From contig JAAOMT010000400.1 in the NCBI GenBank assembly GCA_016748015.1, positions 446,035-510,034 on the forward strand: a stretch of DNA of 64,000 nt, read 5' to 3'. Position 1 is the first letter of the stretch, and every line of letters begins with the position of its first letter. A program made the position numbers and the translations under genes. Source of the DNA: Geosiphon pyriformis uo1. Lineage: Eukaryota > Fungi > Glomeromycota. The notes under the pieces were generated by a model. That model saw nothing but the letters and a program-made list of their open reading frames with translations. It had not been told where the DNA came from and ran no database searches. Below are positions 1-64,000 of the stretch, piece by piece.

Positions 1-1138
1 TTCTTGACAACTTCAATTCCGTCTGGAATGTTGAATCTTTGCTTGCAGTGGGTGTAAATTGACTGGTAATACTCTAGAGTTGTTGCATCTGGTGTGGTTG
101 TCACTTTGAATTTGTTGTTGCTGTGTTATTTCTGTGGGAGAGCACCAAATGTTACTGGAGGTTTTTGGTCTCTTTTCTGTAATATTGTTGATGCCTGTTT
201 GCTATGAATTCACGTTTTCTGAATGTGGTTGAACCTCCAGTAACTGAATTTATCTTCAAATTATTTCTTATAATTTGAACTGCTGGGCTTATAAGTGGAA
301 TGACTAATTCCGTGCCAGTTATTTTGTATAGTTACATTGTAGTAAATGTCAACTCTTTCTCAGGAATTGCTCATCTGGAAGCTCACTAAAAAAAATGTAT
401 AGTTACTTTGCTGTGAAAGTCAACTCTTCTACAGGAATTTTCGTCTGTAGGCTACCCAAATGATTTATAATAAGAAAAGAAAGAGAATAAAAGAAGTGTA
501 AAAGAAAAAGTAAAACTGATGATGTATGGAAGTTGTTTCGGATCCAGGCCTGGAAGTGCTTTAACAGTCTACTGAAATTGGTAGCTAATCAATTTCAAAC
601 TGTTAGTAGGAATTGATTAATTTCAAGGGAAATAATTTAAGAATTTGACTTTTCAAATTTATTTGATATTTTATTTTGTTTTTGTGTATAGAGGATGATT
701 CTAATTATTAAATCTGAAGTAAAATACATTTCCTTGAAGAGAGAAGCTCTTCTTTTATACAACTTGTCATAACACTATTCTATGAACTTGAACTTTGCTA
801 TTTTCTATAATTTTGTCGAACTAAAGATACATTTCAGCAAACTACAAGTTATTTCTGCAAACTATTAGATATTTCGGTGAACTATCAATTATTTCGGCAA
901 ATTTCTTACAAATTTCGAACTTTTTGAATGTTACATAGTTTGGGGTATTGCATGATTGATCATTGTAATTAGGTTACATTTGTGTTATGTACAAATTGGA
1001 TTATTAATTAAATGATAATTTCGGATATTTTGCTAATATAATAAGTGATAATTTGAAATGATAATATATGCTAATTAATGATAAGATTTATAAGGGTAAT
1101 TTTATGCTAAACAATATCTCTAATTTTGTTTGGTAATA
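1..1138 (-). mobile_element. 5' end of a nested LTR retrotransposon (5' LTR 150-1138, PBS, start of internal region); continues off the left edge
   Basis: On the minus strand the LTR ends ...GTAACA at 150, followed by TT+TGGTGCTCTCCCACAGA (PBS-like, 131-147). The other terminus TATTACC (decayed TGTTACC) at 1138 interrupts the end of the RNase H region (ENANG motif) of the Gypsy element to the right. ~20-bp tandem repeats at ~810-920. Confidence 0.7.
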
Positions 1139-1142
1139 CCAT

Positions 1143-4100
1143 TAGCATTTTCGTTTTTTTTTCTTTTTTTGTAATATACTGTATATTTAAATAGTAAAAG
1201 TTTTATTTTCCATCTAGCATGACAGTTGTTTTCAAATTTTTGTTTCTGAATTAATGTCAATCCTTTGTAATTAGTATAGATGTCAAATTTCTGGCTTAAG
1301 TATTTTTTCTATTTCATAACTGCCTAATAAATAGTTAGGTGTTCTAATGCTAGTGTTCTATAGTTTTTTTTGGCTAGACTTAAACTTTGGCTAGCATATG
1401 TTACTGGGTGTTCTCTTTTATCTGGTCTTCTCTGTAATAATACTGCTCCCAATACTTGATCTGATGTATTGGTAGTAATAATAAATGACTTGCTGTGATC
1501 TGAATAGATCAATACTGATGCTTAAATGAGCTTTTTTCTTAAAGTGTCAAAAGCTTTTTGTTATTTTTCAGTCCATTTATATTTCACATTCTTGGCTTAA
1601 AGCTGGTGGAATGGTTGAGCCAGTTTGAAGAAGTTTTGGATAAAGCATTAATAATATCTAGCAAATTCTAAGAATGCTCATAGTTCTATCAAATTTGTTA
1701 GTACTAGAAAGTTTTTGACAATTTCAATCTTGTTTGAATTTATCTTAATGCTATTTTTGCTCATAATATGTTCTAGAAATTTCAATTTCATTTTGTCAAA
1801 AAAGCACTTGGTTGTATTCAGTTTCAATTTTGCTCTTTTCAATCTTTTGAACACTTGCTAAAGATAATACAAATGATCATCAAATGTTTTTAAGAATACA
1901 TTGGTGTTATCCAAATATATAACTACTGATTTCTATAGCAGTCTGGTATAAACAATTTCCATAAACTGTTAAAATGTAGCTAAAGTATTGATTAAGCCAA
2001 ATGGCATGACTTCAAATTCAAAATTCTTTTCTCTGATAGTGAATGTGGTTTTTTTTTGTTAGCTGAATTCATGGCTACTTGCCAATAACCACTATTTAAG
2101 TCTAATATAGAGAACCATTTCTTTTTCTGAAAGCATCAAATAATTCTTGGATTTGTGGAATAGAGTAATTGTCTTCACAAGTTATATCATTGAGTTTTTT
2201 ATAATTTACACAAAAGCAGATTTTTCTATTCTTCTTATAAACTAGTACTACTGGTAATGACTATGGACTTATTAATAGTTGAATTAATTTATTGTTCAAC
2301 ATTCTGTTGATTTTTTGTTAGATGATTTTATGACTGGCTGGTAACACTCAGTATGCTTTCTGTTTAATTGGCATTGCATCTCTAGTTTTGATCTGATGCT
2401 AAATAATATCAGTTCAGCCAAATTTATTTTTACTGGCAAAAATGTTAGTGAATTTGTTAAGTAATATTTTGAGTTGTATCTGTTAAAGTGGGTCTAAGTT
2501 TTCTAAGTTCATTTGTTCTAATTGTTTTGGTTGGAGCAAATAATATTTTTCTTATCCATATATTGTTTATAATGTAATATTTACATATTCACACAGTTGT
2601 AAAAAATTTGAAATAGTGTTTGGTGGTTGGTCTTTAACTTTAGTGTTTAAATATTCAATAGTGGTTTCTTTTAGTATTTCAATAATGTTTCTAGTTATAT
2701 TGTAGATAAGAATTTTGATGTGTTTAGGGCTCTTGACTGGTATGTAAAAATTGGTGATTCTAATTTTTCCTAATTTACAAATGTTAGTTTCTGCTTCAAA
2801 AATTTGGGCTTGATTTTTTACTTTTTTTTCTATGGCTAACAGATACTAGTCATATGGTGAAATAGAAATTAATTGTCAGGTAGAAATAATTTTTTTTTTG
2901 TTAATAACTTTTTCTTTTGCCATATTAACTAATACATCTATTTTTTCTGTGAATCCAAATCCACTTATTTCTCTTGCTGTCATCCCTAATTTTTCTTTTT
3001 TTCTTACTAATATTAACTGAACTATTTTAACCAGAAATAAAAATATCACTTGTGCTATCTTTTTATTTGGTTCAATAATATATTCTTTCTTTAAGTTATT
3101 TTGTAACATTGCAATAATATTTTCTACATATCCTGTGTTAATTATTCCTTCTCTAATGTTAATTTTCTTCTTCACTAAACTAGATTTAGATGTTAATTGA
3201 ACCATAATTGTTGCTAGAATTTCTAGTATTACTTTCAAATCAATACAAGTGTACAAATGTGGTTTCAATTTAATGATATCTTTTTCTGAATATCTAAGAT
3301 CAAATTTGGCATTAGTATTATGTACACATTCCAGCATAATGTCTTCATCATTATTACTAAACCATTTTAGTTTTTGTTTTTTTGTAAGATCAGAAAGTGC
3401 AATATATTGTTTTGAATTTAAATCAAAGTCCAAATTATTGTTATCAATGTTGTTATTTTAGACTGAGCTGAAACTATTGTTTTTATTATCATTATTATCA
3501 GAGTTTGAATTAAGATTGAATAGTGCTTTTGATTCCAATTTGCAGCTACTGATTGGTTCTTCCTCTTTGAAGATCATGTAGATTATGTGTAATGATAGAT
3601 TGTAAATAAGGTTATACTCATTAAAATATTAAAAATCACAGGAAATTAGACAGTATTGACAAAGTCAAGTATTCAGCTGTTTTAGTCATTATTCTTGTTT
3701 TTCTTTATTCAGTGTTAGATTCTGGTAATATTTATGAAATTGCTCAGAATTGTTCTTAATGTTATCAAAAACATCAAAAGTTAGGACGTATTCTAGTTTA
3801 GAGAGTATTAAGAGATTATTCTTGATTTTTAGTATCTTACTAAGTGAAGCACCTTCTGCTTTTACACTTGCCATTCTTCAGATCTCATGTTTGTCATGTA
3901 GATAACCTTCTAATCTTTTTAGTGCTCATTTTTAGACATTATTGATAAACATTCTTTTTATACTCAGTCATTGATTAAAATTGTGTATTGGCACAATTTG
4001 TCACATATTCCTTCTTGTTTAGGAATGTCATTTCACATTCTTTTATCAGGTAAAATGGTTTCACACATAAGACAAGGTTTGTTGTCTCATTTTTTTTGTC

Positions 4101-7100
4101 TTTTTGGTCTTTCAAATTGCTCAAAAACACATAGGTAACAGTAATACTTGGTTGCTGTTAGCTATTCTTTGTTGTTGCCATAGTATGTGCCCATTGATGA
4201 CAATTTCTTGTTACAATCAATGCAAATTAGCTTGAGTTGATAATAGTTTGGCTGTGGTTGAGTGGTAGTAATATATAGTATATAGATAGAGGTTGTTGCT
4301 TGGTGTTTTTCTTCTTTTCTCTCTTTCTTTTTTTCTTTTGTGTAGGCACTAGTAGTAAGTTATTGTGGTTATCATTAGCCCACAAAACTTGGTAGACTTT
4401 CCAGGTAAGTTTTTTTTTTTTCTTCTAATTTAATTAGTGGAGCTTGAATAGTATTGGTTGGTTTAAAATGACCACATATGACTGGTACTCGAATGTGCTA
4501 ACTGTTTTGGCTGAGTTGCAATTCTTGAGTGATCAATTAAGTACAGCATTTGTCTTAAACAACCAGTTATTACCAACCAGAGCTTAGTACTAAGTGGCTT
4601 CTATAATGAAAACTTTAATCAGTACACTAATGCCATTGACTTTGATTGGGAAGTTGTTGATTTTGCTAATTGGAGTCTTGGTGGTTTCATCAACAGTAAT
4701 AATTCTAATGCTAGTAGTGTGATCAACTTGGTGACTTAATTGGTCCATAAATTGCTTGATAATAATGCTGTCTGCTGAACTACTATTTAAGATCAGTTTG
4801 ATAAACTGATCATCAACTTTGGCATCAGTGTATATCATAGTAATGGGTTTTGTGTCCAGAGTGACTTTATTAAATAATAGAGTTATTACTGGTTTCTCAA
4901 ATTCAAAGAGAAAAATCATGGCTAGTAATTCGACATTTGTAATGGTTGCTGAAGGTATATTGTTGGTAAATGGCTTTTGGTTGGTTTTTTAATGATTGGA
5001 TTGAATGTCTTTTGGAGTAACCAAAAGACTTAAATAGTATTGAGTGTTTAGATTTTGTGTGTAGCTAGTTTTCGAATTTTGCTATCATGATCCAGATTGT
5101 TGGACTGCTAAACTAAAGATCAATTGGTGCATTACCATTATTAATTGCCAATTTTGACAGATTTATGTAGTTCTTAGTCTCTGGTTTCTGTTTTAAGATA
5201 AGTTTTGTGATGGTGTTAAAATTGGTTAGATTAATAAATTAGCTGGGTTTGGAATAGTTAATAAATTACTGGGGCTGGGTGTTGATAAATTGGTGCTTGA
5301 TAAATTGGCTGCATTATTTAAGAGTAATAAGGCTAATATTGGTATTGTTTATTTGATAAATTATTGGCATAGTTTGGGATTTGAAATTTGTGATTAAAGT
5401 TTTGATATTGAGTTTTTGATCATTGGTTATTTAACCTTAACTGGCAATCTATTTTTAGATGTTTTTGTTTACCATAATAGTGGCAAATACATATTTCTTG
5501 TAGCCATTGTTAATTTAATGATGATAATTATAATTGATGTTGGAGTCAATTGAAATTTTTTGGGTTTTCATGATATTATGGCAGCTGATAAATAATCTGA
5601 TTGCTATTATTATTAGCTAAATATCTCTCTAGTTTCTGATTAATCAAATCACTAAATTGTTTCAGCTTAGAATCCAATTCAGATGATCTATTCATTACTA
5701 GGTTTACAACTTGAGCTTGTTTGGCTTTTAACTCAGTTGATTTAAAATCTCTGGCATAAGTGACTGTATCTTATAGCATGTCTGGGTGCATTGGCCATAT
5801 TCATTGTAAGATAATGCTGTGTAGACTATAAATGAATTGATTCAAAATTTGAGGTGCTATAAAATAATCCATGTTAATTGCTTGAATCTGGTGCAGATTC
5901 TTATAAAAGCATTTCAGATAAATGGTAACTGCTTCAGTTTTTCCTTGTTTAATAGTAGTAAAATGGGTGAGCAATCAATTAATGCTGTTGTGATTGTTAA
6001 AATACTGTAAAAAAGCAGTTTTGAATGCATCAAATGTGTTGGATTTATTTATAAAACTTTGATACTATGAGTTGGCTGTATCTTGGAGAAAATAAAAAAT
6101 GACTTACAGTGCCCTCACATTATCCCAACCATTGGCTACAATTGCTTTCTCTATATTATTGAGCCAGACTTGAGCATTTTTTTCTTTGCTAGTAAATTTC
6201 TCGAGTTTGATAATAGATACATATGCTATTGATACTAGCTGCTGTAATTGCTGTGGATTTTGTTGATGGTAAGAAATGGGAATTGGGGTTCCTGGTAGAT
6301 AAATCTGTATAATTAAAAGTAGGTTTTTTTGATTAATAGGAACAGAGTTTAGATTGTTCAGGTTTTGTAAAATTGAACCAATCAGAGTTTGTATTTTTGG
6401 GTTTTTTAAGATTGGGTTTTGATTATTAATTTCCTAATCACTATTTTTCTCTTCCTTAGAGTTGATTATTTCTCAAGGACTAGTGATTTCGAAATCTGGT
6501 TGTGGTAGTAGTGATCAAACTCCTGATAGTATTGGGAATCACAATTTAAATTCCTCAAAATACTCACCATATGTTCCTAATAACTTTGCTTTTTTTTGTT
6601 TATTTTGAAACAAAATTCTGTTTAGTGGTGTTGTCACATTTGCAATGAACATACCTATTATATTAATGATGCTTCTGAGTATGTGATGATATAATGGATT
6701 AGCAGATAAATCAAATTTTTGTTTCTTTCAGGTGGATAATTGTATTTGCTTTGGGATTTCTGCTGGTGTTTGTAATCTTTCTTTTCCTTTGTTAGCAAAG
6801 ATAATGAAAAATCTTTGTTTAGTGTACTTTTTAATTTCTCTGTTTATTTCTGTGATTATTGGTACAAATAGATGCTTCTGTGGTAATGTAGTGCTTTAGA
6901 ATAATTTACTGAAGAAGTTGTTAAAAATGGATTCTGGATCTCTTTGGCCTCTCAAATAATATACAATTTTTTTGTTGACATAGCAATTAAAAGCTGATTC
7001 TGTTGGCCAATTATTATTTGTCAATCCTAGATGACTTTTGTAATACTGGAATAAAAATTTCACAAATCCCAAGTGGTTTGTTTTTAGTTTTTCTAATTCT

Positions 7101-7140
7101 GCCACTGTTTTGAATGGTTGTTGTTGATGCTGGTTTTTTG
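1143..7140 (-). pseudogene. gag-pol polyprotein of Gypsy copy 1, many premature stops
   Basis: ORF-track fragments 6896-7168, 4590-4919, 3689-3874, 2876-3433 and 1324-1512 are colinear domains of one polyprotein. Confidence 0.85.
2950..3340 (-). pseudogene. dUTPase domain of Gypsy copy 1
   Basis: All five trimeric dUTPase motifs are recognisable after G>A/C>T decay: AKFDL (AGFDL), KSSL (RSSL), GIINTGYVE (GIIDxGYxG), IAQ, REISGFGFT (RGxxGFGST). Confidence 0.9.
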
Positions 7141-7169
7141 TTAGATTATACCTTACAAAAAACACCAAA

Positions 7170-8015
7170 TGTTACAAGTGATTATTTGGGGTTTCAAATC
7201 AAATAACAAACCTGTAACTTGGTATTTAATAGCTGTTATAATTAATATTCTCTAAAGGTTTTGGTTGAGTTCTTTGTATAATAGACAAATATTCAATAGT
7301 TGTTTTAGTAGCCTTCCAAAATCGCAATTCCATTGAATTTCTTTTTTTAGTATGATGGCCAGTTTATTCTAGTAGTCATGCCCTTTTGGTAAGCTATTCT
7401 TAATTTCTGAGTTCCCTATCTTTATTTCATGGGTCTTTTACCAGACTATTTTTGATGTTAATAACTTAATGCTTAATCTCTTTAATTAGTTAGTAATACA
7501 ATAAAAGAAAGTAAAATAAAGAAAAATAAAAGAAATAAAAAAATAAAAAAATAAGCCAAGACAATAAAAAGTTAGTATCTGTTAATAGCCATAATCAAGA
7601 GCTATTGTTCTAGTGTGATTAAGTATTGGATACTATTAACATATAGTGTTAATAATAAAAAGAATAATTTAAATAGTTATTTTATTAATATTGCTAATTC
7701 TATTCTATAAGATCTTTTTTTTGCTTTTAATGTTCTCACTATATATACATAATTTGAGTTTTATAAGATTGCTCATATTTTTGAGTGATGTGCTATGATT
7801 TCTTAAGCAATGTGCTCTAATTTTCTAAAATTGCTCCATATTGTTGAGCAATATGCCATAATTTTCTGATAATGCTTTATATTACTGAGCAATGTGCCAT
7901 AATTTCTAACAATGCTTTACATTGTTAAACAATGTGCTCATATGTTAACTATTATTTCTCTATTGGTCTATCTGTTTTTTCTATTATTTTCTTGTATGTT
8001 TTTCTATAAGTAACA
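7170..8015 (-). repeat. 5' LTR of Gypsy copy 1
   Basis: TGTTAC...GTAACA termini, ~33-bp U3 tandem repeats at ~7790-7940, adjacent PBS; flank GCAT at 8016-8019. Confidence 0.88.
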
Positions 8016-11000
8016 GCATTAGTAATTTTTTTCAATTGATTAATATTTAATGTGTTTATTATTAAGTATAACAGTATTTCTGAACAGTCTTAAAATTTTA
8101 CTTATAATTAGTATATTGCTTGTGTCTATATAAGTAGATTGTTTTTTTTTACAAATTGTTTTATTTGTTATAATATTATTATATTAAACATTTGTCTTGT
8201 TTTATTTGTATACAAGTACTAAATATTGAGCTTTTGTTCCAAATAATAAAAGCAAAAATTTCTAGAAAATTGTTGTATTCACCATTTTTAATTTTTTTCT
8301 GTTAGCTTCTTATATAGTACTATTGTCTTTGGTATTTTTAATGACATTTTTACTTTTGTTATTATATTATTTACAATGTTTTTAAGTTTTATGTATATCT
8401 TATATTGAACTTTGTATTGGAGTTTTGGTTTTTTTTTTGTGTTTTATATTGAATAGTTTGTTGATTAATTGTAATTTTTATGTTTAGTTTTTAATATTTA
8501 ATAACTTAAAATAATTGTTGGATTAGGAAGTGAATATTGTTTGTAATTTCTATTTTTTCTGTTGTTTTTGTTATGTGTATTGGTTTTTTATATACTGTTT
8601 TAATAGATTAATCTGATGTATTTGTGTCAATAATTATAATTGGTTCCAAATTTCATGAAATTTTATCTGATTGGACTAGTATTTATTGTATTCTCAGTTG
8701 TAAAATATTACTAATAAATGATAATACTATATTGTAGTATAGTTTCAGTTAATTATTATGTACTGCTTTAGCTAAAATTTTGTTGTTTTATCTTAACTTA
8801 TAGGCTCTATTTTCCAGAATTTTTTCAATGTAAAATGAACTGTCTTATTTAGAGTTAAACTTTCTACTTTATTGTTTTTCTGTTTAGTATAATATAAAAA
8901 TACTTTGTCTTTAATTCTAAATTTGGCTGGTTTATTTAATAACTGGTTATTATGTTGTTTTTTTTGTTTTTTCTGTGACTTTTGTATGTTATCAGCTGCT
9001 CTTTATCTTTTGTTTTCTAGAGTTTTTATTAAGTTATATGTATTTTTTAGCAATTTTTCTTGAAAATTGACTTTTATTATTGGTTTAACTAGATATGTAT
9101 TGATTTTTATTTTAACTAATAATATTGCTGTTTTATTATAGACTAATTTAAATAGTATTACTTGTATAATATCTTGTTTTATTGTCTGATAAGCAAATAA
9201 TACTAATAATATAAACAAATTTTATTTGTCTTAGTTTTTTTGGCTGATTTTGGCTATTATTTTACACAATATTCTGTTGAATTTTTTGACTAAGCCATTT
9301 GTTTGTAGATAATATAGTAATAATAATAGTCTTTTAACTCTAGATTTTTGACTTAATTCTATTAATATTCTGTTTACAAAATAAGTTTTTTGGTCTGATA
9401 ACAATTTTTTTGAATATTTATGTCAACAAATTAAATTCTAATATAGAAATTTGGCTATAAATTCTGTATTTGTTCTTTAAATTGCTTTAACTTTTGTCTA
9501 TTTTGTGAGATAATTTATGGCTATTGCTATATATTAGTTGTTTTTGTTGGTTATAATTAATAGTTTAACTAAATTAATTCCAATTTAATTAAATAATTGT
9601 TCTACTTTAATTAGTTTTAATGGTTTACTGAGTCTTGTTCTTCTTCTTCTTTAATAAACATTACAATTTTAAACATATTGAATAATATTTAAATATATTA
9701 ATAGCTAATAGTATCTTTTTCTAGTTTTTTTTATGATTGTTTTTTTATGGAAATGTTCTGCAATTAAATTTGAGTATATATTAAACAATATTGTCTTTTT
9801 TTTTAATTCTGTGATTACTCTAAGTGACTAGTCTAAATTTTTTAATATAGTATATTTTGGTAAATAATAAAATATTTTGATTATTGTTTTATGTTGTTTT
9901 ATATTGTTTTGTTTTTTTTAAGATAATTTTTCTTTAAACTGTTAAGCATTAATATAATATTGAAGTTGTTGGTATTTTGGTGTGTTTATTTTTTGTTATA
10001 TTTTTGGATTAAAATTTTTTTAAATTTGTTTCATTTGTAACAAGCCATTAATATTTCTGTTTTTTTTTTTTATAATATTTAATATAATTAAATAGTAATA
10101 ATTCTATTTTTTATCTTATATGACAATTATTTCCAAATTTTTACTTCTGAATTAATATTAATCTTTTATAATTAATATATATATCAAATTTTTGACTTAA
10201 ATATTCTTTTTATTTGATAACAGTCCAATAAATAACTAAGTATTCTAATGCTAAAATGTCATAGTTCTTTTCAGTTAAACTTAAACTTTAGTTAACATAT
10301 ATTATTAAATGTTTTTATTTATTAGATTTTTTTTGTAATAGTATAGCTCTCAATGTTTATTCAGATGTATTGATAGTAATAATAAATAATTTGTTGTAAT
10401 CTAAATAAATTATTACTAGAGCTTAAATAAGTTTTTTTCTTAATATGTCAAAAACTTCTTGGTAATTTTCAGTTTATTTATATTTAATGTTCTTTGCTTA
10501 GAGCTAATAAAGTAGTTAAACCAATTTAGAAAAGTTTTGTATAAAGCAGTAATAGTATTTAGTAAATTCCAAGAATATTTTTAGTTTTGTTAAGTTTGTT
10601 AATACAAAAAAGTTTTTAACTATTTTGATTTTGTTTGGATCTGTTTTAATGCTGTTTTTGCTTACAATATGTCTTAAAAACTTAAATTCAGTTTTTTCAA
10701 AGAAAAATTTAGTGACATTCAACTTTAGTCTTACTTATTTTAATTTTTCAAACACTTATTAGAGATAATAAAAATGATCATTAAATGTTTTAGAGAATAT
10801 ATTAGTGTTATCTAAATAGATTATTATTGATTTCCATAGTAATTTAATGTAAACAATTTCATTACCTATTGAAAGATAACTAGAACATTGATTAAGCCAA
10901 AAAGCATAATATTGAATTCAAAGTTTTTTTTTCTTATGATAAATACTGTTTTCTTCTTGTCAGCTAAATTTATAGCTACTTATTAGTAATTATTATCTAA

Positions 11001-11979
11001 ATTTAATGTTGAAAACCATTTTTTTTCTTCAAAAGCATTGAATAGTTTTTGAATCTGTAAAGTAGAATAATTGTCTTTACAAATAATACTGTTAAGTTTT
11101 TTATAATTTACACAAAAGTAGATCTTTTCATTTTTTTTTGAATAAATATTATTAGTAATAACTATAAACTTATTAATAATTAAATTAATTTATTGTCTAA
11201 CATACAGTTGATTTCTTAATAAATAATTTTATGATTGGTAGATGGTATTTGGTATGCTTTTTGTTTAATTGGTATTGTATTTCCAGTTTTAATTTAGTGT
11301 TGTATAATGTCAGTTTTGTCAAATTTATTTTTACTTGCAAAAATATCAATGAAATTGTTAAATAGCAGCTTGAATTGTATAAGTTAAAATGAGTCTAAAT
11401 TTCCTAAGTTTATTTGCTTCAATTATTTTGGTTATAGCAAATAACATTCTTTTTGTTTATAAATAATCTGTAATGTAATGTCCACATATTCACACAGTTG
11501 TAAAAAATTTGAAATAGTAATTAATGCTTAATTTTCAACTTTAGTGCTTAAATATCTGATAATAGTTCTATTTAATATTTCTATTGAGTCTTTAGTTATG
11601 TTGTATATTAAAATTTTAATGTGTTTGTGGTTTTTGGCTAATATATAAAAATTAGTGATAACAATTTCTTCTAATCTATAAATAGTAAATTTAACTTTAA
11701 AAATTTGAAATTAATCTTTTTTTTTTTTTTTTATAGCTAATATATATTAATTATATGATAAAATAAAAATTAATTAATAAGTAAAAATAATTTCTTTCTG
11801 ATTAATTGTTTTTTTTTCTGCCATATTAACTGGTATTTTTATTCTATCTGTAAATTTAAATTTTTTTTATTCTTTTTGCTGTAATTCTTATATTTTATTT
11901 TATTTTTACTAATATTAATTGAGTTATTTTACCAAAAATAAAAATATTGTCTGTGTTATTTTTTTATTTGGTTTAATGA

Positions 11980-12809
11980 TGTTACTCATAAAGAAAATGT
12001 ATAAAAGAAAATAATAAGAAAACAAATAGACCAATAGAAGAGTAATAATTAGCATGTGAGCACATTGCTCAGTAATATAAAGCAATATCAGAAATTATAA
12101 CATATTGCTCAGCAATGTGAAGCAATATTAGAAAATTAGGGCATATTGCTCAAGAAATTATAGCACATTATACAAGAATGTAAGCAATTTTATAGAACTT
12201 AAATTATGTATATATAGCAAAAGCATTAGAAGCAAAAAAACAAAATAATTACTAATACCTCTCTATTATTATATTTTTATTAAAATTATCAATATCAATA
12301 AATAATTATTCACTATCTAAATCACTTTTCTTACTATTAATACTTTATGTTAATAGTATTAAATACTTGATTATACTGGAATAATAGCTCTTGATTATGG
12401 CTATTGATGGAATACTAACTTTATTATCTTGGCTTATATTTTATTTCTTTAATTTTCTTTTATATTTTATTTCTTGTTGTTGACTAATTGATTAAGGATT
12501 AAGCACTAAGTTATTGACATCAAGAATTGCCTGGTAAAAGACCTCTGCAAGAGGGTAGATACTTGAATTTAAGGATTACTTATCAAAAAATTACCAGTTA
12601 CTACACTGAGAAAAAAATTCGATAGAATTGCAATTCTGGAAGATTATTAATAAAACAATCATTGAATCTCTGTCTATTATACAAAGAACTCCAACCCAAA
12701 ACCTTTAGATTATGAAAACCTTCAGAATAATTACCAATATAATTAGCTATTGAGCACCAAGTTATGAGTTTGTTATTTGATTCAAAACCCTAAATAATCA
12801 CTTGTAACA
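11980..12809 (+). repeat. Solo LTR inserted in the dUTPase domain of copy 2
   Basis: TGTTACTC...TGTAACA termini; TSD ATGA/ATGG. Removing it restores alignment to the copy 1 dUTPase (ttcaataatatattc vs tttaatggtatatac). Confidence 0.9.
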
Positions 12810-15254
12810 ATGGTATATACTTTTTCTGATTTATTTTGTAGTATTGTACTGAAATTTTCTACATATTTTGCATCAATTATTTCTCTTCTAATATTAATTC
12901 CTTTTTTTACTAAACTAGATTTAAGCATTAATTGGACTATTGTTGTTGTTAGAATTTTTAATGCTATTTTTAAATCAATGCTAATATACAAATAAAGTTC
13001 TAATTTGATAGCAGTTTTTTCAGAATATCTAAAATTAAACTTTGTATTAATATTATGCATATGTTCTGACATAATATTTCTATTATTATTACTAAATTAT
13101 TTAAGTTTCTGCTTCTTTAAAAGATTTAAAAATACAATATATTGTTTGAGATTGTAATTAAAGTTTAAATTGTCATTATTATTGTTGACATTGTAAACAA
13201 AATTGAAATTATTGTTGTCATCATTATTAAAGTTTGAATTAGAATTAAATTTTGATTCTGATTCTGAAATACAACTGTTAATTGGTTTTTTTCTTCGAAA
13301 ATCAAATAAATTATATGTAATAATGATTTGTAAATGAGATTACAATTATTACAATATTCGAAATTACTGAAAATTAAACAATATTTAGAAAGTCTAGAGT
13401 TTAATTGTTCTAAATACTGGTTTTGTTTTTCTTAAGTAAATGTTAGATCTTGGTAATATTTGTAGAATTGTTTTGAATTATTCAAAATGTCAATAAATAT
13501 TTTTGAATTTAAAATAAGAATAATGTTGACAAATTCTAATAGATTATTTTTAATTGCTATTATTTTACTAAGTAAAACATTTTTGATTTTGGTACTTGCT
13601 ATTTTCCAGATCTTATTTTTGTTGTGTGAATAACTGTTTAAATGTAAAAGCACTTGGTTTTAAATAGTATTGAAATGTGTTTTTTTGCTTATTTAATTAT
13701 TTATAAGAATTATGTATTGACATAATATGTTGTATGTTTTTTTATAGCTAGAAATGTTATTCTATATTCTTTTGTTAAGTAGTATTTTTCTACAAATGAA
13801 ACATGATTTGTTGTTTTATTTTTTTTGTTATTTTAGATAACCAAAGCATTTTTAGTGACATGTTTTAGAATAGTAACAGATATGTGTCTTGTAGTTTTTT
13901 TTTAACAAGATCCAAGTTCTTATAAATAAAGTTTTTTTTTGTAATTTTTGTATTTAAGTAAGATATAGAGTAGTTGTTTTTTTGGGTTTGAAATTAAATA
14001 TTATATATTTTAACTATTGGCTGTTTTTTCAGTGGCAATAGTGACTTAAAGTTTGTTTTTTTTTGTTTTTTTTCTAGAAAAGTATTAATAATAATTTATT
14101 GTAGTTGTCTTTAGCTTACAAAACTTAATAAGTTTTCCAAATAGAGTTTTTTTTTCAAGCTCAATTAATGATTGTTTTCTTAAAAGAGCTCTGAAGTGAC
14201 TACAGATAACAAGTACTTAAGTATGCTAATTATCAAATATTAACTAGAGCTTTTGAATATTCTAGTTAAGTATAATGTTGGTTTTAAACAGCCAATTATT
14301 ATTAATGAAAGCTTGATACTATATGGCTTCTATTACTAAAACTTTGATTGACATAATAATATTATTAATTTTGAAAAAAAAGTTGTTGATTTTACCAATT
14401 GAAGTCTTTATTATTCTATTAGTAGTGATAATTTTAATACTAATAACTTAATTAGCTTAATAATCTAATTGGTCCATGAATTATTATATAATAATACTAT
14501 CTGCTAACTTGCTATTAAAGATAAATTTAATAGATTAATTATTAATTTTGGCATTAGTGTATATAGCAATAATTAGTTTAATGTCAAGAATAACTTTACT
14601 AAATAAAGATTTTGTTGTTAATTCTTCTAATTTGAAAAAAAAAATAACAGCAAGTAACTTGTTTTTTATGATAGTTGCTAATAAAATATTGTTGGTAAGT
14701 AGTTGTGTTAGTGGTTCTGAATTGTTAGATTAAGCATTTTTTAAAATAATTAAGAAACTTAAATAGCTCTAAAAATTTGAATTTTAGATGTATTTACTTT
14801 CCAAACTCCACTGGCATAATTTTGATGGCTAGTTTAATAAATTAGAAATTAATTAGTGTATTATTATTACCAATCTTCAAGTTTGTTGAATATGATTAAT
14901 TCTTGGTCTTTGGTTTTTAGTAGATATTTGAGTTGAAATTTGGAATAATACTTGAATATGTTGAAATTAATAAATAATTTATGATTGTGATAATTAATAA
15001 ATTACAGATGTTGGAGCTTGATAAATAAAAAATACATATATTAATTACTATATTATTGACATGTAATAGAATTGATATTGGTATTGTTTTGATGATGCAT
15101 TATTAGTGTAGTTTAGGATTTAATACTTGTAATTGAGATTTTAATATTAATTTTCTAATTGTTAGTTATTTAATCTTGCTTTACAGTCTATTTTTAGATG
15201 TCTTTGTTTATTACAGTAATAGCAAATATGTATTTTTTGTTGTCATGGTTAATT

Positions 15255-15258
<4 letters not shown>

Positions 15259-15295
<37 letters not shown>
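15259..15295. repeat. (AAT)n microsatellite inside the gag Q/N-rich region
   Basis: Direct reading. Confidence 0.8.
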
Positions 15296-15299
<4 letters not shown>

Positions 15300-15789
15300 T
15301 AACTAATTTTGAAATTAATTAAAGTTTTCTGAATTGTCACAATATTGAAAAGACTGATAAATTGCTTGATTGTTAGTTAAGTATTTTTTTTATTTTCTGA
15401 TTAATAGCTTTGCCAAATTGTTTCAATTTGGTATTCAATTCAGATAATTTATTTATTATTAGATTTATAACTTGAGTGTGGTTGGCTTTGAGCTTGGCTA
15501 ATTCAAAATTTTTGGCATAGATAACTGTATTTTGAAATATATTTAAATGCATTGAGTATACTTATTGTAATAAACTACTGTGTAATCCATAAATAAATTG
15601 ATTCAAGATCTGTAATACTGTAAAGTAATCAGTTTCAATTGCTTGAATTTAGTGCAGATTTTAATAAAAATATTCTAAATACATGATAATTGTTTTAATA
15701 TCAATTTTTTTAATAGTAATAAACTTAGTTAATAATCAGTTAATGCTATTATAATTACTGAAATATTGTAAAAATGTGGTTTTGAACAT

Positions 15790-16152
15790 TGTTACAAGTG
15801 ATTATTTGGGATCTCAAATCCAATAACAAATCTATAACTTGGTGCTAATAGCTAGTATGATTTTTATAATTTGAAAGTTTTGGTTGAGTTCTTTGTATAA
15901 TGGACAGAGATTTAATGATTGTTTTCAATAGCTTTCTGGAATCACAATTCTGTCAATTTTTTCTTAGCTTGATAGCTGGCAATCCTCTAATAAGCAATCT
16001 ATGATTCTTATGCATTCTACCTACTTGCAGAGATCTTTTACCAGACAATCCTTGATGTCAATAACTTAGCACTTAATTTTTAATCAATTAGTCAGCAACA
16101 AAAAATAACAAAAGAAAAAAAAAAAAAAAAAANNNNNNNNNNNNNNNNNNNN

Positions 16153-16194
<42 letters not shown>

Positions 16195-16768
16195 AATAAG
16201 CCAAGGCAATAAATATTAGTATCCTGTCAATAGCCATGATCAAAAACTATTGTTCTAATGTAATTAAGTATTAATTACTATTAACATTTAGAGTTGATAG
16301 CAAGCAATTAGATTTGAGATGCTAAATAAGTATATTTATTGATATTTTGGAATGATATGTTTTTAATTAGAAATAGTAACTAATGAATTTCTGTCTGGGG
16401 ATTCTTTCTTTTTTTGTTTTTAATGCTATTGCTATATATACATATTTTTTAGTTTTACAGAATTGCTTTGGATTATCTGTTTTTGCTAGCTATTACTTTA
16501 TTTTCTTACATTATAACTAATTATCTTATGTTATAACATGTTTCTTGATATTATTACATATTATTCTGTGTTATCCTGTATTATAACATGTTATCTTATA
16601 TTATAACACATTATTCTGTGTTATTCTGTATTATAACATATTATCCTACATTATAATGCATTATCTAATATTATTATGTATTATTCTGTGTCCTTTCATA
16701 TTTCATCATGTTTTTCTAGGTCATGTTTTTCCTTTTTTCTTTGATTGGCTTTTCTTCTCCAAGTAATA
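15790..16768 (-). repeat. Solo LTR inserted in gag of copy 2
   Basis: TGTTACA at 15790, decayed AAGTAATA at 16768, exact ACAT TSD on both sides. Contains the N gap within its A-rich tract. Confidence 0.88.
16133..16152. other. Assembly gap (20 N)
   Basis: N run flanked by poly-A. Both flanks are contiguous in the LTR consensus. Confidence 0.99.
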
Positions 16769-16964
16769 ACATGTTAAAAATTTGTGGCTTGTTTATTAAA
16801 CTTTAATACTATAAGTCTGTAGTATTTTGCAAAAAGTATAAGATAACTTAAAGTGCTCTGGCATCATTTTATTTATTAACTGCAATAACTTTTATTATAT
16901 TATTTAGTTATGCTTAAGTATTGTCTTTTTTATTAGTGAATTTCTCAATTTTTGTGATTGGTGC

Positions 16965-17753
16965 TATTACTCATAGAAATTAGAAATTATAATAATAGGT
17001 AAAATAGTCAATCAGAAATAGGCATAGTAAAATAAAGAATTTTAGAATTCTAAAATTCTCTTAAAAAATTGCAGGATTTCCAAGATTCTCATGTAACACA
17101 AATTATGTATATATAGTAAGAGTGTTAAAAGCAGAAAAATATGCAAAATTAAATAGAATTCAGAACCACAATATTTTTCCTTCAAAAGATAGTTTTTTAT
17201 AACTTAAAATAGAAATCTATTAGTATTAAATAAAAATATTTAATTATCATCCAATTTATATTATTATTATTTGATTAAAAATATTAATCACTTTTCCATT
17301 ATTAACACTTTATGTTGATAGAATCCAATACTTAATCATATTAAACTAATAGCTTTTGATTATGGCTATTAATAGGATATTAATTTTTTATTTTTATTTC
17401 TTATTTTTTTTATTTTTTTTTATTTTTTTTAGTTTTTTTTGTTTCATTTTTTTGTTTTACTAATTAATAAAAAAAATTAAGTGTTAAGTATTTGACATTA
17501 AAAATAGTCTGGTAAAAAACTTAAGAATAAGAATAGAAATTTAAAGATAGCTTACCAGAAAAGCATAATTGTTAGAATAAACCAGCCACTATATTGAAGA
17601 AAAAAATTCACAGAAAAAACCATTAATTAAATCTCTGTTCATTATACAAAAAACTCAACCAAAATCTTCAGAAATTATCAACATTACCAGCTATTGAGCA
17701 CCAAGTTATGAATTTGTTATTTGTTCCAACATTCTAAATAATTATTTATAATA
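16965..17753 (+). repeat. Solo LTR inserted in gag of copy 2
   Basis: TATTACTC...TATAATA (decayed termini). Flanks GTGC/ATAT differ only by G>A/C>T. Same subfamily as LTR 18686-19551. Confidence 0.8.
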
Positions 17754-18685
17754 ATATATAGACTATTAATACAAGTTGTTATTGTTATGATTGTTAAGAA
17801 GTGACAATTGATGCTATTAGTAATTAATTAATCAAAATGACTGAAGATAAGTTTTGTTAAGTAAGATTTGGATTGTTTGGGTTTTGCTGAGTTTGAACAA
17901 TTAAAGTTTAGACTTTTAGATTATTTAAAATTAAGTTTTAATTATTTTTTTTCTGATCACAGTTTTTTTTTTTCTGAATTAGTGTCTGTCCAATTATTGG
18001 TAGATTTAAAATTTGGTTAAGGTAACAGTAATTGAAGTCTTAATAGTATCATTGGTCATGATTTAAATTCTTTAAAAAAATTGTCATAAGTTTCTAATAA
18101 TTTGGTTTTTTCCTGATTATTTTAAAATAGTACTTATGACAATGGTGTTTTCAACATAGATGCAGCTGTTAATTTTATTTGGATAATGCTTCTAGATGTA
18201 TAATAGTATAACAGATAAATAGGTAAAATGACTTTTGGTTTTTTTCAAATAAACAATTGTATTTTTTTTGGTGTTTTTGTTAAAGTTTGTAACTTTTTTT
18301 TTCTTTGTTTACAAAGATAGTAGAAAATTTCTGTTGAATATAATTTTCAATTTTTCGATTTATTTTTGTGATTAATAGGGTAAATAAATAATATTGTAAA
18401 AACATAATGCTTTGAAGTAATTTACTGTAGAAATTTTTGAGAATAGTTTCTAGATCTTTTTAGTCTTCTAAGTATAATAAAATTTTTATATTAATATAGA
18501 AGTTAAAAGCTAATTCTGCTGGCCAATAGTAACTTATTAATTTAAAATAAGTTTGATAATATTAAAATAAAGCTTTCATGAATTTCAAGTAGTTTGTTTT
18601 TATTATTTTTGATTCTGTTACTGTTTTAAATAATAGATATTAATATTGATTCTTTATTAGATTATACTTTATAGAAAGCACCAAA

Positions 18686-19551
18686 TATTACAAGTGATTA
18701 TTTGAGATATTGGAACAAATAACAAATCATAATTTGGTGCTTAATAGTTGTTGATATTAGTAATTTCTAAAGATTTTAGTTGAATTTTTTGTATAATAAA
18801 TAGAGATTCAGTTAATTATTTTCTTCAATTTCTGTTTTCAGTATGATAACCAATTTATTTTGGCAGTTATGTCTTTTTGGTAAGTTATTTTTAAGTTTTT
18901 ATACCCTTGTTTTATGGGTTTTTTACCAGACTATCTTTAATATCAATTATTTAATACTTAATTCCTTAATTAATTAGTAAACAACAAAGAAATAAAATAA
19001 AAAAAAATAAAAAAAAATAAAAAATGAAATAAGAAATTAATATCTTATCAATAATTATAATTAAGAGTTATTAGTCTAATATAGTTAAGTATTGAATTTT
19101 ATTAACATAGATTGTTAATAGTACAGAATTAATTAATATTTTTTAATCAAGTAATAATAATATAAATTTGAATAATAAAAAATATTTTTATTAATATAAG
19201 TATGATTCTATTTCAAGTTATAAAAAACTATTTTTTAAAGAGAGAAATATTGGATAATTACTTATTATTAACTACTGTTCTAACTGTTTTAAATTACTGT
19301 TTTTGCTTTTAATATTTTTACTATATATACAATTTATATTATACAAGATTCCTTAAAATTTTTCATTTTTTTGAAAGAAATCTTGGAATTTTAGAATTTT
19401 GCAATTTTGCAATTTCTTAAAAAAAATTCTGAAATTTTGGAATTTTAAAATCCTGCAATTTTTAAGAAAAATTCTGGAATTCTTCTTTTTACTATGTTTT
19501 TTTTATTGGTTATTTTTCTATCTATTATAATTTCTATTTTTATAAGTAATA
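18686..19551 (-). repeat. 5' LTR of Gypsy copy 2
   Basis: Homologous to the other LTRs, adjacent PBS; abuts the copy 3 protease region. Confidence 0.85.
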
Positions 19552-22500
19552 CTACTATATATACTAATGTCAAAGTTGATAATCATTCTATCAAATTAAT
19601 TTTTAATAATAAATTAACAGACAGTATTATCACATGTTAACTTATGAACTAATTAAGTTACTAAGTTAATTAAACTATCAGCATTAGAATTATTACTGCT
19701 AATAGAACAATAAAAACTTTTATTGGTAAAATTGATAACTTTTTTTTCAAAGTTAATGGCATTATTATACTTATTAAAGTTTTAGTTATAGAAGTTATGT
19801 AGTATTAAGCTTTTGTTAATAACAACTGATTTTTTAAGACTAATATTGTGCTTAACTAAAATACTTAGAAGCTTTAGCTCAATTATAATGATTAACAAAG
19901 TTAAGTACTGACTATTTATAGTTATTTTAAAACTCATTTAAAAGAACAACTATTGATTAAATAGAGAAAAAAAAAGAAAAACTTATTTGAAAAACATATC
20001 AAGTCTCTTGGGCCAAAAAAAAACATAATAAGTTGTCATTAATGTTTACATAAAAAAAAAGAGGAAAAAAAAGACAAATTTTAAATTACTATTGCCAAAA
20101 ACAAATTAATTAACAGTTAATATATTCTATATTTAACACTAAAACCATGGAAACAACCATCTTATATTCTATTTAAATACAAAAATTACAAGAAAAAGTT
20201 TTTATTCATAAGAATTTGCATTTTACCAAAAAAAATATAAAACACATATCTGTTACTATTATAAAATATGCTACTAAAAATGCTTTAAATACTTAAAATA
20301 GCAGAGAAATATGACAATAAATTTTGCTTAGCTTGTAATAAAATTTTTCCAAACAAGAGAATATGGAACAATATTTCTAATCAAGAAAAAATATACAATA
20401 AATTGTATTAATACACAATTTTTATTAATAACTAGGTAAACAAAAAAATGCTGTATAAAACAAAGCTCTTTTATGCTTGAATAGTTATCTATATAATAAA
20501 AACAAGATCTAAAGAATAATAATAAACAAAATTGAAAGTATGTCTTTAAGTAAAATCTGAAAAATCAAAAACAACTTACTGAAATCTGTTAATACTGTTC
20601 TTATTTCAAATTCAGATATCTTTGTCAACATTATAAGTGATCCAAAACAATTTTATGAATATTACCAAGAGTTAACACTTACTCAAAAAAAGCAAGAGCA
20701 GTATTTAAAACAATTAAACCCTAGATTCTGTAAATATTGTCTAATTTCCAATAATTTTGAATATTGTAATAAGTATAATCTTATCTACAATTTACTACTG
20801 CACATAATCTATTCAATCTTTAAAAAAAAACTAATTAATAAGTATACTTTGAAATTCAAATTGAAATTTAATTACAATTCAGACTTTAATAATAATAATA
20901 ACATTAGTTTTAATAGTATTAATAATAACAATAATAACAATTTAAACTCAGATCTAAACTTCAAATACTATATCATGTTTTTAGATCTTTTTATAAAACA
21001 GGAATTAAATAGTTCAGTAATAATAATAAGAGTATTATGTCAAAATTTGTGTATAATACTAGGATTTGAATTCAGATATTTTGGAAAAGTTGCTATTATA
21101 TTGAAACTCTATTTATACATTAGTATAGATTTGAAAATAGCTCTAGAAATTCTGACAATAATAATAATTTAATTAATATTTAGATTTAGTTTAGCAAAAA
21201 AAGAAATTAACATTAATAAAAAAATAATTAATATAGAATATATAAAAAATATTATTGCAATATTACAAAATAAATCAGAAAAAGGATATACTATTGAACT
21301 AAATAAAAAAATAGCACAAACAATATTTCTGTTTTTGATGAAAATAGCTTAATTAGTGCCAATAAGAACAAGAAAAAAGTTAAAGATAATAATAAAAAGA
21401 ATAAATAAGTTTAGATTAATAGAAAAAATAGAATTACCAGTTAATATAGCAAAAGAAGAAATAATTAACCAGAAAAAAATTATTTTTACTCATTAATCAA
21501 TTTCTATTTTATCATATAATCAATATATCTTAGTTATTAAGAAAAAAGTGAAAAATCAACTTCAGATTTTTAAAATAAAATCTATTATTTGTGAATTAGG
21601 AGAGATTGTTATTATTAATCTATATATACTAGCCAAAAATCATAAACACATTAAAATTTCAATATATAATATAACTAGAAACTCAATAGAAATACTAAAT
21701 AGAACTATTATTAGATACTTAAATACTAAAGTTAAGGATCAAATACCAACTATTATTTCAGATTTTCTATAATTTTGTGAATATGTAAATATTATATTAT
21801 AAACTATTTACAAATAAAAAAAATATTATTTGCTACAGCCAAAATAGCTAAAACAAATAAATTTAGAAAATTTAAATTTATTTCAAAGAATACAACTTTA
21901 GCTATTACTTGATAATTTCAATAATATTTTTGCTAGTAAAAATAAATTTGGTAAAACAGACATTATTTAGCATCAGATTAAAACTGAAAATACTATGCTA
22001 ATTAAGCAAAAAGCATACTAAGTACCATCTACTAGCTATAAAATTATTTGACAAGAAATCAACTATATGTTAAGCAAAGAGTTAATTTAATTATTAATAA
22101 ATTCATAATTATTATCAGTTATATTTATTTAGAAAAAAAATAGAAAAATTTGGTTTTGTATAGATTATAAAAAGCTTAACAATATTACTTGTAAAGACAA
22201 TTATTTAATTCTACTAATTCAGAAATTATTTAATGTTTTTGAAAAAAAATATAATTTTCAATATTAGACTTAGATAGTAGTTACTGACAAGTAGTCATAA
22301 ATTTAACTAATAAAGAGAAAACAGCATTTACTACAAAAAAAAAGAATTTTAAATTCGATATTATGTCTTTTGACTTAATATTTCAACCATCTTTTAATAA
22401 TTAATAAAAATTATTTATACTAAATTGCTATGAAAATCAATAATAATCTACTTAAATAATACCAATATGTTTTCTAAAACATTTAATAATTATTTTTACT

Positions 22501-25038
22501 ATCTTTAACAAGTATTTGAAAAATTGAAAAGAACAAACTAAAATTAAATACTATTAAATGCTTTTTTGAAAAAAAAAATCTCAAGTTTTTAGAACATATT
22601 ATTAGCAAAAATAACATTAAAACAGATTTAAATAAGATTAAAATAGTTAAAAACTTTCTAGTACTAATCAATCTTATTAAACTTTAATTATTTTTAAGAT
22701 TTGCCAGATACTATTAATGTTTTATTCACAACTTCCTTAAGTTGGCTCAATTATTTTATCAACTTCAAGCCAAGAACACCAAATATAAATGAACAAAAAA
22801 ACAACAAAAAACTTTTAATACATTATAAAAAAACTTATTTAAACTTTAGTATTAATTTATTCAAATCATAGCAAACTATTTATTATTATTACAGATGTAT
22901 TTGGTTAAATATTAAAAGCAGTATTATTACAAAAAAAATCAAAAATTGACCAGAATATTCAAAAACATATGTTAGCCAAAGTTTGAGTACAGCTAAAAAA
23001 AACTATAAAATATTAGCATTAAAACATTTAACAATCTATTAGGCTGTTATTAAATAGAAAAAATATTTAAATCAAAAATTTAATGTATATACCAATCACA
23101 AAAAATTAACATTAATTCAAAAACAAGAATTTAAAAATGATTAATATGTAAGATAAAAAATATAATTATTATAGTATATTATAAAAAGAGAAAAAATAAA
23201 AATATTAATAATTTATTATGTTAAGACATATCTAAAACATTTTCAACCAGAAAAATAAATCAGAAGATGAATACACAAAAATATTAACAACTTTAATATT
23301 ATATTAATATTCAACAGTTCAAAAAAAATTTATCTTAAAAAGAACAAAACAACATAAAACAACAATTAAAATACTATATAATTTATTAAAATATACTATA
23401 TTAGAAAAACAAAAAAGAACCAAACCAGTCATTCAAAGTCATTACAGAATTAGAAAAAAAAAACAATACTGTTTAACATATATTTTGATCTAATAACAAA
23501 ACACTTTTATAAAGAAGCCACAATAAAAAAAACCAGAAAAAGATATTATTGGCCATTAATGTATTTAGATATTATTTAATATGTGCAAAATTGTGATGCT
23601 TATTAGAAAAAAAAAAGTTAGATCCAATAAACCACTAAAACCAATTAAAGTAAAACAACTATTTGATTAAATTAAAATTAATTTAGTTAAACTATTGATA
23701 ATAACCAGTAAAAACAACTAATATATACCAGTTATTATAAACTATCTTACAAAATAACTAGAAGTCAAAGCTATTTAAAGAGCAAATACAGAATCTGTAG
23801 CCAAATTTATATATCAAGATTTGATTTGGCAATATAAATATCCAAAAAAATTGTTATCAGATTAAGAAACTTATTTTGTAAACAAAATATTTACAGAATT
23901 AAGTCAAAAATTTAGAATAAAAAAACCATTATCATTTTTATATTATCTACAAATCAATGGCTTAATTAAAAAATTTAATAAAACATTATGTAAAACAATA
24001 GCCAAAATCAGCCAAAAAAACCAAAACAAATAAGATTTGTTTATATTATAAGTATTATTTACTTATTAAATAATAAAACAAGATATAATATAAACAATAC
24101 TATTTAAGTTAGTATATAAAAAAATAGCAATATTACTAATAGAAATAGATATTTACACATATCCAATAGAATCAATAATAGAAATTAACATTTAAGAAAC
24201 ACTTTTGTGAAGAACTTATTACTTAATAGAAATACTAGAAAAAAAAAGCAGTTAATAATATTCAAAGATCATAGAAAAAATAAAAAAAATAACATAATAA
24301 TTAGTTATCAAACAAACCAGTTGAATTCAAGATAAAAAACAAAATACTCTTATATCATACCAAAATAAAAAACCATGGAGTAAAAAATTTAATTCCAAAT
24401 AGAATGATCTATTTTACATTAAAAAAATTCTGGAAAATAGAGCCTATAAGTTAAGATAAAACAACAAAATCTTAATTAAAGCAATACATAATAATCAACT
24501 GAAACTATATTACAATATAATATTATTTTTTACCAATAACATTCCACAACTTAAAATACAATAAATACCAGTTAAACCAAATAAGATCTTACAAAATTTG
24601 GAACCAAATATAATTATTAAAAAAAACATGTTAAATTAATTTATTAAAACAATATATAAAAAACCAGTATATATAACAAAAATCACAGTAAAAATAGAAA
24701 TTACTAACAATATTTACTTACTAGCAACAACTATTACAACTTATTTAACATTAAAAATCAGGCCTAAAAGTAACAATTAACAAATAAACAATACAATATA
24801 AAAATAAGAGAATAATACAAAAGATTTAAAACAAAAAACAAAAAGCTAAATATCATATTTCTAAAAACACAGTAAACAAAATAATAAAAAAAGTGAAAAA
24901 AATACTAGAAATCACAAAAAAACAAATACCAAATAAAAAATTGATCTTAAAAAATTGGAATTAATAAATACAACAATTTTTTAAGAATTTTTATTACTAT
25001 TAGTTAAAACAAAAATTAAATATTTAAAACTTGTATAC
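19552..25038 (+). mobile_element. Ty3/Gypsy copy 3 (pol: PR, Cys-rich region, dUTPase, RT, RH, IN, plus downstream region), heavily decayed
   Basis: Begins in the pre-protease segment (YT[D]AKVD.HSIKLI). dUTPase ~21030-21420, RT ~21950-22600, integrase ~23450-24500. Colinear with copies 1 and 2 in the opposite orientation. Confidence 0.85.
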
Positions 25039-26003
25039 TATTATCTAAGTAGAAAGACCAAAATTATAAGAAAAAATATAATAACATAGAAAAAACGTAA
25101 TATTGCAAAATAACACAAAAAAATATATAATAACTCAAGATAACACAATACAAAAATTCAATAACATAATATAGCACAAAATAACTAGTTAAAACTTAGG
25201 ATAACTAATAATAACATAAAAAAATGAAGCAATAATAGAAATAATAAGTAGTAGTTAGCAATAACAAGACAATTAAAAACAATTTTGTAAAATTAAAAAA
25301 AATAAAAACAAGTAGTTTTAGAAGATAAAAAAAAGATAAAAAAAAACGAATTTTTTTTTATTTCTCTTTTATTTCTTTTGTGAATTAATTTTATTTATAT
25401 CTTATATTTATATTATATCAAACAAAAAAATAGTCAAAACAAATTTACTTATATCTGATTCTTAAATTTATATGTTTTATTTAAATTAATTATTTTTTTT
25501 TGTTTTAGTTTTCAGCCAGATGCTCTTAGCATAATTGTAGTAAAATCTTAATAACTTAAATTAATTACTTTTAATTACAGTAATTAATAATACTAATTTC
25601 TTTTTTTTATTTTAATTTTATCTTTTTTTTTTTATTTTCTTGTAAAATAACAATCTTAGAAAATTGATTATTTGAGAATAGACTTTATAATAATCTGGTA
25701 AAAAAAAAAGTTTTCTTTAAAATTAAATATTAATGTTATTTTGTTAACTTATCAAAAAAGCAAAAAAACACTTAACTAGCTCAAAGAAAATAGTTTACAT
25801 ATACCCAATTGCAAACAGTTAAATTATATCTTTGTGTCTTATAATTAAAAAACTCTATAAGTAAATTTATATTAATTAAAAATCTTCAAAAATTAATAAT
25901 CTTAACTCATTATTTTTCTAAACAAAAAAAACTTTCAAGCTTTTTTACTTAAATATAAAGCATTAAATATTACTATTACATTCTACCAAGTTTATTTATA
26001 ATA
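25039..26003 (+). repeat. Solo/recombinant LTR
   Basis: TATTATC...TATAATA decayed termini; U3 similar to LTR 15790-16768. The left flank is Gypsy copy 3 (ATAC) and the right flank is a LINE fragment (CTAG). Confidence 0.6.
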
Positions 26004-26330
26004 CTAGTTAACAAATTTATTATACTATTAATAGTTTCAGGCTTTTTTGGCTTCTTGTATAAAGAACTATAAGAGTAAATACTCTCAATACACTTTTTTT
26101 TAGTGTTAAACTGAATCTTTAATCTAGCTAATCTAGAAACAAAACTATTAGCAAAAAAGACTACCAGTTTTATAACAACGAAAAAAGTGTACTAAAAAAA
26201 ATAATTACAAAAACAAAAAAGAGAAAAAAGAAGAAAAAACATATTTTTTTAGCTATTCTATATTTTTATTTATAACCAAAAAATTAATAAAAAAAGAAGA
26301 TTTATTACAAATTAAATCTAAAAAATTTTT
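26004..26330 (-). mobile_element. 5' UTR/ORF1 N-terminal fragment of a LINE
   Basis: Minus strand reads like a decayed basic ORF1 N-terminus (..KKKCIESIYSYSSLYKKPKKP) and resembles the LINE-B 5' end near 41340-41400. Confidence 0.5.
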
Positions 26331-29300
26331 TTTTTAAAAAAATATATTATATTTAAAAATATTTTTAATAAATAAATAATTATAACAAAACAAATTAACA
26401 ACAAAATAATATTATTTATATTAAAAAAAAATTAGTTATTATAATAGAGATTTTAATTAAAATTTTATTTTATTTTTTTTTATTACAAGTTTTATAAATG
26501 AAGTCCAACTGCTATCTAATACATAGAACCAAATTAAGTGGAACCAACTAAATGCAGCTTATATACAGATTATATGTGGCTAGCCACTTGAACCAGACAA
26601 GGCACACTATGCACTTATGTTGACAAAAACACCACCATCCAAACCAGAAAAAAATTGACACAATTTGCATCTACCAAATCTAACAGTAAAGAATTTTATA
26701 ACACCAAGCATATGGACAACACCAGCCGACAATCTGGAAACCATACTGTCAGACAAGCCAGAAATCAAACTATTATCCCCAACCAAGCCAGCCTTTTCTA
26801 TATCTCTCCTATGCTTGGTCCTAATAGCCCATATCTTATTATGATGTAACTCTACCACAAATCTAATAAATTCAACAAGGACTGAAACAGCTTTTTTTTT
26901 TCCTCTCAAAAACTAAAACAGCTTTAGCATACCAATTTTCTATTACAAAATCCTTGCAAACCACTATAGAAAGACTTACATCCAAAGAACACAATGAGAG
27001 TGAAAGCAGAATAGCAGATGTAAATGGACTCAAAAGATCAGATATTAACAACCATTTTTTAGCAGCTTTAACCAAAATGTTCCCACAAAGACCAAAATTG
27101 CCAGAACAAATAAAAACATGGTCAGATAACTCTACCTCACTACACATCAAGCACAACACCTTAGCATAATTCTTCTTATACAACCTTTTTCTAACTGCAA
27201 CCAGCAACTGCCTATATACAGCCTTTATCAAATATGTGTGTAGATTGGCTGATTTCCTACTGGTAAACTCAGACAGCATATGTGAATCAGGGTGCCAAAC
27301 TGCCGCAGTAGTCCCCCAATTTATTTTCTTAATCATAATATCTGGAACAATATCAAAACCCAGACCAGCTTTCCAATAGACATGACATATTAACTGGTGT
27401 AAGTCTCAAACAAAATGATAAACATTACCAGATACAGCAGTTTTTTCAGCAACCAGAAACCTTTCTTGAATCCTAACCAGCAAAAAAAGAGATAAGGAAG
27501 TCACCTCATTGGCCAATACATCAGCCTTAATGTTGCTTACTATATCTAAATGTCCCTTAATTTTCACCTACTTAATTGAAACATTTTTACTCTTAAGGAG
27601 ATTGTTTATATGCAATTTTTTGATCCAACATTGGTTATGAAAATCAGGCATAGTGAAAAATTTTTTGAAAGTGCATGTATCAAATACAGATTGACTATCT
27701 GAATACAAAACCACTGAACATGAAAATAGAACACACTCTAAAGCCAATGCTACAGCCTACAATTCAATTAAAGTAGAGGACAAAAGCCCATCCACTCTAA
27801 TCCTAATACCTGCATTTGCAGCTGAAAAGTATACAATCACTTCACCTATCATCTTAGCAGAACCAGCACATCTTAAAGATCCATTTGTATAAATCTTAAT
27901 GCAATCAGACTACACTTCTAGTAAACTATCACAAACATCAAAAAATCTATCAGAATCTAAGACACTCAGCACATTTTTTCTACTAGTAAAAGTAGTTCTG
28001 ACCCCCAAAAAAATAGATTTGGTCATAAAATTAAATGTTAATGAGAATTATTGAAGCATTGGGCCTCTTGAATCCAACCATTTTCAATGACAAAATGTTT
28101 TCCAGTCTATTACCTTCCCTTTTTTATCAAGAAGTCTGTCACCAAATGCAACACCAAACTACTTCAATGACAAAACAGATTTGAAATACAAGAACTAACC
28201 CAAAATGCCAGATATCAGAAAGTTACTAAACTCACAAAAGGCACAAGACAAATTGTTTGTCAATGACAACTCATTTTCCAGAAAAATTTTCATCATCCCA
28301 GCCAGAAAATTGTTCACAAGACTAACACATAACCTAACCAGAAATTGTAAAAAATCCAGAGGAGATCATCCCAAAACTTGTAAATCTAAGAATCTATGAT
28401 TAAATAAGGATCCCAAAATACTATGGCTATTAGAGAATGAGATCAATAATGCCAGCTTTCCTTCAGACTGTACTTTCTCAAAGGGCTTCAAACCATACAA
28501 AAAAAGATGATACAAGATCTCACTGGGAAAATTATATGGCAAACCAGCTTTGGCTTTAAAATCTTTTCTAATCATAATATCCCACTTACAACACACAGCT
28601 AAAGAAATAAAACTGAATTGTGTATAATAGCTAACTATGAGTTGTAAGACTGCTGACACCAAATAACAGAATTGTTTGTTTGTAATAATTTTTTTTAATA
28701 CCACATTAAAAAAAAACTTGACATTCACATGAGCTTGAGCCAAACTGGGTTTAGAAAGACTCTCAGTTGACAGAAATATGCCTAAATATTGGTGTGGCTC
28801 TCCCTTTTTAACAATTGAAATTGGCAATCCATTAATCAACAGTGAGACATTCTTAATCTCCTAATTGATTGGAATAGCTACCATTTTATCAATATTAATT
28901 AAGATGTCATTAATCACAAAAAATTTACTAACAATGTTCAAAATATACTGTGTAGATATATGATTACTACCAATCTAAATTGTATCATCAACAAAGGCAC
29001 TAGCAGCCAAGAAAGAAGTTTTTTTTTTACTTGTCTCAATCTTGCCAAACTTAGCCATGAACCTAAAATCAATCCTATATCTGCATAAGTGTTTATGTCT
29101 TTTTACCTCACACAGAAATGGGTTATAAAAGATCCTTCAAAGTAGTAGAAAGAAAACCTCCCTCTAATTCAACCCATTATGTATCTTGTAACCTTCTGAG
29201 AGCCCAAAATCTATCATTACTCTGTTGATCCAGTTTTTATGGATGTTACCAAAAAATTGGATAAAGTGTTCACACATTTTAATGCAATACAAGCTTACTT

Positions 29301-30489
29301 GTAAATGATGTCAGCCTACTAAATCATAGGCTTTGTGCATGTTCTGTAGTATCAACCAAAGCTTTCTGTTTTTCTTCAGGGCATCTTCAACAACTGATCC
29401 AATAGTAAAAAATAAGAGACTGGGTGAAAGTACTCTTCAATACTGAAAAATTGTCACCATGAAGAACATTAAACTTGCTATAAGCCAATGATATCCAATC
29501 AGATAGAATCTTAGATAGTATTTTACATGCAGTATTAACTAATGTGATAGGCTTAGTATTTGTTAAAACATCATTCCATTTGTAAGGTTTCAGAATCATA
29601 GAAACTCATGTTTTCTTCCAAAGATCAGAAACCACACCTTGACTTAAACACAAATTCAATAGCCTCAAAAGACAAGCCAAAGCCTTCTTACTACAATGCT
29701 TTTAAAGTTCATTAAGTATCTTTGACAACCCAGCTGCTTTATTATTTGACAGGTTATCAACAACCAAGAACAATTTATTCACACCAATTTCATCTGTTAT
29801 ACCAGAGAAAGCATCATTATCTACATAATCTAGAGGCATATATTGTCAAAACCAAAGGTCAGACATTTTCGGGAGAATTAATTGCTTCTTTGTCCACTCT
29901 TCCATAATTTCATCAATCTTGAGCATCATCTTTATAGGCTCAACTACCAGCTCATTATTCATTACCAAGTGATCCAAAACTACTTTGTGAAATGGGCATT
30001 CCAGAATGCTCTTTATCATTCTCTCTTTGTCAAAACAAAAATTTTCCATATGGTAGTCAATAACCTTTCTTATAGCAGTATTTTTAGCAATCTTAGACTT
30101 ACAATATTTGGACTTCCAATACTTTTTCTTTATCACTGACAAATGCTTAACCAGCTTTACTGAGCTCACACCAGTCAAAATCATGCTATCAATCTTGGAA
30201 GCTTTAATACTATCAATAGCCAACCAGATCTTAATAAAATGGTTGAAATTCAAAAGATCACCAGAATTCCAACATTTCAAAACTTTTACAATAAGCAGTT
30301 CTAATTTAAAAAATCTCGAAAATTGTTTATTCTTTGAACAATTATATTTACTATACCAAATCTTAAAAAAAACTGTATTGACAGCTTGTACTATGGCCTC
30401 TTTCAGCATTTTTCACATTGTATTTAAGTCACTATTGTCTTCTGCCTCTTCAAATATATCTGATCTAGCCAACAACTCAGCAGACATAT

Positions 30490-31447
30490 TGTTACTTATA
30501 AAATATAGGAAGTATATTAGCATATAAATTAGCCAATTATAGGTAAACATAGTAAATGTGGAATTCCAGAATTCCTCTTAGAGGAATTGCAGGATTCCAG
30601 AAATTACAAGATTCTCATAGAAAGAATCGCAGGATTCCAGAATTCCAAAATTCCTCTCAAAAGAATTGCAGAATTTTAGGATTCCTGACATGAAAAATTG
30701 AAAAATTGAGGAATCTCAAATATGTATATATAGCAGTAGTATCAAAAGTTAGAAAATTAGTTAATGAGACTCAGAGTTAATTGATTTGTAGAGTCAATTA
30801 GATTCATAGAATCAATTAGACTCACAAAATCATAATTATTAAAATTACAAAAAAAAAAGAATCTTTTAGTTAAAGACCTTCCAGTTTAGATTTCATCTAA
30901 ACAACTTTTCAATCCACAAATATCAATAAATAATTATTTTTTATCTTAATTCTACTCTCCACTATCAACACTTTATGTTGATAGTAATTGATACTTAACC
31001 ATACTGGAACAATAGCTCTTAATCATAGCTATTGACAGGATACTAATATTTATTGCCTTGGCTTATCTTTTTTATTTTCTTTTATTTTCTGTTATTTCTT
31101 TGTTTTACTAATTACTTGAAGATTAAGCACTAAGTTATTGACATCATGAATAGTTTGGTAAAAGACCCCAAAGGAAGGATATAGGAATTGAGAATTTAAG
31201 AATAGCTTACCAGAAGAGCATCTTTGCCAAAATTACCAGCCACTATACTAAGAAAAAAATTTGACAGAATTGCGATTCTGGAAGGCAACTGGAAAAACAA
31301 TTGAATTTCTGTCTATTATACAAAGAACTCAATTCTAAAACCTTTAGATACAACTAATGTACCAATATTACCAGCATTATCAAGATATTGAGCACCAAGT
31401 TATGGATTTGTTATTTGATTTGAGACCCCAAATTATCATCTGTAACA
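30490..31447 (+). repeat. 5' LTR
   Basis: TGTTAC...TGTAACA; TATA-like TATATATAG at ~30725; AATAAA at 30925-30930. Confidence 0.93.
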
Positions 31448-31449
31448 TT

Positions 31450-31465
31450 TGGTGCTCTCTGTGAG
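31450..31465 (+). promoter_or_regulatory. Primer-binding site TGGTGCTCTCTGTGAG
   Basis: Two nt after the LTR end; starts TGG (complement of tRNA CCA). Decayed versions at ~7151-7167 and ~18668-18683. Confidence 0.85.
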
Positions 31466-31709
31466 ATATAATCTAACAAAAAACCAGCACCAACAACAAC
31501 CATACAGGAAAGTGGCAAACCAAAAGAAAACAAAAGAAAATTATTTAGGATTCACGAAATTTTTATTTTATCATTACCTTTAAAAAACTTGTTAAATTAA
31601 AACTCTAATTATTCAAAACCTAATTATTAAAACCCCGAACATTCAAAAATTATTGTTGATAAACTCGTTAAAAAAAAAAAAAAAAAAAAAAAAAACATAA
31701 AATAAAAAA

Positions 31710-31729
31710 NNNNNNNNNNNNNNNNNNNN
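31710..31729. other. Assembly gap (20 N)
   Basis: N run. AAACTCGTTAAA occurs on both sides, suggesting overlapping contig ends. Confidence 0.99.
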
Positions 31730-31769
<40 letters not shown>

Positions 31770-32701
31770 GTTAAATTAAAACTTTGTTTATTCAAAACCC
31801 AATAATTTCAACCCTGCTATTATATAAAGAAACTTACCTTTGATAAAACTTATTAAAATCCTGACCTGATAGTTCAAAATCCGAACATTTAAAACCTAAT
31901 AAATTTCAATCTCGCTAATGTAAAAAGAAACTTATCTTTGGTAAAACTCATTAAAAGTTAAAACTCCAAACATTTGAAATCCAATAAGTCCAACCTCACT
32001 ATTGGACAAGAAAACTTATCTCAGATAAAACCTATTAAACCTCTAGAAATTCAAAACTCCAATTATTTAAAGACCTGGTGGAAGAATTCCAGAAAAAACT
32101 ATCCAGATTCATACTTACCTATGTGAAAACTGCCTTCTTCTATGCCAAAAGTCAGCATTGAGAAAGTGTCAATATGAAAAAGACTTAAAGAAGAAAAAGA
32201 AATTTGAGAATCAGCAGTACCAAAATTGATTAACATATTATCAAAACTCACCTGATGGTCTCAAGTTACAATCCACTTCCACACATCATATATTTGAACT
32301 CCAAGAAAGACAAACCAATCAGTGAGAATTGGAATCGGAACTTAATTCTGATTCAAACTCCACTGATGATGACAACAATTCAAACTCTACTAAATAACAA
32401 TGATAATTTAAACTCCGCCAATAATAATTCAAATTCCACTTCAAATACTGAACAATATATCATGCTTCTAAATCTTACAATAGAGCAGGAATTAACTAAA
32501 TTCAGTGATAATAATAAGGGCATTATGTCTGAACATGCACATAATACAGATACAAGATTTGAACGTAGATATTTTAAACAGATCACTACAGTTAAAAACT
32601 CCAGTCATGTATAAAATTAGATTTACAAATAGCAATAGAAATTACCACAACAACATTGATACAAAAAAGAGATTTAGAAGATTTTATAGGAGCTCAATAT
32701 T

Positions 32702-32715
32702 AAAAGAGAGAATAA
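32702..32715 (+). promoter_or_regulatory. Polypurine tract
   Basis: AAAAGAGAGAATAA immediately before the 3' LTR. Confidence 0.75.
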
Positions 32716-33683
32716 TGTTACTCATAAAATATAGGAAGTATATTAGCATATAAATTAGCCAATCATAAGTAGACATAGTAAATGTAGAATTCTAGGATTC
32801 TTCTTAGAGGAATTGCAGGATTCCAGAAATTACAAGATTCTCATAGAAAGAATTGCAGGATTCCAGAATTCCAAAATTCCTCTCAAAAGAATTGCAGAAT
32901 TTCAGGATTTCTGATATGAAGAATTGAGGAATTGAGGAATCTCAAATATGTATATATAGCAGTAGTATCAAAAGTTAGAAAATTAGTTAATGGGACTCAG
33001 AGTTAATTGATTTGTAGAGTTAATTAGACTCATAGAATCAATTAGACTCACAAAATCATAATTATTAAAATTACAAAAAAAAAAGAATCCTTTAGTTAAA
33101 AACCTTCCAGTTTAGATTTCATCTAAGCAACTTTTCAATCCACAAATATCAATAAATAATTATTTTTTATCTTAATTCCACTTTCCACTATCAACACTTT
33201 ATGTTGATAGTAATTAATACTTAACCATACTGGAACAATAGCTCTTGATTATAGCTATTGACAAGATACTAATATTCATTGTCTTGGCTTATCTCTTTTA
33301 TTTTCTTTTATTTTCTGTTATTTCTTTGTTTTACTAATTACTTGAAAATTAAGCACTAAGTTATTGACATCATGAATAGCCTGGTAAAAGACCCCAAAGG
33401 AAAGATATAGAAATTAAAAATTTAAGAATTTAAGGATAGCTTACCAGAAGAGCATCTCTGCCAAGATTACCAGCCACTATTCTGAGAAAAAATTCGACAG
33501 AATTGCAATTCTGGGAGATGACTGAAAAGACAACCATTAAATTTCTGTCCATTATACAAAAAATTCAACTTTAAAATCTTCAGATACAACTAACGTACCA
33601 GTATTACCAGTATTATCAAGATATTGAGCACTAAGTTATGGATTTGTTATTTGATTTAAGACCCCAAATAATCATCTGTAACA
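32716..33683 (+). repeat. 3' LTR
   Basis: Near-identical to 30490-31447. Confidence 0.93.
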
Positions 33684-34044
33684 ATATGGTCTTTAAAGCT
33701 CAGTCATTGAACATTACTTACATCCTTTAAATTAAATTTCTACTGGTTTCTGTTGGTTTGCCTGCAAATACTAATAAGATGGACATCCAGTAGTCCACCC
33801 AGACCAATTGAAACTGAAACTAACTTATGATTTGTATTAAAAAACTCAGACATATCATTGACTTTATATGATGCAATAGTGGATGCCAAATTTCTACTTA
33901 TTAGAATAAAATCAATTACACTCTTAACACTACTAAAATTGTTCCAAATAGTAGCTTTGGCCAGTAAGTGTCCATCAAAAGTGTTAACTAGGCCCAACCC
34001 CAAACAGAACTTGAAACTTGCACTCTTCTGAGATCTATTTTCAT

Positions 34045-37000
34045 AAAACTAAAATAAATAATAGTATTAACTAACTTATTTGCAATTATATTATTCAAAA
34101 TATTAAAATAATTTTTTATCTTAATTTACTTTATATTAATGTTTTTATTATGTACAAAATTACAAATCTGTTTTTTTTTAATTTAATAATTATTATAAAC
34201 ATTAAACTTAAATAAATTAATTTTTAAAACACAAGTATTAAGTACTATCTAATTATTTAAATAAATATTAACTATATTAAATAAAAATGTATTTAAGAAC
34301 CAGCAAAATAATTTGTAATTTAGTAAAAGTTAATAAAACCAAACTAAATACATATTAATATTTAATTTAAGATTATCAAAAAACATAATAGTTCTATTTA
34401 CAACTTTATAAAAACCCAAACTTTTTAATGAATTAATTATAAAAATATTTATAATTAACAGTTTTATCTTAATTAAACACTTTTTAATAATTAGTAAATT
34501 ATATAAAAAAAATATTCTAATAAATTAAGTTGTAAAAAAAAAACTCTATTTATATTACTATTAAATTTGTTTTAAAAAAACTGAATTGCAATAATAAATT
34601 AATAAGATACTAAACTCTTAAGATCAAGTTTTTTTACTAACAAAAAGTTTTTTAATTAAAAATATTACTATGATTGTTTATTAACTACTTACCAAAAGTT
34701 ATATTAAACTTTTTAAAGACTTTATAATTTCAAAATATAATTTTGCATTCAAAATAATAAAAATAAAAATATAATCTATGCTTAAAAATACCAAAAAAAC
34801 AAAACTAACCAAAAAAATATTACAGTTTAACAAAATTTTAACAATACTAATTAAAAAGTTATTTACTAAACAAATATATAACTTAATAAAACACATCAAA
34901 AAGTTTATTAAAACTTAACCAAAAACCTAAAATCTGTAAATCTATAATAAAAAAACTAACCTATTATATTTGAAACATTAAAAAAAACTAATATAGTAAT
35001 TTTGTTTTTAGTTTAAATAATTTAAAACTATATAAAAATAAATAATATAAAGTTTTATTTGAAAAGTTTTTAAATAAATTTGTCTTAACTTTTAAACTTT
35101 TACATATTATTGTATTTTATTTTCTATATACACTTTTTAAAACAAAGCTAAACTGTAATTTATAATTAATTATAAACTAAAAAACAGTAAAAACTAAATA
35201 CAAAAACTGTTTATTAGAAACAGTTTTTCTTAAAACTATATTAATATAAAATTTAATATCAGTATAAGCTTTAAAAAAACTGGATTTAAAAAGTCTATCT
35301 ATAAACAAAAAAATTACCAAATAATAATACAATTTATTTTTTTTGGTAATTGTAATAAAAAAGTTACTAATAGATAAAAAAACAACAACAATATATTTAT
35401 TTATTAGTATGATTACAGTTTTGTTAATATTAATAAAAATATTGTTAATCTTAAAAAATTTACTAGCCAAATTAAAAATATATTATATTATATTATAACT
35501 GTTTCTAATTTATATTATATTATTTATAAAAGTTTTAACTACTAAATATAATATAAACATAATTAAATTCAATTTAATAATCAAAAAACTGTTTATATTT
35601 TTTTATTTTATATAAAAGATAATTATAAAAAATATGTTATGGAAAATTTTATTTTAATTCAGATTATTATAAACTTAATAACCATTAATTAAATTAAAAT
35701 TAGTTATAACATAATTTATCTTATTAATATAAATACTATTAAAAAATTTAATAAACTTAAAGCACATTTTAATTTTTGTAAACTATTTATTAAATATATT
35801 TATTCAACAAAATTATATGCTTTTTTTATGTTTTATAGCACTAATTATATTTTATAATTTTTTTTATGACATTTTTTATGACAAATTCAACAGTAAAAAT
35901 TGGTAAAAAGATCAAAAACTGGGAAGTTGTTACTATAAAAAATACTAAACTTATTATATATTTTAGAAATCTAATTTAAAAGTAATTTTAACAAAATTTT
36001 ACAAGTAGTTTTAATTAAGATATTTTTTTAATTATATAGTTTAAGTATTATTAAAACTTAAGCATATTTTAATTAAATAGATACAAATTCTAAAATCAAA
36101 TATAAATTCAATAATATCAAAAGTAAATTCCAAATGTTAATATTATAATATTGCTATAATTTATTTAAAATACCAAAAAGTTTAATTGTTTTGTTTTTAA
36201 AAAATAAATAAATTACTACAAAAAGTTTACTTATAAAAATTTAACTTAATATTTTTAAGAAAACATCATTGTTCACAAAATTTAAAAAATATACTAATAT
36301 TATTATATAATAAAAACTATGTTAGAAATAATATGTTTTTTAGTTTATCTTAATATAATTAAATTTACAGATAATTTAATCTTATTAAAAACCAAAACAA
36401 ATTTATTATTAATTATTAAATAATTTAATACTATTTTATAAAAAAAGTATTTTAAAATACTATATATTATATAATTTTTATTATTAATAAAATTTTTTAT
36501 TTATTAATTAATTATATTAATTCTAATTAATTTAATATTATAAAATTTTTAAAACTTTTTAATATAATATTTTTTTTAATTTGCAAAAAGCCAAACTAAT
36601 AGTATTAAAATTCAAATTATTTTATACAAGTCTTCAAATAACTTCAATTATATTAGAATTAAATTTCAATTATTTATATATAAATTTGATAAAATTTACA
36701 ACTTTAATTAATAAAGTATATTTAAGTATCTTAGAAACTAAGAATTTTAAACCCAAAAAATAAAAAAAATAAAAGTTTTTAATATATAATATTTTATCTA
36801 TTTACATTTTAAAAAATACTTACCTTATAGTAAAACATATAATATCTTTAATATATTTTTATATTATATTTAAATTTTTTTTATACTTGTTTTTTCAAAA
36901 TTATATTTAATAACATTTAATTTTTGTGAAATAATATTCTTAAATTTGATTTATTTTATATTATTTATATATTTAAAATTAAATTTCTAATAGTTTTTAT

Positions 37001-37053
37001 TGTTTTGTTTTCTTAAATTTTAAAATATAGTATTTAAAAATTTTTTTAGCTTT
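34045..37053 (-). mobile_element. LINE-B ORF2 (very old, almost GC-free), middle part
   Basis: ORFs 35177-35470 and 34699-34899 match the RT region of LINE ORF2. Decayed RNase H motif (WVKVKGHSG..GN..ADKLA equivalent) at ~34050-34140. Confidence 0.75.
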
Positions 37054-37060
37054 AATAAAA

Positions 37061-39440
37061 TACAGACAGCCTAATAATTTGTAGAAAAAAATTTCTGTAT
37101 TTCAATATACTATAAATAATTATTATATTAATTAAAAAAAATAATAATAATGAATAATCTCTCTTTGTCTTTTTAATTTTATGACCACGATCAAAGCAAA
37201 GAGTAAAAAAGCTGTACCTGATATCTGTTCTGAGATATCTAATAAAATTTCAATCAAAAAAGCTCTCTCTGTTATCAAAGCAACTAGGCAAAATGTTTTA
37301 AAAGTCTTTCCTTTACTCAGTAATTGTAATAAGCTGTCTTTGGTAGCCACTGAAGCAACTTCTTTATTTTTGGCTAGTTTTTTATCAGTTAAAGTTCCCT
37401 CAAAAAAACACACTTGGATTAGTCTCAGTGTTGCCTCCATCCCAACTAAAACCCCAAAAGTTTTTAATAATAGACCAATAAATAAGCTGGTTTTTCTCTC
37501 TATAGATTCAACACCTGATGCTATTAGCACCACTTTTTCAAAAAAAATGGTCAAAAAGACCAAAAGTTCAGAAAAATGAGGGCAGTCACTTGCCTCTGCT
37601 ATTGTTACACCAAACCCATTTGTGGTTCCCAATGAAATCTTAAATGAAATTTCCATAGCATCATCTGACACATTATCCAAAATAAGCTTAGATCAATTAC
37701 TAACTATGTTGCTAAATATGGTGTCTTCCAGTAGATCATTATCAGTTTTAGAAGCAAAACAATTTTTTTCTGTTGGGTTATCTGTTCTTAAGAACTGGGC
37801 TGATCAAATAGAAACTGAATTATCTTTTCCTTTAGTTTCTAGTGCTACTTTTGATAGTACTTGGGAAACTATTACTAGTCATCAAAGATTTGCTAAGTGA
37901 GTGGCCTCTACTCTGGTATCTGATGCTACTTTTAAGATCAAATTGGCTTATATTAAAGCTGTTTTTTAGTTAGTACATGGTTTTTTGGATGCAAAATCAG
38001 TATTAAAAGACAATATGAAGCTGTTTTGTGTAGAGTTTGCTTCTTAAGTGTCTTTAAAAGCTGTATTTTTGGTTGAGTTTACAAGCTCTGTACATTTGGT
38101 CACCCTCAAAATTGCCAAGTCTTTGGTAATTTCTAAGTTTGGTTCCCCTTTTGCTGCTGTTGTGCTGTGTAATGTGCCCTTGAGTGTATCTGCTACTGAT
38201 ATTAAGACAGCTCTCAGTGTGTTTGGTAGTGTCACTCATATTGTGCTGAAGCCTGTTAGCATTTGGCAGTATATGGTGGTTTATTTTGAGAAGTTGGATT
38301 CTGTTGTATCTGCTTTGAATCATTGATCAGTCTTGGTAGGCAAGAATAGTATTAGAATTCTTCCTCTGGTGAATTAAAATGAAACTATTTTGTTTTGTGA
38401 TAAGTTTAAAGCCAAGTTGGTTAATCTTCTTTCTGAATACACAGCTTTTGAGATTAGTAATATGATTTCTCAAGTTGGTAGTTGAACATGTTTTATTCTT
38501 CATTTTCTTGAATCTGGTTGTCATTCCCAGTTTGTTCTGGTTACATTTGGTTCCCAAGCTGATTTGGACTTTGCTATTATCAAAACTGGTACACTGAGGA
38601 AATGCTATATTTGGTGGGAAACTTCTAGTTGTTGGTGTTGTTTCAAGTGTTAAGAGCTAGGCCATCTGGCTGTGGACTGTAAGGTTTTTTCGTCTCTTCC
38701 TCCCAAGTTTTCCAAGATGTTTATACCATGCTTTGTTGGTTCTAAGTCTTATACTAAGGCTTCTGCTCTCTTAAGCTCTTCTGAATTTTTATCTCTGTTA
38801 CCTCTTGTCTTTTTTCTAATTGTTGTTGGTGATTTTTTGGTGCTGTTTCATTTGTTTTCTTTGAAATCTGATTTAATTAAGCTTTTTGCTTTGGTTAAAT
38901 CTATTGTTAAGCCTATTGGCTCTTTGGTTACAACTTTTGAACAGTTTATTAATAGTAATTTGGTTTCAAGTAGTGCTCTTGGTCTTAGAATCAATGAGGT
39001 TTTGGTGCATATGGGTTCTTTTAGTAGGACTGTTAGTAAGTTGGAGAAAGAAATAGTTTCTTTAAAAAAAAAATACTGCATAGAAGACATTGATATATTT
39101 GGTGATTCAGAGCTTCCACTTGTTGTGGATAATGAGATGTTTTCCAACTTAATGTTTTTTTGAGAGCATGAGTCTGTTAATGTTAAAACTGATCCCTTTA
39201 AAACTGCCGAGTGACTAGTTGGTTTGGTTTCTTACAATGCAACTTTGTTTTTTGTCATTCAAAAGATGTTGTTTTTGGGTAAGTTTTTTTTTGTAGCATT
39301 AGCATAGTGTGTTCTTGACTGGTCCAAGTGACTGGTTACATGTAGAAAATACATGATTAGCACCTAGTTTAGATCACTTAGTTTGATGTATTGTTTTAGG
39401 TAACTTTTGGAGCTTATTTGTTAAACTTTAAAAAAAAAAA
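37061..39440 (+). mobile_element. ORF1-only non-autonomous non-LTR element (HAL1-like 'half-LINE')
   Basis: Single ORF1-like frame, then a LINE-type 3' UTR and poly-A; candidate TSD AATAAAA (37054-37060 / 39441-39447); no ORF2. Confidence 0.82.
37181..39307 (+). pseudogene. ORF1-like protein (~708 codons; RRM-like, CCHC knuckle CFKC.ELGHLAVDC, coiled coil) with in-frame nonsense mutations
   Basis: ORF-track pieces starting at 37181, 37622, 38048 and 38672 and the final TAG (39305-39307) are all in one frame. The stops are TGA/TAG/TAA derivable from TGG/CAG/CAA/CGA. Confidence 0.82.
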
Positions 39441-39447
39441 AATAAAA

Positions 39448-41440
39448 CCAAAATAAAATTAATAGTTTTTTTAACTCCATAAAAATAAATTCATGTAAAA
39501 TTTTTAATATAAAAACTATTTATAAGTAAGTTAATTAAATCTAAATTTAAATATTTCTTGAAACTAATATTGTATTTAATATTATTTTTATTAAATTTAT
39601 TTACAATTTATAATTTAACACTAAAACAAAGCTTATTTTTTAATTTTTTATATTATTTAATAATATTAATCTGTTTAATAGAAATATTTATGTTTTTAAT
39701 ATTACATATAACTATTTTTTATGTTAAGTTACTTATTAAAAATAAGAAAGTAAAGTCATATTATTATTTAAATACAGAAATTTTATTTTTTTCAGAATTG
39801 TTTTAACAGATTTATTTAAGACCAATATATTGGTTTTAAAACAATTAATTTTAGATGTTAATATTTTTAAGCTATTTATAAATAATTTTAAAAAATTATT
39901 TATTATAACAGATATGATATTATAAATTAGTAGCTTGTTATTTATAATTATATCTAAATACAAATTGTTTACAGATAATAATAATTTAAAATTTCTATTA
40001 TTTTGTAGATACATTTTTTTAGTAACTATTAATTAAGAAAAATAAAAAATAAAATTTAATTTACATAATATTTTATTAATTTAATTAGCAAAAAGTACTA
40101 AAAAATATTTTAGAATATTTAAATAAGAGTTTAAAATAAAGTTATAATACTATTGTTTAAGATATTTAAGCCATTTACTGTTGTTAACTTATAAAAAAAA
40201 GCATAAAATAAAACAAAAATTCTACTATTAACTACTATTATCTAAAACTTATTATTAAAAAAAACTAAATACAAAACTAGATTCTGTTATTTTGTATATA
40301 TATATGTAAAATATTATTAAACCAAAATAAAAAAAATTTTTTTTTATATGATTAAATATTTTGCTATTAAGTGTATAACTGCTTAAAACATGACTAAATT
40401 GTTTATAAGTATTATACAAAAGTAATATTAAACTAATTTAATACAAACTTATATTTTTAAAAACCAAAATTAAGCAAATATTAATATTTTTAGCAAATAC
40501 AAAATTAAAACAAATTACAATATAATATACTTTTTTGTATAAAACAATATTTTGAAAAATAATACAGGATTTTTTATCATATAATAACAAAAGCTTTAAT
40601 AAATTATAAGCAGTAGTATCTATTAATAAAGTATATAAAAAAGTATAATAACAGTTTTTTATGTCTTATGTTTATTTATTATTATTGGTTTTAGTAATAT
40701 ATATTAAGCTTTTTTCCAGTAAAATTAATTATTTAATAGCAATCAAATTAGCAGCTTTAGTGTTTTTAAACTTAATTTACACTTTTTGTCAAAAACCAAT
40801 AAGTTGTATTTTAATTAATTTTACTATACTAAATTTAATTAATATTAATTCTAATACTAATTTGAGAAAATTAATTAAGATTTTTTTAATAAATAATTTT
40901 TAATTTAATCTAGTATTAGTGTATTTAAAATTGGTATTTACTAAAATTTTTTTACTAATAGCTAATTTTTTGGTCTAATTAAAACTAAATTTAAAAATAA
41001 ATATTAACCAAATTATTTTATAAAATTTTAAGAAAGTAGAAGCTTTCCTAAAATTATCTATTTAATAAATAAATTTTCTAAGTTTTTAACTTTTAAAGTC
41101 TTACTTATATTGTTTATTTTACTGCTTATTTTATTTTTTTAAAATTAACAAAAAATGTATTTATTATTATTTAAAATATTAAAATTCAGAAATTTAACAA
41201 AAATATTAATTATAATAATGTTTAAACTAAACTTTTTGGTTTTTTTATTAATATTTTTATAGACAAATATAGATAAATATTGATTTTTTTTAATACTAAA
41301 ATAAAATTTTATACTAGTTTTCTTATTATTAACAATTTTAACTAAAAAAACTATTGGTTTTATAACAATAAAAAAATTAATATTAACAAAAATACTTATA
41401 AAAATATGAAATAAAAAAGTTTATTATAGATTTTTTATTT
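39448..41440 (-). mobile_element. LINE-B 5' part (ORF1 and start of ORF2), very decayed
   Basis: ORF 39736-40014 matches the ORF1 C-terminus (SLKILTSKI..). Decayed APE motifs (WKIATCN.., KTIDFILV) at ~39450-39740. Confidence 0.7.
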
Positions 41441-41444
41441 TTGC

Positions 41445-41925
41445 TATAATAAAAAAATCTATAAAAAAAATTTTGGTATTATTTTATTATTTTTTATAAA
41501 TTTATAATTACAATTAAAAAAACAAAAAAGTTATATATATTACTTTTTTTATAGTAATTAATAAAGTTTTAATAAAAAAAGTTTTTTCTGTTATAAAAGC
41601 AACTAAACAAAATATATTGAAAATATTTTTTTTAAATATTAATAGTATAAACTATTTTTAATGACTTTTAAAGTATTTTTTTTAATTGGTAATTTTTTTT
41701 AATCAAAATTTTTTTCAAAAAACATATTAAGATTAATTCTAATATTATTTTTACTTTTTTAAAAAACACAAAGTTTTAATAACAGATTAGTTAACAAACT
41801 GGTTTTTTTGCTTTTATTATTATTATTATTTTTACTTTATAAATAACCAAAAAGATCAAAGATTTTAAAAAACAACAGTTATTTTTTATTATTATTATAT
41901 TAAATTTTTTTGTAATTTTAAATAA
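41445..41925 (+). mobile_element. Second, older copy of the half-LINE (5' part; continues at ~26330-26470 on the minus strand)
   Basis: ttttctgttataaaagcaactaaacaaaat (~41583) matches ctctctgttatcaaagcaactaggcaaaat (~37265); colinear to the equivalent of ~37635. Confidence 0.72.
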
Positions 41926-41935
41926 AAAAAAAAAA

Positions 41936-44389
41936 TTTCTTTCTCTCTTATATCTACAAATTCTCAAAAAGCACTTTTCTGAAGAAGTTTTTTTTATTTT
42001 ATTTTTCTTGTTAGTATTTCACAATTTCTCTTTCTAATAATCTCTTTTTCGTAAACTTGGAGACTGCTTTTAGTAGTGACATGTCTAAAAAAAAGGCATC
42101 AAAGAGTGCTTTTCATGGTCCTGCAGGTGGCTCTTTCTCACAGAAAAAAAAAGTTGTGCTTAAAAATATTAAACACTCTGGTAACAAAAAAGATATCTCT
42201 CTGAGCAGATCTGAGCTTAGTGACAATGTGTTTTCTAATGTGGATAGTCTGTTTGGTGATAAAAAAGGTGCTAATATGACTGACATTAATGTTGGGTCTT
42301 TTTTGGGTTCAGCTGCCAATACTCTTAAAGTAAAGTGTGTTAATACTGGTGCTGTTTTTGGTTCCCCACTTGGTTTTCCTAATTTTGACATAAATGATAA
42401 TAAAGAAGTATCTCTTCCTTTTTGTCTTTTAATCTTTCTGGATAAGAAGTGAGTCAATCTCAAAATTGTTAAGACTCAAATGGAAGTCTCAGTTAAGAAA
42501 TTATTTGCTTTGGACATTAATCTTTCAGCTATAGAAGGGAAATTAGCAATGACAAAAACCCAAATCATCAGAAATTTTTTTTCAACAATCAATGGTTTTG
42601 GGGGGGCCACTACCCTTTTAAAATTTGAAGAGATCATCCGATCTACCTTTACTTCAAAAAAAGCATGAAAATGGCTGCATTATTGGCCAAAGAAAAAGAA
42701 ATCAATGTAAACAATGATTTTAAAAAACAAGAAATCCATTCAAATTGGACTGTAGTAATTTAAAAAATTCCTATGAACACACCAAAGAAATAATCATCAC
42801 TGCAGTATCTGTTTTTGGGGAAATTAAGTCAATCAAAATTCAGCTAATTAGAATATGGCAAAAGGCTGTGATGGAATTTGCTAAATTGGGACAAGCAGAG
42901 CAACTTGTATCAAAATAGTTATTTCTTATTGGGAAGAACTCAGTGCATGTGGCTATGGCCATGGAAGATCAGGATACTTGAATATCTAGGGATTACTTTA
43001 GAGTGCTTCTGTTTGCTTTGCCAGTGAGAACAACTGCACATGATCTTGGTACTCTTTTAGAAGGGGCTGGTGGAAAAACCTGTATCATTAATTATTCATT
43101 GAATTCTGGTAACTGGGTTTGCTGTGCCATGGTTGGTTTTGGATCTGAGAAGAATTTGGAGTTTGTGTATCATACTGAGCTGATATTTGGTAGTGTTAAA
43201 CTTTTTTGGACTAGATTGAATTTGGTTTGCTACAGGAATTGTGAATGCTTTGGTCATTCTGCTATGAAGTGTGATGTATCTACTACACCCAATGCTAAAT
43301 TCTTAAGATTTATTAAAAAGGTTATTTCAGACATACATTGTTTTTAGCTGGCAAAGCTATATGTAAAGAAGAGTGTTCCTATCTCCTGTCCTGCTGCTTT
43401 TGGTAACAAGTCTTGAGTGCAGGTAGTTTCAATTGTTTCTCCTTTTGGTGGCTCTTATTTCAGTTCTGGTTCTGGATCTGGTTTTTTTTCTCTTGGTGTC
43501 ATTCATAATAAAGGGAATACTCTGAATAGTCATAATTATTCCTCAATTAACAATTGTCTGGCTTCATTGGAATGCTCTTTGGAATTGTTAGCTGATCAAG
43601 TATCAGATGTTTTGCACAGGTTGAATGGCATGGAGCTGGTGTTTTTGGTGCCTGTTCTCAAAGTTAGACATCTAAATATCTCTATTCTTGAGTTGTCAAT
43701 ATTGGATGCTGATATGATTTTGGATATTCTCCAGCCATTTCTTCTTCCTTTGTCTTCCAAGATAGAAGAAAAGACAGTTGATTTGGGTTTAAATAGTTTA
43801 AAAGTTCTGACTTCTAAAGTTGGCGAGTTGGAATCTAAAATGATAGCTCTTAAAGTTTCTATTAAATCAATTTTGGAGAAGTTGGATCTGTTGTGTATGA
43901 ATTCAGGTTCTTTAACACATCATTCACATCAATAAGTGGGCTTGTTTAAAGGGTGGCTACATGTAATGTTAAAAGTATGACAAATTTGGCTAAACAAGAT
44001 AACATTGTTTATTAACATAGGGATTTGGGTAATATAATTTCTATTGTTACTGAGACAAAATTGAGATCTGATATTAGGCCTTAGATTATGGATAAGTTTG
44101 ATGATGTCTGGGTTTTTACCACTGGTTTGGATGTTGGTTTTTGAGGTGCTAGTATTGTCATTATCATGAACACTTTTTTGGCCTGACATGTTTTGAAAAT
44201 AGATGAGATTCCTAGTCAGTTAGTTTCTGTGTGCCTTTTATTCAAAAACAAGCTTTTAGTTATGATTTTGGGTCTATACGCTGGTGTATCCATTAGTACA
44301 TGTTTTGGTTAAGCTGCTGTCATCAATTCTATGATTTCAAGGTGGTTAATTCCAGCTCTTTTGTGATTTTGGATGGTGACTTTAATGAA
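41936..44389 (+). mobile_element. LINE-A, 5' half (5' UTR, ORF1, start of ORF2 endonuclease up to GDFNE)
   Basis: ORFs 42057-42452, 42480-42668, 43003-43347 and 43417-43935 match ORF1 of LINE-C. The APE N-terminus follows and stops abruptly at GGTGACTTTAATGAA. Confidence 0.9.
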
Positions 44390-44537
44390 TAAAAATTATT
44401 TTCAGATAGATAATATGATTATTTTAAATAATATTTGTTATTTTGTTTGTTAAAGTTTTTAATTAATTAAATATGTTAAATAAGAAACTAATTTTAATAC
44501 TAATATGATTTTTTATAATATAATTTTAAATATTAAT
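44385..44537 (+). mobile_element. LINE-B continuation (post-RNase H); resumes at ~51318-51800 after LINE-C
   Basis: ttaaataatatttgttattttgtt is a decayed SGNxRHFV motif. The 51318+ segment matches the ORF2 C-terminal region. Confidence 0.62.
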
Positions 44538-44666
44538 CTTTATCTCCTTCGTCCCAAATTCCAGAAAAGAGTCAAAATTTTGAAAGAAGTTTTTCTGTTT
44601 TTTTATATACTGTCTTCCACCATTTCACAAGAAACAAACCCTTTTGTTGTTGGTCCAGCTGCCATT

Positions 44667-46505
44667 ATAAGTGGCCCTAGTGTTAAGAGAAGGTCAGCCA
44701 GAGTTTTGACCACTGGTTCAGTTGGTGGTAGTTCAGGTCATAAAATCAAGAAACTCCTCAGTGGTACCAAGCTCTCAAGTAGTGGTGCAACTCTCAAAAG
44801 TGGTGGGTCTGGTCATGTGGTCGGGCAGTTTAATGGCATGGATACTGATGGAGAAGCTTCTGAAGGTAAAGAAGTACCTGATTCCAGGATGAATACGCTT
44901 TAAGCCAAGCATTTCAATTATGGTGCGACTGTCGGCTTTATTAATTATGACATAAAGGAAGAAGAGAAAGTCTCTCTTTTCTCTTGTAAGTTTTTCTCTT
45001 TGGATAAAGTGTGGGTGGATCCCAAAATCATTAAAACTCAAGTAAAAGTCACTGTGAAAAAATCATTTACTTTGGACATTAATCTTTTGGCTATAGAAGA
45101 GAAATTGGCAACAGCCAAGACTCAGATCATAAGAAAATTATTTTCAGGAATCAATAGTTTTGGGAGAGCCACTACCCCCTCAAAATTTGAAGGGATCATC
45201 AAATCTACATTCACGTCTAAAGAAAGCATGGAAAGAGCTGTGTCATTGGCTAGAAAAAAGGGGATTATCATAAACAGCAATCTCAAAAGACAAGGAATTC
45301 GCTCAGATCAGGCCATAGTAATCAAGAAAATTCCCATGGATACACCTAAGAACATGATCATCACTGCAGTAGCTGAATTTGGAGAAATTAAGTTGATCCG
45401 TGTACAACTGATTGGGCTATGGCAGAAGACTGTGGTTGAGTTTGCCAAATCGGAACAGACAGTACAATTGGCTTCTAAGTGGTCATTCCTAATTGGGAAA
45501 GATTTGGTGCGTGTGACTATGGCTGTGAGAAATCGCAAGACTTGGGCTTCTAGAGATTGGTTCAGAGCACTGTTGTTTACTTTGCCAGTGGGAACGACAG
45601 CTCATGATCTTGACAATCTGTTAAAGGAGGCTGACGGGAAAACTTGCATTATCAATCGGTCATTTGAAATGGGCAATAGGGTTCGCTGTGCTGTGGTTGG
45701 TTTTGATTTTGAGGAGAAGCTGGAAGCTGCTTTTTGCATGGAACCAATTTTTGGCGGTGTGAAACTTTCTTGGGCTAGGTTAGACTTGGTTCGGTGTGAA
45801 AAGTGTGGGAGATTTGAACACTTAGCCTTGGAATGCAATGCTTCTGATGTTTCTGTTCTTGCGCTTTCTATTGCTTTGAAAAAAGGAAGACATGTTTTCA
45901 GTATGAATTGCTTTCATTTAGCCAAGTTATATGCAAAGAAAAATGTTCCTATCTCTCAGTCTGCTGCCTTTGGTGACAAATCTTGGGCTCAGATGGTCTC
46001 TCTTGCTTTCTTTGCTGGTGGCTCTCCCTCTGGTTCTGGTTTTGGTTTTGGTTTCTCTTTGTCAGGTGCTTCAGGTTTGGTTGGTGGTGCTTTCTCCTCC
46101 CCAATTGACAGGTCTCTTTTGGATGCTCAGTTGGCGTTTTTGGAGCGCTCTCTTGAACTTTTGGCTGACCAGGTTTCTGGCATTCTTAGAAAATTGAATT
46201 TTGTTGAATTGGTGCCCATGGTGCCATCTTCTGATACTTTTTCTTTGGTTGGCTCTGTACCTGTGGCTCCTGTTTTGGACTCAAATATGGTTTTGGATGG
46301 CGCGTTGACGTTACCCTCTCCCCCTCCCTCAAATGCTGAGTTGGATGTGGGTTTCAGTTCAAGTAGTTCAAAGGTTCTGACCACCAAAGTGGGTGGCTTG
46401 GAGTCTAAAATGTTGGCTCTAGAGGCTTCAGTCAGTTCTGTTTTGGCGAAATTGGATCTCTTGTGTTCTGATTTGGGTTCCTTTTTACTGCTTTCATCCC
46501 AATGA
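44667..46505 (+). pseudogene. LINE-C ORF1 (RRM-like, CCHC knuckle CEKCGRFEHLALEC, coiled coil)
   Basis: ORFs 44505-44903 and 45000-46505 share a frame. The start is inferred (ATA, probably mutated ATG). Confidence 0.8.
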
Positions 46506-49500
46506 GCGGTCTGATTTGGAAATTTGCTACATGTAATGTTTGTAGAATCAATGTCCCTGCCAAGCAGGAGGATGTTATACGTTGGCATCACAATTCTGGC
46601 AATTTGGTCTCGTTCATCATGGAAACAAAGTTGAGGTCTTCTACTAGGCCATAGATTGCAGATAAGTTTGATGAAGTGCGAATTTTTTCTTCAGGATTGG
46701 ATAAGGGTTTTGTTGGTACTGGGGTTGTGATTATTATGAACAGTTCATTGGTTCGACATGTTTCTAAGATTGAAGAGATCCCTGGTCGAGTTATTTTGGT
46801 GTGTCTTTTGTTCAAAGGCAAGCTTTTGGTGACTGTACTTGGTTTGTATGCTGGCGCATCTCTGGGCGTTTGTTTTAGGCAGGCATTTAAGGTTAATTCA
46901 TTCATTGTTAAGGCTGTTAATGCCAGCAATTTTGTTGTCTTGGGTGGAGATTTTAACGAAAATGAATCTGAGAGGAGTGTGAGTTATGGGTTTTGCTTGG
47001 GTTTTGGTCTGGTCAATTCACTTGCTGGCCATCAGTTGACAAAGGCTTCTATGTGGAGCAACTTGAGAGAGATAGAAAAAACTATTGATTACATTTTGGT
47101 TAGTGAGAATCTGTTTTCTGCTGTTGTTAAGCATTGGGTTGGGTCAGTCTCAGAATTTTTTGATACAGACCACAAGGCTGTTATGGTGTCAGTTGGTCTG
47201 GGCAGATTTTTGGATGTTCAGTTGAATAGTTTGCGCAAGCAGGCTAACAAAAATTGTTGGAAGTTCAAGGTCAAGGATGCAGATGCTTCCAAGTGGTCTG
47301 AGTTTAGGGATTGTGTTTCAGCTAAGCTTTTGTTGATCAAGGACCTTTTCTCTGATGCTAAAGCTGGTGGTGATTTGAATACCATGTGGACAATTTTAGG
47401 AAAAGTGATGGTTGAGTCTGCTGATGAGATTTTTTCCAGACAATGGTTTAGTGAATTTCAATGTTCTAAAAATAAGCATTTTTCAAAGTTCTTTGGGTTG
47501 AAGTTACTCGTTGCCAAGATTGTTGGTGTGGTTTGTGCTGGTAACGTGCTTGAAGTTGATTATCTTGTGAGAAAATAGTCTACTTTGGATGAGGCCAAAG
47601 CTTGCACATTCTCTAATTTGGTTAGATTAGATGTAAGTAGTATGGTTCTTCTTAAGTATCTGTCATCAAGTCGCAAAGAATACAGAAAGTTGAAGATGTT
47701 TGAATCGAGGTTGGCTGAGGAAGTTTCTATTAGGAGAGCTGTAGAGAGACACATGGAGAGTTTTGCTTTTAATAAAGAGAGCATGATAAGGAATGTATTG
47801 GATCGGCCTTTTCGCAAGGTAATTCTTGATTATTTGGTTATTAATGATGGTTTGGTTCTGGAATCTGTGGAAATAAAGTCTAAGATAGACGAGATTATGG
47901 TGGAATGGACAAGGAAGCAGGTGGTGCCTACAGTGGTGTCTGAACTCTGGGCTCGCCAGTATGTATCTTTGGATCATATACGGGATGATGCTTTTTCTGG
48001 GGTAATGCATGAAATTGGTTTGGGTGAGCTGTTATCAGTTGTTGGGAGTCTGCCTAATAGCAAGGCTGCTGGCTTGTTTGGCATTCCTAATAAGCTGTAG
48101 AAGCATGGTGGTGATGTGGTGTTAGGTTGTTTTCTGAAGCTGTTGAATACGTGTTTGGTTGTTGGAGGTGTGTCTACTTTGTGGAGAAGAGCGTGAGTTT
48201 TGATGATTCTGAAACCTTATGACTGGGATGAGGTTCTTATGAACACTCAGTCTATTGTGCTGATCGAGACTGCCAGGAAGATTCTCTCCAAGATTCTTTC
48301 TGACAGGATTTTGTCAGCTTGTAGCAAGTTTGGTATTCTGCATGATGATAATTTTTCTGTTTTAAAGGGTACGTCTACCCAGTCTCCAGTGTTTGCTGTC
48401 GGCTCGGTAGTTAAGAATGCTTTGGAAAAAAATCAAGAACTTTGGTTAGTGTTGCAGAATATGAGTAAAGCATATAACTCAGTTGGGTGGTACTACTTGG
48501 AAGCGAGCTTGAAGCACATCAAGATATGCAGTAGGTTTATTAGTTTTTTTAGTGGTATACACAATAATAGGGTTAACAAGATTATGACAAATTTTGGTAT
48601 GTCAGATGGCTATCATGTGCACAATGGTTTGGATCAAGATGAGGTTTTCTCCCTTCTTCTTTGGAGAATCTTCTATAATCCGCTATTGTATGAGGTCAAA
48701 CGGCATAAACATTTGTGTGGATACAGGATTGACACTAAGTTTGTGGTGAGAACTGGTAGAATTAAGAGTAGTGGTGGGATGTCCTTCTTTTTTGCTGCTG
48801 GTGCTTTTGTGAATGATACAATTTGGGTAGGAGATTGCCAGGCTTCCACGCAGTATGCTCTTAATATTGCTAGTGAATTTTTTTCTATCAATGATATTTT
48901 AATTAATAATGAGAAGATGGTGGCTATTCCAATTAATCAGAGTGTCAAGGTTGCTTCATTAAGTATTAGTAATCAGCCGATCTTTATAGCAAAAAAGGGT
49001 GAAGCTTACAGGTACCTGGGAATCTTTTTGTTGACTAAAGAGTTGTCCAAACCTAGTTTGGCCAAGGCATACTCAGATGTCCATTTTTTTACCAATGTAG
49101 TACTCAGAAAAGTCATCACAGACAAGCAGTTTTCTTATTTGGTCTTAGCTGTTTTATAGCCAATTATTAGTTACAGAATGCAGTTTAGTTTTGTCTCCTC
49201 TGGTATATGCCACAAGTGGGACATTTTGGTAAGGAAGGGTCTCAGGTCTAAGGCTTGCTTACCTCGTGACTTCCTGAATGAAGCTTTGCATTATTCTTCT
49301 TTTTATGGCTTGAAGCCTTTCGATCAGATACAGTCCAAAAGCAAGATGGCTGCTGTGATCTTTTTTTCAAATGCTCTGGGTATTCTTGGTCGGTTGTTTC
49401 TCCATCGCTTCTTGGATTTGCAGGTTCTTGGGTGAATGTTCTTGAATCCATTGCAGTTTCCAGTCAAGCTGCATATTAGTCCTGTGAACAATTTTTTAGC

Positions 49501-51171
49501 TGGTATGGTCAAAATCTTTTTGGATTGTGAGCTGTTTTTAGTGAATATTCTGCCTAGTGCTTTTAGGGATCCTGGTGTTTTTCCTATGTCTGTGATTTTG
49601 GGGAAGTCTTTGTTTCTTAGTTGTGTTTGTTCTTTAAAGCATTTTGGGATTGCCTTTAGTAACAGACTTCTTGACAAAAAAGATGCTGTAATGGATTGGA
49701 AGACTTTTCATCATTGAAAAAAACTTGATCCCAGGGGCCCTGTGTTTCATTGGTTCAATGTCATGCATAAGTTTTTGCTGGATAGGGGCTTGGCACCACA
49801 TACTGCTAATAATGCTGGTGGTTCTTTGGGCTGTAGTGTTTTGGACTCTGAACAGTTTGCTTTTGTGCGAGATGATTTGCTTGAAGTTTGGTCTGACTCT
49901 TTGGATGTTTATACTGATGGTTCATTGAAATCAGCTGGCTCCTCCAGCATGGTTAGTGGGGCCGCTGCTTATTTTTCTGCTTTGGATGCAGGAGTTGGTG
50001 TTGGTGTATGTGGGCTTTTATCTTCGACTCTGTTGGAATTGCAGGCTGTGGCTCTTGCTCTGGAATGCATTCCTTTCTCTTGTTCAGTGGTTTTGTATCT
50101 CAACAGCCAAGTTGCCATTGATGCGTGTGTGTCTGAATTGGCTTTTGTTGTCCCTGACTTTCACAATCATTGTTGGATTGAGAGAAAACATGTTGCCAAT
50201 TTAATTAGGGATAAGGATCTTGCTGTGAGTTGGGAGTTTCTGGCAATGATCAAGCTGATGCACTAGCTGGTAAGGCTGTTGGCTCTCCCATTTTTTTGCC
50301 GTCTGGAGTTCATGAGTGTTTTCTGTTGGCTAAGGATACTGCAGTTTCAGGTAATGTTCGTCACTTTGTTAGGGATGTTTTTAGATCTGTTTGTTGTGCT
50401 CGTTGGGAGACTGGTCCGGGTTATGATGTGGTTCCAGCTATTCCATTGCAGCATTTTGATTGGGACATTTCCGCATGGGTCTGGCATCCTGACTTGTATA
50501 TGCTTGCTGAATTTACCAGCTGGAAATTGGCAAGTTTTCGCACATACTTGATGAAGGCTCTACATAGAAAATTGCCAGTGGTTGTTCACAAAAAATTGTA
50601 CAATAAACATTATCCTGGTGTTCAGTGTTTGTTGTGCGATGAAGTGGAGTTGTCTGACCATGTTTTTACTTGTTTTCGAAATGTTTATGTGTGGGAAGAT
50701 ATTCTGTCAGAGATATCTGCTCATTGGATTTCCATGGCTGGTGCGTGTAATTCGTCTTCTTCCTCTGTTTTAAGGACTCTTAATCTCTGCTAGTCGGACG
50801 TTGGCTTGTATTCAGTCATGTATAGAGGATTTGTGCTTAAGGATTGGTGTGCAGAGGCTGTTGGCATTTTTAAGGATGTTAAGTGTGCTTCTGGTGTGGT
50901 TGTTAACTTTGTGAGGTATTTGGTTGAGTTACATCGATCTAAAGTGTGGTTGGTTAGATCTAAATTTAGGGTAAACATGGAAAAAGCAGGTTTGGTTGGT
51001 GATGATAGTTTGGTGTTAGGACTGTTGCATTGTATGACTTCTATGCTTTCGGATGATGTGATCAGGTTGCTTGGCATTGTGGAGTCTTTTGCTGTAAGTT
51101 TTGGCTGTCGCAGGCCTTGTCTTTTTTTTTCCAGTTTGGATGGTAATCTGTATGTTAGTTTAAGTGTATAG
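46502..51171 (+). pseudogene. LINE-C ORF2 (APE endonuclease, reverse transcriptase, RNase H, C-terminal zinc finger)
   Basis: GGDFNE, TIDYILV, DTDH (APE); AFV[D]DT (RT); VYTDGS...ELQAV...GNDQADALA (RNase H); CLLCDEVELSDHVFTC. In-frame stops and one frameshifting deletion near 50230. Confidence 0.92.
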
Positions 51172-53361
51172 TGTTGTCTTGTCTGGTCCGAGTGGCTTGC
51201 CACATGTAGAAAGTGTGTGAATTGCATTTAGTTTGAGCCACTTGGTTTGGTTCTATGTACTAGGTAGTGGTTGGACTTCACTCATTAAATGAATAAAAAA
51301 AAAAAAAAAATATTAATAAATATTGTATATTTATTGTTTAATAATTAAATTTATATATAAATTATAATTTTACTAACAAATTTATAATTAAAATATATAT
51401 ATATCTTATAAAAACTGTTTACAGATAAATTTTTATTGTTGTTTAAAAATAGTTATATAATTAACAATATTCTAAAATAATTTGTTTTTATTATAAAAAG
51501 ATTGAATTCTTAAATTATATCTTTATATATGAATCTAATACTGATATTTAATTGGATTTTTTATATAATTTGTTAAAGTTTTGGTTTTTTTATGTAGATA
51601 TTGTTGGTTTTTGTTCTTTCATAATACAGTTTTTAAGTTGTAGTGTTTTAAACAGTTTAATTTATATGATTTTATACAAAGATATTGTCTTTAATAATTG
51701 ATATATTAATATATTAATAGTTTTTAAAGATATTAAATCAGCTTAATTATTAATAATCAATCTTATTTATTAATTAATAAAGAATTATAAAGAAAAAATT
51801 TAGTTGTATTAATTTAAGTAGAAAGCAGTAATAAAAAAAAATAATTTGGTAAATAATTTACATATTATTTTTTATTGTTTATATAGTTTGGTAGCAAATT
51901 TGTTAAATAAAATTATTTAGTTATTCGGTTATTAAATATTAATAAAGTTATAGCTATTAGTTTTGAGTTATATAATTAATATATATTTTTTTGTTTAAAT
52001 AATAATATTAATATTATAATAAGTAAATAGTATAGTTTTAATCAATTTAAATAGCTAATTATATATAATAATAAAAATTATATTTAGTTGTAAATTCTTT
52101 ATTATTTTATGTATACTAGATAATAATTAGACTATACTTGTTAAATATATAATAATAATAATAATAATAATAAATTTTTTTTTAAATAAATTAAAATAAA
52201 AATAATTTTGTATTACTTGTTAAAATCAATTATTAATTTGAATTACATAATTAAAATCTTATAAATTATTTTAAATTTTGTATTAAATATAACAAAAAAG
52301 TTAAAAAAAAATAAAACATCAAAAATTAAAATATTTATATAATATAAATTTAGATGACTAATTATGTATAAAAAAACATAATTATTTTTTATTTTAATAT
52401 TTATTGTATGTTCTAAAATAATTAAATTATACTTCATTAAAGCTAAAAATAAATTAATGTTTTACCAATTTTTTTTAAATAAATTGATTTTTAATATTTT
52501 TATTTGTGTTTAATAATAATAATATCTTAATTTGTAATTAATATAATGTTTAATTGTTATATGATTATTGCTTAAAATTATATAAAGATAATTAATGTGA
52601 TACTTATTTATCATATTCACAATTCTATCTTTTAATGTGCAATTTTTAAGAAAATAAAAATTTTCATATAATAAAATATTTACTTTACTTGGCATTCAAA
52701 TTTGAATTAAATATTTAAGCCCGAATGATCAACAAATTCCCACGTTAAAAGGCCGAAGATCACGGAAATCTTGTTCTGTGTCAATAAAAGATGGCGTAAG
52801 AAATTGAATGATCTTCTGTACTATAATTCGAATACTAGTTTGTCTATGTTGTAGAATCTACATTTACTACATCATCCCCCTACAGTGTATCATTGCCTTT
52901 TTCCCACATCCGATTTACTGGATTACCAATTTACTTTTTATCGTTCCCGCATGACTGTACTCGATTGGGCAGTCTGCGGATAACAAAAAACAAACAATAT
53001 TTCTTACTATTTGTTTGTTTCCTCTTTTTTTTTAATCTTTCACACGTTCCCTTAATTCACCCAATACGTTCGTTCAATCCCGGTATTTTTTCTTTCAATA
53101 CTATAAATTGAACAAGGGAAGCCTTAAGCTTTCCAGAGTTCTAGTCGTCGTCAGCAACCGCGTGTCAAAGTTTCGTTTCGACATCATCTCTAACATATAG
53201 GTCGAACACTTGGGCGGCTCCGCCCTTAAGCTGCCTTCCAAGCCACAAAAACTTTGCGTCGTCGGTCCTCCTTATTGTATAAGCTTACTTAGTTTTTCTT
53301 TTTTATCATTACAATATTTGCTTTTCACATACTGAACAGGAATAAAATTTTGACCTAAGTT

Positions 53362-55266
53362 ATGCCTGAAGTTACTTTTCAAGCGAAAAACTCGACTTCT
53401 GGTATATAAAAATATATAAAATTATTTTGAATTTTCAGAGCTTTTACAACCCTCAATCTTTTTAAGAATTTTCGTTCGTTCTTATAGCCCCCAAAGGATT
53501 AAATCATCGAAAAATGGCTTCGCCAACAAGTATTTTACGTAGTCATAAAACTTCCAAGGTAGGATCATAAAACCACTGGGGTTATTAGTTTATATTTATC
53601 TTTATCTTAGAGTGATCCTAACACTTTCATATCTTAGAGCCAATCTATTGTGCCAATCCCTTTTTCGGATTGTTCTGATTCGGAACAAGAAGGTGGTAGT
53701 AGCCAAGTCATCACCGAAGATTATGGACAAGGTTATGAAACTGAACCGGAAGACGATATCGAACTTCAAGAGGCACCAGAAACGCTTCAACATGAGCAAT
53801 TAATAAAGTCTGGTTATTTGTTGAAAAAACAAGAGAGACGAAATGTTCGAGGCAAGGTTAGTTGTAAATTTAAATCAGTCTCGACTTGAAGCAAATCTTG
53901 TCTACCGATCTTAAGGAAACTACAGCTATTAATTGATTAGGGTAAACCCAATAATTGAAAATCAACAAATTTTTTATATCTAGCATTGGAAAAAAAGGTG
54001 GTTTGTGCTGAGATCTACCAGATTTGCCTACTATAAAGATGACAAGGTAAAAATTAAACTTTTTTATTGAAATATATCTCCCTTACTTATTCAGCTTAAA
54101 AAAAATCCACTTTGATATAGGAGTACGAACTTATCCGTATTTTGGATATGAGCGATGTTCATGCTATTGCTAAAGTACAATTGAAAAGTAAAGATAATGT
54201 CTTTGGGATTGTCACCCCTAAACGCACATATTATATTCAAGCCAATAGTAAGAAAGAGCTTGATGACTGGTTAGATGCCTTAAACAAAATCAAGAATCAA
54301 GTTCAGGATGAAAGTATTTTAGATGGCGAAGATGAAGGAAGTCAGGGTGACAGTGAAGAAATGGCCTCAAAACAAGCAAGAATATCTTTACCAAAGAGAT
54401 CTTCTAGATTGGCTTTTCAAGAACCTCCAAAAACTAAACCAGCACCACTTACCCCAACATCCATGCTGGAGAAACCTTTTGTTACATCCCCAATCCAACC
54501 CACAGGGGCAATAGATATACCAAAACCCTCTAATCAGCATAACTCTCACCCTAGTATTGAAGGCTTTTCATACGCTTCAGTATCTTCATATAATTCGGTA
54601 GTTTCTAATGCAAATGTACCTTCCACACCATCAAGCCCGTCTGGTGGTCAATTTCTACCAGAAAGAAAAGATAGCAGTGATCCAACCGCTAGTTCAGAGG
54701 ATGATGATGCTTTATCTGTTGGTATGTCCAAGAATGTCGAAGTTATTCCTGAGGAAGGCGAGAACAATCGAATGATTCACGCTGGCTATTTATATAAATT
54801 GAGCAAAAGATATAAGGTCAGTGGGAGTAATTGAGTTTTGTCTCAAATTAGAAATATTTGTTCATTTTTCTCTTTATAACAGACTTGGAAAAAAAGATGG
54901 TTTGTTCTTCGGAATAGTACGCTGACATATTATAAAAATGAAAAGGTAAGTCTTGGTGAATTTCTTTTATGTATTTATTAGTGGCCTGATTGATTTGCCA
55001 AAATCAATTATTAGGAACGTGAAGCTCTAAGAGTTATTCCTCTAAACGTAATACTTGACGCCATCGAGACTGATTCGATTTCGAAATCTAAACAATACTG
55101 CTTCAAAATTATCACTCCTAAACGTGTTTTCGTTATTTGCGCTTCAGATGACGAGTCGGAGATGAATTGGTTGGGTGCCTTGCAGATGGCACTGAATAAG
55201 ACGAAAGAAAAGCTGAAGGAAGAAGATGGTGACAGCAAATCTTCAGGTTATTCTATTAAAGCTTAA
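53362..55266 (+). CDS. Tandem PH-domain protein (Opy1-like), ~467 aa; exons 53362-53401, 53488-53558, 53638-53856, 53984-54046, 54121-54816, 54883-54945, 55015-55266
   Basis: Two PH domains (KSGYLLK..WKKRWFVLR..YYK..RTYYIQA..WL; HAGYLYK..WKKRWFVLR..RVFVICA..WL). All introns are GT-AG and the frame is maintained. The first two exons are less certain. Confidence 0.88.
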
Positions 55267-56518
55267 TATAATTTTATTCGGGTCTCCTGGGCTCTCCTTT
55301 CAGTTGAAGATATTCGTAATAAACCCCTGTGGAATTTTTAATGCCAATTAATCAGCCGAAAAAAATGTACACTATAATTCACCCATTAATGACTTTTTTT
55401 CTTTTGATTTAATACTTTATAAAAAACCTTCTGGGAAACACAAAACTTTTAATATTTATTTTCTCATTGTAAATCAATAATCTTTTATTTTATGTAACTG
55501 TGTTTTTTGTCCTCCCTTTAATAATTTTCAACCCAATTGCCTTAATTATGTCATTCTTTTAATTTTATTATGGAGTTGATCAAATTTCAGATGCCTTTAA
55601 TCTTACATATTTTCGCCTATTGCAACATGGGCTTCCTCCTTTCCCACTCTATCTTTAATTTTAACTTTGAAGATATGGACTTTTTTATATTACCTTTCTT
55701 GATATTTCTCGTTCACCATCCCTTTTCGCTTGGCAACCATAAATTTTCGGTTGTTATTAATCAATTATACCAGCTGAGACTTTTATAAAATATTGATTCA
55801 AACACCGTATAATCCTTCAACCTCCCTTATTCTACTGCCATTATTTTCTCTATTACTCATTTATCCTTATTAATATTATTGCCAGCTCTTACTTTCATTA
55901 CCATAACTTGATTGGGTTATATTTTGTGAAATTTGTGTATCAAATGTTTTCAATTTTTATTTTTGAGTACATTTGCTTTTCACGACTCTAATAAAAATAC
56001 TTGATCAGAGGATAAGTCAAAATTTCAATATCGAGAAATGGTTGCATTATTTATTTGAATTAAAAAAGTCAGGAAAGGATTGGTGAATTTTTTATTTGAA
56101 TCTATGATTGAGGCTTATTCATTACTTTTATCCCAGGGTAAAGCATTCGGATTTCCGAGTCTTGAATGGTTTGATTGAGCATTTGAATCAGAATATTCTA
56201 TTTATATTGAGAACCCCGAGATCCACGTTCATAAAAGCATTATCCCAATGATGGGTTTGCGTTATTTTAAAAAAAGGTTCAATAGCAATAAATTGTTTAA
56301 ATTACAAATTTGAGAGAGGCTGTGTGAGTTTGCAAATGAATTTTATTGAGATAAAAGAAATGTCAATTAGCCACATAATATTAAACCATAATCATGGTTT
56401 AATTGCAAGCTAAAAGGATTTGAGGATAATCCTGAATCCAATTCTCCTTTCACTTAAGTAATGTTCTAGTATTTGCGAATTATTACCGACAATAGATACA
56501 TGATAAGCAAATACATCC

Positions 56519-57457
56519 TTAACTAGTTCTCAATTTCTCAATCTTCGCTCTCGCTTCCGAAAGTTCGAACTCCAAAACGCGCTTTTCCCGAAATAATAAA
56601 TTGAGTTCGCGGGTCATATCCGCCATCTCAGCCCTTATCTCCTCCAACGCCCGTCTTAACTTGTTGGTCTCATTGTAAACCGACTCTTTCCCTTTTTGAT
56701 TTGTGAGGATATGTCGGTCCTGTCGTCTTAAATGATCAGCAAAAATCTCGATAATTTCTTTTGAAGTAAGACGAGGTATTGGATCAGTAGTTGTAATAGA
56801 GGCGAGAGATGACGGGGAAGAGAAATCGATGATTTTATCTGGCAATGGGAATGGGTTCATTTTTTGCCGTTTGGGAGCATTCCTATTATTTAAGACCTGA
56901 TCACATAATACGATCACAAAACTTAAATTAATGATTATATTATAGACTTTATAATCGTTTTGTATGAAAATACTCACCTTTTGCTCTTCATCGGCCATAT
57001 TCTCACCATTTTCTTCGTCTTCATCTAAGGAAGAGGAGGCAGCTCTCTTCCTGCTTTTTGCAGGTTGTGATAAGCCGGTATGTTCAGCAACATCGTAAGT
57101 ATTGTGATCGGGAATTATATTATGTAAAAGCACATTATTCATTTTTTTTGCCTCATTTTGGCTCGGGGCGGCAGGTGCTTTCAGATCTTGACTTGCACTA
57201 GCTATTTGATTAGTGTTATTAGCAGGTCTTTTTCGTTCAGCCCACTTAAAATAGTTACAGCTTAGTTTTTTAGTATCTCCGTTCAGATTGTATTGCGAGC
57301 ACGACCAAAAAAGACGACCCTGATTTGAACTGTCGCGTTTTGTAACGCATTTCAATTGAGTTTCGAATCTGCATCTACACATAGGCGCATTTTCGAGAGA
57401 ATCGTAGATGGTAACTCGGTTTTTCGCAGCAGAAGTAGGAAGTGACCGATTAGACAT
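56519..57457 (-). CDS. GRF-type zinc finger protein with C-terminal coiled coil; probable intron 56897-56977
   Basis: CRC...NQGRLFWSC...CNYFKW is a zf-GRF signature; GTGAGT...CAG 81-nt intron. Confidence 0.82.
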   Translation of the reverse strand: MSNRSLPTSAAKNRVTIYDSLENAPMCRCRFETQLKCVTKRDSSNQGRLFWSCSQYNLNGDTKKLSCNYFKWAERKRPANNTNQIASASQDLKAPAAPSQNEAKKMNNVLLHNIIPDHNTYDVAEHTGLSQPAKSRKRAASSSLDEDEENGENMADEEQKVSIFIQNDYKVYNIIINLSFVIVLCDQVLNNRNAPKRQKMNPFPLPDKIIDFSSPSSLASITTTDPIPRLTSKEIIEIFADHLRRQDRHILTNQKGKESVYNETNKLRRALEEIRAEMADMTRELNLLFREKRVLEFELSEARAKIEKLRTS

Positions 57458-58885
57458 ATTTTTAAAGCTTCCAAAAAGTAATATGGAAAAGATGTAGCAA
57501 GGGTGTTTAAATGTCCCGACCCTTTGACAATTAACAGGCTATCTAATAGTAAGATAAATTCTCGAGTAGTGTTTGGGAATCTCTATTTTTAATAAATTCG
57601 ACGTGCAGAACCAAATTTTTTATTGGACAGATTATCCTATTATCTATTAAAATTTAGAAGTCATTTGACTATGCTGGCATCTCATAGTTGTGCCATCAAA
57701 AAATTTTGTGATGATTTTCTTTGTTGCCAAGCCCCATAATCTGACATTATTAAAATGTTGAAACAATTGTCACACAAAAATTTTTTTGTATTAAAGTTTA
57801 CCATTTGGAAATCTATTGAACATGGAATGGGGATCGTCAAAGACAAATGTAAAAGAACCGAGGCAAATTCCCTTATAGTGCTATTTTTTTTATTGTAATA
57901 CCGGTTAAATTGATAATGTTAATTAGCTGTACCTCACAACTTACAATAATCCACTTTGTTTCAAACAAGAGCTATTTCGACCTTAAAAATAAGTATGGCA
58001 AGAAAAAGAGATATAATACAAGATTTTATATAATACAATAATGAAGGAAATTATTAATAAACACCATTTGGACAGGATTCTTGGTCAGAAGCGATTTTTT
58101 GCTTTTTTCCCAGATATTTCAAAGGAGATTTCTATTATTATATATTTTGATTTTTTCATATGAAAAATGCGTAATAGATTAAATTAAAGACAATTAATAT
58201 TCAATTTTTATAAAAAATGAAAGAAAAACCCTCCCCCCTCCCAAAAAAAAAATGTATTTTCTTTAATTTCGAACAAAAAAAAAATTTTTATTCAAATTTA
58301 TTCCTTGAAATTAATTAAGGCTTGAATTTCTCAGTTTAATTTCGGCATTATATTTTTAGATAATTTCATTATTTTAAATGGTTCATTTTAATGATTAAAT
58401 ATTGTTGTTATTTAATTTTTGAAATTTCAATCAGAAAGGTCAAAAAATAAAATCACATTTATCAAAATATTTTAATTATTTAATTATTATATAAACTGTT
58501 AATATAAAAAGTGAAAATTTATTATTTAAGTGTTCCAAAGATATTTTTTACAAAAACAATAAATTTATGATTTTTTTTTGAAATGAGATTTTCTCTGAAA
58601 TTTTTTTATATTTGAATAATTTCTTAAATTAAGTCTTTATTTGATTTAATTGGCAATTTTTAAATTACTTGTTATTGGATAAATCACGCGACTTTCCCGA
58701 TCCAAATGTAAAATATGTAAGAAAAGTTGGGGTTTCATGAAACAAGGAGTTTAAAATATCAAAAAGACCCATATGAATATAAATTTTATTTAAAAAGAGC
58801 CATTTGACGAAAGGCTTATCAAAATTTTAAACTGACAGCTAGAAAGATATGGTCATATCTTGCAGATACAATAAAAGAAAGATTC

Positions 58886-60409
58886 CTATGATAAGCGTTT
58901 CCGTAGTTCATTTCTCAATTTTACAGCGTCTTTGGCGAAATTGCGAATACCATCAGCAAGTTTCTCGGTAGCCATAGCATCTTCATTCAATGCCCACCGG
59001 AAAGATTTTTCGTCAAAAGTAACCTTCTTTTCGGCATTAAGCTTAGCTAAATTTGTTAAATTCATTAATAATTAGTGGGGTTGAACTTTCAAAATTAAAA
59101 TCCCCAACTAACCTTTTTCGGGGCTTAATTTACGCTCGACTTGTGTAGTGTCTTGATTTAATTCATGCAATAAAGCTGGACTAATGGTCAAGAAATCACA
59201 TCCAGCCAATTCCTTAATTTCGCCCGTATTTCTGAACGAGGCACCCATAACAATTGTTTTGTATCCGTATGTCTTGTAATAATTATAAATACTTGTAACG
59301 GATTGGACCCCAGGATCTTCTGTCGGGGCAAAATCCTTGCCACTGTTTTTCTTGTACCAGTCAAGAATACGACCAACAAATGGTGAGACCAGAGTGATAC
59401 CAGCTTCAGCACAGGCTACCGCCTAACAATTATAAGAAACAATTAGAAATGAATTGCGTTTTTTCCTAATAATGGATAAATTTTGAATTTACCTGAGCAA
59501 AAGAGAACAACAAGGTTAAATTGCAATGGATTCCTTCCTGTTCTAGTTGTTTTGCTGCTTGGATACCTTCCCATGTAGATGCTATCTTGATTAATACACG
59601 CTCTTTTTCAATCCCAATTTCCTTGTATAGACTAATTAAACGTTTGGCCTTCGCGATGGTGGCTTCCTTGTCGAAGGAAAGCTTTGCATCAACTTCAGTT
59701 GAAACACGTCCCGGAATTATTTTTAAAATCTCACTCCCAAAGTTGATTAGCTATCGAGAGAAAGGAATTTGAATCAAGAAATCTCAATGAAGCCAAACAA
59801 TTGAGGGTAAATCAGGGAAACCTCTTACCAGTTTATCTAGAGCTAATTCGACTTTGTTTTCAAAATCACTATTATCAAGAAAAACAAAAATATTATTATT
59901 TATTGTAAGAAAATAGATAGATATCTTCCATTGGGTTAGAAGATATCCCATTACGCAATATATACTATGTGAATTAATCGATGCTAATCCACGAATTTTA
60001 TCCTCCACAAAATTAAATGATTGATATTTTAAAAAGACTTTTGACCTTTTGATCGCAAAGATCTATTTCTGAAACAATAAAAATTCCCAATTTTACCATA
60101 ACGCACATTTTATACATACCTTTCCTTTTCTTCGGCATAGGAAATTGCAGAATCAATTAAATGGGCATAATGCGGATTTTGTGACGCAGCCAAGATGAGA
60201 GAAGGATTAGTGGTGGCATCTTGGGGTTTATATTGAGCGATGGCTGTGATAATAAAAATTTCATAATTAATGTATCCCGTGAACCGAATATAGGTGAGCC
60301 AGATACTTCAAAAAATATAGATATTTATATAATAATACTTGCATTCGAAGTCGCCAGTATCAGCAACAATTGTAGTATATTGTTTTAACTGGTCGAGAAC
60401 GGAAGTCAT
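58886..60409 (-). CDS. TAL1: Transaldolase, 319 aa; exons 60343-60409, 60120-60243, 59829-59868, 59493-59750, 59113-59422, 58886-59046
   Basis: [36 protein letters not shown] (catalytic Lys), [24 protein letters not shown]; the spliced frame is continuous. Confidence 0.97.
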
Positions 60410-61135
60410 TATTATAAAGAAAAAATGGTTTTGAAGAATCAAATTAAAATTAAAGTGGCAACGGGAAAAGAAACAATCAACCCTTCTATATAAAGATCAA
60501 AAAATCGGAACAGGTTTTTTAAATGATTTGTCATTTGAGTTTGATCAATCGAACATAATGTGTAATCATATGGAAAAAAGAGATAAATCTAACTTAATAT
60601 GGAATCGAACAATAATTAGTGATGAGATGACGGAATGCTTCGTTATATAAATAAATTTTGACATAAAGATTAATAATTCAAAAAGACTAAAAAGAGATTT
60701 TGCTTATTAATTATGTTTTTCGAGTCAGTTGAATTGGAAAATATAAGCTTTTTAAATTTGAAGTAAAAAGATATTATGCTCAAAAGGTTTACTATTTTTA
60801 TTAAAATGTTATATTGCATATTTGGTAAAATTTAATTTAAATATTAAAACATATTAATTTGTTAATTATTTAATACTAATTTTTTTTTTCTATTGTTTTG
60901 ATAAAAATATAATGAATTTAGTTAAATAACAAAAACTTTATTATTATAATTTATTTATTTTTTGGTCTTTCCATAAAAATAAAAAATAAAATAAAAAGAC
61001 CTAAAAAATTTTTTTATTACTTTTCACGAATAAAAAATGTTTTTAGTATTTTTTTTTTTTGAATAAAACCTTTGAACGGTTGAAAAAAGGGTTTATAAAT
61101 GGCTAATTTAACTATAAAAAAATACCACTATATCT

Positions 61136-61164
61136 TTTTCTTTCTTTCTTTCTTTCTTTCTTTC
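61136..61164. repeat. (TTTC)n microsatellite
   Basis: Direct reading. Confidence 0.8.
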
Positions 61165-61827
61165 GTTAATAACTATTAAAAATAATGGCAATAATATTAA
61201 CATATAGTTTTGATTTTAATTTTAATTAAAATTTTTTTTAAAAATAGTAAATAAAAAAAAAGTGGTTTTATTGCATTAAAGAAAAATGAGAATATGCCTC
61301 CTTTCATTCCTTGAATATTTTGGTTATTCAGCGATTTTTGTTTTATCAGATTTTTTTCACTTATACTTTCCAAATAATTTTTTAATCAAGATTTTTTTTT
61401 CAATCTTTGTGATAATTGAGAATTTATTTTACATTAACTGGTAGAATTAAAAATTTTATTTTAAAATAAACAGAAAATCGAACCCCAATGGTAAAAATAT
61501 ATAATTTGACCGTAGAGTAAAGGATGCACTTTAATTTCATCTAGTTTTCTCTTTTTTTTACAATTAAAACGATTCACAAAATCAAATGCGAATTCACCCA
61601 AATCATATCGAAGTGGAAAGTTTCAAAAACCGAATTTTTATTTTTGAAAAATTTTTTGTTTCCAAAATTACAATACATAAAAAATATGGAGAACTTTTCT
61701 TCTTCAAAAATGCAACCATTTTAAATGAACCTACCTCTAATTGCAGCAACTCGTTAAACTGGAGGATTTAATTAAAACCACCACCATTAAAGACAAATCC
61801 CATTTTTTTAGACAAAACAAACCTCTT

Positions 61828-63033
61828 CTAAACATCCTCGATCTTTCTTTTCCCCTTCCCTCCAACACCATTAGCAACCGCAGTATTATTAAATTTGCTC
61901 ACTTCTTTCTTGAACATTTCTGAAGACCCCTTGATGACACGTGCAGTATTTAAACTAGCCTTCTCATTCTTTATGAGACCATTCTTTATTTGACTACTAT
62001 CAACTTTCTCGCTAGCAGACAAAGTTGGTCGAATTGTAATAGCCGAGCTTAATTTCACCTTATCATTTATCATATCTTGATTCGATTCACAGATTGGTTT
62101 TGAGATTGGTGGATCGATCAAGCTTTTCTGATCAGCCACAGTGTTAATCGGTATTTTCCCGGGCAATATTGAAGAATGCATAGGGTTCCCCAAAATATTT
62201 ATTCCTATATTAGAAACATTCTGGTCTACTTGGTCATCCGAGAAAGGATAAATCCATTTTGTACACTTTTCTGGGTGACCACATTTCCCGGTACAAACTT
62301 CATCTTCCAAAACATTCGGCTTCCTCACAGCCCCCATAGATGAGGATGATTGAAATTCTGGTTCAATATTTTCACGGAATGAATTCGAGTCATCAACAGA
62401 ACTTTCCAACAGAATAATCTCATCATTCTTCTCTCTGCTATCCCTTTGCACAGCTTCAACAATATTTTCTCTTTCCGCCTCTACCTCTTTATTAATTTCT
62501 TCAACGTGTTTCTCTTGTTCATATTCCAGATCTCTCACAATCTCTTCATGAACCTTTACATCAATTTCAACGAGCAACTGAGGTCTGTGATTAGGTTGTT
62601 TTCGATCAAATCGAACTCTGGCACACGATTCTGCCAAATTCCCATCTTCAACATTTTTCATATTTAAATACCAAGCATGTTCTTTCTTTTGCTTTTTTTC
62701 TTGTTTCTCTTCGGTCCTGATATCCAGTATCAACGATTCATTTTTGAAACTATCAAGTAATGCAACCTGACCAGGATACGAACCACGAATATATTGAATC
62801 TGTTGCTGTTGCAAAGCCTGAATGCTATAAGCGATCAATTCAGCAACACGTGTCGCTCCACGAAGAACTTTCCCAGGTCCTTCCTTCTCTGCTAGATTAG
62901 ATTTTATTTCTTTCCGAATGTTTTGATATGCTGTTTCGTTAATTAACGAGTTTCGTAAAATCTTGGAAGTACGTTGGTGAGACTGGGAAGAGAAGGATGG
63001 AACAAAATTTCCTTTCGTACGTGGTTGTGCCAT
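61828..63033 (-). CDS. Hypothetical protein, 401 aa, intronless
   Basis: Long open frame in a CpG-normal region with an ATG start; acidic/coiled middle and a basic C-terminus (KGKRK). Confidence 0.72.
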   Translation of the reverse strand: MAQPRTKGNFVPSFSSQSHQRTSKILRNSLINETAYQNIRKEIKSNLAEKEGPGKVLRGATRVAELIAYSIQALQQQQIQYIRGSYPGQVALLDSFKNESLILDIRTEEKQEKKQKKEHAWYLNMKNVEDGNLAESCARVRFDRKQPNHRPQLLVEIDVKVHEEIVRDLEYEQEKHVEEINKEVEAERENIVEAVQRDSREKNDEIILLESSVDDSNSFRENIEPEFQSSSSMGAVRKPNVLEDEVCTGKCGHPEKCTKWIYPFSDDQVDQNVSNIGINILGNPMHSSILPGKIPINTVADQKSLIDPPISKPICESNQDMINDKVKLSSAITIRPTLSASEKVDSSQIKNGLIKNEKASLNTARVIKGSSEMFKKEVSKFNNTAVANGVGGKGKRKIEDV

Positions 63034-63484
63034 TATTTTTATGGTATTTAGATGATGTGTGAAGAGAGAATGAAATATATATTTTTTGAATTTCTTTTTT
63101 TCTTAATTTTTTCTTAATTTTTTAAAATTGAAAAAAAGAATTTTAGGAATTTTTTACCGCCCCATGATTAATAAGAAATTGATCAAGAATCTTTTTTTAA
63201 AAAAAAATACCAAAAAAGGATGAACCTCTACACAAAATCTTTCCTCTTTCTCTTTCTCTCTCTCTTTCCAATTGTAATTGACGGCTGAAAAATTTATAAA
63301 GAGACCTGAATATAAATTATGAATCAAACAATCTTCTTCACAAGATATAGATATTAATATAATAACCTCAAAAACGTGATTCCTTTAAAAAAAACAAAAT
63401 ATACAATTTTACAATTTTTCATGAATCTAGCCTTTTTTTTTACAAACTTACTAAAATTACAAAAAATTACTATTCGTCCAAAAA

Positions 63485-63798
<314 letters not shown>

Positions 63799-64000
63799 TC
63801 CTTTTAGTTTTTTGAGGTTCAAAAAAAAAAATCATTTAAATATTTACATTGATAATTATATCCTCGATTAGTTAAATGCGTAATAGAATGACACTTTTAT
63901 CATGACATATTCCTGACATTATTTTTGAATAAGATTACTGGGAAAAACTTTTCAAGTGTGAGAAGTTGATTTAAATTTTTCAGCATTGCGCATATTAATG

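Follow-up and report, generated by a model that had tools for sequence, protein, structure and literature searches.

Which process strips C:G pairs from transposons in Geosiphon pyriformis, and where does its action end? The question is raised by a stretch of 64,000 nucleotides (the window), for which an earlier note had described a RIP-like hypermutation of C to T and G to A in all contexts, confined to a repeat domain. Its guess of a Glomeromycotina-type genome proves right. Two origins had been offered, a repeat-directed mutator and non-CpG methylation followed by deamination. We find that the second fits better and the first less well, because the ranking of sequence contexts follows methylation and not RIP mutation, and because the strands are uncoordinated. 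Hence, we favour, with a probability of roughly 0.6, an all-context methylation that would be confined to repeats and followed by independent deamination of single bases.

Nested transposons and the edge of the gene domain

The window holds the following features:

1..52715, no strand: nested Gypsy and LINE copies forming the repeat domain, depleted of CpG and decayed from C to T in all contexts
1154..7900 (ends approximate), minus strand: Gypsy-type copy G1, with a dUTPase ORF at 2876-3457 (PF00692, E 7.6e-10)
8203..25043, no single strand: further decayed Gypsy copies and LTRs, ~18-20% GC; G2 pieces on the minus strand, G3 (19550-25043) on the plus strand
16961..17757, plus strand: solo LTR (16965-17753) with a 4-bp target-site duplication, GTGC / ATAT
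26480..34050, minus strand: LINE-A, split by an LTR element
30490..33683, plus strand: LTR element with LTRs at 30490-31447 and 32716-33683, an ATAT duplication on both sides and an internal 20-N gap
34052..41096 (34052-37095 and 39586-41096), minus strand: LINE-B, 12% GC, no CpG
37132..39445, plus strand: element E, a short LINE-related insert in LINE-B, 33% GC, CpG o/e 0.05
42015..44396, plus strand: LINE-D, 5' part, 34% GC, CpG o/e 0.06
44484..51290, plus strand: LINE-C, the least decayed, with ORF1, endonuclease, RT and RNase H, broken by stops
51336..52164, plus strand: LINE-F, 3' part, beyond which no transposon can be recognised; upstream piece likely at 44390-44490
52170..52715, no strand: decayed flank, 546 bp, 10.6% GC, no CpG, without detectable homology
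52680..52720, no strand: sharp GC/CpG boundary; the likely start codon of the PH-domain gene (53514) lies ~800 bp downstream
52716..63480, no strand: gene domain (control), with PH-domain, GRF zinc-finger, presumably transaldolase-like, and 401-aa genes

The Gypsy label is one that we assume from LTR/pol anatomy. CpG is nearly absent from the transposons and returns abruptly at about 52720, as described before: positions 1-52719 contain 129 CpG where 851 are expected (o/e 0.15), and positions 52720-63480 contain 253 where 272 are expected (o/e 0.93). Per cytosine this amounts to 129/6288 on the repeat side versus 253/1810 on the gene side (Fisher p=2e-79). The few CpG said to remain in the youngest LINE are also there, LINE-C retaining 78 (o/e 0.30). 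GC per 100 bases rises from 17 (52601-52700) to 36 (52701-52800), with a change-point at 52715 (support interval 52680-52720), and the edge between the domains is tens of bases wide. The claimed limitation of decay to the repeat domain holds for this sharp edge, which is one of composition, but the edge lies ~550 bp beyond LINE-F. The 546 bp in between are likely either mutated flank or unrecognisable relic. They look more like LINE-B (p=0.13) than like gene-side spacers (p=0.006), but their relic, if it is one, may be old. A search of 25700-26465 for the missing 3' end of LINE-B gave a score of 42.5, below the shuffle maximum of 46.5, which leaves a nesting of LINE-A in LINE-B unproven. Rfam gave no matches in 52100-64000, and ARAGORN found no genes. 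A purine/pyrimidine dot plot contained noise only.

Spectrum, context and strand of the substitutions

Compared with the family consensus, ancestral C/G has been lost by transition at 62/493 sites in LINE-C (13%), 93/425 in LINE-A (22%), 221/323 in LINE-B (68%) and 40/52 in LINE-F (77%), and not one ancestral C/G of LINE-C changed by transversion. Over these four copies C-to-T occurs at 37-112 times the rate of each transversion type, and transversions increase with decay. Decay does track nesting depth, LINE-C lying within the far more decayed LINE-F and element E within LINE-B. This trend reports age only and does not discriminate between mutator and methylation. Stop codons stand where the consensus has Trp, Gln or Arg, as had been noted, with 17 Trp>TAA in LINE-B alone. 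Likewise, the decayed target-site duplication is confirmed, with GTGC at 16961-16964 and ATAT at 17754-17757; the homologous empty site (6217-6220) reads ATAC.

The same skew is seen in a family set of 120 proteins, 118 of them named G. pyriformis. Here C-to-T runs at ~77-95 times a transversion type and T-to-C at only 2-3 times. Codon-fixed non-CpG changes are frequent (His>Tyr 210/1346, Met>Ile 80/579, Cys>Tyr 70/933, Pro>Ser 206/1389, Gly>Asp/Glu 313/3838), in contrast to Gly>Val (5/3838), Tyr>Cys (0/1244) and Trp>Arg (0/1008). Conservative changes in the reverse direction also reach appreciable levels (Ile>Val 9.0%, Lys>Arg 6.0%). A representative search led back to the same family, and 10/10 hits looked up were G. 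pyriformis; in related LINEs of other organisms the C-to-T skew is weaker. A metagenome scan gave one locus out of 58 candidates, and three of four sequencing runs yielded only 1-3 short pieces matching LINE-C, which is uninformative on expression. The C-to-T load of the 120 copies does not correlate significantly with their other changes (rho 0.15, p=0.11), and the reading of decay as a clock therefore rests on the four window copies.

The two LTRs of the element at 30490..33683 differ by 60 transitions, 3 transversions and 3 indel events and share 894 identical bases. Their first ~230 bp contain exactly the 15 differences counted earlier, all transitions, without the indel that had been claimed there. 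The 60 transitions comprise 22 CpT, 20 CpA, 10 CpC, 4 CpG and 4 ambiguous cases. Thus, the changes are mostly non-CpG as stated (52/60, unambiguously), while the implied lead of CpA fails (3' base A/C/T, p=0.89). Five other LTRs, an outgroup that polarises weakly, carry C/G at 35/51 differing sites, at 170/221 shared-C/G sites and at 118/593 shared-A/T sites. Older pairs have transition:transversion ratios of only 0.8-4.2, which, together with the conservative reverse changes, likely reflects subfamily divergence.

The claim of hypermutation in all contexts is correct, CpT, CpA, CpC and CpG all being changed. CpG is the fastest, with a rate of at least 0.57 versus 0.08-0.17 for the codon-fixed non-CpG classes. 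CHG is changed at 104/254 sites and CHH at 759/1461 (p=0.0014), which gives the ranking CpG > CHH > CHG, and CWG becomes more enriched as decay proceeds (genes 1.0, LINE-C 1.27, LINE-B 2.1). An effect of the 3' base (A/C/T) is non-significant in four of five pairs, and in the fifth CpA is lowest. Canonical RIP leaves strand-coordinated mutation tracts in each round. Here, runs tests give no signal on either LTR, the ratio of C>T to G>A is homogeneous over the 120 copies (chi2 101, df 119, p=0.88), and the fraction of adjacent changes of the same type is 0.511 versus a null of 0.522 +/- 0.006.

The decay shares with canonical RIP of Neurospora crassa and other Pezizomycotina the change of C:G to T:A in repeats, relics rich in AT with stops at Trp, Gln and Arg codons, sharply separated AT-rich and GC-rich compartments and few near-identical copies. 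The label RIP-like is thus apt for the outcome, but not for CpA preference and strand coordination, both of which are missing. The composite RIP index does not help the label either: LINE-B alone scores clearly above zero (0.46, 0.51), the other parts lying near or below it. Canonical RIP responds to homology and strikes duplications of any kind; among those of the window, none lies outside the transposons. Canonical RID-dependent RIP is rejected as a class for this decay, the published survey of methyltransferases also having no RID row for Geosiphon.

Proposed methylation and competing explanations

In the mechanism that we favour, DNMT1 would methylate the CpG sites of silenced repeats, and DIM-2-like enzymes their non-CpG sites. 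The methylated bases would then likely be deaminated one by one, spontaneously or with the assistance of an enzyme, giving C-to-T on either strand and whatever the context, and the loss would accumulate steadily with the age of a copy. Methylation may reach ~550 bp into flanking DNA and stop at a protected promoter. The decay of methylated repeats by 5mC deamination has the same traits, namely CpG fastest, both strands hit, independent events and, judging by the four window copies, a load that would grow with age. CpG-type hypermutation has reportedly been seen in basidiomycete transposons; unlike such decay, loss of non-CpG cytosines is here only ~3-7 times slower than that of CpG, and for this reason the old copies have come down to ~12% GC. 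Compared with mammalian methyl-CpG rates, non-CpG cytosines seem to be lost rather fast for deamination that is spontaneous only, which counts against our reading.

The enzyme set is that of a published survey table (Dataset S1 of PMC9963178). It lists three DNMT1 rows (one of 1326 aa) and two DIM2 rows (1188 and 1244 aa) for G. pyriformis, the latter at 26-28% to N. crassa DIM-2 with reciprocal search, and no RID1 or DNMT5 row for this species among 83 C5-methyltransferase rows. The AMF clade has been stated to possess RID and DNMT5 (PMC8298701). Phycomyces, which has DIM2 and DNMT1, has a measured methylation of 3.4% at CG, 0.9% at CHH and 0.5% at CHG (PMC11258239), and the mutation ranking described here appears to resemble this methylome. 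In Rhizophagus, LC-MS finds 32.5-49.5% of cytosines methylated (PMC8298701), whereas scored CG sites make up 13.8% of cytosines (PMC8647823). Since the former exceeds the latter, Rhizophagus probably contains much non-CpG 5mC; the AMF sequencing methylomes, including PMC8647823, scored CpG only, as far as the accessible text goes. RIP-like signatures are reported to be limited to ascomycetes (PMC12543289) and to have gone undetected in Gigaspora and Mucoromycotina (PMC8647823). Rhizophagus and Gigaspora carry DIM2, and this reported absence in Gigaspora also counts against the methylation reading.

An unlikely, though the next best, explanation is a homology-triggered mutator without RID, in which a DIM-2-like enzyme, with or without a deaminase, would act in many light rounds, premeiotic or mitotic, and with relaxed context. 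The very high rate of C-to-T relative to other substitutions would suit it, as would the gene numbers: Geosiphon has two DIM-2-like genes and Jimgerdemannia three, versus one in each of three Rhizophagus and two Gigaspora species (PMC9963178). No two family copies are 90% alike at the protein level, since 120/120 family clusters have a single member, and this too agrees with a mutator. There is precedent in the DIM-5/DIM-2 form of RIP, which extends into single-copy DNA (bioRxiv 10.1101/115501), echoed here by the flank decayed like LINE-B, and in Dim2 of Zymoseptoria tritici, which increases mitotic mutation by a factor of more than ten (PMC8016269). Both are RID-independent with DIM-2 present, and the window shares with them >90% C-to-T in the cleanest comparisons and a possible spread into a single-copy flank. 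However, both are nearly CpA only. DIM-2 methylates every dinucleotide but as a RIP mutator strongly prefers CpA (bioRxiv 10.1101/115501), and in Zymoseptoria >98% are CpA with CG spared (PMC8016269), while here every context is changed, CpG most and CpA without favour. The absence of strand coordination speaks against a mutator as well, although many small rounds would mask it.

Heterochromatin damage independent of methylation, by a TpC-preferring cytidine deaminase or by unrepaired UV dipyrimidine photoproducts, acting at non-CpG sites in addition to the usual CpG decay, is improbable. It would account for the 5' pyrimidine preference, which is present in the LTR pair (TpC 29/113 and CpC 11/45 versus ApC 6/67 and GpC 3/33, p=0.014) and in the Gypsy pairs (TpC 0.74-0.79 versus GpC 0.43-0.66), and for two tandem CC/TT changes between the LTRs. 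Yet TpC is favoured no more than about threefold, and many ApC and GpC sites have changed too (Ala>Val 11.5%, Thr>Ile/Met 15.2% in the 120 proteins). The resistance of CHG is left unexplained, and UV is disfavoured by CC-to-TT doubles (Pro>Phe 2.2%, Gly>Asn/Lys 1.9%) that by a hand estimate are about as frequent as expected from multiplying the single rates. The strands are changed in similar proportion in every copy, unlike in cDNA editing; a C>T-type share of 0.26-0.60, homogeneous in all 120 copies, rules out single-strand editing of the APOBEC/AID type.

Even less probable is an extreme C-to-T bias of the whole genome, with repeats as the neutral state and the GC of the gene domain upheld by selection or biased gene conversion. 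Some gene-side spacers are indeed as low as 17% GC, which also counts against our own reading, as do a CpG o/e of 0.63-0.74 in three of four spacers and 2 CpG versus 6.5 expected in the introns of the PH gene, in an exon model that is imperfect at the first and last intron. But C-to-T at 40-60 times a transversion gives a computed equilibrium of 5-7% GC, and such a bias predicts this value or less, while gene-side intergenic GC is 21-30% and fourfold-site GC 0.29-0.31. By this compositional control the decay would be specific to repeats. The spacers also lack the decay signature (TpC o/e 1.05-1.38 versus 0.54 in LINE-B; CWG 0.91 versus 2.1), and neither the CpG o/e of the gene side nor the narrow edge fits a bias of the whole genome.

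CpG methylation and decay as the sole cause, which the earlier note had named as a possible refutation, would explain why CpG is fastest and almost gone, but is ruled out by the non-CpG counts: the 52/60 LTR transitions, codon-fixed CpA and CpC changes of 8-16%, and, within the 40 best-supported rows, 30/30 lost-C sites of LINE-C whose neighbouring base in the window is other than G.

Meaning for Glomeromycotina genomes

In the literature we found no report of such decay for Glomeromycotina. The destruction of repeats has the strength of RIP with a different fingerprint, and standard CpA-based RIP indices miss it. Methylation as favoured here predicts non-CpG 5mC on repeats in the order CG > CHH > CHG, with TpC > GpC, ending at 52715. 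More tentatively, and with considerable doubt, Glomeromycotina and Endogonales might share a repeat mutator that works without RID and with relaxed context and relies on duplicated DIM-2-like enzymes, which would amount to an active defence of RIP type outside Dikarya. If true, this mutator would be a possible model of the ancestral state that preceded CpA-specific RIP. Whichever process causes it, decay of the kind described here would mean that transposon ages based on divergence are inflated in these genomes, that many gene models of G. pyriformis are decayed LINEs, and that the decay pattern is no evidence of sex.

Layout of the repeat domain and its edge

Self-comparison and protein mapping of the window give the following layout of the repeat domain:
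about 1.2-25 kb: Gypsy copies
LINE-A: holds a nested LTR element (LTRs 30490-31447 and 32716-33683)
LINE-B: holds the nested, LINE-related element E
LINE-D: 5' piece alone
LINE-C: nested in the much older LINE-F
LINE-F: ends near 52164

A dUTPase domain (PF00692; 2876-3457) is present in the Gypsy copies, and a piece matching it also lies at 32260-32664, within the short stretch between the two LTRs of the LTR element. This interior may be an assembly collapse, the two LTRs being distinct nevertheless; two 20-N assembly gaps lie in poly-A runs (16133-16152 and 31710-31729). Short tandem arrays are found within Gypsy/LTR sequence at 16490-16712 (10-bp based period) and about 7780-7940. The 4-bp target-site duplications, ATAT/ATAT (30486-30489, 33684-33687) and GTGC/ATAT (16961-16964, 17754-17757), are compatible with decayed NCGN targets.

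The near-absence of CpG up to a sharp boundary, described in the earlier note, is borne out: CpG observed/expected is 0.15 left and 0.93 right of the edge, and GC and CpG jump together at 52680-52720, about 800 bp ahead of the likely start of a PH-domain gene. The 546 bp past LINE-F have 10.6% GC and no detectable homology (best score 53 vs 46-48 for shuffles). Upstream of the PH gene, 52716-53513 starts exactly at the boundary (CpG observed/expected 1.21, 36% GC) and is a candidate protected promoter of that gene. The PH gene has 11 matches to Glomeromycotina proteins, the nine with a genus belonging to Racocetra, Gigaspora, Dentiscutata, Scutellospora, Cetraspora or Entrophospora. Further right lie an intron-containing gene on the minus strand (58880-60410), which we take from its translation to be transaldolase-like, and a (TAA)n repeat of about 320 bp (63487-63807).

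Strength and direction of the decay

The C-to-T decay, the loss of ancestral C or G by transition, proves to be a genuine and strong feature that is shared across the family. Between the paired LTRs we find 60 transitions against 3 transversions; with one extra transversion just outside the LTR, 60/64 transitions depart from a 2:1 ratio (p=2e-7). When contigs of run X1, which may be where the window DNA comes from, are compared with 44001-52100, 1183 places show a transition and 206 a transversion. Among the 40 best-supported of these 1389 rows, the window lost a C in 30 (12 CpA, 10 CpC, 8 CpT), seven have a C in the window and none in the family, and three are transversions.

Ancestral residues were taken as the majority among 120 family proteins, the best relatives of the LINE-C reverse transcriptase, leaving out columns close to a gap or in a stretch that matched poorly; 863/1549 columns were kept at 60% agreement for the family-wide count and 713 at 70% for the window copies.

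Changes in window LINE copies against the inferred ancestor. Ratio: corrected C-to-T relative to each transversion type, with wide intervals; the LINE-A, LINE-B and LINE-F alignments permitted transitions.
Copy; ancestral C/G changed by transition; transversions per sites; T-to-C; ratio
LINE-C; 62/493; 3/1247; 11/754; 112
LINE-A; 93/425; 15/1096; 11/671; 37
LINE-B; 221/323; 38/851; 2/528; 57
LINE-F; 40/52; 6/126; 1/74; 68

Across the 120 proteins (50772 copy-columns) the changes number 2194 of C>T type and 3208 of G>A type; radical reverse transitions number 134 and transversions 182. These counts calibrate to a C-to-T rate 77-95 times that of each transversion type, in gene models that hide stop codons and best relatives biased to less decayed copies. 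Subfamily structure probably accounts for the 814 unclassified changes and for the conservative reverse ones (Ile>Val 9%, Lys>Arg 6%).

Context, strands and repeat specificity

The changes were thought to be mostly non-CpG, with CpA first. The first part stands, the second does not: in the LTR pair 18-21% of non-CpG cytosines differ regardless of the 3' base, as do 4/4 CpG sites. The CpG decay rate is at least 0.57 (30 Arg columns, 507/1582 kept) vs 0.08-0.17 where the codon fixes a CpA or CpC context, and five AGR columns give 0.37 for CpT. TpC is mutated more than GpC in 5/5 pairs, and CHG is more resistant than CHH (104/254 vs 759/1461 for five pairs taken together, some with a copy in common; 7/42 vs 41/201 in the LTR pair alone). 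CWG enrichment rises as decay increases. The usual composite RIP index, which the earlier note proposed computing, exceeds 0 in LINE-B only; this could explain how the pattern has escaped notice.

In every copy both strands are mutated in similar proportion, runs of same-strand changes were not found, and the C-to-T load among copies (3-20%) has twice the shuffled spread. Strand balance and the lack of runs speak more for events that arose independently in the course of time than for processive rounds; many light rounds would also be compatible.

From composition we infer that the decay is confined to repeats. The measured spectrum implies that neutral DNA would fall to 5-7% GC or lower; gene-side spacers have 21-30% GC and fourfold sites 29-31%, with neither TpC deficit nor CWG excess. 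Against repeat specificity stand two AT-rich spacer stretches with 17% GC and several mildly CpG-poor gene-side parts.

Methylation as a likely source and its reach

We consider all-context methylation of the repeats, whose methylated cytosines would then deaminate, the likeliest mechanism (probability about 0.6). Dataset S1 of PMC9963178, as far as accessible, credits G. pyriformis with DNMT1 and two DIM2 proteins, and has no RID1 or DNMT5 for this species among its 83 C5-methyltransferase rows. Phycomyces, with DIM2 and DNMT1, is given methylation of 3.4% (CG), 0.9% (CHH) and 0.5% (CHG) in the accessible part of PMC11258239; the mutation ranking found here is the same, and unlike that of RIP. 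In Rhizophagus, LC-MS finds 32.5-49.5% of cytosine methylated and CG sites make up 13.8% of cytosines (PMC8647823, in part); the total exceeds CG-site capacity, which implies non-CpG methylation, left unmapped in the portions of the cited sources available. The main rival, an active DIM-2-type mutator, is less likely. According to the available text, DIM-2 can methylate cytosine in every dinucleotide, its mutations fall on CpA and it spreads into flanks (bioRxiv 115501), and Zymoseptoria Dim2 causes mitotic CpA mutation with CG spared (PMC8016269). Canonical RIP, to which the decay had been likened, resembles it in outcome and fails in context, enzyme and strand features.

Literature searches, mostly outside subscription papers, found no published report of the present pattern. 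In the parts accessible, RIP-like signatures are confined to ascomycetes in PMC12543289 (Geosiphon is absent from the 12 of its 19 supplement files searched) and undetected in Gigaspora or Mucoromycotina in PMC8647823, and PMC11952901 covers Geosiphon transposons without the word 'RIP'.

The LINE-C reverse transcriptase has 561 relatives at E<=1e-20, with G. pyriformis providing 118 of the best 120 and all 10 of 10 further relatives looked up; the window is on these matches likely G. pyriformis DNA. Decayed LINE sequence lies inside at least 128 G. pyriformis gene models, many of which seem to have gaps where the frame is broken; the gene counts of this genome are likely inflated by decayed LINEs. 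LINE relatives outside Geosiphon (P0256-P0427) include ORFs of 1750-1990 aa and near-identical clusters, with a weaker C-to-T skew. A metagenome LINE locus (L001) has 63 relatives, a few from Rhizophagus, Diversispora or Gigaspora. Its relatives' variants, scored within 10 clusters at >=90% identity (119 members listed, one Gigaspora rosea), comprise 295 changes of C>T/G>A type, 24 of transversion type, reverse changes (32 of them radical, 40 not) and 66 of other kinds. C-to-T is about 32 times each transversion type, a skew that selection on intact ORFs would raise. As a lead, the C-to-T skew may reach wider than Geosiphon, with Geosiphon as the extreme.
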